From contig CM119371.1 of assembly GCA_051294905.1 (NCBI GenBank), positions 27,840,001 to 27,904,000 of the forward strand: a DNA stretch of 64,000 bases, written 5' to 3'. Numbering within the stretch: position 1 is the stretch's first letter; every line of letters begins with the position of its first letter. The DNA is from Botryllus schlosseri. Taxonomy: Eukaryota. The translations under genes were made by a program, and so were the position numbers. Below are positions 1 through 64,000 of this stretch, one piece after another. The notes under the pieces were generated by a model, which ran no database searches, was not told the DNA's origin, and saw only the letters and a program-made list of their open reading frames with translations.

Positions 1-151
1 GGTGCCGGTTGCTCCCCGGATTATGTGTGTATTTACCAGTTTTACTATGAATAAATAATATATTAATACAACTTGGCAAACCCTTTGCTCCGTCAAGTTG
101 GATTGGTTGTTGTAAGTTTGATTGATAATAACTTGAGGCTTATTGATGTAG

Positions 152-275
152 GTGTTCGAAGGGAGATTTGATTGATCACTTGTCGACGTCAATCAGCAAG
201 TTTGAGTACAACACAATGTGCTGCGGCATGACTGTTGGCGGTGTACTAGGAATGACGTCCGAACAATACGAAAAG
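152..275 (+). CDS. Gene 1 exon (equivalent to coding exon 3)
   Basis: tag acceptor 149-151, gtagg donor at 276; 124 nt; CSKGDLIDHLSTSISKFEYNTMCCGMTVGGVLGMTSEQYEK. Confidence 0.92.
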
Positions 276-3200
276 GTAGGCCTTACCGGGTAACTGTTGT
301 GAAAAGATTTATGGTTAGCGGTAGTTTTCTAGTTGGCATTATAGTTGGTTTTGGGATTATAAAGTCGTATGTACAAATGTAGCATGCGCAATTGCAGTTG
401 ATCATTACGTCCCATGCACGTATCTACCTCATTTGATGAGGGATTTTTGACTGAATGAGAAATAAGCAAGCGGTTATTGAGAAGGAAATTACACACACCT
501 CTATATGATGGTTAGTAGTTTGTGAAATAAATGTATCGGTGGTGGTATCAGCCTTTGATTGTAGTGTGGTGAATGGTTATTTGCAGGGTTGTAATGAATC
601 GTGGCATGACTCGACTCGAGTCACGACTTTTTGGTGACTCGACTTGACTCGAGCCATTGTCTCAAATGCGTTAAAATGACTCGACTTGAGTGCATTTGTG
701 TATTAACTCGCTTGTACTCAAGTCATTGTGTATGACTCAAACCAAGTCGTATGACTCGAGACTAGGACGGCCATTACAGACATTTCATTTTAACTTCGAA
801 AATAGTAAGGGCACCACGGTATTGGTATTTCGTTCACCAGTCCTAATACTTTGAGAATAGGGCTGAGGGAAATTACGATATTACGAATGCGAACAATTCT
901 ATATTACTCGAGCGGAGTTGAAAAAAATGTTTGAACCGGATTGAACTTGAAACTGAACAGTTTACACAATGACGTGTACTCGGACTCGAGTCAAAGCACT
1001 ATGACTCGGAGTTGACCCTATACTAGCTGACTTGGACTCGGAATTGACTCGGTGGTGAATTGAAAATGGCTCTACTTGACTCGAGTCAAAACTATAAAAG
1101 TGAGATTGACTTGTGACTTCGAACCTTGTGACTTGGTTACAATCCTGCGCTCAAGTAATTAGTTCGAAAAGGTAGGTTTGATATAAGAGGTCGCATACTT
1201 TTAGTTTAGTGGTCAATCGTAAATGGCTAGGTCCGAGATTGAGACGACGTGTCTTCGCTACTAACCCAAAGGGACAGTTGAAACTACTTTGAAATTTTTG
1301 GGCAATCTTTGAAAATATATTCCGTCGGGGCTTACGAACTCGTAGGCTCCAGTCCCGTTACCGTGATACCACGACTAATTGACCCTGTTCTAATGACAAA
1401 GGCGCTCATGAAACTTATACAATCCGCCCCAAAACTATTTCCTACTATTTAGAATCCAAATTGTGAAAAGTAAGTGAAAATTATCAATTAGAAGTAAAAG
1501 TATTGCAACTAGGGCTGCATTTAACCGAAATAATCTTTTTTGAAAAATGTATTTTAAATAACTAATTTTTTTAACATTTGTGTAATTAAGCAATAATTGT
1601 GTAAATACTTTCGAACACACATATATATTGAGGCTATAAGCCTACGGCAGATTTGCACCCGATAGAGTCAACGTATACAATATGGAATGGTTAGAACCCT
1701 CGTAATTGTCGTCGGTTCAACAGTTATAGAACGTAGATATAGCATATAGAAAGTGTCCTCAGAGGACGCCCAAATGTCCTCTTTTTCGAAAATTTGTCGT
1801 CTCATTTGAAAATTTTGGTGAAATGTACGTGTAAATTGAACCGAGAGACAGGAAATCAGTACTCAAGTAACGGTCCGGTTCAGGTGGGTCTTTCGGGAAT
1901 TGAGCCAGAAAGATTACCTTTTCTTTTAGTCAACACTAAAATATTTAAGAGAAAAGTGGACAATATGGCAGTCAATCAAATCGATAAGATGATGACTTCG
2001 GGATAATTTTACCAATTTTTCCTGATTTTACTCCGGTATTGTAAGTCTGAAAATTTTGCAAAAGTTTCATCTTTTCTGTTTCCCAAAATATGGTAACGCT
2101 ACTATAATAAGTAGTAGGCAAAAGTCATACTCGAGTACCTCGAAAAAAATGGGAATGAGTAGACTACGTTACTGATCGCCACTGTGTATATCTCTGAATT
2201 GAGCATGTTGGACGATGCACCGTTATAACGTAAGCGAATGCCTTCTCAACAATTCTCCAGCAAGCCCAACATCTAAATAGAAATGCACGTGATTATCCCG
2301 TGGTGACACAGCAAAAGACGCGGCTCTACCCGCTACTTATTGTGTTTGTTATCATTATAGGCGAGCATATTGACACAGGAAATCGCTGCCTATTTCAAGG
2401 CAGTCGCACGTGCTGGACTTTTCACGGTTCACCGCCGCATAATACCAACAGGATTAATGTACTACATGGATAAGCGCGAATCCGTAACTGTTACAATAGC
2501 GGCAGTCTGGATACCAGACCTGCTGTGCGCTAATGTAAACACGCGGTGCTGTCGTTCTCCTAACTGTTGACCTGTACAATACCAAAGAACGCTAATGTGA
2601 CCTAATTTTACGGATTGAATGCCGGGCGTGTTCTCAAAGTCAATCTCATAATCAGATCAATCTTGATGTTATGTAATTAAGGTCAATGGATTCCCGAATA
2701 ACTTCTGGGGCTGGGGCGGTGAGGACGACGCGGTACACGCACGGATCAAGAAGAAAGGCCTGGAGATCGTACGACCGAATCCGGAGCTTGGCAGGTATCC
2801 GGTGTTACACAATAGAGCAGTGGTTCCAAACGTCCGGTCCGCCAAATGTATTTCAATTTTCAACTCAGTTTTTCAATTCGGATATAATATTAATTAGTAA
2901 TTGGAACGTCACAATGCTGTAAACGGTGTACCAAACTGGTCAAAGAACTAAAGAAGTGTTTCTAAGCCTTTACTAACATGCTGAACACTTACGTTAATCC
3001 GCAAGCCTTTGCGGAACCCCAAATTTTAGCTGAGTAACGAAAAAAAATCTGTAGCATTACACATTACAATATATTACTGTAAAAGACTCGCGCGCAAATT
3101 GCACTGTGCACCAACAACGTTGTGAACGAACAAACCCATTAAAACATGATTGTTACAAGAAAGGAAACGATTTTAGCGAATGAATATCGGAGATATGGAA

Positions 3201-6200
3201 TCGGCATTTCAAAAGGGCGGGGTTTCGATTTTGAACCGCAAACGTCGGCGCATACGGCACTGCTCACAACGTGCCGCCAAGGCATTCACAATTCGCCACC
3301 AGATCGCGACTAATTGATTGCAATCAACGATGGCGTGTCATCACAAATCATATGTATGAGTTGAATGTGTGTCTTGAACACCATGGAACCCATGGTTAAA
3401 GGTAGCCTATAATGATATGTGAAAGTTGTCTTATAATTACTGAAATGAAACATCAAATTTTTGAGTTATTTAGAAGTTTGGGGCGTATTTTTCTGCATCG
3501 TGTCGCAATATGGACGTGATGGTCTACTTTGAACTTGGAGTATAACTCAAAATCTTTCAAAAACTGTTTAAAAGTAAGCTAGAACGCGTGTAAGACCAGT
3601 AATATGTGAAATGTAAAATGGCTTTTTAAACAAAATCTGACCAAATTGGAATGTACAATGTAGCGACATCTAGCAAACGGCGAAGTCCGATTAGTTTTCA
3701 AAATGACTCAATTTTACATAAAATTCGATAGAATCAGAAGTCAGAACGCATAACATTTCTTACAAATGTAATTCGTTTCTTCAGAGTGCCGTAAGCCATA
3801 TCTTTGTCGCCATACATTCTTGGTCGATTTTGATTATTGGATGATCATCGGTCAGGACAATTTGATTTGAAATTTTACAAGCTGCACGGGTTGAGAGCCA
3901 CGATATCACAGTCACCTCGCCACGTCTTGCGGTGCGCGCAATCACGAGGGAAGTTCCTCATTTCACGCCACAAACACTTTTCATTCCAGATTCACGATGA
4001 TCAAGCACGATAGCGACCGGCTGAACCCTTACAACAATGGAGTTTATAAGGCGCTGCGAAAGTCAACACAAGCGTACGTTGAATGATAGCCATCGGCTTA
4101 AATTTCGAATATTCGTGTATGCAACAGCGGTGCAATCGGGCCGCGCACATGCATATAGGCCTACATATATATCGTAAATGCATGTGTGTAAAAGAGGTGT
4201 ATTTAACAAATCCCTTCTAGAGCAGCGGTTCCCATCTCCCAACCTTTTACATTCATTCTCCACTTCTGACTAATTACTATTCCTAATTCCACGTAACCAA
4301 AAACCTCTCAATCCGACAGTTGTTAATGATGCTCCCTCCATTAAAATTTGATACTCTTTTGATAGCGACGATTTGATATTTGTCGAATTTGACGCGCCCA
4401 AGAATATATAGTAAATACCCGCGTAGGGAAAACCAGTGATTGCGGAAGTTTTTGATAATTTATTTGACCAAAAGTGAATCCGAGGTCGAGATAACTATTT
4501 GGCCATATTTTTCTGTAACTTCAGTCGCAACGCTTCATCAAACTTTAAATTAACCAGAGTGATATGCGATGCCGGATGTCACGAACAAGCTATGTGCCTA
4601 TTTGAGTGCATTAAATATCTCTGACATTAGACATAGACTCATAGACGATCACCTTTTACTGCAACATATAACTTCTTATGTACTGGTATCGTGCACAATT
4701 CTGTGAACGCGTTAACGTATGTCATGCTGCTCGCGCCTAACGTGTTTGTGACCACGATATTGGCGTTCCAGAAATAAAAATGAGTTTCGGTGAACAACGA
4801 ACAATAAAATTAGTGACGTAGTCAGCCCAGAAAAATGAACTGGTAAACTTCATCGCAGTGTTGCGCTTCCGTACATCGTACGTAATTATTACATCTGTTG
4901 TTCCCTACCAGGAAGTCATGATTTCCCCTCAGGTTGGGAACCACTGAACTAGAGCGTGGCTGCAAATCTGCTCATCGCCACTTATGGTACCATAGTATCA
5001 TTCCAATGGGTAAGAACGAGTTAGATTCAACAATCCTTAGAGTGCAGGGCTTCTTAAAGTTTTTTGATCACGGATCTCTTCACGTTTTGTGGGTGGTCGC
5101 GCATACTCCCTAAATTTCAGAAGCCGATGATCAGGAAAAAAAAGAGGTTATCAGACCAAGCTCAATTCTACTGAGGCTATTCCATGCCTAAAATAAGTTA
5201 ACCAATGACTAGACAAGGTGGTCACAGTCCCACTCACGGCGTCATTGGCGAAGGAGAATAATCTTGTTTATAGTTTATTGATCATGTAGTTTAACATTGC
5301 CCTTTCACGAACCACGTATAGAGGTCCGTGCACCACAGTGTAAGAACAGCTGTTACAGGTATATATCCCGAGGGAAAGGGGGTTATGTTTACGTGTATGA
5401 CCGTTTTACATAGGGATGGGGTGGACGTGAGGTTCACGTTCGCGTTGTGTGTGTGAACCTCAGAAATTTAGAGGTTCACGTTCACAAACGAACCTTGGTA
5501 GGTTCTGCAGTGTGAACCTTTTTCATATATTAGAATCTCCACTTTATTATAACATCTTTGGTTGAAATGTATTGCATTTGAACTGCCGGCCACTGTATGC
5601 GTGGGGCTGGCAGCGTCAAAAAATCAACACGAAATGAGCATGCACCATGACAGTATCAAAAATGTTACTTGCTTCGTCACAAAAGTTTGCTCGAAATATC
5701 CAGCTTTCCCTTTGTGAATATTTAGTGACTCTCTGCTGTCACCTTGACCCGCAATCACTCAACATCAAGAGTGAAATACGCTACATCTAGGTAGTCAGCG
5801 AATGATGCTTATTCAACCAAGCAATGAAATTGATATCGTTGTCTGATGTACAAAATCTAGCAAGCGTGCTGGGTCAATCTTGGTTTCATATGTTTATTGT
5901 ATCATAAAAACCCTATCCGATCGATTGGGGTGTCGGTTACTGCTGTATAACTTGTTAATGGTATAATATCGGTAGCAAGTATAGGAACTCGTTTTACACT
6001 CTGCTCAATATCTGCGTAGCAATACTATGACGCCAAATACTTTGTCCGGTCTGGCCTAGATCGTTAAGGCATATGCTTATGTTCCCTTGCAAGTCCTCGT
6101 CGAAATTGTTAGACAAGCGATGGAAGATGTTGATTTTATGACATTATTATATCATTTGATTGCACCAGTTGATACGTTTGGCGACGTTTAAAACGTCAAT

Positions 6201-7722
6201 ATGTACTTCAGCATTGTGGCATTATGTGGCCGAGTCGTCGCTAGGTATCGTGCACCCTAATATAGGCTATCATTGCACTGAAATGTAGGGTTGCAATTAC
6301 CAATATGACGTCACGTGACGTCATGAGGTTCACTTTCGCATTTACACAGAACCTTTCAGAGGCTCGCACCATCACCAGTTTTACGTCTTCTTGGAATCGT
6401 ACATAAAAACCGAACCCACCCCACCTCCGGGATATCTCTTCGTAAGGATTGTTGTATTTACACGTTCTCACCCATTGGAATGGGTGTGAATGCAAAAATA
6501 TCATACCAGCTGGTACCGTAAGTCGGGGTCCAGGAAAGATCAATGTTGAAACCACCACTGTTAAAACTACAATACTACATTCTTCTTTATGACATTTGTT
6601 TGTTTTGAAGTGGTATTCATTGTGTTTGTCGACTTACTATGGTAAATTACACCAGGCCAATTTTTCTTCATATTTATTCCGTAGCTGCCGACTTGTAGCA
6701 CGGCCCACTTCTAGGCTGTTATAAAACACCGCTTCCATGGCTGAGATGGCGAGGAGGAGCCTAGGTAAACCTTCAACACTTAGGTAGGAATTCTGAAGTC
6801 TACCTCGGTCAGACTCGAACCCGCAACCCATTGGGGTTTCAGCTGTGGATTATACCACTACGATATCCCGCCACTTCTTTATGACATCTGACCTTTCACT
6901 TTTGACTTGTGCCTCTCTTTGTTCTTACTTCAGCGCTCACCACAGTTCACAAGCGAAAACGATGATTACATTTCTAGTCATTGAGTAGCTTGTTAGGACA
7001 TAATCATCACTGGGCGACAATGATCATCTTTATTTTGTTATCGTAGGATTACCATACGTTCTCCTTTATAGCGTCGACAGCCAAGCGATTGTATAGGCGC
7101 AACAAAAATGCCATAAATAACGCGAAATCTTGATTTCGGCGACTGTGACTGCAAGGATAACTAAACAATCGCGTACCTTAGAGCGGGTCTTCCAGGTGTC
7201 GAGTTGGAGAAATAACCTTTATTATTTTAAGTCAACAACAGTTTGTAAAAAATGTCCTCTTTCCGTATCCTAAAATATCGCAACCACGAGTTATCGGCTT
7301 CCATAATTTCGCGGCTATATAGGGTGCTCTCGATACCATCCAAAACTGATTAGGGGTCCGATCTAGAAGAAAGTTTAGGACACACCGCCTTCTGCTATGG
7401 TGGGAATACACGATTGTCGTATACAGTGTAGGACCCGAAAGCGGCTGAAATCCGACAGTGATATTGGAAAACAATTACAGACCTAAAACGATCTCGTCTT
7501 CCATTACTGACTACCTCTATTTGGCATCGTTAAAAAAACTTTCGCAGTCGTACGCACCATTTTTACTTATACATGCAAGGACATACAACTTATCTTATGC
7601 TGCGCACTTGCTTTAACAGAATGGACAACGACGGACTGAATAGCTTGGACACCACCGTCGAAGAGGTTGAAAAGTACGCCACTTTCGTTAAAGTGCGCGT
7701 TAATGTCGGGCGTCCGCAGTGA
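152..7722 (+). CDS. GT7 (beta-1,4-galactosyltransferase/GalNAc-transferase-like) gene 1, 3' part; join(152-275,2682-2794,3990-4073,7620-7722); 5' exons lie upstream of the window
   Basis: Four AG/GT-bounded exons join in frame: RCSKGDLIDHLSTSISKFEYNTMCCGMTVGGVLGMTSEQYEK / VNGFPNNFWGWGGEDDAVHARIKKKGLEIVRPNPELGR / FTMIKHDSDRLNPYNNGVYKALRKSTQA / MDNDGLNSLDTTVEEVEKYATFVKVRVNVGRPQ*. Exon sizes 124/113/84/103 match gene 3. NGFPN-WGWGGEDD and DGLNSL are GT7 hallmarks. Confidence 0.93.
584..1147. mobile_element. MITE with dense GACTCGAGTC subterminal repeats (gene 1 intron)
   Basis: Ends cagggttgtaa / ttacaatcctg; reverse-complement relative of 35938-36533. Confidence 0.8.
2682..2794 (+). CDS. Gene 1 exon (coding exon 4, WGWGGEDD)
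   Basis: aag acceptor 2679-2681, gtatcc donor at 2795; 113 nt; VNGFPNNFWGWGGEDDAVHAR. Confidence 0.92.
3990..4073 (+). CDS. Gene 1 exon (coding exon 5, metal-binding MxxH loop)
   Basis: ttccag acceptor, gtacgt donor at 4074; 84 nt; FTMIKHDSDRLNPYN. Confidence 0.9.
4223..4946. mobile_element. hAT MITE in gene 1 last intron
   Basis: cagcggttccca / tgggaaccactg; degenerate TSD ttctagag/aactagag. Confidence 0.7.
5411..6370. mobile_element. TAGGGATGGTGTGAAC-family MITE (one end lost)
   Basis: Colinear with 32813-33775. Confidence 0.75.
6596..6874 (-). mobile_element. tRNA-derived SINE, family 1
   Basis: Minus-strand head with A box (atcgtagtgg) and B box (ggttcgagtc); (caaa)n tail; 13-bp TSD ttctttatgacat (6583-6595, 6875-6887). 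Confidence 0.88.
7620..7722 (+). CDS. Gene 1 terminal coding exon
   Basis: ttaacag acceptor; MDNDGLNSLDTTVEEVEKYATFVKVRVNVGRPQ, TGA at 7720-7722. Confidence 0.92.
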
Positions 7723-7988
7723 ATCAGCTCCGACAATACAGCAGTTACGTGCTGAATGGATATGGTGGATTGCGCCGATGCAAGAACCCTGTCTGGCGGA
7801 CATCCACCCAGTCTGCCCCGATCAATACAACTGCCTCACATTCAGATAATCTGGAGGGAATAGCAAGCTACCCGATCCCGCGCAATCCCGGCAATGTGTC
7901 ATCATACTGCAAAATACGTCCATACGTTTGAAGACGATTGGTCGTTAAATGATCTTTGTTTTTATCCATATTTATAAGAAATTATTGT

Positions 7989-7994
7989 AATAAA
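7989..7994 (+). promoter_or_regulatory. Probable polyadenylation signal of gene 1
   Basis: First AATAAA after the stop codon, ~270 nt downstream. Confidence 0.5.
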
Positions 7995-8429
7995 ATATAG
8001 AAAACAAAAATTATTTCATTTTGCGGGCAATGCAGCAAGCATTTCGAACATGGTTTTAGGTCTCGGGCCGGTATCACGTACCTTCTGATCTCATCCGGAC
8101 AATAACAAAATTCCAATACGATGGTCAGGGGTCCAAGGCTTTTTTTACACTGTGGCCCCTTCGTAAATTTATTAAAATAAACGGCCCCCTACTTTTGCAA
8201 GCATTGGTAAAAAGTAACAGAATCATGATTTCAATTGAAAACCATGGTCCTTACAATTATTTAATGGGGTAGATTTGGGGATGATAAATCAGGAAATTTA
8301 TAATTTTCAAATCTCTTCACGAATTCCTAGGCTCATGGCCCCTAGCGCTCAAAGTAACAAGGTTGGGAACCCCTGACGAATACGTGTGCACGCGAATCTG
8401 TAGCATCAAGAAACTTTTTCGACTCAAAA

Positions 8430-9075
8430 ACGGACCAATTTGTACATGAAAAAACTTTATTTTAACGAAATGTGGCCATATGAAGAATTCCAGTAGCTAC
8501 ATCGCGTAATATGGTAGAAATAATCAAAATTTGTTGTAATACAACGAAAGATACTTTCCTACATTCTCGGATAGAAAGTGACTGTCCTTACTAAGTAGCT
8601 TGCCAAGAATGGAGAAAGAACGAACAACAGCAGCAGTTGTTGGCTGACAACACTGAAGTTGTGCGTACGCTGCTGGTGACGCACACCGTGTTGCTTCATT
8701 GTGACAATGGTATCTATATCACAATCTTCCATCATGCGCTTCTTGATATAAGAACCATGCAATGCCCACGAAGTCTTGCTTCAGGTAGGATATTGCGGTA
8801 CGTTGAGCATAACACCATGTCAACCTATTTGCTTCATTTGAAAGTTTATGATTCACAATGAGCAGACAATGGGCCGTCCACAACGGTAGGCCTATAAAGT
8901 AGGCTACAAGCTGTAAAATGTCAAATGATAAGTTCACCGACAGGGCAAAATCTACGATACAAACGAAATGCAGGTTGCAAAAATTTTTGACTTGAACAAT
9001 TTTGACATTTTTTGACATAACGCTACAATTTTGACAAATTTTGACTTTTATGACATGTGAAAAAATCGCCCTAAT
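8430..9075. repeat. Dispersed repeat, homologous to the internal part of 61267-62853
   Basis: Long shared runs, e.g. gtccttactaagtagcttgccaagaatgg and gagcagacaatgggccgtc. Confidence 0.8.
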
Positions 9076-9913
9076 TATAATAAAGGTAGATTCGGAATTC
9101 CTATGCCGGCAAATGGAAAAGTATGTGGGTATCTCTCGTCGCTATAGTTTAGGCACAAGACGGAGATTTTCAACTAAATGCTTAGTAATAAAACAGCTCA
9201 TATTGCCTGATTATTTTTCGGTCTACGTATGGATTTAGATTAGTAAAGGATATATATTTCTGTGAATGCAATGCGGAGGATGGAATTTGGATTATGGAAA
9301 AAATAGTATTTACGGTGACCACTTCTGTAATTATTTATTATAGTGGTGCCCACCGTAAATACTATTTTATTCAAATCCGAATTTTTCGATGGCAATAACT
9401 CCGCTTCCACTGGTTGGAATTGCACCAAATTTGGTGAACGTCGTTTCTATAGACAACCTAACACTTTCATGGGGTAAACAGAAAAATTTCAAAATTTTTG
9501 TTATTTATTTTTATATAATAAATAGAAACTTTCTTCTCATGTAGCAATGCGGCTACTGATTGGAATTGAACCAAATTTGGTGTGTAGGCTTAAATTAGGT
9601 AACCTAACAATTTTATCAGTACGATATGAGAAAAAAGTCATTTTTGAAGACCCCTATTGCACAATGGTGACCATCACTGTAGGTCTGACAAATTTCAACC
9701 AGCGCGGCTGTATTTAAAATGCGAGCAATCAAACATACCAGATTGTTCGTGAGATTAGGTCATAACCACATTGAACATTCTCAGTAACTTGCGACATAAA
9801 GCCTCTCTGTCTCACTTGTACAATCTAGTTCTAGTAGGCTCAACGGTATTTGGCTACAAAATAAATTAAAGATCAAGACATGTATATATGAGGTATTCAT
9901 GGTGTATGTCGAC

Positions 9914-11303
9914 CAGAAATGGACCATAGTTACATTAATTCAATTGCAATTACAATTACAAATACTCTCTTGCATGTTTCAATTACATTACAATTACAAT
10001 TACTCAATGCTAAAAATATCAAATTACAATTACAATTACAATTACTGTTAAACATGTAAATAATTAGAACTAAAATTGCAATTATAATTACTATTAAACG
10101 TGTAATTGATTCGGTAGAGAGGTGCTCTTTGACAACATTAGCGACGTAATTAGCAACAATCTCAATCTATTCATGTTTCATTCATGATACGTAGAATACC
10201 ATTTAATTCAAAAAAAAATTGAACGTATTCGAGCTATACCTAATCATGAGTACTGGTAGGATGATACCGATAAGTTGTGTAAAATTAAAACAAATGCAAA
10301 AGTAAAGAAGCTCCTGATAATTACGAATTACAAACTTTTGGTTCGCATTTACATTTTCACATGCTCAAAAACTCTCAGATTGCATTTGATGAACGAACAT
10401 TAGGGTGCGGAAAGTTTCTAGCCCCTGTAAATTTGGCTAAGATTGAAGGTAAGATTGGGATAACATCTCTACCGATGCGTAATCAAGTTTGATGAAGCCT
10501 TGGTTGAAAACTTGAATTTTTTTTTTGCAATTGTTGCAGCAAGCCTCAGTACTGGTAAGAGATTTGAAAAAAAAACTCTGACCGTGGTGTAGGAAATGGT
10601 CCAGCACAGGTTTCAGAAGAGTTTATTTGCTGTTCGTCCATTTTTGAAATATTAAGATTTAGTTTAACCCAGTGGTTCTCAAACTTTTTTTCGACAAGTC
10701 CCCCTTTATGACAGTGAAATATTTCGTGTCCCCCTAATCGTCATATCACACAATGGAACCAGAATGTTAGCAATCCCAACATATAGTTTGATGGTATATG
10801 GAAGGTTATGACTATTGATGAGAGAATTCGTCAATTTGAAATTCGGGCTATACACAGAGCAATAACTATGAAATGGAGATAAATCGCGCCAAGCGCGGAA
10901 ATTGTTTTCAGTTTACCGGGGCTTCGCGTCTCCCTTCAGATGCTTTCATGCCTCCCAAGGGGGCGCGTACCCCAGTTTGAGAACCACTGATTTAGCCTAT
11001 ATTGTAATTCACTGAGTTTTCTGTTGTTACTGAAGTATCGGAAACAGTTTAGCATGGCTGAATTAGTTAACGAGTCACGCATAGAACAACCATATAAATA
11101 GGCAAATTATTTGGTGTTGTGATTGTCAGGTCAGGTAACAATGTAATTGAAATTGTAATTACGCAAAAATTTTTATCAAATTACAATTACAATTACAATT
11201 ACACAATATAGAAACGCTTCAATTACACTTACAATTACAATTACATGAAAAATGTAATTAATTGCATTCAGCTCAATTAAAAATTACAATTGATCCAACT
11301 CTG
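9914..11303. mobile_element. DNA transposon with (CAATTA)n subterminal repeats
   Basis: Imperfect TIRs cagaaatggacca / tgatccaactctg; TSD atgtcgac/atgtcgag; CAATTA arrays near both ends. Confidence 0.7.
10670..10989. mobile_element. hAT MITE nested in 9914-11303
   Basis: TIRs cagtggttctcaaact / agtttgagaaccactg; related copy at ~45210-45522. Confidence 0.8.
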
Positions 11304-11421
11304 ATGTCGAGTGTCGACTACTATGATCATTTACACCAGGCCAATTTTCTTCATTTTTATTCCGTAGCTGCCGACTTGTAGCACGACCCACTTCTAGGCT
11401 TTTATAAGACACCGCTTACAC

Positions 11422-12117
11422 CATTGGTTCCCAACCGGGGGTGAATTCTCCCCTTGGGAGGAAGTTTGAAATTTTTAGGGGGGAATATGGTTCAGGGTTA
11501 TATCGGAAGATACACTGCGTTCACAAGGTTTTGGGATTTATATGGCAAAACTGTTAAGTATGAAACTGGCTCTTTACAATTGTATGTTTCTTTGGTGGAT
11601 TTTAAGCTAGGTGAATGTTTAAATGCCCTCCGTAGATAGTACACCCTCTGATAAAGTGAGGCTCACGAGACGATTTCGTTGGGCCTGTTACGGCCTCTCT
11701 ACCAAATTGCTACTAAGCAGGAAAAAGTCGAATTCAGCACGAGGCCGCTGGTGAAAATGCTAACCTTTTTACGCCAACATATGAGCGAACGTGAAGATAA
11801 TACCAAATTCATCGATTCAACTCGAGGCCTTGGCAAAAGGACTTACGGTGATTTATTTTTCGTTAGGGGCTACCCGAATGGTACAAAACAGGTCGCATTT
11901 AGCGGTACTTTACCAAAGTGAAGTGCAGTCCGCATTCGACATAGTTCGGACATATCTGAATATGTTTGGCCATAAATTGTTTATTCAACAAATAATTGTG
12001 CGGTAAAAAAAAACACCTTTTTAAGTCACAGGCAACTTATTCATAGGGGGGGGGGGGGGATTTTAGATCAAATATCGGCCACGGGGTCCACGAGACGAAA
12101 AAGGTTGGGAACCACTG
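11422..12117. mobile_element. hAT MITE
   Basis: TIRs cattggttcccaacc / ggttgggaaccactg; TSD gcttacac (11414-11421, 12118-12125). Confidence 0.9.
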
Positions 12118-12679
12118 GCTTACACGGACGAGATGGCGAGGAGGAGCCTAGATAAACCTCCAACACCTAGGTAGGAATTCTGGAGTCGAGCTCGGTCGGA
12201 CTCGAACCAGCAACCCATTGGCGTTGCAGCGGTGGATTATACCACCACGCTATCTCGCCACTAAATTTATAGGTTCGCTGTAGTACAGTTTGGGTACCAC
12301 TGCCGTACACTGTAAATCCAATTGGAAAGATAGGTGTATTTATCAATTTCCCACCATGGCATGGAGGGTAGAATAGAATAACAGCACATTCAAGTATAAA
12401 GTTGTGACTTCACGCAAACTCCTATAAATGTGCAATTGAGTCACTTACGTCAATCGTTTTGGAGATTTATCCAAGGGATTTCTTGGGTGGTCCACGGAAA
12501 CAGAATCCACTGCCCCACCGGGACATACCTCCAAACGAATTGGTGTATTTGTCTCATTCACAACCCATGCGGGGGAGTGAAAGTACAATTTGGTACCTGA
12601 AATTGCCGTTTTTCTCTTATTTACATTCTATGCAAGGGTGAGAAACATCGAGACAAACGATTCCGTTTACACTTTACAG

Positions 12680-15413
12680 CAGTGATTCCCAAGCGCAGCC
12701 ACGAGGGCCGCATGCGGCCCTCAGATAGCCTTCTTGCGGCCCCCAAAATATATTAAGAAATCGATTTATGACAAAAAATTAAATTTATATTTATAAAATA
12801 CTCTTGCTTGGCTTGGCCTCTGTAGTTTTTAATAATAAAATTGCAGGAAAGTTGTGAGTATAGACTGCTACCTTTACGTCACTGCTGTTTGAATGCAATG
12901 TGCCCTAACTTTCCAGTTGAACGAGTAGTAGCTATAGATATAAATGGTATTGATAACTTTCAAAACCGGAGGAAAATCCTGAAAAAATGGTAAATTTTTC
13001 CCACATCGTGGTCGCTTGGTCAAAAAAGAAAATGAGACTCAACTCCCGGAAAATACAGTTTTTCTTTCACATTAACAGGTGGTTGACTGAAAAAAAGGTC
13101 AAATTTCCGGTCTAGCTCCCGAAATAGACGCCGTAGCGTTCCTACAGTGCTGACCTAATGTATATCAGTCGAATTTGGCCCTATATGTAACCAAAATCCT
13201 CAAAAAAGAAGACATTTGGGCGTCCTCCGAAAAAGAGGACAAATCATCTTAACAGAGGACGTATGGTAACCCTATGGTAACTAGATGTACAACACGTGAC
13301 TCACGGTTGAATGCGCCGAGATGCATACTGCTTAGCCGGCTAAAAGCAGCATAATTGGTAGTCCTAGAGACAGGGCCGTAACTGCCGCACTCCAAACCCC
13401 CCAATTGAGGGGGCCGAGCTCGAAGGGGGCCCAAAATTATTTCGTGAATTAGCGTAGAGTATTTTTTGAAAATTTATGCAACTTTTTCAAAAAATTTTCG
13501 CGCCGTGCGCGATTCGAATTCGCCGCATATCTTGATTATGGGGTACTCTTCCCCAAGAAAAAATACGCAAGATTTATAGAAATGGGCATATCAGCTTTGG
13601 CCATGACCGCACCACAACGCACCAAGACATATAAAGTTTTAGGCCATGTAACATGTGACTCCAAGAAGTGTGTCAGAACGATCGGCAGCTAGAAAGCCTT
13701 GGCCGTAAAGGACTGCTTTTATGCTGACCAAAAACTTCGAAATACCAAAAACTTCGTTATATATACAAAATACATATACGTTTAATTGTCCATATGGGCG
13801 CCTTAAGGACTGGCGCCGAATGTTCTTGTCTTGGCAATCTGAACCTCACAAGACAAATACCATCCCGCAGGAAAGAAAATTATATGCCAGTGAAGAAATA
13901 CCAATCTGAAATCGCGTGATCTTTCAGTTTAGTAGGTTTGGGCAATTCTACATTTTTTATATAGAAGACAGGAGGTCACGAAATAACATCATGTAAAGAA
14001 GTCATACCTAGGGGTCCGCCCGCCTGAAGATGTTCAATTTTACGGGGTCTGCAGTTTCAAAGACACCTCTCACTCAGCTCTACCGGTAAATCTGATTACG
14101 TGTGCAAAGAGGACAACCATGCAATTCCCGATCTTATTCACCCATTTTATCATGAATTATCGAAATATTCGCGCCTCGTGCTGTCTCACTAAACCAGGGC
14201 TGGCCAACCTTTTCAGCTAACGGGCCACATTCGATTGGTGAATTATCGCGCGGGCCACTAGCCGCGCCAAGCGCGAAAAATTTTTGAAGTTCATAGGCCA
14301 ATAATATTGTCATTTGACTATATTGCGGACCTGTTGTACATCGCTGGGCTAATTTTGCGAGGACAGGGCTATTCGGCGCATGGACATATCGATATCGAAA
14401 GATGCGACCAACATGCATCAATCAATTCGTGCCTAGGTTTCACAGTCGACGGTCTTACTGCGAGCGCAACCGCAATGTCGCATATGTTGAACGACACTTT
14501 GTCTCGTAATCGCAAATATAGTTAGACTCAATCTGATACATTAAGTGTTCTTCCATTTTCACAAAAGGGCAACAATAATAAAAACAAGAAATCGAGTGAC
14601 AACATGTTGCACCAAGCTTGTAGAAAAATTTTACCTTTTATAAATCTACCTCAGATTATTCTGCTTTATTGTAGTGTACGAAGATATACCAATATGTGAG
14701 TGGCTGATGGATCCTTCAATGCGTCGGAACTGATATTTTAGTCATCACATCTCAGGTGTTGCGGCCAGAATAATCAAATAATTGGTTGGTCTTGCAAGTT
14801 CACAATCTGTGCAATCCATTTTTGATGATATTAGAAATTTCGGAAATTACCTCGCGGGCCACTCAAAACCTTCTCGCGGGCCATATGTGGCCCGCGGGCC
14901 ACGGGTTGGCCGGCCCTGCACTAAACAGTACAACTTTAATTTCATGGCAAAAGCGAACAACGTGATGCGGGGTCAGTTTATCACCCTATGGGAGCCCGGG
15001 ATCCTGACGAAGTGCTGTTACGTTCCTGCCAACGGGTATACCCACGGAGATGTTTAATTACTATTGAGGGGGCCTATACCTTTTCAAACGCACCTCACAG
15101 ACAGGATGAAAATTGATAGCAATACATGCAATTCCCGATCATATTGACCGATTCAGTCATGAAACTAAAGAAATTTCTCGCGCTTCGCGCGTTTAGGCGA
15201 GAAAAACTGATTCACTCAACGGACACCCAATGCAGCAGATGAGTAGCGGTAAACGGTGTACAGCTTTGAAATCTCGCCAGGGCAATAAAACTACTCCGAA
15301 ATAGCCATGATGACTGTTTGGGTCCGTTTCATAGCCGTATTATTCGTGCGGCCCCGACCGTACTCTGAAATTCTAAATTTGGCCCTCACACCGAAAAAGT
15401 TTGGGAACCACTG
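12680..15413 (+). mobile_element. Composite non-autonomous hAT element, copy L
   Basis: TIRs cagtgattccca / tgggaaccactg; 8-bp TSD ctttacag (12672-12679, 15414-15421); reverse complement of 15638-17619 plus a 724-bp insertion. Confidence 0.92.
14195..14918. mobile_element. hAT MITE nested in copy L
   Basis: TIRs cagggctggccaacc / ggttggccggccctg; TSD cactaaac (14187-14194, 14919-14926); empty site in copy R at 16125-16132. Confidence 0.93.
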
Positions 15414-15505
15414 CTTTACAGTGTATACCTGCATTCACAGTGACACTTCAATTTACCAATGAGATTACCCACATAATCTTTATTCCATTCTTATATATAA
15501 TCAAT

Positions 15506-17918
15506 TAGGGTTGCATTTAAAACAAATGGTCGTTTAAAGCACTTTGTTTAAGACATGTTTTAAACTGTTTTTTAAACAAAGGCCTTTTGAAAAAAAATGT
15601 TTTTCAACTTGTAAAATCATGCCATAATTGTGTAAATCAGTGGTTCCCAAACTTTTTCGGTGTGAGGGCCAAATTTAGAATTTCAGAGTACGGTCGGGGC
15701 TGCACGAATACTACGGCTATGAAACGGACCCAAACAGTCATCATGGCTATTTCGGAGTAGTTTTATTGCCCTGGCGAGATTTCAAAACTGTACCCTGTTT
15801 ACCGCTACTCATCTGCTGCATTGGGTGTCCGTTGAGTGAATCAGTTTTTCTCGCCTAAACGCGCGAAGCGCGAGAAATTTCTTTAGTTTCATGACTGAAT
15901 CGGTCAATATGATCGGGAATTTCATGTATTGCTATCAATTTTCACCCTGTCTGTGAGGTGTGTTTGAAAAGGTATAGGCCCCCTCAATAGCAATTAAACA
16001 TCTCCGGGGGTATACCCGTTGGCAGGAACGTAACAGCACTTCGTCAGGACCCCGGGCTCCCATAGGGTGATAAACTGACCCCGCATCACGTTGTTCGCTT
16101 TTGCCACAAAATTAAAGTTGTACTGTTTAGTGAGACAGCGCGAGGCGCGAATATTTCGATAATTCATGATAAAATGGGTGAATAAGATCGGGAATTGCAT
16201 GGTTGTCCTCTTTGCCCACGTAATCAGATTTACCGGTAGAGCTGAGTGAGAGGTGTCTTTGAAACTGCAGACCCCGTAAAATTAAACATCTTCAGGCGGG
16301 CGGACCCCTAGGTATAACTTCTTTACATGATGTTATTTCGTGACCTCCTGTCTGCTATATCAAAAAATGTAGAATTGCCCAAACCTACTAAACTGAAAGA
16401 TCACGCGATTTCAGATTGGTATTTCTTCACTGGCATATAATTTTCTTTCCTGCGGGATGGTATTTGTCTTGTGAAGTTCAGATTGCCAAGACAAGAACAT
16501 TCGGCGCCAGTCCTTAAGGCGCCTATATGGACAATTAAACGTATATGTATTTTGTATATATAACGAAGTTTTTGGTATTTCGAAGTTTTTGGTCAGCATA
16601 AAAGCAGTCCTTTACGGCCAAGGCTTTCTAGCTGCCGATCGTTCTGACACACTTCTTGGAGTCACATGTTACATGGCCTAAAACTTTATATGTCTTGGTG
16701 CGTTGTGGTGCGGTCATGGCCAAAGCTGATATGCCCATTTCTATAAATCTTGCGTATTTTTCTTGGGGAAGAGTACCCAATAATCAAGATATGCGGCGAA
16801 TTCGAATCGCGCACGGCGCGAAAAAATTTTGAAAAAGTTGCATAAATTTTCAAAAAATACTCTACGCTAATTCACGAAATAATTTTTGGCCCCCTTCGAG
16901 CTCGGCCCCCTCAATTGGGGGGTTTGGAGTGCGGCAGTTACGGCCCTGTCTCTAGGACTACCAATTATGCTGCTTTTAGCCGGCTAAGCAGTATGCATCT
17001 CGGCGCATTCAACCGTGAGTCACGTGTTGTACATCTAGTTACCATAGGGTTACCATACGTCCTCTTTTAAGATGATTTGTCCTCTTTTTCGGAGGACGCC
17101 CAAATGTCTTCTTTTTTGAGAATTTTGGTTACATATAGGGCCAAATTCGACTGATATACATTAGGTCAGCACTGTAGGAACGCTACGGCGGCTATTTCGG
17201 GAGCTAGACCGGAAATTTGACCTTTTTTCAGTCAACCACCTGTTAAAGTGAAAGAAAAACTGTATTTTTCGGGAGTTGAGTCTCATTTTCTTTTTTGACC
17301 AAGCGACCACGATGCGGGAAAAATTTACCATTTTTTCAGGATTTTCCTCAGGTTTTGAAAGTTATCAATACCATTTATATCTATAGCTACTGCTCGTTCA
17401 ACTGGAAAGTTAGGGCACATTGCATTGAAACAGCAGTGACGTAACGGTAGCAGTCTATACTCACAACTTTCCTGCAATTTTATAATTAAAAACTACAGAG
17501 GCCAAGCCAAGCAAGAGTATTTTATAAATATAAATTTAATTTTTTGTCATAAATCGATTTCTTAATATATTTTAGGGGCCGCAATAAGGCTATCTGAGGG
17601 CCGCGCTTGGGAATCACTGGTGTAAATACTTCACAAAAATACATGTTGTATGAGCCTACGGACAACTGTCACCCGCTATAGCCGACGTATACGATATGGG
17701 CGAGTTGCAACCCTCAAAATATTCGGTTCAACAGCTATAGTACGTAGTTATGTCGTCAAAGGAGTTATAATTAACCTGCATTTTAAATTTTCAATGTCAA
17801 TCCAGTATGGCGTCGCAATTAAATATTCGTGACGTCATTGCTTAAAAAAGCAATAAAAAAGACACTAAAAACATGTTTTAAACAAGGGCAATTGATTTTT
17901 GTTTCAAATGAAACCCTA
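15506..17918. mobile_element. hAT-like MITE hosting copy R
   Basis: TIRs tagggttgcatttaaaacaaa / tttgtttcaaatgaaacccta; TSD taatcaat (15498-15505, 17919-17926). Confidence 0.85.
15638..17619 (-). mobile_element. Composite non-autonomous hAT element, copy R (inverted)
   Basis: TIRs cagtggttccca / tgggaatcactg; its own 8-bp TSD gtgtaaat (15630-15637, 17620-17627). Confidence 0.92.
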
Positions 17919-19279
17919 TAATCAATAATCATGTTTGTTGAGAATATCTCTTCCATATTCATGGTCGGGTTTAGTGATATGAATTTCAGTCAATGCAAGT
18001 GCTACTCCGATTGTAGGTACACGGGAATCCGCGCGTGAAGGGTTTGCGCTGTCAAACATGGGCTTAATTTCTGTACACAACCTAATACTGTCGAAAGAGA
18101 GGAGAAATAAATCCAGGGGCTGGGGAATTTCTAAAAACTAAAATTTACCTTAATTTTAAATACGACGACGTGAATCTAATATTGAGACTTCATTTAATGC
18201 TGCCTTTTTGATACCAAATATTTATACGTGGTTCTATTGAAGTTTTTGCAGTAGGAAGTTCGCAAAGTCCTGTTCAAGATAACTAACTTGATTGTGATTG
18301 TTCGGTGTTCTTTGAAAGAAATGTGAATTGGCTATTTGCTACAGGCTCTATTACACTGCCAAGAGTTGCTAAATTCAGGTTTGTTTATGAGTTCCCGTAG
18401 CCTTCACATGTAACTTGTCCCAAGCGAATTGTGGGTTACATTTTGACAGTTTCTTAAAACACATGTACCATCGTGACGGACGCCTAAAGCAGACAATGAA
18501 CTCTCTATTGCGACTCCGGGCAAAAAATACGTTCGATATACTTCTAAATAAATTCAAAATTTAATGTGTATTTCCCTAATCAATTTACAAGCACCCAACA
18601 TATTGGATAATCTAATTGAGATATAAAATTCTAATATATCTGGCGGACCGGCAGGATACTTGTCACGGACCGGCGGTTGAGATCCACTATGAGTTACTAA
18701 TGCAAAACCAGGCGTTAGCGAACTCACCGGTAGATCATCGTTTATGACTGATCTAGTAATCTACAACCTGAACGAGTATCGTTGTATCATAGCAGTCTAC
18801 GCTTACTTTGGCCTAACATGAACAGAACAAAACAACACTCCAAGATATAAAGGAACAATGAAGCCTGTAGCTGCATTCACAGTTACTGTAACTGAATCTT
18901 ATTGTTCAAAAGGAACGTGGCACTAAGGAAATAATGACTATGTTAAGTAATAAACGTGTTGAGTAATCATATCATTGCACAGTATATTGAGATAGATGGC
19001 AGAAAGGAAGCTGGTATATGAATGAACGAGAAGACAGTGCTAATAGAAAATGAATAATAATCGTCAGACAATCTATATTGAGATGTAATGAACAAACAGG
19101 ATCATGCCGAACGACCAGTGGCGGTTTCTTAAACTGAAATCCACCTCGGCCAAGTGCACGATGTTCCCCGTTCCTTTTTCGATGTTATAGTGTCTACTTC
19201 GTGGCTATTTCTTGCACTGTCCATTCACTGTAGGTGCGTCCGTTCATCGAGTCTTTTTCTCTGCTCTTTTGTCGCCGCA

Positions 19280-19388
19280 ATAACAGCGACGCATGGAAGA
19301 GGAGCCCAGAATAACCTCCGACGTGGAATCGAGCCCGGGCCGCCAGGGCGGTAGGCGCTTATTGTCACCAATACGCTATCTCTCCCGC
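19280..19388 (-). mobile_element. tRNA-derived SINE head (family 3)
   Basis: Minus strand gcgggagagatagcgtattgg...gggctcgattcc (A/B boxes) followed by the ggaggttattctgggctcctc core. Confidence 0.6.
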
Positions 19389-19451
19389 ATACCTTAGTGA
19401 TTCGATTCTGATTCGCCCATTAGATTTCGAGTCGAGTCGAATATTCTAGTA

Positions 19452-20580
19452 CAGTGGTTCTCAACCGGGGGTCCGAAGCCTCAAACTAGTTGTACGATAA
19501 TTCGTATGTTTTTTTAATTCGGAAAATCACGAAGCAGTTTCGCTTCATTACTAGTAAAACTCCGGAGCTCACATCAACAGAATGGCAGTCTAAGACGCAA
19601 TATCCTACTGTGGAGACTCATTTTAATTGCTAAATTGCCGACAGCCGACGGATACGAACATTTTCTTATTTAGAAATGTTTTGTTGTGGATTGTCGAAAA
19701 AAAGTTGGATGAGTATAAGGTCAATCATGGTGACTTCGAAATGTGTACAAAAATCAATTTTCTCTTGTGATAATGCCATTTTCCATAATAACTTCAAGGT
19801 AAGCTACTAGATAGCAATGACCAGGCTTGACATTATATATTGTGTTCACTAAAAACGCGTTTGTTAATTTTGGTGCCATATTTGTTGCGATCATACCCAA
19901 AAGTGTCGTCGGAAGTAGGACCGAAACAGTACTTCGTCAGCCCCCCTAAAAAACTTAAACGTTGGTTGTGGGCCCCCATATGGTGATAAACCAAACCTCA
20001 GATGGCTTCGCCCCCAGATCCACCATTACGCTGTACGTTTTTATTTAATCAGCGAGATGTGTCCTGTTTAGTGAGGCAGCTTATTCCGCCTAATTGCGCG
20101 AAGCGCGAAAATTTTCTATAAATCATGATTCAATCGGTAAATAGGATCAGGAATTACATATATATTGCTATCAAACTTTCTCCTCTCCTCTCTGCTCACG
20201 TAATCAGATTTACGGTCCTGGTCGGAAGCGATAAGCGTTATTAGAACATTCGCCCCACCTGTATTTGTGGAAATGGATTTTCGGCACTCGGTAATGTCCC
20301 AACCGAAGGCGCGGATTTTCAATACACGACCACGTATTTCAAGAAATGCAATTGAAGTGATTGAAGTCAACTCAATTTCTACATGTATAGTATGATCTTA
20401 TTTTCAAGAAAAGACATTTTGTTGATGTTTATCACTAAGCCTATACAGTTATGATTTTCACAACACAGATGACGATTGCACGATAATTGAGCTAAATTCG
20501 AACTAAAACTTTGTGGGGGTCCGCGGGGTCCGTGACGGTCCGAAAGGGGTCCGCGAAGACAAAAAGGTTGAGAACCACTG
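19452..20580. mobile_element. hAT non-autonomous element
   Basis: Perfect TIR cagtggttctcaacc; TSD ttctagta (19444-19451, 20581-20588). Confidence 0.9.
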
Positions 20581-21892
20581 TTCTAGTATCACTCAATATG
20601 AGGTTACAAGAGCAACCACAAATACAATGCCACTTCCGCACTTGGAGATTTTTGGCTTTATCTATTTCATTGCAGTTTGTGACGCAGTGCTGTGGATGGA
20701 TACGAATGTGCACGGCTTCACAGAAATGTTCGCCCCCTACTGTCCCTAGATTTGTACTGTATGTATTGAAAGTTGTAATAAGACGCATCGCCACAAATGT
20801 CAGTATATAGTCTCTTATAACGGGGTGTTCGTGAATAGACTTCCGATATCAAAAGAGCCGACGAACATAATGTAGTTTTGCACGTCGGCGGTTTTCATCT
20901 CGCTCAAATGGACGGTTTGGGGTGCGGCTGTTTCGATCCTGATACTTCATTTGCCATATATACGTGTCATCACGGAATTGCCTCACAAAGGATTGGTGAT
21001 ACGATAGTGCTACGCAAGTATATACCGTGTATTTTAGACGGAGCGAGGTGGCAAGCAGACAGACAACATTCTTGATTTGTAATCGTAGTCTCTTAGGACG
21101 ATTACAGCATTTTCCAGTAATCGTAACCAATTAATTAGCATGGACTACTTTGTATAGGGACGATTACTCGCATTTTCGGTTCTGCAGGGACTATTGACCA
21201 TAACCTAAACCGAGTTTTATTAGGTCTGTGGCATAAAATGAAATAGTCCCTTTGTCAGGCCTCTCCAAACCGCCGGACTTGGTCCGCCATATGGTATTCA
21301 CCCAAACTTCTGGGGAGCATTGTCCCCCTTGACCACCCTATCTTATACGTATTACTTTGATCAATGTATACATACCATTCACATTACTCAATTATCGTGG
21401 AACCGTCTTGTGCAAATAATAACTGTAGGCTAGTGATAAACAGCAAAAATGAGTTTCCTTGAAAATACCACTATACTATTGTTGTTCTCGAATAGTGGAT
21501 ATGTATGTCACAGGAAAAATGAATGTTTACAATCGTTTCGAAGTCACACTGATTGACCTTCCCATTCTAGCTTTTCCACAAACCCCAACAAAACATCTTT
21601 AAACAGCAACATGTTTGTATCAGTAGGCTATTTGCAATTTGGCAATTACAATGAGTTTGCAAAGTAGGATATTTCATTTGATACGGTCATTCTATTGATG
21701 TGAGTCATGAGGTTTTAGCAGTAATGAAGCAAATCACCTCATTATTTCCCTAATTTGTCAACTATTTTACAAAGTTAGAGGTTTTTCGGACCCCCTGAAA
21801 GTGCTTCGCGGACCCCGGTCGATAAAAACGGCGTTGTGTTGACCATGGCTTGCTAATTGCTAGTGTAAGGGCGAGGTGAATTCAGTTTCATT

Positions 21893-22362
21893 ATAGATTA
21901 CTAACCTACGGATAGATACGCAACTCCCGCAAAACGCGTCGTTTCGCTCGGGCAATCAGTTACCCTTAATCCTGGGCAATCTAAAAGCAGCATAATTGCT
22001 TGAGCTATAACTGGCGACCAGAGCGCTGAAAATTAATAAAACTAGTCTTAATCGAAAGCTAGTGTGGCACTGATTCCGACAATATAAATTAAAATTTTGT
22101 CAGAGCAATGGAACCACCTCAAAACGGTCCCCAAAGTTTGAAAATTGGCATTGATTCGAACAATCGCTTGACGAAATTGGCCATCGTTATGGTCATTTCA
22201 CTAGCCTTCGATTAAGACCAATTATATCAAATTTCAGCGCTCTGGTCGCCGGCTACAGCACTACCAATTACGCTGCTTTTAGATTGCTCAGCAATACGAG
22301 ACACTGCGTGCCCAAGCGTAACCACCAGGAGTTATGTATCTATCCGTAGGTTAGTAATCTAT
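21893..22362. mobile_element. MULE/foldback-like MITE
   Basis: Long imperfect TIRs starting atagattactaacctacggatagatac; 9-bp TSD agtttcatt (21884-21892, 22363-22371). Confidence 0.85.
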
Positions 22363-22549
22363 AGTTTCATTTCATCGGCGTGTCGTCTTTTGTGAGCACG
22401 CTATTATTAATGCAAAGGCCATGTCGGTGCGAAGAATGGTAATATTGAAAGCGAGGAAATAAATCTTTGCGAAAACGATCAAGATTTTGAAAGTAAAATA
22501 TTTGAAGCATTTAGAAATACAATAATGATATATATTTTCCTAAACCTAT

Positions 22550-22727
22550 ATTATGTATTCATGGCAATAGAATACCGAGCAATTGGCGAGACAGGCAAAC
22601 AAAGCTATAGGTATTTGTGCTAATAGACTAATTCATCAGTATGCTAACAGGATAAATTTTGAAGATGTCGCACTAAAGTATGGTACAGAATACGTAAATT
22701 ATGTATTCATCGCAATAGAATACCGAG
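22550..22727. repeat. Two copies of a 30-bp hairpin-forming direct repeat
   Basis: attatgtattcat(g/c)gcaatagaataccgag at 22550-22579 and 22698-22727. Confidence 0.8.
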
Positions 22728-22914
22728 AATGACGCCCAGCCAGTAAACCGACACGAACCACGCAGAAAAGAATAATCGAGATCCATGCCATTATAGACGG
22801 GATGCGAGTAATGTTATTCCCCGGATATACAAGCTTATGCAGAATAAACAGTAGCATCTATCGTCACATCAAACTGTGTTTTCTTGCCAGTCGCTTGTGT
22901 ATTGGTATTGTAAT

Positions 22915-23787
22915 TAGGGATGGTGTGAACCTCTGAAAGGTTCAGGTTCGTGTGAACGCGAACCATTTTGAAAGGTTCTGTGTGAACACGAACGTGAACC
23001 TCATGACGTCACGTGACGTCACGTGACGTCATATTGGTAATTCCAACCCTGCATTTCAGTGAAGTGATATATTAATGTACAATACGATATCTAGTGACGA
23101 CTCGGGCCTCATTATGCCACAATGCAGAAGTATCAAATATATCAACTGGAGCAATTAAATGATATAATTATCCCATAAAATCAATTTCTTCCGTCGCTTT
23201 GCCAACAATTTCGACGAAGACTTGCAAGGGAATATAAGCTTATGCCTTAAACGGTCTATAGGCCAGACCGGAATATGTATTCGGCGTCTTAGTATTGCTA
23301 CATTGATATTGAATAGAATGTAAAAAGGGTTTCTATACTTGTTACCTATTTCATCCCAATAACAAGTTATACAGGAGTGAATAAGCATCATTCGCTGACT
23401 ATAGGCCTACCTACATGTAGCCTGTAGCGTATTTCGCTCTTGATATTGTGTGATTGCGGGTCAACCTCACAGTAGAGAGTCACTAAATATTTAAAAACGG
23501 AAGACTGGATGTTTCGAGCAAACTTTTGTAAAAAATCAACTAAAATTTTTGAGATTGTAAATGTTGCATGCTCGTTTAGTGTTGATTTTTTATGCTGTCG
23601 GTGCCATGCATAGAGTGGCCCTCAGTTGAAATGTAATGAATTTTAACCAATAACGTGGAAAATTGCAATATATGAAAAAGGTTCACAGTGCAGAACCTAC
23701 CAAGGTTCGTTTGTGAACGTGAACCTCTAAATTTCTGAGGTTCACACACAGAACGCGAACGTGAACCTCACGTTCACACCATCCCTA
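22915..23787. mobile_element. TAGGGATGGTGTGAAC-family hAT MITE
   Basis: 16-bp perfect TIR; TSD attgtaat (22907-22914, 23788-23795); GTGAAC subterminal repeats. Confidence 0.92.
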
Positions 23788-24437
23788 ATTGTAATGACAC
23801 CAATAAGAACTAAATAGCAGTGAATCTGAGGATTTGAGTATACTAAGCTATTGAGGAACCGGGTGGTACGCAGCGTAGTATAAAACAAATATGTGGTACA
23901 CGATAGAAAAAGTACGAGAAACACTGTCGTAGAAGGAGAATGACAAGCACCACCCAGCTTTATCGTCAACCTTTTTTTTACTCGTGACTCCTGCATCTTG
24001 CACAAAGACATATTGATGTCTGGTTACGCTTATAAGATAAACTCAGATTGCTAAGGGATGACTATGCTAATCGCGCCGAATCTTAGGCGATTGAATATGT
24101 ACTAAACTATACTAACCGAGAGAGAAGGCAATTATACCGCAGTAGGATAATCGAACGTATGTACATACTTTAGGTTTGTTGCAAAACTCCATAGTTGCTA
24201 AACACCCTAATCTACCATATACATTCTTAGCGGCCTAAAGATTAAAGTTCCATACACTTGAAATAAAATATCAAATCATCGCAACGCAGCAGTTTCTGAG
24301 AAAGACCTATACACCCTATATGTTCCTTTGCGTTATTCGTAACGGCGGCTTATCCGTATTACGTGTATTGCAGTTGTATGTGTGTTTACAGAAGCATTAA
24401 AAGTTTTGGCATAATCCCATGTTTTTGTCCTATTATC

Positions 24438-24834
24438 TAGGGTCACCAACATACGTCCACCTTTAGGAGGATTTGTCCTCCTTTTTCGGGTTTTTGAAAA
24501 TGTCCTCCGAGGACGCCTAAATGTCCTCTTTTTTAAGATTTTGTACTCTTTTTTGTCAATTTTGGTTGAACATAGCGCAAAATGCACCATAAAATAGCAC
24601 TGAACCAACGCTCAGGCGGGTTTTCCGGGAGCTGAGCGAAAGTTTTTTTTTTGTCAACCACCTGATAAAGTGAAGGAAAAAAACAGTATTTTGGGCGCTG
24701 TGTGAGAAAGTTAACTTTGTTTTGGTCAACTGACCACGAAGTGGGGAAAATTTACCATTTTTCAGGAATTTCCACCGGTATTCTAAGTTTGAAAAAGTGT
24801 CCTCCATTCCCGATTCCAGAATATGGTAACCCAA
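24438..24834. mobile_element. TAGGGTTACCATA-family MITE
   Basis: tagggtcacc / ggtaacccaa; tattatc on both flanks; GAGGAC/GTCCTC subterminal repeats. Confidence 0.8.
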
Positions 24835-27800
24835 TATTATCCGATGGTCCTCCTTGTAGGGGGCACCATCACACTATTCCTTACTTATATTTTAATCTTC
24901 CCTCAACGTTTCGCATAGATATTTTGTTAGCATATGTCGTAGATAGCGCGAAAGTTTTTAGTGGGTGTGAATAATCGTCAGTGATACATGGTTAAAAATA
25001 ATGAGGTGACGCCAGGATTTTCCCTTATGAAAAAGCCTCATCCCAATCGCGATAATGCCTATATTGTATTCGAATATATATGATCTTCAAATTCAAGGAA
25101 GCAGAATAAAATGTAATCCTACTAATTGTTAACACTTTTTCGAGATTTTGCTATAATCGAAATCTTTGAAGTAATCGTCATCGTGATTCATTATTCTATG
25201 TCTGTGCCAAGGCAGAGAATAATTGCTGTGGTTGGGTAGAATCTGATATCTTTTGTTATACAATAGTATGTGACTTTTGTGTGCTATATAAATACATTCT
25301 ATTCAATGTTTTGTTGCACTAATCAGGTTAAAATCGAGAAGTCTCTTTTAGCAAGAGATATTAATGGAGCTGCGATGCGAAGATGATAGTCCTTCATTTA
25401 ATAGTCTCCAAATCACGTAAATGCAACGAACGCTAGCACTCGGAATAGGATATTGTTCTTTTATTTATTCCTGGTTCGATTGCCATCAGCTACAGGTGTG
25501 GCGGGAGTAAAATATCTTTGAATGTATAATTTCATATAATCCAATTGTCACTTTTCTCAGTTGTCGTGCAATCAACTGTTGTTCCATACGAGACCCTGTG
25601 TCACAGTATTGGATTTTTATTATTATTGATAGGCGTGAATGGATCCATAACGTTACTGTAAATATATGTTTAAACAAAATATAGTCAGCCTAATTCTATA
25701 CGTGAAGAAACCAAGAGTGACCTTGCGGCTTAGCATCAAACGTTCGGCCCTTCACTTTTTCGAAGCGTACGTCTACACTACGCGGCATTCTTTGCTGTGC
25801 GGGTATCTAGTGACCCAAAAATGGAGTTGAGTAATGATGAGCATATACTTATATACACTGTTTGCCAATCATCTTCTATCCTTACTCTGTTTTCTAAGTA
25901 GTCGCTATTTGTCCTTATTCATGCCCGTTTGGCCGTGAAGGCTCGATGTTAGCTGACAACTCCGTACGGGAGCGCATAAAACACTAGATTCTATAATAGC
26001 GAGGCAGCGGTTATCCACGCAGTCATACAGGTTGGATTTCAGCTATCTAGTGCATATATATGCCAAGGTATGTTGGCGCGTGAGGCAAATAGAAGACCCT
26101 GCTATCATGGAATGCCGAAATATCGATGTTGTTGTTAGCTACTCGCGTCACACCGATTAACTACCTCTAGCAGTATGTATGAGTAATTTACTCAGAGTAA
26201 GCTACGTAATGGGAAGCGAAAATACTGTAAGTATGTAAGATTCGAAGCAGGATTTGAAGTTGAAAGTAATGAACCGACAGGGATCATCTCTGCTCTTTGG
26301 TAGTCAAATAAATTGTAGTTACAACTATAGTTACGTCAGCATCAGTGGACCCAGCTAGCGAGTATAGTACATGTTCTGTTTATCAACCACCAAGTTAATC
26401 TATCATTGATGACGCTACAATGACTTCACCAACCCCAATTTATTACGTACGCATCAGCTGTTATAATAATCTACAACAGAACTATTCATTCATCATTCGC
26501 AATCTGGCCATCTAACTGTAGTGAGATCCATAGCATAACGGTACCGTGTCACCTTATATGCGGTAGTGCTTTGGATAGCTTATTTCTTGGTTGGACAAGA
26601 CATCGAAGACTCCCGGCTGATATCAGTATGATTTGGATACGAGGTGCGATGTAAAAGAACGGATGCCATGTGCGTAACATACCGCTTCGGTAACTACGCC
26701 GGTAGTTGGATAACGGTACGCATGAGTCATGTGGATATGATTAGAACTATCGACTTCCTTTGGATTATGGAATCATTTCCTTATACATACTCTGTGATCA
26801 ATGCATTTGTAGTAAAATTGGTCCGATATGACTGTGGCATAGTTTCTGTTAGCAATGGAAATGTGCATAGGCCTACTACCGACATCGATCCGCCATTGAA
26901 CAGGAGGACAGTAGTAGTAAGGCTGCTTCTGCAATAGTCCTACCGGTGATACTTTGTGATTGGCTATTTCAGCAGTATTAGGAAGTACTACGGGAAAAAA
27001 GATTATTTTGATTGTGAAGTATCGCGGAAACGCGGCATTTCATGTGGTGATTCGGCTCAGCAATATTTAATTTACTGCAGGCTTATACGACGCTTACCCA
27101 TACAGGGGCACATTGGTCATCGCTCAGCAGAGAATTGTATGTGACTTACGTGAGGCGATTTTAAGCGTTCAACGGTTGATTCCGCACCTGTTATTATCAG
27201 TATTCGGGGTCCTGCTGCGATCAGGGTTTGGTAAAGTTACGCTTAGAGAACCTACGAATCCCATCTAGAATATTCGCAGAGGAATGGTAAACATGTAATC
27301 ATGGCTATTTAGCGCGTACCTCTGCGAAGCTTGAATTTCAGGTGTATCAGTAAATCAAGTATTACACGGGCACTGCTTGTCGTTCAAATCTGATGTACGA
27401 ATACAATCGAGTATGACAGCTGGACACCTTGATTCAAGAATCCATCCTAGTGATTAAGAGTCGCGTATAGTTGGATTAGTTCGGGAGAAGGGCTCTTCGT
27501 CCATGAAAAATATAGTTTCGATACTTTCTTCCGACCGCGGGAGACTTGAAACGTCGATTGGTCGAATATTGACGGAAACGCCATTTCTTCAAACTTGTAC
27601 GAACTAGCAATATAGTGAGCTGACGTTCAACTAACTACCGTTTTTTCAGTACTTTTAGTTCTAATCGCGGATTTTGAGAAGTGAGTAGTTCTAGTTGCGT
27701 GGTTTAAAAAGATAGTTGTCGGGCAACTATAGAAAACACGTGTCGTCGCTTGGCGTGAATTTTGATACCATGTTCTGGGGTGTGATGATCTTGCAGCCAA

Positions 27801-29852
27801 TGCTAGCTCCGACTTGTCACTACATACTGTGATGTATCCGGAGGTGGGTTTTGGTGGTCAAAACCCCTCTCATTTCAACCAAGAAACCCCGTCCTTTTGA
27901 AATGCCGGACCGATTCCGATTAATAACTTTCTTCTGGATTGAATCTACTCCGTTGTGTTTTAGTTAGCCATAGTTGCGGATTTTAAAGGTCGTCAGCCCT
28001 AGATCTCATTCTAGTTGCGCATGATCACGAAGAGCGACGAAATGACCACAATCGGGGAGTACAAACTTGTTTTTATTTCGCGTGACCGGTATTATTTTCC
28101 TTGCTGCCGCAAATAGGATAATATTAGAACTAAGCCCGCGGCACCCGATTTTGCCTTGTCCTGCTAGTGGCAAACATTGAACTAAATGCACGGATCGCAT
28201 GGATGCATGGATGGATGCATGGATACGTTAAGGAAGCACGGTGTGGTATTTCATATTTCGTAATATAATTTGTGTGTCCATAATTATAATCTAATTAGGG
28301 AAAAGCTCTGTACTTAAAATTCCAATTCCAGTCTCATTGCTTTCTTTCCCGGAAATGCCACAGGTGAACTGTATCATGCGAACCGAGCCAATCTTGGTCA
28401 ACAGACTCTTGCCATTCTCGTGCTTATGGAAATCATCACTGATATGATATGAAATATACTTGATATCGTTGCATCTCTTTCTATTTTGGATTTAATTTCC
28501 TAGTTTTTGCGAATTCACTGATTCTAATTCCGATCTACTTTACTACAACTTGCAGTTCTGATTTTAATCTAATCGATTGGCTGCATAATAGTGTAGGTAT
28601 CATACAAGAGCAGTGGTTCTCAACCTTCTTGTCCTCGCTGAGCCCCTTTGGCAAATGACGGACCCCGCGGACCCCTGCCAAGATTTCGTTCAGAGTTAGC
28701 TCAATTGTCGTGCAACCGTCATCTGTCTTGTGCAAATATTATCAGTAGGGTAGCAAAATTCACTTTTCTCGAAATTAAAATCATACTATATATGTAGAAA
28801 TTGGGAATTTCTTATAATTTCAAAGCGAATTCTGTAGCTGCATTTCTTGGAGTACGTGGTCGTGTTTTGAAAATCCGCGCCGTCGATTTGATATTCGAAC
28901 GACTTCCGAAAATCCATTTCTACTAAGATGGATATGATCGCAACAAATTTGAGTGATCGATTTTTGAAGAACATGTAACGGTCGGCCTATAGTCGTTTCC
29001 ATCTAACAGCTCATCTTCAAGTTATTCTGGAAGAGCGGTTATGTATATTACAGGAGAAAACTGATTCATGCAAATAATTTTTTTCCGAAGTACCAATAAA
29101 ACATCTCCAAACAGCAATATGTTTGTATCAGTAGGCTATCGGCTATGTTCGACTATTAAAATGAGTTCGCACAATAGAATATTTCATCTCATTCTGTTTG
29201 GGAAGGGAGTGGCGCAGTTGGTTAAACACTGCAGTCACGACACCAAGTTGGTGGTATTTGATATGTCATATTAAATGTAGATGTATATGAATAAGAAAGC
29301 TGATAAATCTGTAGCTAACACGAATCGTTTAAACTGGTTTTGTAGCATTCTCACTTCATATTTGTTTCGTTCTGCCTGTCTTGTTTTGTCAATGTTAATG
29401 TGTGGGTCATAAAATCGAGGAATAAAGTCGCGCTAGCCAATTTCCCTTCAAATGTCGTTGTATACTTCATTTTGGTGCAGTAATTTCGTAATAATTCATC
29501 ATACTCGTTGTACAGGCGTTTATAAATGCGTGTTCGTGTACAATGAGCTAAGAATTTTGATCGTTATAATTGATTGGTCAGAATACTTACCATTGTATAC
29601 CAATGAACATATATGGACAGCGTTGGTGATGATTCCAGAATGAATGCGCCTTGTATAGCAGCGAACGGCGTGACGACATATTTATATGTCTCTTCTTAGT
29701 GCACAAATATATATATATATATATTATTCAATGGATTTCCCACACTGAATTTGATAATACACAACGCCCTCTTTTGCTGTCAGCTTCATGCAGCGCTGGC
29801 GCTGGCGTCCACTTTGCGAACCGCTTGTTGACTGCGAGAATCGTCACTATAC

Positions 29853-29967
29853 GTATGTTCTTCTTAACTACAACAATAATGATAGGCTACTAAATGTCCG
29901 ATAATTGATTTGCCTATGCCTTCTAGCGACCGATGTAAAAAAAATTACACATTTTGATCTTCTTCAG
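29853..29967 (+). other. Probable 5'UTR intron of gene 2
   Basis: ac|gtatgt donor and tcttcttcag| acceptor 64 nt before the ATG; gene 3 has a homologous acceptor (ttctctag|attagtttc, 55260-55258). Confidence 0.5.
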
Positions 29968-30031
29968 GTTAGGTTCTTTGTAAAATATTTCCAATCCAGT
30001 GCCCCCCCCTCCCCCGACACGAATTCGCGTC

Positions 30032-30555
30032 ATGAAAATACTGCAATCATGGAACGCTCTTTTATTTGTAATCTTTGCCTTGTCCACCGTCTGTTTCTTC
30101 ATGTACTACACCGCCAGAAACTCGGAGATATTGAAAACGCAACGACGCTCCTTTACGAAGGAACAAGCCGAAAAAACTATTGCACCCTATGAGCCTTCGT
30201 TGCGAGACGCGATGACTGCGTCTCGAACAGTTCATTGCGACGAAGTTACAGAGATCAAATATCAAGTGCACGCCGGCGGTTTATCGGGAAAGATGAAAAT
30301 AGATACCGGCGCGTCGCAGATGAATTATTGGAATGATATAGGCGAGGTTTTTCCAGTCAATCAAAGCTTGACGTATATGGGGAAATACACGACCAAGTAC
30401 AATCACCTGGTGGACGACGCGGCGGTTATTCACGGGCCGCGGGACAGCAATCGCGTGCAGCGTATCGCTGTCATTATTCCCTTTCGTGACCGACATTCGC
30501 ATTTGAGGATATTTCTGGGGCATATTTTGCCTGTTTTGCGACGGCAGGGGAACAC
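30032..30555 (+). CDS. Gene 2 coding exon 1 (TM, stem, PFRDR)
   Basis: ATG at 30032 (MKILQ, aligns with MRILQ of gene 3); gtaagt donor at 30556. Confidence 0.92.
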
Positions 30556-33500
30556 GTAAGTGCTACGTTATGCCTCCTTTATTATGACTTCCATATGTGC
30601 GACGCTATACCCCGCATTGAATCCATTCGCCAACTGATATATACGTATCTGGGTATGAAATCGTAGCAACCATATCAGCGAACTAATATATTTGTCTCTG
30701 GATATGAAAGCATACCAGTCACATTCGCCGACTGATGTATAATTATGACTTTCTGTATTAAAGGATAGCAACGCAATTCGCTAAAATATATTTGTCTCTG
30801 GGTAAAAAAAGTGGCAACGGCATTTGCAAACTGATAGGCCTATGCATGAATGTATAATGACACTCGCCAGGTATTATATACGCCTTGGTAACAAAATATA
30901 TCAACGATAGTAATAAATTTATAAATACCACCCAAATAATGTTTCACTATTGGATATAGCGTGTACTATTGATGGTGCGAACCCCTGAAAGTTTCCGGTT
31001 CGTGTGAACTCGCACCTTTTTGAAAGTTTCTGTGGGAACGCGAACGTAAACCTATGACGTCAGGTGACGTCATATTGCTAATTCCAACCCTACATCTCAG
31101 TGAAGTGATATACAAGATACCCAGCGACGACTCATGCCACATTATGCCCTAATGATAAAGTATAGATGTTGACTTTTTTAACGCCCCCAAATGTATCAAC
31201 TGTGCAAAATATCTCCCGTGGATTTGCCAACAATTTCGACGATGACTTACATGGGAATATAAGCTTACGCCTTAACGGTCTAGGCCAGACCGGACAATGT
31301 ATTCGCCGTATGACTATTGCTATATTGATATTCAGTATAGTGCAGGGGTTCTCAAAGGATGGGCCATGGCCCACTGGTGGGCCGCAGGAGCAATTGAGGT
31401 GGGCCACGAAGCTCTTTAGAAAATTTTAGAATTGATGTTTAGTTTAGTTATATTTGTTATATTAATCGCTAAAAATATATTCATAATATCTAATTATATG
31501 TAGGCTACGTAAAGTTCTTAATCTGACTCTGATGAGACGTAGTGGCACGTATGGAGTCAGCATGTTCAAGTCGAAAACGGGAGGGAGAAACGGCGGCTTT
31601 TTCCACTGGCTATGACAACCTACGGCTAATAGCAACTAAAATAATTTTGAGTATATAATAACTGGAAGGTAATATACTGAAGTAACCAAGTAGTCCGGCT
31701 AGGTCATATGTCGTATGCCGTTGAAAGGGGTGTGCAATAAACTCGGAATGAAGAGTAATTGAGGTATAGATTTATTGTACTTAGGCAAGTCGTATTATTG
31801 TAAGATAAAAAGAGCCATAATTGCAAATTATTACCAACTTCTGGTGGAGATATCTGCATCCCCGCAACGAATCGTATTGGATTGAGGATTTAGCGGAGCT
31901 CATTAATCTTTGGAGTCGGTTTAAAATGTCCGCCCTCGAAATCATTGTACATGATGTAAGAGTCAAATGAATTGATTGTAATCATTGGATTGAATATTCT
32001 GACATCGCAACTTCAGTTGGTTGGTACAAGAGATACAATGTGCATTGTGCAGCATGCGTATTAAATAAATCTTTCTCCACTTCTCTGCAGTACCCCATTC
32101 ACCAATGAATTGTTTGAAGCTGACCCAGAATGAATATATTATTCCCCACAATAGTGGAACTAAAATCCCAATCGCACAGCAGATGCGTGGATTTGATCAT
32201 TGTGTTTCGCGACGCGAATGGAGCAGCGGACGATCATAATATACACAGAGTTTTAGCCTATGATCTACCAGGGCCGTAACAGCTGCACCCAAACCCCCAA
32301 TTGCGGGAGCTCGAAGGGGCCCAAGATTATTTCGTTGGTCGTTTGTTGGAGAATATTTATTAGACATGAAAATTTTCGTCGCGCTTCGCGCGATTTCATG
32401 GGCCGAAAGGTCTGCATTAAAATATCATCAGTAAATCAAGAGAAAAATGCGCATATTTTAGAGAAATAGGCATATCGGCGCCGTCCATTACCACGCATTG
32501 AACAGGATTATGACTAAGATAAGATGTGGGCCACATCACATTTTCAACCCGGAAAATGGGCCACGGCCGAGAAAGGGCTGATAACCCCTGGTATAGTGTA
32601 AAACGGGTTTCTACACTTGCTATACCGACATCACCTGATAAACAAGTTATACAATACCCAACACGACAATAGCACAGATTTGGTTTTTATGATACAATAA
32701 ACATATCAAATCAAGTTGGATCCCTACGCCTGCTAGATTTTTTAACATCAGACAGCAGTGTATTCTTTATATCCATTTCATTGATTGGTGTCATCATTCG
32801 CTGACTAGCTACTAGGGATGGTGTGAACGTGAGGTTCACGTTCGCGTTTTGTGTGTGAACCTCAGAAATTTAGAGGTTCACGTTCACAAACGAACCTTGG
32901 TAGGTTCTGCACTGTGAACCTTTTTGATTTGTTCCTATTTTCACTTCATTATAAAACCTTTGGTTGAAATGTATTGCATTTCCACTGCGTGCGACTCTAT
33001 GCATGGCGCTGGCAGCATAAAAAATGAACATTAAGCGAGCACGAGCATGCACCTTGACAATCTCAAAAATTTTACTTGCTCTGCTACTAAAGTTTGCTCG
33101 AAATATCCAGCGATCCGTTTGTGAATATTCATGACTCTTTGCTGTGAGCTTGACACGCAATCACACACCAAGAGCGAAATAAACTACATGGTCAGTTAAT
33201 GATGCAACCAATCGATGGAATTGATATCGTTATCTGATGTAAAAAATCTAGCAGGCGTACTGGCTCAATCTTGATTTTATATGCTCATTGTATCATAAAA
33301 ACCAAATCCGTGCGATTGGGGTGTTGGCTTGTTGCTTGTTGCTGTACAACTTGATATTGGGTTAATATCGGCAGCAAGTATAAAAACCCGTTTTACGCTC
33401 TGCTCAATATCAACGCAGCAATACAGACGCCGAATACATTGTTCAGCCGGGCCCAGACCGTTGAGGTGCAAGTCCTCGTCGAAATGGTTGGCGAAGCAAC

Positions 33501-36500
33501 GGAAGATGCTGATTTATGGGATTATTATGTCATTTCATTGCCCCAGTTGATACATTTGGAGACGTTTAAAACGTCAATATGTAGGCTACATCAGCTTCAG
33601 CATCGTGGCATTAAGCGGTCCGAGTCGTTGCTAGGTATCGTGTTCATTAATATTGGCTGTCACTTCACTGAAATGTAGGATTGGAATAAGCAATATGACG
33701 TCACGTGACGTCATGAGGCTCACTTTCGCGTTCACACAGAACCTTTCGAAAAGGTTCGCGTTCACACCATCCCTACTAGCTACATTACGGGTCACCAGCT
33801 GATATGAATGGGCATTGGGCATATTGTCTTGAAGTACAATGTCGTAAACATCTGTTCAAGGTTTTGTAAACGGCTTGGGGCTTTCCCACAAGATCAAGCT
33901 TTACGAGGTAATAGCCGTTCAGCTAGTGTATAACGTGTCTATAGCTATAGCAACAATGCCGATTCCTTAGTCAATGAAAAGCGTTGCCAGGCATCGTGCA
34001 CAGCTCTGAAATCGAAATAAAATGAAAGTAATGATCATGATTTTCTTGCCGTATTTGTATTTCTTTATGAAAATATTCCTTCTTTTGTTGTAGCTATGCC
34101 CGTTGCCTATGTTAGAGAGCACATCTTTGTATTGGCGTAATGTTTTAGAACGTGGTTGCTAAACTGTGTGGCCTATCTGATATCGATATTGAATTCATGC
34201 GGCGGCCTGTATGAAATTTGAAATGTGGCGACCCCTTACCTACATGTAGTGTATTTCGCTCTTGATGTTGTGTGATTGCGGCTCAAGCTCACGGCAGAGA
34301 GTCACTAAATATTCACAAACGGGACAGCTTCGAGCTAAGTTTTGTAACAAAACAAGTATGGTTTTTGTGATTGGCAAGGTGCATGTTCGTTAACTGTTAT
34401 TTTTTTTATGCTTCCAGCGCCATTCATAGAGTGCTCCGAAGGTGAAATGCAAAGAATTTTAATGGAAGATGTTATAATGACGTGAAAATGTAATATATTT
34501 GGTAGGTTCGCAGTGCAGAACCTACCAAGGTTCGTTTGTGAACGTGGACCTCTAAATTTGTGAGGCTCACACACAGAATGCGAACGTGAACCTCTCGTTC
34601 ACACCATAACTAGCTTGTACCACTCGACTAATTAATGCTATAATATTTGTATGCACTATTTTCGGGTTAAAATCTAGGTTCTTACAACAACTGTTGGGTA
34701 CGGGCCCATACCTATCGGGTTTGAGCCCAATATTCACTCCCGGATTCGATAACGTGGTATTTTGGAGCTATCGAAAACAAAGACATTCAGTTAATCATTC
34801 TGGTCAGAAAGCTTGAGTCATATCAACTGTACAAATGGCTCTCAAAAGTGGTATAGAACCACCCTTACAGATTTCGAGACGCAGTGTGAATGCAATATAT
34901 CATACCTATAGTTCAAAACATTTTGTCGGGAAAATCCATATCTAGTGTGATTCAACCGTGTTAAGGGAGATTTTTCTATCTGAAAGTACGCGCAGGAAGC
35001 GTAAAAAACACATTTTTGATAACATATCGTAACCACTGCATTCGTGGAAACATATCGTCTGTATATTTCGCGCGTAGCCCAACGAACATTTTGGATAATT
35101 GATGAATTTTGTTTGGAATGAATGAATGAATAAATTTTGCTAATAGATCTTCAGAATATACAGAACTATAGGACTTTATATCCCTATGACAACTGCTACG
35201 CCATCTGTACAGTTACACCATTTTTCTTCGGCGCCCACATAACGCCCTAGATCCCCTCATATCGCCCCTGAGTGTGTCCGCCTCCTTTGCAATCCAAATC
35301 GCTCCCAAGGGGACGCTGGCTTCATGGTTAAGAACCACGTATTTAGTTCAACACCGTACTCGATTAAGGCTAAGTCTCACTCGCACCTTGGGCCGTGACT
35401 AAATCCAGCGTTGCCATCCAGCTTCAGCATATTCGTGGTCGAACAAGCCGGAGCCGATACTTTCAACAAAGGGCGCCTCATGAACTCGGGATTCAAGTTC
35501 GCGCGTACCGTCGGTAACAAGCTCGACATGCCGTTCGACTGCTTTATATTTCAGGACGTTGACACGCTGATCGAGAATGACAACCTGCTGTACAGGTATT
35601 GCTTACTTTATCGCGCATATGTATTGTGCGTTGTGGCATGGAAACTAAATAATTCTAGTAGTGTAATTCGAATAATTAAAGAAAATGCCGCCAATCTAAT
35701 TCTAAACTAGTTTGTCAAATGTTTCCTTGCTGTTATTCTAATTCTAATCTATGATTTATAGTTTTCCTGAAAATGTTACTCGAGAGCTGTATAGTACGAA
35801 GCGAGCGAAGCTCGGTCTAGACATTTGCTATTCACTCGCTTATGTGAATGTATTTGATCTGAATTGAGTTTAATTCAATGTCCAAGTGTTCGGGAATTCT
35901 GTAATTCTCATCATAATATAACTTGTGTAGCTATAATCAGGGATGTGACCAAGTCACAAAGCTCCGAGTCGCAAATCAATCTCACTTTTATAGATTTGAC
36001 TCGAGTCGAGTCATTTTCAATTCATCACCGAGTCAAGTCCAAGTCCAAGTCAGTGAGAATAGGTGCTAGTCCGAGTCATGGTAACAATAATCGAGTCTGA
36101 GTCCGAGTCATTGTGTTGACTGCTCAGTACCCAGTTAAAGTCTTGGTAATCCTACTTTTTATAACTCTGTTTGGTGATATCGAATGGTTCGCATTCATAA
36201 TATACTAATTCTCCTCACTTTTAGCAGTTTCCGGTTGTATTTTCAAGTACCAGTACCAATAGACGAAATCTCAATAGTGTGGGTACTTTACTATTCTCCG
36301 AAATTACTCTGAAATGTCGATCTCGGCCGTCTGAGTCTCGAGTCATGTGAGTCGGTTCGAGTCATGCCCAATGACTCGAGTCCAAGTCGAGGCAATAAAG
36401 TGAATAAACAGATTGACTCGAGTCGAGTCATTTCCGTATTTTGAGAAAATGAATCGAGTCAAGTCGAGACATCAGAAGAAGTTGACTCGAGTCGGACTCA

Positions 36501-39500
36501 AGTCTGGTCACGACTCGAGTCATTGCAACCCTGGCTATAATTCTAATCTAATTAGGAAAAAGTTGTGTAGTTATAATTCTAATTCCAGTTTAATTTTTTT
36601 TTCTTTCCTGAAAATGCTACAGGAGATCTGTATCGTGCGATCTGTACCAAACTTGGTGTACAGACGTTTGCCATTCTCATTTCCTACGGAAATCAACACT
36701 GATTTACTATGGAACATACTTGATTTTGTTGCATTTTTTTCTTAATACGGAATTTATTTCCATTTCCTGTTTTTTGCGAATTCACCAATTCTAATTCAGG
36801 TCTACTTTGCTACAACTTGCAGCTCTAATTCTAATCTAATCGATTGGCTGCGTAAAAGTGTAGTAGTGTATCATACTGGAACAGTGGTTCTCGACCTTTT
36901 TGTCTTCGCGGACCCCCTTTGGACCGTTACGGACCCCCGCCCCAAGTTTTAGTTCAAATTTAGCTCAATTATCGTGCGACCGTCGTCTGTCCTGTACAAA
37001 CATTACCTGCCGGGTATAGTGATAAACAGCAACAAAATGACTTTTCTTGAAATTAACACCATACTACATATGTAGAAATTGGAATGATATATATTATTTC
37101 AAAGCGAATTCTGTAGCTCCATTTCTTGAAATTCGCGATCCTGTTTTGAGAATCCGCGTCGTCGATTTGATAAGAACTAGTTCCGAGGAACGCTTTCGAC
37201 GGCACCTTTGGATATGATCGCAACAAAATTGGCAAATAGATTTTTATGAACATACAACGGTCAGCCTATAGTCGTTTCCATGTGTGGCGAGATAGCGTAG
37301 TGTTATAATCCACAGCTACAACACCAATCGGATGCGGGTTCCGGTCCGACCGAGAATTCCTATCTAATTGTTGAAAGTCTATCTTGGCTCCTTCTCGCCA
37401 TCTAATCCGCGTAAGCGTTGTCTTGCAAAAAGCCCAGAAGTGGGCCGTGCTACAAGTCGGCAGTTAGGGAATAAAAATGAAGCATATCGGCGTGGTGTAA
37501 ATGACCATAGTAGTCGACCAACACCATGAATACTACAAACAAGCAAACATCTAGCAGCTCAATATGAAGTTATTCTGGAATAGCGGTTATGTATGTTGCA
37601 GACGAAAATGGATTTACGCAAACAATTTTTTTCCAAAGCACCAATCAAGCATCTCTGGACAGCAATATGTTTGTATCAGTACAAACTATAGGCAGCACTA
37701 TCGGCTATTCTACAATTACGATGCGTTCGCACAATATATCGTAATACTACATCTCATTCTGTTTATGTGAATCCCGAAGTTTTAGCAGCTATGAAGCGAA
37801 ACTGCCTCGTGATTTCTCTAATTAAAAAAATACATACTAGGTTATCAACCATTTTGTAAATTCAGAGGTTTCGCGGAGAAGCACTGCGCTTAGGAATTAT
37901 AGCTGTACAATCTCTGCCAATTGTTTGCTACTCGCGAGAATGCCCGTACCAGTTTGTGTTTTGTTTCCGTAGATGTACAAAACGAGGCCTCATCGATCAC
38001 CTGTCAACTTCCATCAACAAGTTCGGATACAACCCCCTCTGCTGTGGTATGACTGTGGGCGGAGTGCTAGCGATGACGCCGGGCATATACGAACTGGTAG
38101 GATATATAGACAGGCTGAGGTTGTCAATGTATTTAGTGCTGCTAGTCAAGTATAAGACATCATACGTGGACAACGAGATAACTGGACATTCTAATTCGAT
38201 ATTCAAATTGTACAATGTGTTTTTTGTCTTGGTTCAGATGAAAATATAATCTGACGATTATTGATCGATTACAAACGTATAGCTATTAGGGCGGAGCATT
38301 GACCGGAGATGGATTGGATATCCGGCTGGATTTTATCATTTTTGGCCGGAGCCGGTTAGGAGCCGGATCAGTACTTTTTCCAATACCGCCGGAACCGAAT
38401 CAGTACTTTAGGACTGCCTTACCCCCTTCCACCCTCCAATCAAGTGTTAAAGTGAAACTTTCATAGAAATAATCCACATGCCAAGTCCAAGTTGGCATAA
38501 TTACTTCAGATAAGGGTTATGCTTGACCTTTGAGTTTTCAATTTCCTGTTTGCATTGTTCCAATAGTTCTTCAATACTATCCTGTGAGCAGATAACTATT
38601 ATCGGAGTTTTTCGGACCGCAGCACGGTCATTTCCAGAATTCGGCCAAGGAGTCGTACAGTAGTTGGAACAGACAATTTGGCTATCCGCTCCGCACTAAT
38701 TAGCTATCCACATGTGGCTTGATAGCGCTGTCATTAAATGCAGGCGTGTAGCGCAATGTTACGTTACTCCGAAGAATTTGATAATGGGGCAGTAAAGCTA
38801 GCCTTGTGATATGATGTAACAACATTCTCCGTCACGGTAATAATTGTCCCTGTACGGAGGAACTGATTGGACCGTGTGCCGCTGCCAGTAAAAAAATTAG
38901 GGTATGACTACCCTCGCGCGGGCAGCACGGATTCCTTTGAAAGCCGCTTACCTTTGAAAACGCGTGCTACTGAAGGAGGAATAAATTGCATATTAAAAGC
39001 TCCCCTTACGTCGGACCATAGATTTACTAACCTACGGATAGATACGCAACTCCCGCGTTATGCTCGGGCAAGCAGTCTCTCGTATTGCGGAGCAATCTAA
39101 AAGCAGCATAATTGGTAGTGCTGTAGCCGGCGACCAGAGCGCTGAAATTTGATATAATTGGTCTTAATCGAAGGCTATAGCTTGCGACACATGGTATGAA
39201 ATTTAATAAACCTATGGTATTTAACGAGAGCTAGTGTCACACTGATTCCAACAATACGAAGTAAATTCTTGTCAAGACAACAGAACGATATCAAAACAGC
39301 CCCAAATGTATGAAAATCTTCATTGCTCCGAACAATCGTTAGACGGAATTGGTCATTGTTTAGTTCATTGTTGTTGCGGCGGTGCGATTGTTTGAACAAT
39401 ACCTATTTTCAGACTTTGGAGGCTGTTTCGGCGTGGTTCCATTGTCCGACGAGATTTTAATGTGTGTTTTCGAAATCAGTGCGACACTAGCTTTCGATCA

Positions 39501-42500
39501 AGACCAATTCTATTAAATTTCAGCGCTCTGGTCGCCAGGAATAGCGTTACCAATTATGCCACTTTTAGATTATTCAGCAACAAGAGATACTGTTTGCCCA
39601 GCGTAACCGCCGGGAGTTTCGTATCTATCTGTACATCAGTAATCTATAATTCGGACTCCCCGGTCAATTTGGATAGAGGCTTGAATGAGTAATTATAGTG
39701 AACGGACACACCAAAGAATTGTGTTTTACGGATTTAGCCTTCAGCTGGCGTTGTTCGCTTTTTCCATAAATGCGTCTCTGCCCGCTCAAACCCCTTCCCT
39801 TTCAATTCCGACTGTATTATGTTGAAATATTACCCAGTGAAAATACCGTTTTAGCCCTTGCAGCCGGGCGGCTGAAGTAATACTGTGTTTTATGAGTTAC
39901 TGTAATATGTTAACCCTATGTGTTTGTGTTACACAGTAATACAGTATGCAGTATTTGATGAATCGTGTTATTTCGAAATACTGTATAATATAGCTAACCT
40001 GAAGATATAAGTTTTGTCGATAAGGGCCAACAGCGGGCTATTGGTAATGCGTGAATGCGATTTTCCGCTTAATTCGGTCAAAAGTGGACGGTACCAACGT
40101 GTCCGAATTAAACGGAGTCGATTGTGGTTAAGTTGTGGAATCAGCCTAGCGTTCGATTTAAATTAGCTTTTGCATCATAGCTGAACGGATTTCCGAATAG
40201 CTTTTGGGGATGGGGTGGTGAAGACGACGCTTTCAACGCACGGATCAAAAAGAAAGGTCTGAAGATAGCCCGGCCGAATGCGGAGTTGGGGAGGTATCTT
40301 GCGGTAATATTGTTATAATCGCCGTTGTGTATACAGTGATGCATATCGCCTTTGCTGGCTTTATGCATCCCGTACAATAAATCGCAGGTTTCTTCAAAGT
40401 GGTCAGCGTTGCTATTACTTACTGCAATTTATACATGACTATGAGCCGTTACTCTTACGTTGGTGAAATTGTGTCGAAATTTACTCTTCACAGAAATAAT
40501 ATATAAAGGTCTATAACCTGCAGAACTAAAGATATATCCTTGTCTGATGGTTATTCGTCCATGAGTTTGTCGCTAGTATGCAAGAATCTCTCTCACGGTT
40601 TTCAGAAGCGGCCTTGGGCGGCTTTAGACATAACTAATATCTCACATTTTAACATTCATATACATAAATTGACTATAACTATTCATTGAAAAAAACAACA
40701 ACTGTCGTCTATTATATTTTTATTGCATATTTAAGGTCAATCACAGCCGCAAAAAGGCTACCTTGGAGCCGTGGTTTGGAATCACTGCAAAACCTTTGTT
40801 GGACTGCTGTTATGTTCATGCATTTACGTTGATGTCGTTTGGCTCGCATTTGTAGCCTATCGGACTAGTAATTAGTGCCAATCATTATTTCCTCGTGTTC
40901 CTTCCTTTGTATTGAACCCAGTGTTCTGTGATGCATTTCCAATTTTTTTATCGGAATGTTAATGTTGTTGTTGTTGGTATGGAATGTTTGGTGCTCGGCA
41001 GCAATGGCCTTGTGCACCAGGTCAATTAGTTATATATGCATTATTCCATTGAATCTCTCTTCCGGACAACAAAACAAATTCTATTGCCGAGGAAATCGTG
41101 GCGGGATGGGCCTATGTTAATGTGAATATGCTGTCCAAGAAAAATATATTGCATTCTTATTGGAAGTTAGTTGTATATGTTTGCTGTTCCACTATTACCA
41201 TCGAGCGTAGTAATCTGTTTGTCGCCTATTTCGATTGTTTGAAAGATAAAAACCATCTCTCTTTCTCTAGGTTCACGATGATCCATCACGGGGCCGACAG
41301 CTTGAATCCTCATAACGGCGGAAGGCTTCCCGCAGTGCGAAAATCAACAGACGCGTATGTTATAATAATGTTGTACGACAGTAATTGCTTTAGGGTTAAG
41401 GAATTGGAATTGGTGGCTTTAACGTCCAGAATACCATTTCGTCTTTGGACCTATTGAATCGGCTTGTAAAAATGCTCCTGACTCCGACCCCTTTTGTCGT
41501 ATGATCGGGCAAAATGCTCTGAAATGTCACTAAAAGTGTTAATTATAAAGAAATCTCTATAATACAGTAGGCTAGCTATGTCGAAATGGGTTCGCTTGCA
41601 CCGCAGAAGCAGGGATACATAGACTAGATTAGATTCTAAACGAGGGCTTCTTAACCAGAGGTCCGTGGACTCCTTGGGCACCAAATCAGGTGGCATTTTT
41701 GACTTGAGTATATACGCTATCAAGAGCCCAAACTTATTTGCAAACCAACAAAATGTGGAATATTTTCTTGTCGGATTTTCTTCGTGCCGGGTGCGATTTC
41801 AAGTTGATGGTCATTTTAATTTTAATATAGCTTCAATCAGAAGTTGTGTGGAAAATTGAGGGGGGTACGAGAAATTTTATTGAACGCTCAATGGATACCA
41901 GCAGTAAAAAGTTTAAGAAACACAGTTGTGGACTCTAAATCAGAGGCCCCAAAAACGCTTTTAAGGCGATCCATTTAAACAAATACTACGGATCAGTCAA
42001 ATCTTGCGAGCCAAAGTGATAGTGATAACATTATAACTGATGAAATAGTTCCGAAATTTTGACGCAAAATGAGTTTAAGCGCCGGGTAAAATGTCTTGAA
42101 TACGGGTCGTTCTGCATATATTTTCAAGTTAGGTAGTCTCCTCACGATTTTATTCATATATATTGGTATTTGTTTATCTGGGATGCAATATGCCTGAAAA
42201 CAAGTGACGGGAGTTGTAAACTACTGAACTAGATATACAGCCTATGCTACCCGCGCGATAGCGCAGAAGCTTTCTTGCTAAGTTCTCTGGAAAAGCATGC
42301 TTGGGCTCAATGCTTGGCTGATTCCAACCCGCAAGCGGAAAAAGTATCAAATTGGGATAATCTGCTTCACATAACGAATCGAGCCTGTTAATGAATTCTC
42401 GCCACTTCGCAACGACGCGCCGACGAACCGCATCCAAATATAACTTTTCACTTGACAATATTCAGTATTTCAGGATCAAAATACCGTTAAAGTAGATGCA

Positions 42501-42862
42501 GTATCAAACCATGTTAATGTACATTAGTGGAGAAAACCCAATTCAGCACTTTAGAAAAGTAAAAGTAGTTCGTTTTGGCGGGGGGTGCGTAACACAAGTT
42601 TGGTAAACAATAATCCAGAACAAGGTGGTCGTTTGATTGAAGAACTATCCGAGTCGTTTCGACTCCTTCCTATCTTACATTTCAATACAACCTTGCGTCA
42701 ACATTAACAATAAACTGACGGAAATTGAAATTTCACCGCGCGCTAATGGTTTGCAGGCTGGAGGACGACGGGCTAACTAATTTGGACACAAGTGTCGAAG
42801 AGGTGTGGATGTACGCGACGTTCGTGAAAGTCCGGGTTAACGTCGGAACTCCTCCGAAGTGA
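30032..42862 (+). CDS. GT7 glycosyltransferase gene 2, complete, 374 aa type II membrane protein; join(30032-30555,35422-35595,37973-38096,40181-40293,41271-41354,42757-42862)
   Basis: Six GT-AG exons total 1125 nt with no internal stop. Short N-tail plus hydrophobic TM (ALLFVIFALSTVCFFMYY), stem, RIAVIIPFRDR, VVEQ..FNKGRLMN, FQDVD (DxD), NGFPNSFWGWGGEDD, MIHH, DDGL. Confidence 0.95.
31343..32590. mobile_element. hAT element nested in 30967-34612
   Basis: caggggttctca / tgataacccctg; TSD gtatagtg (31335-31342, 32591-32598). Confidence 0.88.
32813..33775. mobile_element. TAGGGATGGTGTGAAC-family MITE inserted into an older copy of its own family
   Basis: Perfect TIR; TSD ctagctac (32805-32812, 33776-33783); opposite orientation to the host. 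Confidence 0.9.
35422..35595 (+). CDS. Gene 2 coding exon 2 (DxD motif)
   Basis: cag acceptor 35419-35421, gtattg donor; 174 nt; FSIFVVEQAGADTFNKGRLMNSGF...PFDCFIFQDVDTLIENDNLLYR. Confidence 0.93.
35938..36533. mobile_element. GACTCGAGTC-repeat MITE
   Basis: cagggatg / caaccctg; TSD gctataat (35930-35937, 36534-36541). Confidence 0.88.
37284..37548 (+). mobile_element. Family 1 SINE
   Basis: gtggcgagatagcgtagtg head; ggtgtaaatgaccatagtagtcgac...caaacaagcaaa tail; interrupts a hAT MITE whose uninterrupted counterpart is at ~28990-29010. Confidence 0.85.
37973..38096 (+). CDS. Gene 2 coding exon 3
   Basis: tag acceptor, gtagga donor; 124 nt; CTKRGLIDHLSTSINKFGYNPLCCGMTVGGVLAMTPGIYEL. Confidence 0.93.
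39018..39647. mobile_element. Second MULE-like MITE copy (gene 2 intron 3)
   Basis: Same long TIRs as 21893-22362. Confidence 0.8.
40181..40293 (+). CDS. Gene 2 coding exon 4
   Basis: catag acceptor, gtatct donor; 113 nt; LNGFPNSFWGWGGEDDAFNARIKKKGLKIARPNAELGR. Confidence 0.93.
41271..41354 (+). CDS. Gene 2 coding exon 5
   Basis: ctttctctag acceptor, gtatgt donor; 84 nt; FTMIHHGADSLNPHNGGRLPAVRKSTDA. Confidence 0.92.
42757..42862 (+). CDS. Gene 2 terminal coding exon
   Basis: ttgcag acceptor; LEDDGLTNLDTSVEEVWMYATFVKVRVNVGTPPK, TGA at 42860-42862. Confidence 0.92.
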
Positions 42863-43047
42863 ATTGGGCTCGTCTATCCAACAACTTGGCGCTAATGCAA
42901 GATTAAGTGTTCTCAAGTGAACCTCCACACTTACCAGATCGCTCCTACTGCCTCGTGTGGGAGACTATGCAGACTTCACACATAATTTCAGGATGGTTAT
43001 TCGTTAGCTAAGCAATTCTTGCGTATATATATAAAGTATTTTTTTAC

Positions 43048-43053
43048 AATAAA
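43048..43053 (+). promoter_or_regulatory. Probable polyadenylation signal of gene 2
   Basis: AATAAA ~185 nt after the stop codon. Confidence 0.5.
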
Positions 43054-43447
43054 AGATGACCAAGATAGTGTGAAGTATTGACAGCAACGTGCTATGCGCG
43101 CATAGGCAGCACGAATTGAACGCCCGGCACATTTATTGCTATACACAGTGCAAGGAGGCGAAACGATCAGAGTACTCGAATTCGAGTCCGAAAATGAGAG
43201 TCCCTTTTTCTCGAATAAGGAAAAGATAACCGTTACTCATCGAGAGTAATTTTTTTAAGGAAACATGGCTTCAGTCAGCGGCGTTGTAGTCAAATCACAA
43301 GTCAGTCATGTCATTTTCTACTCACCAGCAAGTCACGGAGCAAGTGGCCGAGTCAGAGGCATAGTGTTGAGACTCGAGTCCAAGTCTGCATTCATTGATC
43401 ATTATCGAGTTCAAGTCACGTTCAACTCACTTTTTTAAACTCTAGGA

Positions 43448-44000
43448 CAGTGGTTCTCATGTGGCCCGCCGGCCACGGGTTGGCCGCCTCTGCCTTAAGG
43501 CATCAAAATTGAGAAACATATTTTTCAATGAACGGCCAGCCTAACCATTTCTATCTATAGCAGCTCATCTTGAAGTTATTCCCGAATAGTGGTTATGTAT
43601 ATTACAGAAGAAAATTGACCAAATAGGCTGTTCACTAGTTTGCTGAGACAACTTGTAAACATTTCTAAGTCACCCTGATTGACCAATGACCATACTACTC
43701 TAACTTGTTATTTTATTTACTAACAGCGACAAAACATTTTCAAGTAGCAATATATATCTTTGTATCATCAGGCTTCTGTCATATTTATCAATTAAAATGA
43801 GTCTCCACAGTTGACTATTTCATTTCCGACAGCCATTTTTGTATAGCGAGTCGTAAAGTTTTACCAGTTATGAAGCGAATATTTTCTCGTGATTTACGTA
43901 ATTGAAAACATTACAAATTAGGCTATCAGTCATTTTTCAAATTAAGAGGTCTCGCGGACACGCTGAAAATGCTTCATGGACCCCCTGTTGAGAACCACTG
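43448..44000. mobile_element. hAT MITE
   Basis: cagtggttctca / tgagaaccactg; TSD ctctagga (43440-43447, 44001-44008). Confidence 0.88.
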
Positions 44001-45864
44001 CTCTAGGATGATATCGAATGCCCGGCATTGATAATAGACAAATTTTTCTCGCTCTTGTTCAAACGGATAAAATACAATGTCAGGGCTATTTTTCAAGTAT
44101 CGATCCTGATACACGAGACTCGAATGAAGTGATATACAATGTTTGGATTCGCATGACTTGTTGGAGTTACGCGCAATGATTCGAGTAGGCTTACAAGTCG
44201 AGTAAATACACAAAGTGAACCACTAGTCGAATGATTTTCCATTTTAAAAAGAAATGACTCCAGACAATGCAAAATTTCGAGGCGAATCAATACAACCCCG
44301 ACTTCAATGCTGCGTTTCCAACGCTGAATACTCTTCTCATCAAGAGTAGGGCTGAGCACAATGATTCGAGTACTAGAATATGAATCGAGTAGGCCTATTA
44401 ATTTCAATTAGTTTCTAGTATTTACAGATTATTTTTCCGAGTACTGAAATCATACGCTTCATTCCACTTTATGAGAGTGTATCCCTACCGAGATGTTGAA
44501 GGATGTTCCTCCTCGTCCGTAGCGCGTAGGCTGTGTTTCACAATAGAATGAAAGTGAGCCGTACTGAAAGTGCGCAACACGGAAATCATGATAAGTATTA
44601 TCGCCCCCGTGTTGTATGAGCTATGTAGTCGTAAGGCCATGCAGACTACACTATAACAACAACTAATGTCACTGGTACGTGGGCACTATATCCGTGCGTT
44701 GGTATTTCCTTGTCAATCGATGGCATCGTATTTTCGAAACAATGATAAAATCGTTGTCTATACCTTGCAACTCAAACTAGTCCAATGAATGCTAGACTCG
44801 GAAACGTAGTAGGCTTACCCAGCACCAAATATAATGCATGCTTGCCGCTTGTACCCTTCAACGCGTGTAGCCTATGCTTTGAACTTCTGACGACAAGCAA
44901 TAATAGACCTGAATCATGTGTTTCTGTGCACACTGCAGTGCACAGTGCACAATATGTATGGTGAGTAGAATGAGCAATTGTTATCATTTCAGCGTGAATC
45001 AGGATGATTTCGATACTTCGAGGTAGGTTGGTTTACGCGAAACGTTAGTCGGAAAATTGGGATCAATAGTGGCTAGTGGCTATTACATATATTCATCATC
45101 ATAACTTGTATGTCCCTGATTTATTTCGTCTATATTCCGTCTTTACTGCATGATGTATTTGTTTATGGGGTTATTACTTGTAAGTATGATGGTCTAGGTA
45201 GATTCTATAAAAGTGGTTATCAAACTTTTTTAGACACGCCCCCCTTTATGACAGTGGAAAATTTCGCGCCCCGTTATCGTCATATCACAAAATGCAAGCA
45301 GAATGCTAGCAATCCCAACATATAGATTGATGGCATGGAAGCTTATGACTGTTGATGAGAGAATTCTCAAATATGAATTTGGTTTATATACAGAGCAATA
45401 AGTATGGATTGGAGGTAAATCGCGCGAGACGCGAAATTTTTTGTAAATGACAACAGCTTCGCGCCCCCTTCGAACGCTTTCACGTCTGTAAGGGCGCGCG
45501 CCCCCTAATTCGAGAATTCATGTTCTAGAACAATAAGTGATAATTTGTTATCCATTGTTCCTTTCATTTTCTGTCCGTATTTGAATGGAATTAGTAATGC
45601 TACTTCATAAGAATCAATTAAATTTTCTCTGTTGGTGCAGAGATAAAATATTAAAAATGAATTAGTAGGCTGCTTGGTGATGATTTATTCTGGGGAATCG
45701 TAAAACCATCTCTTGGTTGGTTTACCTTCTCGAAGAAGTGAAGTTATTACTGGTTATACTTAGTTTTTCTACTGTAAGCATTGTCGGAAATACGTTGTCA
45801 ATGTGTTAGCAGGTTGTTATCTCTAACATACAAGACACACACATTACATGTGTGAGGTATACGT

Positions 45865-46100
45865 CAGACTTGGACAACTAGATAATTCTAGTTGTCTAAT
45901 TTCACTAAATTAGAGCGAAATCTCAGTAATCTAATTCTAATCTAATTTGGAAAAGCTGAAAATTTTCTAGTTGTCCAAGTATATGCTTGGATAACTAGAT
46001 AATTCTAGTTGTCTAATTTAACTAAATTAGAGCGAAATGCCAGTAATCTAATTCTAATCTAATTTGGAAAGGCTGAAAATTTTCTAGTTGTCCAAGTCTG
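45865..46100. mobile_element. Head-to-tail dimeric mini-MITE
   Basis: 18-bp TIR cagacttggacaactaga; two ~117-bp units; TSD gtatacgt (45857-45864, 46101-46108). Confidence 0.88.
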
Positions 46101-46164
46101 GTATACGTGCTATTAGTATTTCAATTTCTACTTTATTAAAGTCATAAATGAGTAGTCCTATCCT

Positions 46165-46492
46165 TGGGGTTACCATATCTTGAAAATCCGAAAAGCGGAC
46201 ACTTTTTGAAAATTTTCTGACTTACTATTGCTGGTGTGAAATCCGGAATAAATGGTAAATTTTTCCCGGCTTGGTGGTTAGTTGACTAACAAAAAAGGTC
46301 AACTTTCCGGTTCAAATGCCAAAATACAGTTTTTCTTTCACATTTTCCGTTGGTTGACTGAGAAGAAGAAAATAAAAGGAAAACAGTCGACCTACCGGCA
46401 ACGGACATTTGGGCGACCTCCGAGGACACTTTCAAAAACGTTTTTTTTTTAAAGACGACAAATCCTTTTAAAAGAGGACGTATGGTAACCCG
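46165..46492. mobile_element. TAGGGTTACCATA-family MITE
   Basis: ggggttaccata / tatggtaaccc; colinear with 47239-47709. Confidence 0.75.
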
Positions 46493-47238
46493 ACCAAACC
46501 TATAACATGCCCATTCCCAGCTAATATAGTCTGATGATACATTAATTGCGGATTCGTTCGTGATTCACGTTCTATTCGATCATAATAGTTTTCGCACCTC
46601 CAACAAAGTGTTTCCCCCCCCCCCCCATGACCTTCGACTAAGATATATTTAGCAACGGATTAGTCTCGATCGAATGATGGTACACCGAACAAGAATTATA
46701 AACAGGACAACAACAGTTTTGGCACTTGGAGCGTATTCGTCATTTCCACTGAAGCATGAAGTTACAACCGAGTAGAATACTAATTTCAATTTTCATGCAC
46801 GAAACACCAATCATCGTTCCACAGTGATCGTATGACATAGTTCTGTTCATGACAGCACTGCACAGGAAATGTGTGCTTCCGGCGTATGATTGAGAGCTTG
46901 ACCACATTATTGTGGACAGAAAGTGAGCCATTATCGATCGCCAGATATGTTGAAATTTGAAGGTTGCTGTCAACCACATGTGGGTTCCTCAGCCCAGAAT
47001 ATAATATATAGAGAAATTCCAGTTCATATAGCTGCATTTATAATGGAGATTTCATCTCCTTGAAATAAGAGATGGAGTCGGTATGTTGCAAACGTCTGGA
47101 GTAGGTGGGAAATGGAACCGGCTCCACAGCCCGGATCAACAATGACAAAATGACGTATTGTTGCGAAAAATGGTTTAGTGACGTCTACTTCGCCTTCCCG
47201 ACAACCTAGTTCGATTGCTCATTCCAGTCAGGTTATTC

Positions 47239-47709
47239 TAGGCTTACCATATTTTGAAAATGCAAAATGAGGACACTTTTTCAGAAATTTGCAAGATACA
47301 AAACCGGAGTAGAATTCTCAAAAACCGGTGAATTTTTCCCACTTTGCGGTCGGTTGACTAAAAAAAAAAAAAAAAAAAAAGGTCATCACTTCCGCTCAGA
47401 GCTCAAAAACACGTTTTTCACTCCACATTGCTAGGTGGACGACTAAAAAAAATAAAAAAAAAAAAAAAAAAAGGTCTTCATTTCGCTCAGAGCTGAAATC
47501 ACCGCTTTTCCTCCGAAATACCCGCCCGAGCTTCACTTCTGCGCTAATTTGCGGCATATCACTCGCAATTTCCTCTATATCTGACCTAAATTTTCAAAAA
47601 AGAGGACAAAATCTCAAAAAAGAGGACAAAAGGGCGTCCTCCGAGGACACTTTCAAAAAAGTCAGAAAAGAGGACAAATCCTCTTAAAAGAGGACGTATG
47701 GTAAGCCTA
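47239..47709. mobile_element. TAGGCTTACCATA MITE in the gene 3 3'UTR
   Basis: TIR taggcttaccata; TSD ggttattc (47231-47238, 47710-47717). Confidence 0.9.
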
Positions 47710-47770
47710 GGTTATTCCCAATACAATGAATCTTGTATTGGCGCAAAACCGCTTGACTGCCGAATTCAAT

Positions 47771-47873
47771 TCACTGCGGACGACCGACATCAACTCGGAC
47801 TTTAACGAAGGTGGGGTACATCCAAACCTCTTCGACAGTTGTGTCCAAACTATTCAGCCCGTCGTCATCCATT
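47771..47873 (-). CDS. Gene 3 terminal coding exon
   Basis: tttccag acceptor; MDDDGLNSLDTTVEEVWMYPTFVKVRVDVGRPQ, TGA at 47773-47771. Confidence 0.92.
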
Positions 47874-50800
47874 CTGGAAAGACAAGAGAGTAGTATAACA
47901 TTCATCATTTGGACGACTCCACGCGTCAGTGTTCGACTTTATGCGATCAGTAAGACTCATCAAATTTAAAATCACAATTGCCTGCTGTTTTGGTGTTGAT
48001 GGTGTTTTCGAGATCATTGGTAATGTTACATCACGACGATGTTTTTTTATATGACTAGGCCTATTGAGCTGCCGACATGAAACACTGTCAAAATTTATTT
48101 CTGCCGTATTGTATGACAGTGGTTGGCAACCTATGGGCGGCGACCAAGTGGAGTCACCTCCACATTTTCTGGGGTTGCCATAACTCACGATATTCAAGAC
48201 GAATGCTTATTTTGTTGTAGTTCGAAACATTCAACTGTGCTTTACAAAACCCTAATTCCAACCATAACGGGGCGTTGCGCTTCAAATATATGATGTGGTC
48301 TCAAATTGAAGTTGGGAGTGTGAAAAACTTTTGACAGCAACAATTTTCCTCAAACGTTACTGTATTCGAATTGTGGTTAAAAGATGTTCTCGAGTGGCCC
48401 TGGTGTACTTCATAAATGATCACTTAACGTCGATCTTTGGGGCGATTGCACTTTTATTTGAGACCACACCATATTTACAGCGCAGTGTGACTTTAACAAT
48501 AACCCAATTTCTGATAACCATCATAACATACTCTTTTGTTGACTTTTGCAGTGCTTGAAGCCGTCCTTCGTTATGAGGATTCAACTTGTCGACTCCGTGT
48601 TCTATCATCGTGAATCTAGAATGAAACGATACGCAGCCTGAAGGCAGAAGTTTCTCCGTTGGGGATATGAACTCAAATGCATGTGCTGAAGACATATCGC
48701 CAAAAACCGCTTATCATCAAAACTACAAGCGGAAGTCACTTGACAATTATATATTACGTGAAAGTTAAGCAGGTTTCGCAAATATTGCTGGCACGGTTAT
48801 TCCAAGTTCAAATCCATGCTCATCTTAAATAAGTATTAATATATGCATTCTCTTGGATATGATACCTAAGTCCAGTTGTCAATTCAGGAAAATAACATTT
48901 CATTAGACTTTCATTATCAGTCGAGTGGATAAGTAGGCCTACTCATGACGAGACATACTAAATTGGTTATCCCGGAAACTTCGAATATGTTTTTTCATGC
49001 GACACACAAAAACTTATACAGATATAATATGGCATAATAAGACAGGATACCTGCCCAACTCCGGATTTGGCCTGGCAATCCTCAAGCCTTTCTGCCTGAT
49101 CCGTCCGTACAATGCATCGTCTTCACCACCCCATCCCCAAAAGTTATTCGAAAATCCGTTCAACTATCATAGAAAGTATTGATTAATTTGATTGCGAGGC
49201 TGATTCGCAACACTACTGTCTTCATCGGGTCAACTTTATCAGTGGGGTGGGCGTAAGGTACACCTTACCCGCCCTAAGATACACGATGTTAATACCGTGA
49301 CATCATATAACACGTTCACTACGCCACAGTGGATGCGTGATCTCATGCAATAGTAGCAGGAATAGGACGTTATATACTGTGTCCCTGATGTTTTTGTGTC
49401 AGATACGCCGACTCATGACAATCGTATACACACGATCGTGCATATGCATACCATGAGTGAATGGTGTGAATATGCCGCTGGACAAGGAAGGTGCGAAAAT
49501 AACCTAGAACGACTTTTAAAGCCTTGCACCACCCTCCATGCTATCTCGGAAATAGGAAACGCCAATTGCGAAAGACACATATAGCAGTTCTTCTGATCAG
49601 GTCATCGGTCTGATCCGGCTGGGGATTGAACCCAACGACTTACCGATGAAGACGCTCCACCACAACGCTATCCTGTCGGCGGACCTTGTCTTGTAATATA
49701 TATACGCTCCCTTTTCATAGTAGAACACTTTCACACTTTCAGTAGCCTACACCATCAAGCTGGTTATATATGTGTGGATACATTTTACGGGCTTCTCTGT
49801 CATGGAGTGGCATTACTATGGAATGATTTCGTGCCTTGATAGCTGCATTTTTACCATCATCCCAATGGGACACTAATCCTGTTTGTGACCTACCTTTTCG
49901 TATTGGTCCGCTGTCATCGCAAGAACTCCGCCCACAGTCATGCCACAGCACATCGTGTTGTAGTCAAATTTGCTGACGGTCGTCGACAAGTGATCGACGA
50001 TATCTCCTTTTGAACACCTACGAAAACGACACGCGTATACTATTCGAGGCATACTCATGAATAGCAACGAATGGCACCGATGATACAACTATAACTATCT
50101 AGTATCACACTTTCATTGCTGATACATACTTGACTACTTACACTACAATGCTACATGATATCGATCAAGACAACATTCGGCCTACGGTTTTGAAAAGTCC
50201 TATAGTTAGGGAGCCATAACACGCGACTACATGTAAAATCAAGCACTCTCTCTGCGTAAATATTGTCTATTTACACCCCAATGATGGTACAAGAAAACAG
50301 AACCTATACCTTTGAAACCATACCGTGGTATAAATCACAACATTCTAGTCCAAATGATGCTCGGCTAACTAGAATTAGTACAAATGATGTACGAGGAAAC
50401 GTATAAATATATATTCATATATGCATTAGACCAGGGTAACCAACACACGGACCTGATTTGAGATTTCGGAAAAACGCCTCGTAAATCATTTTGAAATGCT
50501 AAAATTGATTTCAGCGTACAAATATCGTTGTCGTTCTTCAAAATAAGCTATATTCCGCCGTGCCGGACATCTCCATTCTTCATTAGCTGATATGGCTTCG
50601 GCGATGGCAACAGCATTCGATATTTCGATGGAGGAAGAACTAGCTGATATTAAAGGGAATATTGCCTTGAAGTGCAATGGTGCATACACTGCCAATACCG
50701 AGACGCCTAGAAAACGATTGCGGGCTTCCACACAAGATCAAGCTTTGTGAGTCTTTTTCCAGCAAGTACTATACATTGTATAGCTAACTATAATATCGAT

Positions 50801-53800
50801 TTCTTTGTCAGTGAAAAGATAGCGCCCGGCTTCTTCATCAGTAGGTCGTGGATTCGATCCCCTGTCTGGTCAGACCAATGACCTGATTGGTAGCACTGAT
50901 ATCCATGACTTCTGCGCTTGACGCTCATGCATTTCTAAGATAGCATGGCCTCCTCGCAACCTCATCCGCGCAAGCGGTTTCTTACAAGAAGCCTAGAGGT
51001 GGGCCGTGCTATAAGACGGCATAGTTACGGAAAATAATGAAGATTATCGGCCAGGTGTAAATGACCATAGTAGTCGACAAACACCATGAATACCTCAAAA
51101 CAAACAAGCAAAGATAGCATGGCGGAGTGGTGCAAGACTTAGAGGGGCTATATCTGCACCTTCCTTGTCAAGGGGCATATCCACATCATGCACTCGTCGT
51201 GTTTATGTGCTTCATGAGTCGGTGTGTATGCCGCAAAAACATCAAAGACAAAAAAATAACCTTCTTACGTCCTTGATCGTGCGTCGTTCACAGTTCAGGA
51301 AAGAATGAAAGTGATGATCGTGATATATTTTTTTGTTTTAATAATATTTCTTTAATAAAACACTATTTATTTTGTGGTAACTATGCCCGTCGCCCATGAT
51401 AGAGAGCACAGCGTTGTACTGGGGCGATGTTTTAAAAACGTGGTTGTCAAACTGTGTGGCCTGTTTTATCTTGATATTGCATCCATGCGGCCCGCGGCTT
51501 CAACGAAATTTGAAAAGTGGCTCTCGTCGCGTTTTTTATTGGCGACCCTTAATTTAGAACAAGGTTTTAAAGAACTAAACTAGCGATTGAATATATATAG
51601 AGAAAGAAAATCGCCGATTGATAATGATGATTAACTCCAATTGGCTCTAAATGGAAACCCACAAATATGGAAATGCTGTTCAGTAGCTAACCAGTCCGTT
51701 GAAATATTAGATCGACATCCCGGGAACAGGGTTTCTGAATTCTGAAGTATAGGTTCTGGTTTCATGTAGCACTTTATTGGTGCGAATGCACATGAACTGG
51801 CAAACAAGGTGGATATATGATAGGATGAGTTAATAGCATATAGTATGCGTACACTGCACTGTACTACATGCACGCATATATGTTTATAACCATACATCTA
51901 AAACTGGATAATGAGCATGCGCAGATTAATTAGCAATATACCTGTACAGCAGGTCATCGTTCTCAATCAGCGTGTCGACGTCGTGGAAAATAAAGCAATC
52001 GAATGGCATGTTGAGTTGTTCTCCGACGTCACGTGCGTACTTGAATCCCGAGTTCATGATGCGCCCTTTGTTGAAAGTTTCATTTCCAATTTGCTCGACC
52101 ACGAAGATGCTGAACCTAGAAGACAATGTTGATGTTGAATTTCGACACGGCTAAAGATGTGACTCATACAGACGAGAAACGGTCGGTAGATATTCGGCGT
52201 CTGGTCGTCAATTATATAGCTCGCAGAAGGACGATAATAATCACTAATCTGCAGAGATCCAAATATCATCGCAGATGTCGATGTTTGATTTTGCTCAGAG
52301 ACAAAGTTTAAACGTTTCTGCTAGGCAAAGAGTTAGGCACACCTAATAAATACCCCTTGACCGATTTATGATTTGAAATTGTGTACTCTTCAATTAAAAC
52401 ATTACGATTTCCATATCAAATCAGTACAACCTAACGGCTGCAGACTTAACTCATGACAGACCGGTTTGACGTTACTCGTAACGGCGGTTTGTAATATCCG
52501 TATTGTAGGGGGACTGTAGTGTAGATGTATACGTGCGTTCAACTACGGGAAGCGTTCTTCGTTATGGCTTAGTGTTCATAGTGACTTACTTTCCCATGAT
52601 CCCACTTGAACCGGCTAGCAAGCGTTATTCCGCAATTCTTTACACTAGACTTAAATATGCTAACCGAACATGTTCGTATGGGCTCAAGATAGTGTCAAAA
52701 TTGTTGGAAGCAGTAAGCAGAAGTAATGCGTATTCACCAGTGTTGGAATGACTCGAGTCATGACCTGACTCGAGTCCCCTTTTTCGTATGACTTGTCTTG
52801 ACTCGAGTCATTTTGCATAAATGAATAGACTTGAATTGACTTGATTCGACGCTTCAAAAATGCGCATTGACTCGTGACTCGAAGTAATATCGACGAGTCA
52901 ATTTCACGTCATCAAGTAATCGATGCCGACGAAACCACTCTATCTTGTAAAACTTCGGATTGTTAACGATACGCTTATTTGACCTGTGAGTGCAACCAAT
53001 CACTGAATGATTGTGCGTTTTACCGAACCTCTATTTTTATATCACAAATAAAGTGATCGCTAACGCCGTGATCGAAGCTTACAGATTACGTTGTCGTAAA
53101 CTAGTAGTAAAGTAATATACCACCAATGTGTATCTGTTCTATAGATTGCTCTCAATGCCCACCTTGGCCAACCCTTTTGTATGATTTAGATCGAATGAAT
53201 ATCGCTCATACGTTTATAATTATATATCATGGATATGCAGGGGGTAGGTTATTGCGCCATATCATTTTTCCAATTTCAAATGTTTCGTTTTTTATCTTTT
53301 TTTGGCTGACTTGGGCTATTCTGCTACTTGCGTATAGTTTAGCAGCGCAGCGCCTTTTTGTATGTATGATCAACTCTTTTTTCGTTATTCAATTCAGAGT
53401 AAATGGGCACCCCATCTATATTTGAAACAGGAAAATACAACGACTTTGAATGATGTCTGGTACGTTAAAAATTCAACTTGACGTGATTAGTGACTTGACT
53501 CGTGACTTGACTTGACTCGAGTCACCTTTGAAAATCAAGTGCATTGATTTGACTCGAGTCGAAAGTGGAATGACGCGAGATGACTTGTGACTCGGAGGTA
53601 GTGACTTGATCCCAACGCTGGAATTCACACTCAAACGGTAGCACACTACTACTGCGCCCACGCAATAATTATACCGCGGTATAAATAAAACACAGCATTT
53701 TAATCAAATTGAGGGCTGACAAATTAGAATAAGCACAATTGGCGTAGGAAAGAACGTTACGCACGTAGGATTTATAACCATGCTGTGCACACCATGAATC

Positions 53801-55204
53801 AATCGGAGCTGCCTCTTACGAAAAGTAACCAAAGGCCACGCTAGAGATTGAATATTATATACACTGCAGAAAAAGAAAAACGACGACTGATAAATAGGGC
53901 AAGTTTTTGCATCTTTTACAACTTTTTCACAGCTTCCGACAGCGTCTCAGACACTCTGAATTCGTGTAGTACGATTTCTTAAGCTGTTTGTAGGAATCAG
54001 GGCGAGGGTGAGTTATCGCTTTGCTGTTTGGCTTTCGGGGGAAATTATTTCTGCATTGCATTATTTCCGGAAAAAATGTAATTTTCGGCGTTCTTGCCAG
54101 ACCGCCCGTGAAAGGAAAAAGCACCAGATTTGACAGCCTTGCAGGAGCTAACAGCGAAATGCTGTCATGCTGCCACGTTTCAAACCTAAATAATATAAAA
54201 GGGTATGCATGATCGATTGAATAGCGAAGAAAGAAACGGAACGAAACGTGTATCTCCTATCCTAATAATTAAAAAAAATATATTTAAATGCAACTTTTTA
54301 CTGTAAATTTTGCTAAGAAACCCTAAGATAACAGGGTTTCGCATTCAAGAGGTAGGTTCGGTGTTCGCTGATTGTGTACGATCTTCTGGGTTTGAATAGA
54401 CATTTTTGTTAAAAATGCGACCTCCACCTTCGCTAAGTCGGTGCTGTTAGGGGGTCTTGCCCAAACAGCCCAAAGTAACGCCCTGCGATGTACCACTGTA
54501 CTGTACTGTACGATTGTAAAAAAAGAACGAAAAGCGTCTATGACAGTAAGACAGTCGAGAGATCAAAGTTGTGCATTGTGTGTTGACAGCCAAAAATTAT
54601 TAGAACGTTATAATATACGTTTCTACGATCGTTCAGTATTGCGATCAAAGCCACAGGGGAAATTGCAAGTATTGTGCTACTACCAACCATTCAAAGTCAT
54701 ATTGACGCGATAATGTAGCACTCACGTGTTCTTCTGTCGACATAAAACGGGAAACGTGTGTCCCACAAATATTCTCAAATGCGACTCTCGATCCCGGAAG
54801 GGAATAATCAGTGCGATTCGTTGCACACCTGCGCTACTTTGCGATCCATGAATAACTGCCGCTTTGTCCAATATGGTATTGAGCTCGTTGGTATCTTTCT
54901 CTTGATATGCCCGGCTTATATTGATAGGATAATCCCCGCCTAGGTGATTGCAATATATCCTCACCGATGTGTTCGTATCTACGATCATCTTTCCCGATGT
55001 AGCACCGGCGTGAACGTGAAAGTTTATCTCGGGAATTTCGTTGCATTGAACTATTCGGTTGAACGCTTTACTATCTCTCGAAAAGCTTCGTGGTACTGTC
55101 AATGTTCCGGTGTTTCCGGCGATATAGTACACGAGGAAGGATATGATTGACAAGATAACAATTCCAGACGACAAATGTGCATTCCGCGACTGTAGTATTC
55201 TCAT
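47771..55204 (-). CDS. GT7 glycosyltransferase gene 3, complete, 358 aa; complement(join(47771-47873,48532-48615,49051-49163,49894-50017,51942-52115,54726-55204))
   Basis: Six GT-AG exons total 1077 nt in frame. TM (GIVILSIISFLVYYIA), RIALIIPFRDR, FNKGRIMN, FHDVD, NGFSNNFWGWGGEDD, MIEH, DGLNSL. Same intron positions as gene 2. Confidence 0.95.
48532..48615 (-). CDS. Gene 3 coding exon 5
   Basis: 84 nt; FTMIEHGVDKLNPHNEGRLQALQKSTKE. Confidence 0.92.
49051..49163 (-). CDS. Gene 3 coding exon 4
   Basis: 113 nt; LNGFSNNFWGWGGEDDALYGRIRQKGLRIARPNPELGR. Confidence 0.93.
49365..49680 (-). mobile_element. tRNA-derived SINE, family 4 (Meta-domain-like)
   Basis: Minus-strand head ccgacaggatagcgttgtgg...gggttcaatccc, then gatcagaccgatgacctg; reverse-complement relative at 50815-51275. 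Confidence 0.7.
49894..50017 (-). CDS. Gene 3 coding exon 3
   Basis: 124 nt; CSKGDIVDHLSTTVSKFDYNTMCCGMTVGGVLAMTADQYEK. Confidence 0.93.
50815..51275 (+). mobile_element. Family 4 SINE interrupted by a family 1 SINE
   Basis: ggattcgatccc B box, then ggtcagaccaatgacctg; body resumes after 51123. Confidence 0.7.
50950..51110 (+). mobile_element. 5'-truncated family 1 SINE
   Basis: Family 1 3' half; 13-bp TSD aagatagcatggc (50937-50949, 51111-51123). Confidence 0.85.
51942..52115 (-). CDS. Gene 3 coding exon 2 (DxD)
   Basis: 174 nt; FSIFVVEQIGNETFNKGRIMNSGF...PFDCFIFHDVDTLIENDDLLYR. Confidence 0.93.
52738..53620. mobile_element. GACTCGAGTC-repeat MITE
   Basis: cagtgttgg / ccaacgctg; TSD gtattcac/gaattcac. 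Confidence 0.82.
54726..55204 (-). CDS. Gene 3 coding exon 1
   Basis: ATG at 55204, gtgag donor at 54725; MRILQSRNAHLSSGIVILSIISFLVYY...RIALIIPFRDRESHLRIF. Confidence 0.92.
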
Positions 55205-55633
55205 TGCACGAATCCGTGTACCAAGGTTTGATTGGGATTACTTGGCAGGAAACTAATCTAGAGAATACGAGAAATGGTAAGAATTTGTTTACTGTATTGG
55301 CTGGCATTAAGATACCGTGCGTAGGTTCTCAGTACAGGGGTCGCAATTGAAAAATTCACTCAGTATGTGGAGTCAGGTCACCGCCACGTAGAACAGAACA
55401 TTCAACTTCAAATGGAAGATCAGCCGTACAGCGGTCTCCTTAGATCAAACAATTCTGGCTCGACAGCTGACAGCTTTTCCAAATTTGATAAGAAGTAAAA
55501 TTACTGAATTCGGAAAAAAGTTGGAATTCGAACAAAATTTTGAATTGGAACGAAATATCTCATAAATCAAGTTCAACTTTTATCAAGTCGGACTTTATCC
55601 TCATAAGATCGGGAATGGTAAATGTATGTAAGA

Positions 55634-56026
55634 TTGGGTTATTCAAAATAACTTTTTTCCGGATTCCAGCCATTCACTGATAAAATTGTCAGGTTACCCT
55701 AAGAAACGCTGCACACTTTGAAGGGATAATCTGAGAATTATTAAAGAAAAACTCCAATATCTCCGCTGCTACTAGTTGAAATTGAGTCAAATTATAGTTT
55801 TGCATCGTTTATGAAGACAACTCAATAATTTCTCGGGGCTGAAAGAAAAATGAAAATTGTATTTTTTATTTTCCTCAATAAATTAAAAATATTAATTGGC
55901 TCTGCGGCGGCTTATACTTGTTAGAATCGAACCAAATTTGGTGTGAAGTGTTTTGTTATGGTAACCTGACAATTTATTCAGCGAATGGCTGGAATCCGGG
56001 AAAAAAGTTATTTTTGAACAGCCCTA
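55634..56026. mobile_element. MITE
   Basis: ttgggttattcaaaataacttttttccggattccagccattc is inverted at the right end; related end at ~9540-9656. Confidence 0.75.
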
Positions 56027-56281
56027 ATGTACGTGTACACCAAGCCAAACTCGTTTCTCGCTATACAGCTCTTCTGTAGCATTTCAGGAAAATCAGAAAT
56101 TAAATTATAATTAAAATATCTCTTCATAATTAGGTTAATTAAACAATTGGAATTGTCTTTTTGTCCAGGTCTGCTTCAAACTACCAAGGTCAACAGCAAT
56201 CGTAATCGGCCTGGTTGTTATGATAAAATACAGGTAGAATATTTGAGCTTTCACTGAGACTGATCGCATGTTCTGTACAAA

Positions 56282-57796
56282 ATGCTACTGAATGATGTAA
56301 CATGTCGGTACCTGGGAGTTATTTTTGACGGACGACTCAACTACAAATCTCATATTGACTATATATCAGGCAAATGCAACAAACGCATGAACCTTCTCAA
56401 ACTATTAACAGGGACGGATTGGGGCGCATCAACTCACACTCTACTAATACTCTACAGGACACTGATTAGATCTGTAATTGATTACGGAATGGAGGCATAC
56501 TTCTTCGCTCCGCAGACGTATCTGAAAAAGATCAAGACAATCAACAACAAGGCATTACGACTGTGCAGTGGGGGTATGGTGAGTACGCCTATATGTGCAA
56601 TTGAGGCAACCTGCGATGAAATGCCACTCGAGGTAAGGCACCTGTATCTGTGCCTAAAAAACCGATTGAATCTATTACACCAACGAGATCATCCAAACCA
56701 CGGCTTGACAGAGAACAGCTGGGAAGATATGTACACGCTATTGAATAACCGATTCAGAACTTTCAATTCCTTTACTAGAAGCTCGACACTCGACCAAAAT
56801 GCGACCATCCGAGGAAACGAGACGTTATTAATTGCCCCTTGGACTATTCATCCTCCCGTAATTGATTCAACCCTGTCGAGATCGTTATCCCGCGAGTCAC
56901 CTTGCGACATGATAGCCATCGAAGTCGGGGAGTTTCTAGATGCTTCCTACACTAACTCAGTGACTATATTCACAGATGGGTCGAAGACCGCGAATGGATC
57001 CGGATACTCGGTATATGTGCCAAGTATTGACCTGAGAATTGCTCACGCTGCTCACCGCAATTTCTCGTCATTCACAACAGAATTATGTGCCATTAAATGT
57101 GCCTTGAATTGGATAGACCAAAACAACATTGCTGACTCCATCATTTTAACAGATTGCCTAAGTGCTCTGCAATCCGTACACAATTTCCGTTCAGCTCGAC
57201 ACTTCATAATCAATGAAATCGTGGAAATAGGACATCGCTTGAAGAATAGAAGCATGTCAACTACAATTGCGTGGATACCCGGACATTCCGGCGTCTGAGG
57301 CAACGAAATTGCAGATCGACTTGCAAGAGAAGCCGCAAACATCGCAAATGAAACCACGACCTACGATTTACCACTAACAGACGCGACAACGTTAATGTTC
57401 CGCCATTGCAAGTCGATCTGGAATGGACAATACCAAAGTACTGACCAGGGAGCAACGTATCGACAATACCAGCCTACAATCGACACGACAATTCCAAGAC
57501 AAGCATCGAGAAAAAATGAATCCACGTTATTCCGGTTACGAACGGGACACTGCGGATTGAATGGACATCTCCACAGAATAGGGGTGTCTGCGACACCTTT
57601 GTGTGCCCATTGTGGAGTCATCGAAGACGTGCGCCATTTTTTGATGGATTGTCCGACACTAGAACAACGCAGACAAATACTAAGAAACCGTGCGCATCGA
57701 AAGAGAATACCATTCGACTTGGAAAACTTATTGACAGACACCAATATATTACAACACGTAATCGATTTTGTAACATCATCGGGACGCCGTATATAA
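56282..57796 (+). pseudogene. LINE ORF2 fragment with a single in-frame stop (TGA 57296-57298)
   Basis: ORFs 56282-57298 and 57395-57796 share one frame; the intervening 32 codons are open and read GNEIADRLAREAA. Confidence 0.9.
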
Positions 57797-57947
57797 TTAT
57801 TTACGTTTGACTCCTGACTGAGAGTTTCATGTACTGTATTTGCAAGTTAGCTTGTGCTAGTGATGGAATTTTTTGTCACGTGGTGCAAAAGACCATGCTG
57901 TTATAAGCACCATAACATGCTTTTATTAATAAAATAATAATAATAAT
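56282..57947 (+). mobile_element. 5'-truncated non-LTR retrotransposon (I/Nimb/Ingi-like), RT C-terminus + RNase H + CCHC
   Basis: YLGVIFD..L, WGA..TL..LYRTLIRSVIDYG (RT thumb); IFTDGSK, TELCAI, ILTDC, WIPGHSGV*GNEIADRLA (RNase H); RLRTGH and CAHCGVIEDVRHFLMDC; (TAA)n tail at 57927-57947. Confidence 0.93.
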
Positions 57948-58400
57948 GTCGATACTTTGCAATGTGAGACTATACACTGCTGCAATATTGAAATGAAATT
58001 AGACTGATGCTGCTCCTGAGCACGGAAAACCACTGACGCGGGGCAGCGTATCAATCCATATACTGCGTTCGGCCTGTCTCTACATCGCAAAACTGTAGCT
58101 CTATCTTGCTTGTCCATCCTTATGTTATACCAAAAAGAGGTCAAATCGTAGATAACACGGCTGAGAATTTTAGGTTAACCCTACTCTATTCCAAAAGCTT
58201 GCTGTATCTACACGCTCTGTGTGTATACGTCTTAGTGTATCCTGAAGTTGCCAGCATGACAAGATCTAGTAGCGTGACAAACAAGTGCTGGCTATACGCC
58301 GCAGATGCGGAAGCCGGTTTAATGATTTACAATATTTACCAAGAAAAACGAATACTATACGGGTTGTCGCCCATGTGCGGTCTACGTTTAATGTATATGT

Positions 58401-59002
58401 CAGTGCTCTTCAACCTTTTTCTTCGTAGTACAACCTTTTAACATTTTCTTAAAACTCGTACACCCCTGACTAGATAATGCACCGATAACGCAGAAAGCCG
58501 TATTACGATTAGGCACAATACGTCCGCATTCCAGCGGGAAGTCGCCAGGGCACATGAACGACAAATACTCATATGAAATTTGCTACTGGAAACTTAAAAT
58601 CGCGGAGAGCCCTTGCGGTGTTCTGTGCCTTCACTTATTTCATGAGATATGCCTTGGGTAAATTTTTTATTGTAGAAGCAAAACCTCCCAGCAAGCTCAC
58701 AATATATATTATATGTACCAAAATCGCGAGTATAAATGTCACCAAAAAATACTAGAATTACGTGTGTTGTCGCGCCGAGCGCGAAGATTTTTCCCCTTGA
58801 ATGGATTTCGTCGTTTCACATATTACTGTCAAAAATGTATTCATTCTCAGCTTACGTTATCAGATTAACCCATAGAGCTGATGGAGGGGTGTCTTCGAAG
58901 ATTTTTGGCACAAAATTAATGATGATGCATGTTCCGGTTTTTATTATTCACTTTGTTGCATGTTGTTATTTCTTGGCCTCCCATCAGGATTGTTTGTATT
59001 GA

Positions 59003-59033
<31 letters not shown>

Positions 59034-59840
59034 ACACATCAATGACAGTGGCGCTAATCGCCTGTTCAGGATTTGTGCGCCACGACAGTGCATTTCTTAA
59101 AGTTCAGTGTCTTTGCTTCGGGTATTGAGGACGACTTTCGCTTGCAAGCGAACTTCCACTCTTCATTATCTCTCGCTTACGTGCGTGAACTTTCAGGATC
59201 CTGCTGCCGACTTTGGAGCTCGGTTCACTCTTCTTCTAGGCTTTTCAAGACGCTACGTTAACAGGGGGTCGGCGATGAGGAGCCCAGATAAACCTCCGAC
59301 ACATGGGAACATGGCAGAACCGAGACTCGAACTAGCACCCATCGGTGTCGTGACTGCAGTGTTTAACCAACTGCGCCACTCGCTTCCCATCTAACGCAGT
59401 TGTTCGCAGACTCGACCCTCTGGTTGCGCAATCATGTAATCTGCGCTATTTATAAGCTTGCCGCAGGAAGCACCAATTCAAAATGTCTGAGCTATAGCGG
59501 TGGTTTCCTCGAGAATCATTAGACAGATATTGCAAGCTGAACACATGCTAACTCCACCCTGTTCTACTCCAAAAGGAACTAATAATTCCATTACCAAAGG
59601 TTAAATGATGAGAAGCATTTACTTATGACATCACTTTGTTCGATATTACACATCCAGTCAACCTGTTCTGAAGCATAAACTGCGGCGTATTTATTCTGAT
59701 AGCAAGAGCTATAGTCATCGTCTCATCGGTTCATTATAATGCGGATCTGGTACACCCCTGTACACCCCATCCGAGTGGTACAACTTTTAAAAATTATGGT
59801 ACACCCTGTGGTGTAAGAAACACCCGTTTGAAGAGCATTG
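58401..59840. mobile_element. hAT element hosting a SINE
   Basis: cagtgctcttcaa / ttgaagagcattg; TSD gtatatgt (58393-58400, 59841-59848). Confidence 0.88.
59002..59390 (-). mobile_element. tRNA-derived SINE, family 2, with (AAT)n tail
   Basis: Minus-strand head tgggaagcgagtggcgcagttggttaa...agttcgagtct; same head truncated at 29198-29247 (+); (ATT)n at 59002-59031 is its tail. Confidence 0.8.
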
Positions 59841-61266
59841 GTATATGTAGTATCAATAGGAAATCGAGAAACCTTAAGCAAATAAAGGGTACGGCGCCGA
59901 TTGATCGGCTAAGAATATTTGCTACAAGTGGCGAGTATAGCTTGTGGTATGATCCAATCAGGACCTTAACTGCCGCACCCAAAAGTCCCAAAATGGGGGG
60001 GGGGTGATGAGCTCGAATGGGGGAATGAGCTCGAAGGGGGCCCACAATTATTTCGTGAATTAACATATATTATAGAGTATTTTTTGAGAATTTATGCAAC
60101 TTTTTCAAAATTTATTCACGCTGGGCGCGATTTAATGTTGCCAGATAAATTGAATATTGTGTATCCTTCCACAAGAAAAAAATACGCATGATTTATAAGA
60201 ATAGGCATTTCTACCGTGCCACGATTTAGGCCATGTTACATGTGACTCCGAGAATTGTGCCAGAACGATCAGCAGCGAGAAAACCTTGGCCGAAAATGAC
60301 TGCCCTTGTGCTGACCGAAAATTCCGATATATATATGTTTAGTTCTCCATGGCCGCTAAATGGGTGGCTCAGAATGTTCCTGTCCTGACAATTTGATCCC
60401 CTCAAGACAAGGGAAAAAATTATTCGCCAGTGAAGAAATACCAATTTGAAATCGCGCGCGTGTTTTAGTTTAGTGCGTCTGGGCGATTTCAATATCTTTT
60501 GACACAGCCGACAGGAGGTCACGAAATAAAATCAATGTACCAACGGGTAGGGCTGGGCCATATGATTCGAGTACTCGAATCCGAATCGAGTAATAATTTT
60601 GATGATTCGAGTCGAGTAGTAAAAAGCGATTTTTTTCGAGTAATTAAATTATACGCTTTTCGCCATTGAAAGTTAATTCATCAACGAGAATTATAGTTTC
60701 AATTCTAATTTTCATTGTTGAAGCCTTGAAACCTTGATTGGCGGTTTCGTAGCATACGAAACATATAGTACAAATCTGCAAAGGTTACTGGACGAAGCAC
60801 ATTTGCGAAATCATGATTATCCCACAAGATTGTCACCAATTGGAATGAATTCGGTACGGTCGAAAAAATACCAAAGTATCATTTATGAGATGGATAACAG
60901 GCATTATATTCTTTGTGGTGGCATAAACGGTACATATTATGGTTTTGACATATTACATTCTGTTATGGCATCATAATGAGTGATACTCGATTACACGACT
61001 CAACTCGAAGCCTATTTCCTGATTCAGAATCGAATCACTGAGGTACTCGATTTTTTCCAGCCATACCAACAAGTCCACCCGAAGCTGTTTAATTATCATT
61101 TACGCGCCCTACATTCCCCAGGTAATATCACTCAACTTTGCCATTACATCTGATTACGTGAGAAGGGAGAAAATAAAAATTGATAGCAATATATATGCAA
61201 TTCATCATCATATTGATCGATGCTATAATAAATTATAGAAATTTTTCGAGCTTTGCACGTTTAGGC

Positions 61267-62853
61267 CAGTGTTTCCCAACCTTTTTCCACTCACGTACCA
61301 CTTCGAGGTTTTATGCAGTGCTCGCGTACCACCTACATGATTTACGCACGCCGTGGGCGGTTAAAAATGTGTTCACCATTTATGACGTAATAATCACGTA
61401 TTTGACCTATGTGAGGTGTAATAACTAGGGCGATTTTTCTTCTAAAAATCGGAGGATTTTGACCTAGAAAAGCTTCATTTTGACTAAATTCTGATCTCAC
61501 GCACGCAAATTAGGTGTTTTCGCGCATAATGTTAAAATTGTACTACTAATATTCATTTCTGGTTGGGACTCTCTATCTTACGACGTAGTTTGACCTGAGA
61601 AAGCGTTTTTGACTTAAAAACTGGCAAATTTTGACATCAAAAAACTTTATTTTAGCGATATCTGGCCCAGTAGTCACACCACGTATTAAGGTAGAGTTAT
61701 TTAAAATTTGTCGTAGTACAACGAAAGATACTTTCGCACATTCTCTGGTAGAAAGTGTCTGTCCTTACTAAGTAGCTTGCCAAGAATGGGGAAAGACCGT
61801 TCAACAGCAGTAGTTGTTGGCTGACAACACTGAAGTTGTGCGTACACTGTTCCGGTGACACACTTTAACGAACTATATTGTTCCCTGAACTGAAACCTGA
61901 TAATACTTTTGGGAGTCGTATAATTTGTCGTGTGAACGTAGATAACGAAATATGAAATCGTACGACGTTGGGTTCATTTCGAGATATACGTGTGTAATAC
62001 CACGTAGAGAAATTGATGTATACATTCATGATTATTAGCTGACTCGGAAGTCGATATACATTCATGATTATTAGCTGGTTCGGAAGTCGATAGACATTTA
62101 TAAGTACTTCGCTAATGGCGAGAAATATATATTGCATTTTGAACCGTACGTGATATTCAATAAAGTTACAAGCCGGGGAGACGGAAACAAAATATATTCG
62201 TCAGTGTGATCCATCGAATACGTGTGCAATAGACAGGCCTGGTGGTACGTCAGCCAACAAGGTCGTACGGCGTGGGTTACGCCGGTCGTCGAACGGAAGA
62301 AGAAACACGCAGCTAATTGTAAACGCAACTTTCTGGAGTCAGATAAAACACAATTATACAGCTACAAACGTTCGCTCTGCGTTAAACACACCATGTTGCT
62401 TCAGTTAGGATATTGCGGTACGTTGACCATAATACCATGTCAATTGTCAACCTATTTGTTTCGTTTGACAGTTTATGATCCACGATGAGCAGACAATGGG
62501 CCGTCTACAACGGTAGGCCTAATAAGTAGGCTACAAGCTGTAAAATATCAAAATCTACGATACAAACGAAATGGAGGGGTAAAAAAAATTTGACTCTGTA
62601 AACAATTTTTACAATTTTTTGACTTGACGCGTCAATTTTGACAAAAAAAATCGCCCTATTACTAGCAAATTCTATTAAACTATAGGCATTATCAGCCCGG
62701 GTTGATGAGATGCATGGAATTGTTTTTTTACCACTAGTCAAAAAAAATCAAAATCAACCCCACCTAAACTAATAACTTCCATCTACTCGCGTACCACCTG
62801 GAAGACCTTCGCGTACCACTAGTGGTACGCGTACCACAGGTTGGGAACCACTG
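61267..62853. mobile_element. hAT non-autonomous element
   Basis: cagtgtttcccaacc / ggttgggaaccactg; TSD gtttaggc (61259-61266, 62854-62861); CGTACCAC subterminal repeats. Confidence 0.9.
62019..62104. repeat. 36-bp tandem repeat, ~2.4 units
   Basis: tatacattcatgattattagctg(ac/gt)tcggaagtcga twice plus a partial unit. Confidence 0.85.
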
Positions 62854-63594
62854 GTTTAGGCGATACGAAACTGCCTCACTAAAGAGTACAAGAGATCTCG
62901 GTCATAAGTGTAGCCACAACAACGTTCATCATGATGGGCGGTCTGGGGGACAAAGCCCCCTAGAACTTTGTTTCATCACCCCATGGGTCCCAATACCAAC
63001 GCTTGGGGGGGGGTGACGAAGTGGTGTTTCGGTCCTGGATCCAGTGATTCAACACCAACAAGTATAAGTCCGAAAAATGTGGACTTAATTTCTACAAAAT
63101 GCTGGAGGTTTATCTGAACCAGTGTTTCTTAACCGGGGTTCCACAGAACACCCGGGGTTCCACGAGCCAGCCTCAGGGGTTCCACAGGTGGTCAAGACTC
63201 AAGACACACACTCAACTCATATAGGCTACATGACTTGCGATGATAAGCCCGTCTTGGTCATCTTTGACTGCAGACATTTATGCCGGATCTGTAGTCGAAT
63301 TGTGACTGTTGTGGTGGTACGTTGTGTGTAATGTTGTACGCAGGCAAGGTTGGGATTCGAAATTGAAGCCTAGACTTTCTGAACTACCGATTAGATCTCC
63401 AACACTTGGAAGCTCATGTGTAAGCAATTGATATCGCACTTGCATTTCGACCGAAAAATGGTATGACACTTTCCAATGTGAAGCCTCGCATTCCTGAACT
63501 GGAATCTGAAAGTGAACAGGAGATTTGCAATGAATATTCATTATATTGTTTTCGTTCTGTGTGGAAATCATAATTTAATGGCTTTCTTTTTTAT

Positions 63595-63830
63595 CACTCT
63601 GTTGATTCGCAGTTGTCAAGGAGTTCTTTGAAGTCTGGCTGCAAGTCGGGAGTAGAAAGTAGAAACCCTTATGTAGACTGCTCGTGAACATCAGTTAGAT
63701 TGGAACGAAGCTTTGTTTCGTTATGTTCATGTTTGAAAGATTCTGCTAGCAAATGTATAGATCCGAACAGAACAAGTAGTTTCATTATCACCTTTCTCAG
63801 GTTGGTAAATTTGGATTCATTCAGTGACGC
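63595..63830 (-). pseudogene. Decayed hAT (Buster/Charlie-type) transposase C-terminal dimerisation-domain fragment
   Basis: With frameshifts the minus strand reads ASLNESKFTNLRKVIMKLLVLFGS...SNMNITK/TKLRSNLTDVHEQS../DLQPDFKELL, resembling the FGSTY-CEQ-FS-M...K-RS-LTD pattern. Confidence 0.7.
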
Positions 63831-64000
63831 ATATACGCACAACACAGAGACAACAATGAGCTAAAGAATAACCTACAGACTCTATAGTACAGTGGTTCCC
63901 AACCGTTGGGGATTTCAATGGTTTCCGGTGGGGAATAGACGCAATTTTCAAACATTATATACAGGATAGCCTACATATTTACGGAGACGCATGCGCGATT

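What the first reader, a model, noticed from the sequence alone, without database searches (positions are those of the whole stretch)
152..55204. Cluster of three intact GT7 paralogues defining an atypical beta-1,4-glycosyltransferase subfamily
Seen: three paralogues (+,+,-) with the same intron positions and exon sizes (124/113/84 in all three; 174 in genes 2 and 3) and no disabling mutations in the visible exons, although the introns share no obvious similarity beyond independent TE insertions. Established: GT7 enzymes (bovine B4GALT1 numbering) use DxD/M344/H347 for metal and donor, Y289 as donor gate, and WGWGGEDDD plus R359 for the GlcNAc acceptor. The metal and catalytic core is kept here, but the specificity positions are changed in the same way in all three genes. 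Inference: a lineage-specific expanded GT7 clade making a non-LacNAc glycan. The cluster may continue upstream of the window.
Basis: partly seen in the sequence, partly recalled or inferred. Interest (0 to 1): 0.7.

Follow-up and report, generated by a model that had tools for sequence, protein, structure and literature searches.

The report
Sea-squirt sugar transferases with rebuilt pocket
Three neighbouring intact genes, apparently of a sea squirt, encode relatives of the enzyme that adds galactose to our glycoproteins, and their changed sugar-binding pocket likely makes them add a different sugar, probably N-acetylglucosamine.

Summary
The three GT7 paralogues are real. All 13 visible introns are GT-AG, the frames are open, dN/dS is 0.15-0.31 over the catalytic part, and an intron-less contig fits gene 2's model. 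Metal and catalytic residues are kept.

The odd residues are mostly not a local invention. K228, T289 and V290 (bovine B4GALT1 numbering) are in all 18 fetched members of a tunicate clade, named ones from Styela, Clavelina and Ciona; C286 is in 17. That clade holds with those columns removed (100/98). Only D320A is private to the window genes: 3 of 345 domains.

The most telling change, which the finding does not name, is R228K. In the bovine enzyme R228K shifts the donor from Gal towards Glc, and a small residue at 289 admits an N-acetyl group. Best reading: Golgi inverting beta-1,4-transferases using a gluco-configured donor, most likely UDP-GlcNAc. Nothing was assayed, and D320 is reported essential in the bovine enzyme. 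New variant of a known family; moderate interest.

The parts
152..7722 (+). Gene 1, last four coding exons: 152-275, 2682-2794, 3990-4073, 7620-7722 (stop included); 140 aa visible. The 5' exons with the DxD lie upstream of the window. T289, A320, V359.
30032..42862 (+). Gene 2, complete coding region, 374 aa: 30032-30555, 35422-35595, 37973-38096, 40181-40293, 41271-41354, 42757-42862. Hydrophobic stretch near residues 10-28, stem, GT7 domain. K191=228, D220/D222=252/254, C256-C257, T260=289, E288-D289-D290-A291=317-320, M315=344, H318=347, R330=359.
   Evidence: intron-less contig and reads
47771..55204 (-). Gene 3, complete coding region, 358 aa: 55204-54726, 52115-51942, 50017-49894, 49163-49051, 48615-48532, 47873-47771. 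K176=228, D205/D207, C241-C242, T245=289, A276=320, M300, H303, R315=359.
   Evidence: a contig over exon 1 in run X1
37973..38096 (+). 124-nt exon carrying the clade's rebuilt acceptor/donor loop (CCGMTVGG, one residue longer than bovine loop 1); copies at 152-275 (+) and 50017-49894 (-).
40181..40293 (+). 113-nt exon carrying WGWGGEDDA (D320A); copies at 2682-2794 (+) and 49163-49051 (-). The Ala codon has a different third base in each gene.

Best explanation
The three genes are tandem copies of a tunicate branch of family GT7 that likely encode Golgi enzymes predicted to transfer a gluco-configured sugar, most probably N-acetylglucosamine from UDP-GlcNAc, in beta-1,4 linkage onto a terminal GlcNAc-like acceptor. 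Shown: intact genes, purifying selection, an N-terminal hydrophobic stretch, and conserved DxD, M344, H347, W314, E317, D318, D319. Inferred from B4GALT1: Mn2+ is held by D254/M344/H347, the long loop closes over UDP-sugar, and D318 deprotonates the acceptor's 4-OH for an inverting displacement. Inferred from bovine mutants: K228 favours an equatorial donor 4-OH (Glc/GlcNAc over Gal/GalNAc), and T289 opens room for a 2-acetamido group. Inferred more weakly: Y286C and the varied 359-363 helix change which carrier glycan each copy accepts; D320A is tolerated.
For: K228 in genes 2 and 3 and in 18 of 18 other clade members; T289 in all three and 18 of 18 (three pairs among the 18 are near-duplicates). 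Bovine R228K changes donor preference from Gal to Glc, and Y289L broadens it to GalNAc (PMC7185993, passages). Ile at 289 gives GalNAc transfer in insects, with minor GlcNAc transfer (PMC7943597, passages). A B4GALT-homologous beta4-GlcNAc-transferase exists in Lymnaea (PMC8699351, passages). Acceptor contacts F280, W314, D318, D319 are kept in all three and R359 in two (contact list from PMC6198961, passages). 14 of 14 chosen core columns are invariant among the paralogues versus 74 of 126 others (Fisher p 0.001). dN/dS 0.15-0.31. A model of the nearest relative P0005 matches B4GALT1 at Foldseek E 1e-32.
Against: No member of the clade was found assayed. The rule rests on point mutants of one bovine enzyme. 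D320 is reported essential in bovine B4GALT1 (PMC4202792, section 11) and is Asp, Asn or Glu in 342 of 345 domains; only the window genes have Ala. Y285G (human numbering of Y289) abolished detectable activity (PMC6198961), so a small residue is not always tolerated. K228 is common (181 of 345 domains) and also occurs in fish and jellyfish proteins off this branch. The link to the protostome K228/L289/V290 group (support 94) was not recovered once the signature columns were dropped. The Lymnaea GlcNAc-transferase was not seen by name in any search listing, so its residues were not compared. The rebuilt loop is poorly predicted (pLDDT 60-64).
Confidence: 0.45

Rival explanations
1. They are beta-1,4-N-acetylgalactosaminyltransferases making LacdiNAc, like BRE-4 and the insect enzymes; K228 is neutral in this background.
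For: A non-aromatic residue at 289 is the known hallmark of GalNAc transfer. Databases label many K228/L289 proteins bre-4-like, though these are automatic names.
Against: The nematode BRE-4-like group in the tree carries R228, I or L at 289, F290 and Y286, and the window genes do not group with it. R228K disfavours galacto donors in the bovine enzyme.
Confidence: 0.2
2. They are ordinary beta-1,4-galactosyltransferases, on GlcNAc or on another acceptor such as glucosylceramide; the clade is simply the tunicate counterpart of B4GALT1-6.
For: B4GALT1 is the best solved match by sequence (P0002, E about 1e-62) and by fold. A Ciona protein named beta-1,4-galactosyltransferase 1 (P0130; Y286, Y289, but K228) nests inside the clade. 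Enzymes with Ile at 289 keep weak Gal transfer.
Against: Y289 and R228, the two known Gal determinants, are both replaced. All 42 rows with the vertebrate-type R228-A229/Y289-F290 pattern lie outside this clade where they were placed in the trees (only part of them were included).
Confidence: 0.15
3. D320A makes these three copies weak or inactive as transferases; they are kept as sugar-binding or partner proteins in the Golgi.
For: D320 reported essential in the bovine enzyme; Ala in 0 of 342 other domains. Gene 3 had depth 0-0.1 over two exon-bearing bins in the three raw-read runs laid.
Against: The catalytic base, D319, E317 and the metal ligands are invariant. Ala is kept in three lineages with dS 0.55-1.3 between them. 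13 other domains carry Asn or Glu there.
Confidence: 0.1
4. They use another gluco-type donor or acceptor, for example UDP-xylose, or a non-GlcNAc acceptor tied to tunic polysaccharides, with the Cys-Cys loop reshaping the site.
For: Loop 1 is rebuilt and one residue longer; Y286 and F360 contacts are lost; R359 varies within the clade (Arg 10, Val 7, Ala 1 of 18).
Against: No positive evidence names such a substrate. F280 and D319 are kept.
Confidence: 0.1

Closest known systems
Vertebrate B4GALT1 (bovine/human; PDB 1o0r, 1nf5, and the R228K mutant 1yro)
   Same: GT7 domains, fold, type II layout, DxD, M344, H347, W314, E317, D318, D319, K279, F280. The R228K mutant entry is the top match by sequence and by fold.
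   Different: R228K, A229G, L255T, P257I, P285C, Y286C, Y289T, F290V, D320A, F360L/Y; a one-residue longer loop 1; a separate branch in the tree.
Invertebrate beta4GalNAcTs (BRE-4-like, Drosophila and Bombyx GalNAcT)
   Same: Non-aromatic residue at 289.
   Different: The BRE-4-like rows fetched keep R228, Y286, F290 and a Pro-Tyr loop; the window genes do not group with them. The characterised C. elegans, Drosophila and Bombyx sequences themselves were not in my set.
Lymnaea stagnalis beta4-GlcNAc-transferase and beta4-glucosyltransferase activity
   Same: Precedent for a B4GALT homologue using a gluco-configured donor. I recall that the GlcNAc-transferase has Lys at 228 and Leu at 289; this is recalled and comes from no call.
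   Different: Its sequence was not retrieved, so kinship is untested. The Lymnaea protein that was fetched (P0137) is an uncharacterised K228/L289/V290 protein on another branch.
Uncharacterised tunicate GT7 clade (Styela clava P0002, P0006, P0007, P0009; Clavelina P0010, P0024, P0030, P0126; Ciona P0012, P0276, P0200)
   Same: K228, T289, V290, nearly always C286; one branch at 100/98; 45-60% identity in the catalytic domain.
   Different: All 18 keep D320; the window trio has Ala. Databases give them automatic B4GALT1/2/4-like names.
B4GALT7 (xylosylprotein galactosyltransferase)
   Same: GT7 fold and WGWGxED motif.
   Different: Far weaker match (E 6e-25 against about 1e-62 for B4GALT1; Foldseek 3e-17 against 1e-32).

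Membership tests
GT7 (B4GALT-like) | Pfam Glyco_transf_7N and 7C domains | tested here: met
   7N on exons 1-2 of genes 2 and 3; 7C on exon 4 of all three
GT7 (B4GALT-like) | DxD, M344, H347 metal site | tested here: met
   DxD of gene 1 lies outside the window
GT7 (B4GALT-like) | GWGxED motif with catalytic base D318 | tested here: met
GT7 (B4GALT-like) | B4GALT1-type GT-A fold | tested here: met
   model of nearest relative P0005 (56-60% identical in the domain), not of the window proteins; Foldseek E 1.4e-32
GT7 (B4GALT-like) | Type II membrane anchor | tested here: met
   best 19-residue hydropathy window at residues 10-11, mean 2.0-2.1; Golgi location itself not tested
Vertebrate B4GALT1-4 (LacNAc synthases) | Y289 donor gate and R228 | tested here: not met
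   T289 and K228
Vertebrate B4GALT1-4 (LacNAc synthases) | Third Asp D320 | tested here: not met
   Ala in all three
Vertebrate B4GALT1-4 (LacNAc synthases) | Acceptor contacts F280, Y286, R359, F360, I363 | tested here: inconclusive
   F280 kept; R359 kept in 2 of 3; Y286C; F360 to Y/L/L; I363 to L/V/L
Vertebrate B4GALT1-4 (LacNAc synthases) | Groups with them in a tree | tested here: not met
   midpoint-rooted, no B4GALT5/6/7 rows
BRE-4-like beta4GalNAcT | Ile or Leu at 289 with R228 | tested here: not met
   T289, K228; separate branch
Lymnaea-type beta4GlcNAcT | Shared residues and clade with the characterised enzyme | not tested
   sequence not seen by name or 55
any of the above | Donor, acceptor and linkage by assay | not testable with these tools
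   needs recombinant enzyme
Tunicate K228/T289/V290 clade | Signature residues and monophyly without those columns | tested here: met

The most novel reading that the evidence does not exclude
Tunicates have turned most of their B4GALT-type genes into a family of Golgi beta-1,4-GlcNAc or glucose transferases with a Cys-Cys acceptor loop, building chito- or cello-type chains on glycoconjugates in the closest invertebrate relatives of vertebrates. The window trio is a sub-branch that works without the third Asp held essential in B4GALT1, and its copies differ in acceptor.
Probability: 0.3. Interest if true: 0.7.

Novelty: new variant of a known kind. Interest (0 to 1): 0.42.

Why it matters
Databases and an ascidian genome paper (PMC7540406, section 21) treat ascidian GT7 genes as galactosyltransferases and tie them to tunic galactan. 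If this clade uses UDP-GlcNAc or UDP-Glc, those labels are wrong for a whole chordate lineage, and it supplies natural tests of the 228/289 donor rule drawn from bovine mutants. An active enzyme with Ala at 320 would also revise what is held essential in GT7. The same K228 state marks a large unassayed protostome group, so one assay series bears on many genes. If they are plain GalNAc or Gal transferases, this is an ordinary tandem expansion.

Tried and rejected
No whole genome is held, so the upstream part of gene 1 and further copies could not be sought. A tblastn of the three proteins against the window showed no fourth copy. Pfam on 104 stop-to-stop frames of 78 aa or more found only GT7 exons, a retroelement remnant and two sub-cut-off matches. 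Exons 3 and 5 alone found no meaningful PDB match; numbering went through P0002's alignment to bovine B4GALT1. No RNA holder was listed by the run index; raw reads laid mostly on repeats, and the joint table showed no exon-exon joint among the rows printed (169 not shown). Gene 1 and exon 1 of gene 2 were outside the stretch laid. The search for the Lymnaea GlcNAc-transferase through a K228/L289 query did not list it. A sister link between the tunicate clade and the protostome K228/L289/V290 group was considered and left open (94, not recovered). Four look-ups of earlier findings returned nothing. Two structure-function reviews were not held; nothing of them was seen. PMC7948508 and PMC8724618 (passages) gave nothing relevant. 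Rejected: pseudogene cluster; B4GALT7; a subfamily private to this locus; R359 lost in all three.
Full report
Observation. A six-frame motif scan and a self-comparison of the window found three sets of GT7 exons. Reading them base by base gave gene 1 (+, 152-7722, last four exons, 140 aa), gene 2 (+, 30032-42862, six coding exons, 374 aa) and gene 3 (-, 55204-47771, six coding exons, 358 aa). All 13 visible introns are GT-AG. Pfam matched 9 of 12 exon translations above cut-off. Over the catalytic or shared part dN/dS is 0.15 (g1/g2), 0.16 (g1/g3) and 0.24-0.31 (g2/g3), with upper bootstrap bounds of 0.26-0.53; the g2/g3 stem gives 0.51. No fourth copy was seen. No genome is held, so the upstream extent is open.

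Transcription. I laid 4 of 24 listed runs on 35350-55340. In run X1 (contigs; RNA is the tool's guess) one 677-nt contig lies on exon 2 and exon 6 of gene 2 with 323 nt between, exactly the modelled 2+124+113+84; the middle pieces were not among the rows printed. A 615-nt contig covers exon 1 of gene 3 and runs on for 68 nt. Raw RNA reads of X7 cover gene 2 exon 4 (8 reads at 40258) and exon 6 (10 reads at 42826); X9 had 2 reads at exon 6, X11 none at these places. Gene 3's exon 4-5 bins had depth 0-0.1 in X7, X9 and X11. The four coding differences printed for gene 2 are all synonymous; 606 rows were not shown.

Relatives. The 124-nt exon found 2 proteins among 57 candidates, one a Styela clava GT7 (P0002). 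Searching with it gave further Styela, Clavelina and Ciona proteins first, so the window is very likely an ascidian; this is inference from homology. A profile of 12 such proteins searched against 1.84 billion representatives added a few more, named ones being Clavelina and Ciona savignyi. Of 359 sequences held, 345 covered the domain and were aligned; 14 were dropped. The set is redundant and shaped by my queries.

Residues. Bovine numbering came from the PDB alignment of P0002. Kept in the window genes: P187, F188, R189, R191, F226, D252, V253, D254 (genes 2 and 3), and K279, F280, G291, G292, W312, W314-D319, M344, H347, D350 (all three). Changed: R228K, A229G, L255T, P257I (genes 2 and 3); P285C, Y286C, Y289T, F290V, D320A (all three). 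R359 is Arg in genes 2 and 3 and Val in gene 1. K228, T289 and V290 are in 18 of 18 other clade members and C286 in 17 of 18; all 18 keep D320. Across 345 domains position 320 is Asp 329, Asn 9, Glu 4 and Ala 3, the three being the window genes. The 14 core columns I chose are invariant among the paralogues, against 74 of 126 other columns (p 0.001).

Trees. With all columns (67 rows, quick method) the window trio is one branch (100) inside the tunicate clade (99), and that clade joined a protostome K228/L289/V290 group at 94, unstarred. With the signature columns and loop removed (72 rows, careful method) the trio holds at 100/99 and the tunicate clade at 100/98, but the link to the protostome group is not recovered. 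A Ciona protein named B4GALT1 (P0130: K228, Y286, Y289) nests inside the clade. Both trees are midpoint-rooted and lack B4GALT5/6/7 and the characterised invertebrate enzymes. K228 goes with V or I at 290 in 148 of 181 domains, R228 in 7 of 163, but kinship inflates this.

Structure. An AlphaFold model of the nearest relative P0005 (mean pLDDT 78.7, 12-sequence alignment) matches B4GALT1 at E 1.4e-32, the R228K mutant entry first, B4GALT7 at 3e-17. The rebuilt loop scores only 60-64, so nothing is shown about the adjacent cysteines.

Mechanism. By homology these are type II Golgi, Mn-dependent inverting enzymes. For the donor I rely on passages of PMC7185993 (R228K changes Gal to Glc; Y289L admits GalNAc) and PMC7943597 (Ile at 289 gives GalNAc transfer, with minor Gal and GlcNAc transfer). 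K228 together with a small residue at 289 predicts UDP-GlcNAc, or UDP-Glc. A snail B4GALT homologue transfers GlcNAc, and a beta4-glucosyltransferase activity is known there (PMC8699351, passages). That the snail enzyme has K228 and L289, and that GT2 glucan and chitin synthases carry Lys at the matching place, are recalled and come from no call. For the acceptor, F280, W314, D318, D319 and in two genes R359 remain, while Y286 and F360 are lost (contact lists: PMC6198961, passages; PMC4202792, section 11). Against: D320 is reported essential, Y285G kills the human enzyme, and no clade member was found assayed. I give about 0.45 to a gluco donor, 0.2 to GalNAc, 0.15 to Gal, 0.1 to inactive and 0.1 to another substrate.

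What is in print. Ten full-text searches listed no paper describing or assaying this clade; most subscription papers are not in the library, two key reviews were not held, and I read only listings for most hits. PMC7540406 (section 21) compares ascidian beta4GalT genes by name and links them to tunic galactan; its supplementary figures, which I did not read, may show the family. Ciona and Oikopleura beta4GalT genes are notochord-expressed (PMC10043435, PMC3034685, passages); which genes these are was not determined. Chito-oligomer antennae are reported from a nematode (PMC6935376, passages); the Ciona N-glycans summarised in PMC9300197 (passage) name none.

Verdict. A real tandem trio, under purifying selection and with transcript evidence for two genes, in a tunicate-wide GT7 clade that I did not find described, with a predicted change of donor and one private change at a supposedly essential residue. 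New variant of a known kind; interest 0.42.

Noticed in passing
window 12714-17604: A 4.9-kb foldback structure: arms of about 1480 nt at 12714-14194 and 16125-17604 are 98% complementary, with a second 502-nt pair (14919-15420 and 15631-16132, 97%) inside; no coding match. Possibly a young non-autonomous DNA transposon or an assembly feature.
   Followed up: partly
window 56264-57796 (+): 3' part of a non-LTR retrotransposon frame with RNase H and a zinc-binding domain, interrupted by one TGA at 57296-57298.
   Followed up: partly
window 49440-49490 and 51146-51254: Short repeat pieces in introns of gene 3 draw hundreds to over a thousand RNA reads with loose ends, some A-rich; likely abundant SINE- or MITE-like repeats transcribed elsewhere.
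   Followed up: no
P0130 (Ciona intestinalis F6WUK5): Named B4GALT1 but nests inside the tunicate clade and carries K228 with Y286 and Y289; by the bovine rule it would be a glucosyltransferase candidate.
   Followed up: partly
P0137, P0313, P0293, P0337, P0347 and others: A well-supported protostome GT7 group (100/99) with K228/L289/V290 spans molluscs, annelids, nemerteans, chelicerates, crustaceans, some insects and tardigrades, under automatic bre-4-like or B4GALT-like names; 116 of 345 domains show this pattern.
   Followed up: partly
window 37897-37972 and 50094-50018: The 3' end of intron 2 is conserved between genes 2 and 3 (65% over 80 nt, z 7.5), more than other intron ends; residual homology or a splicing element.
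   Followed up: partly
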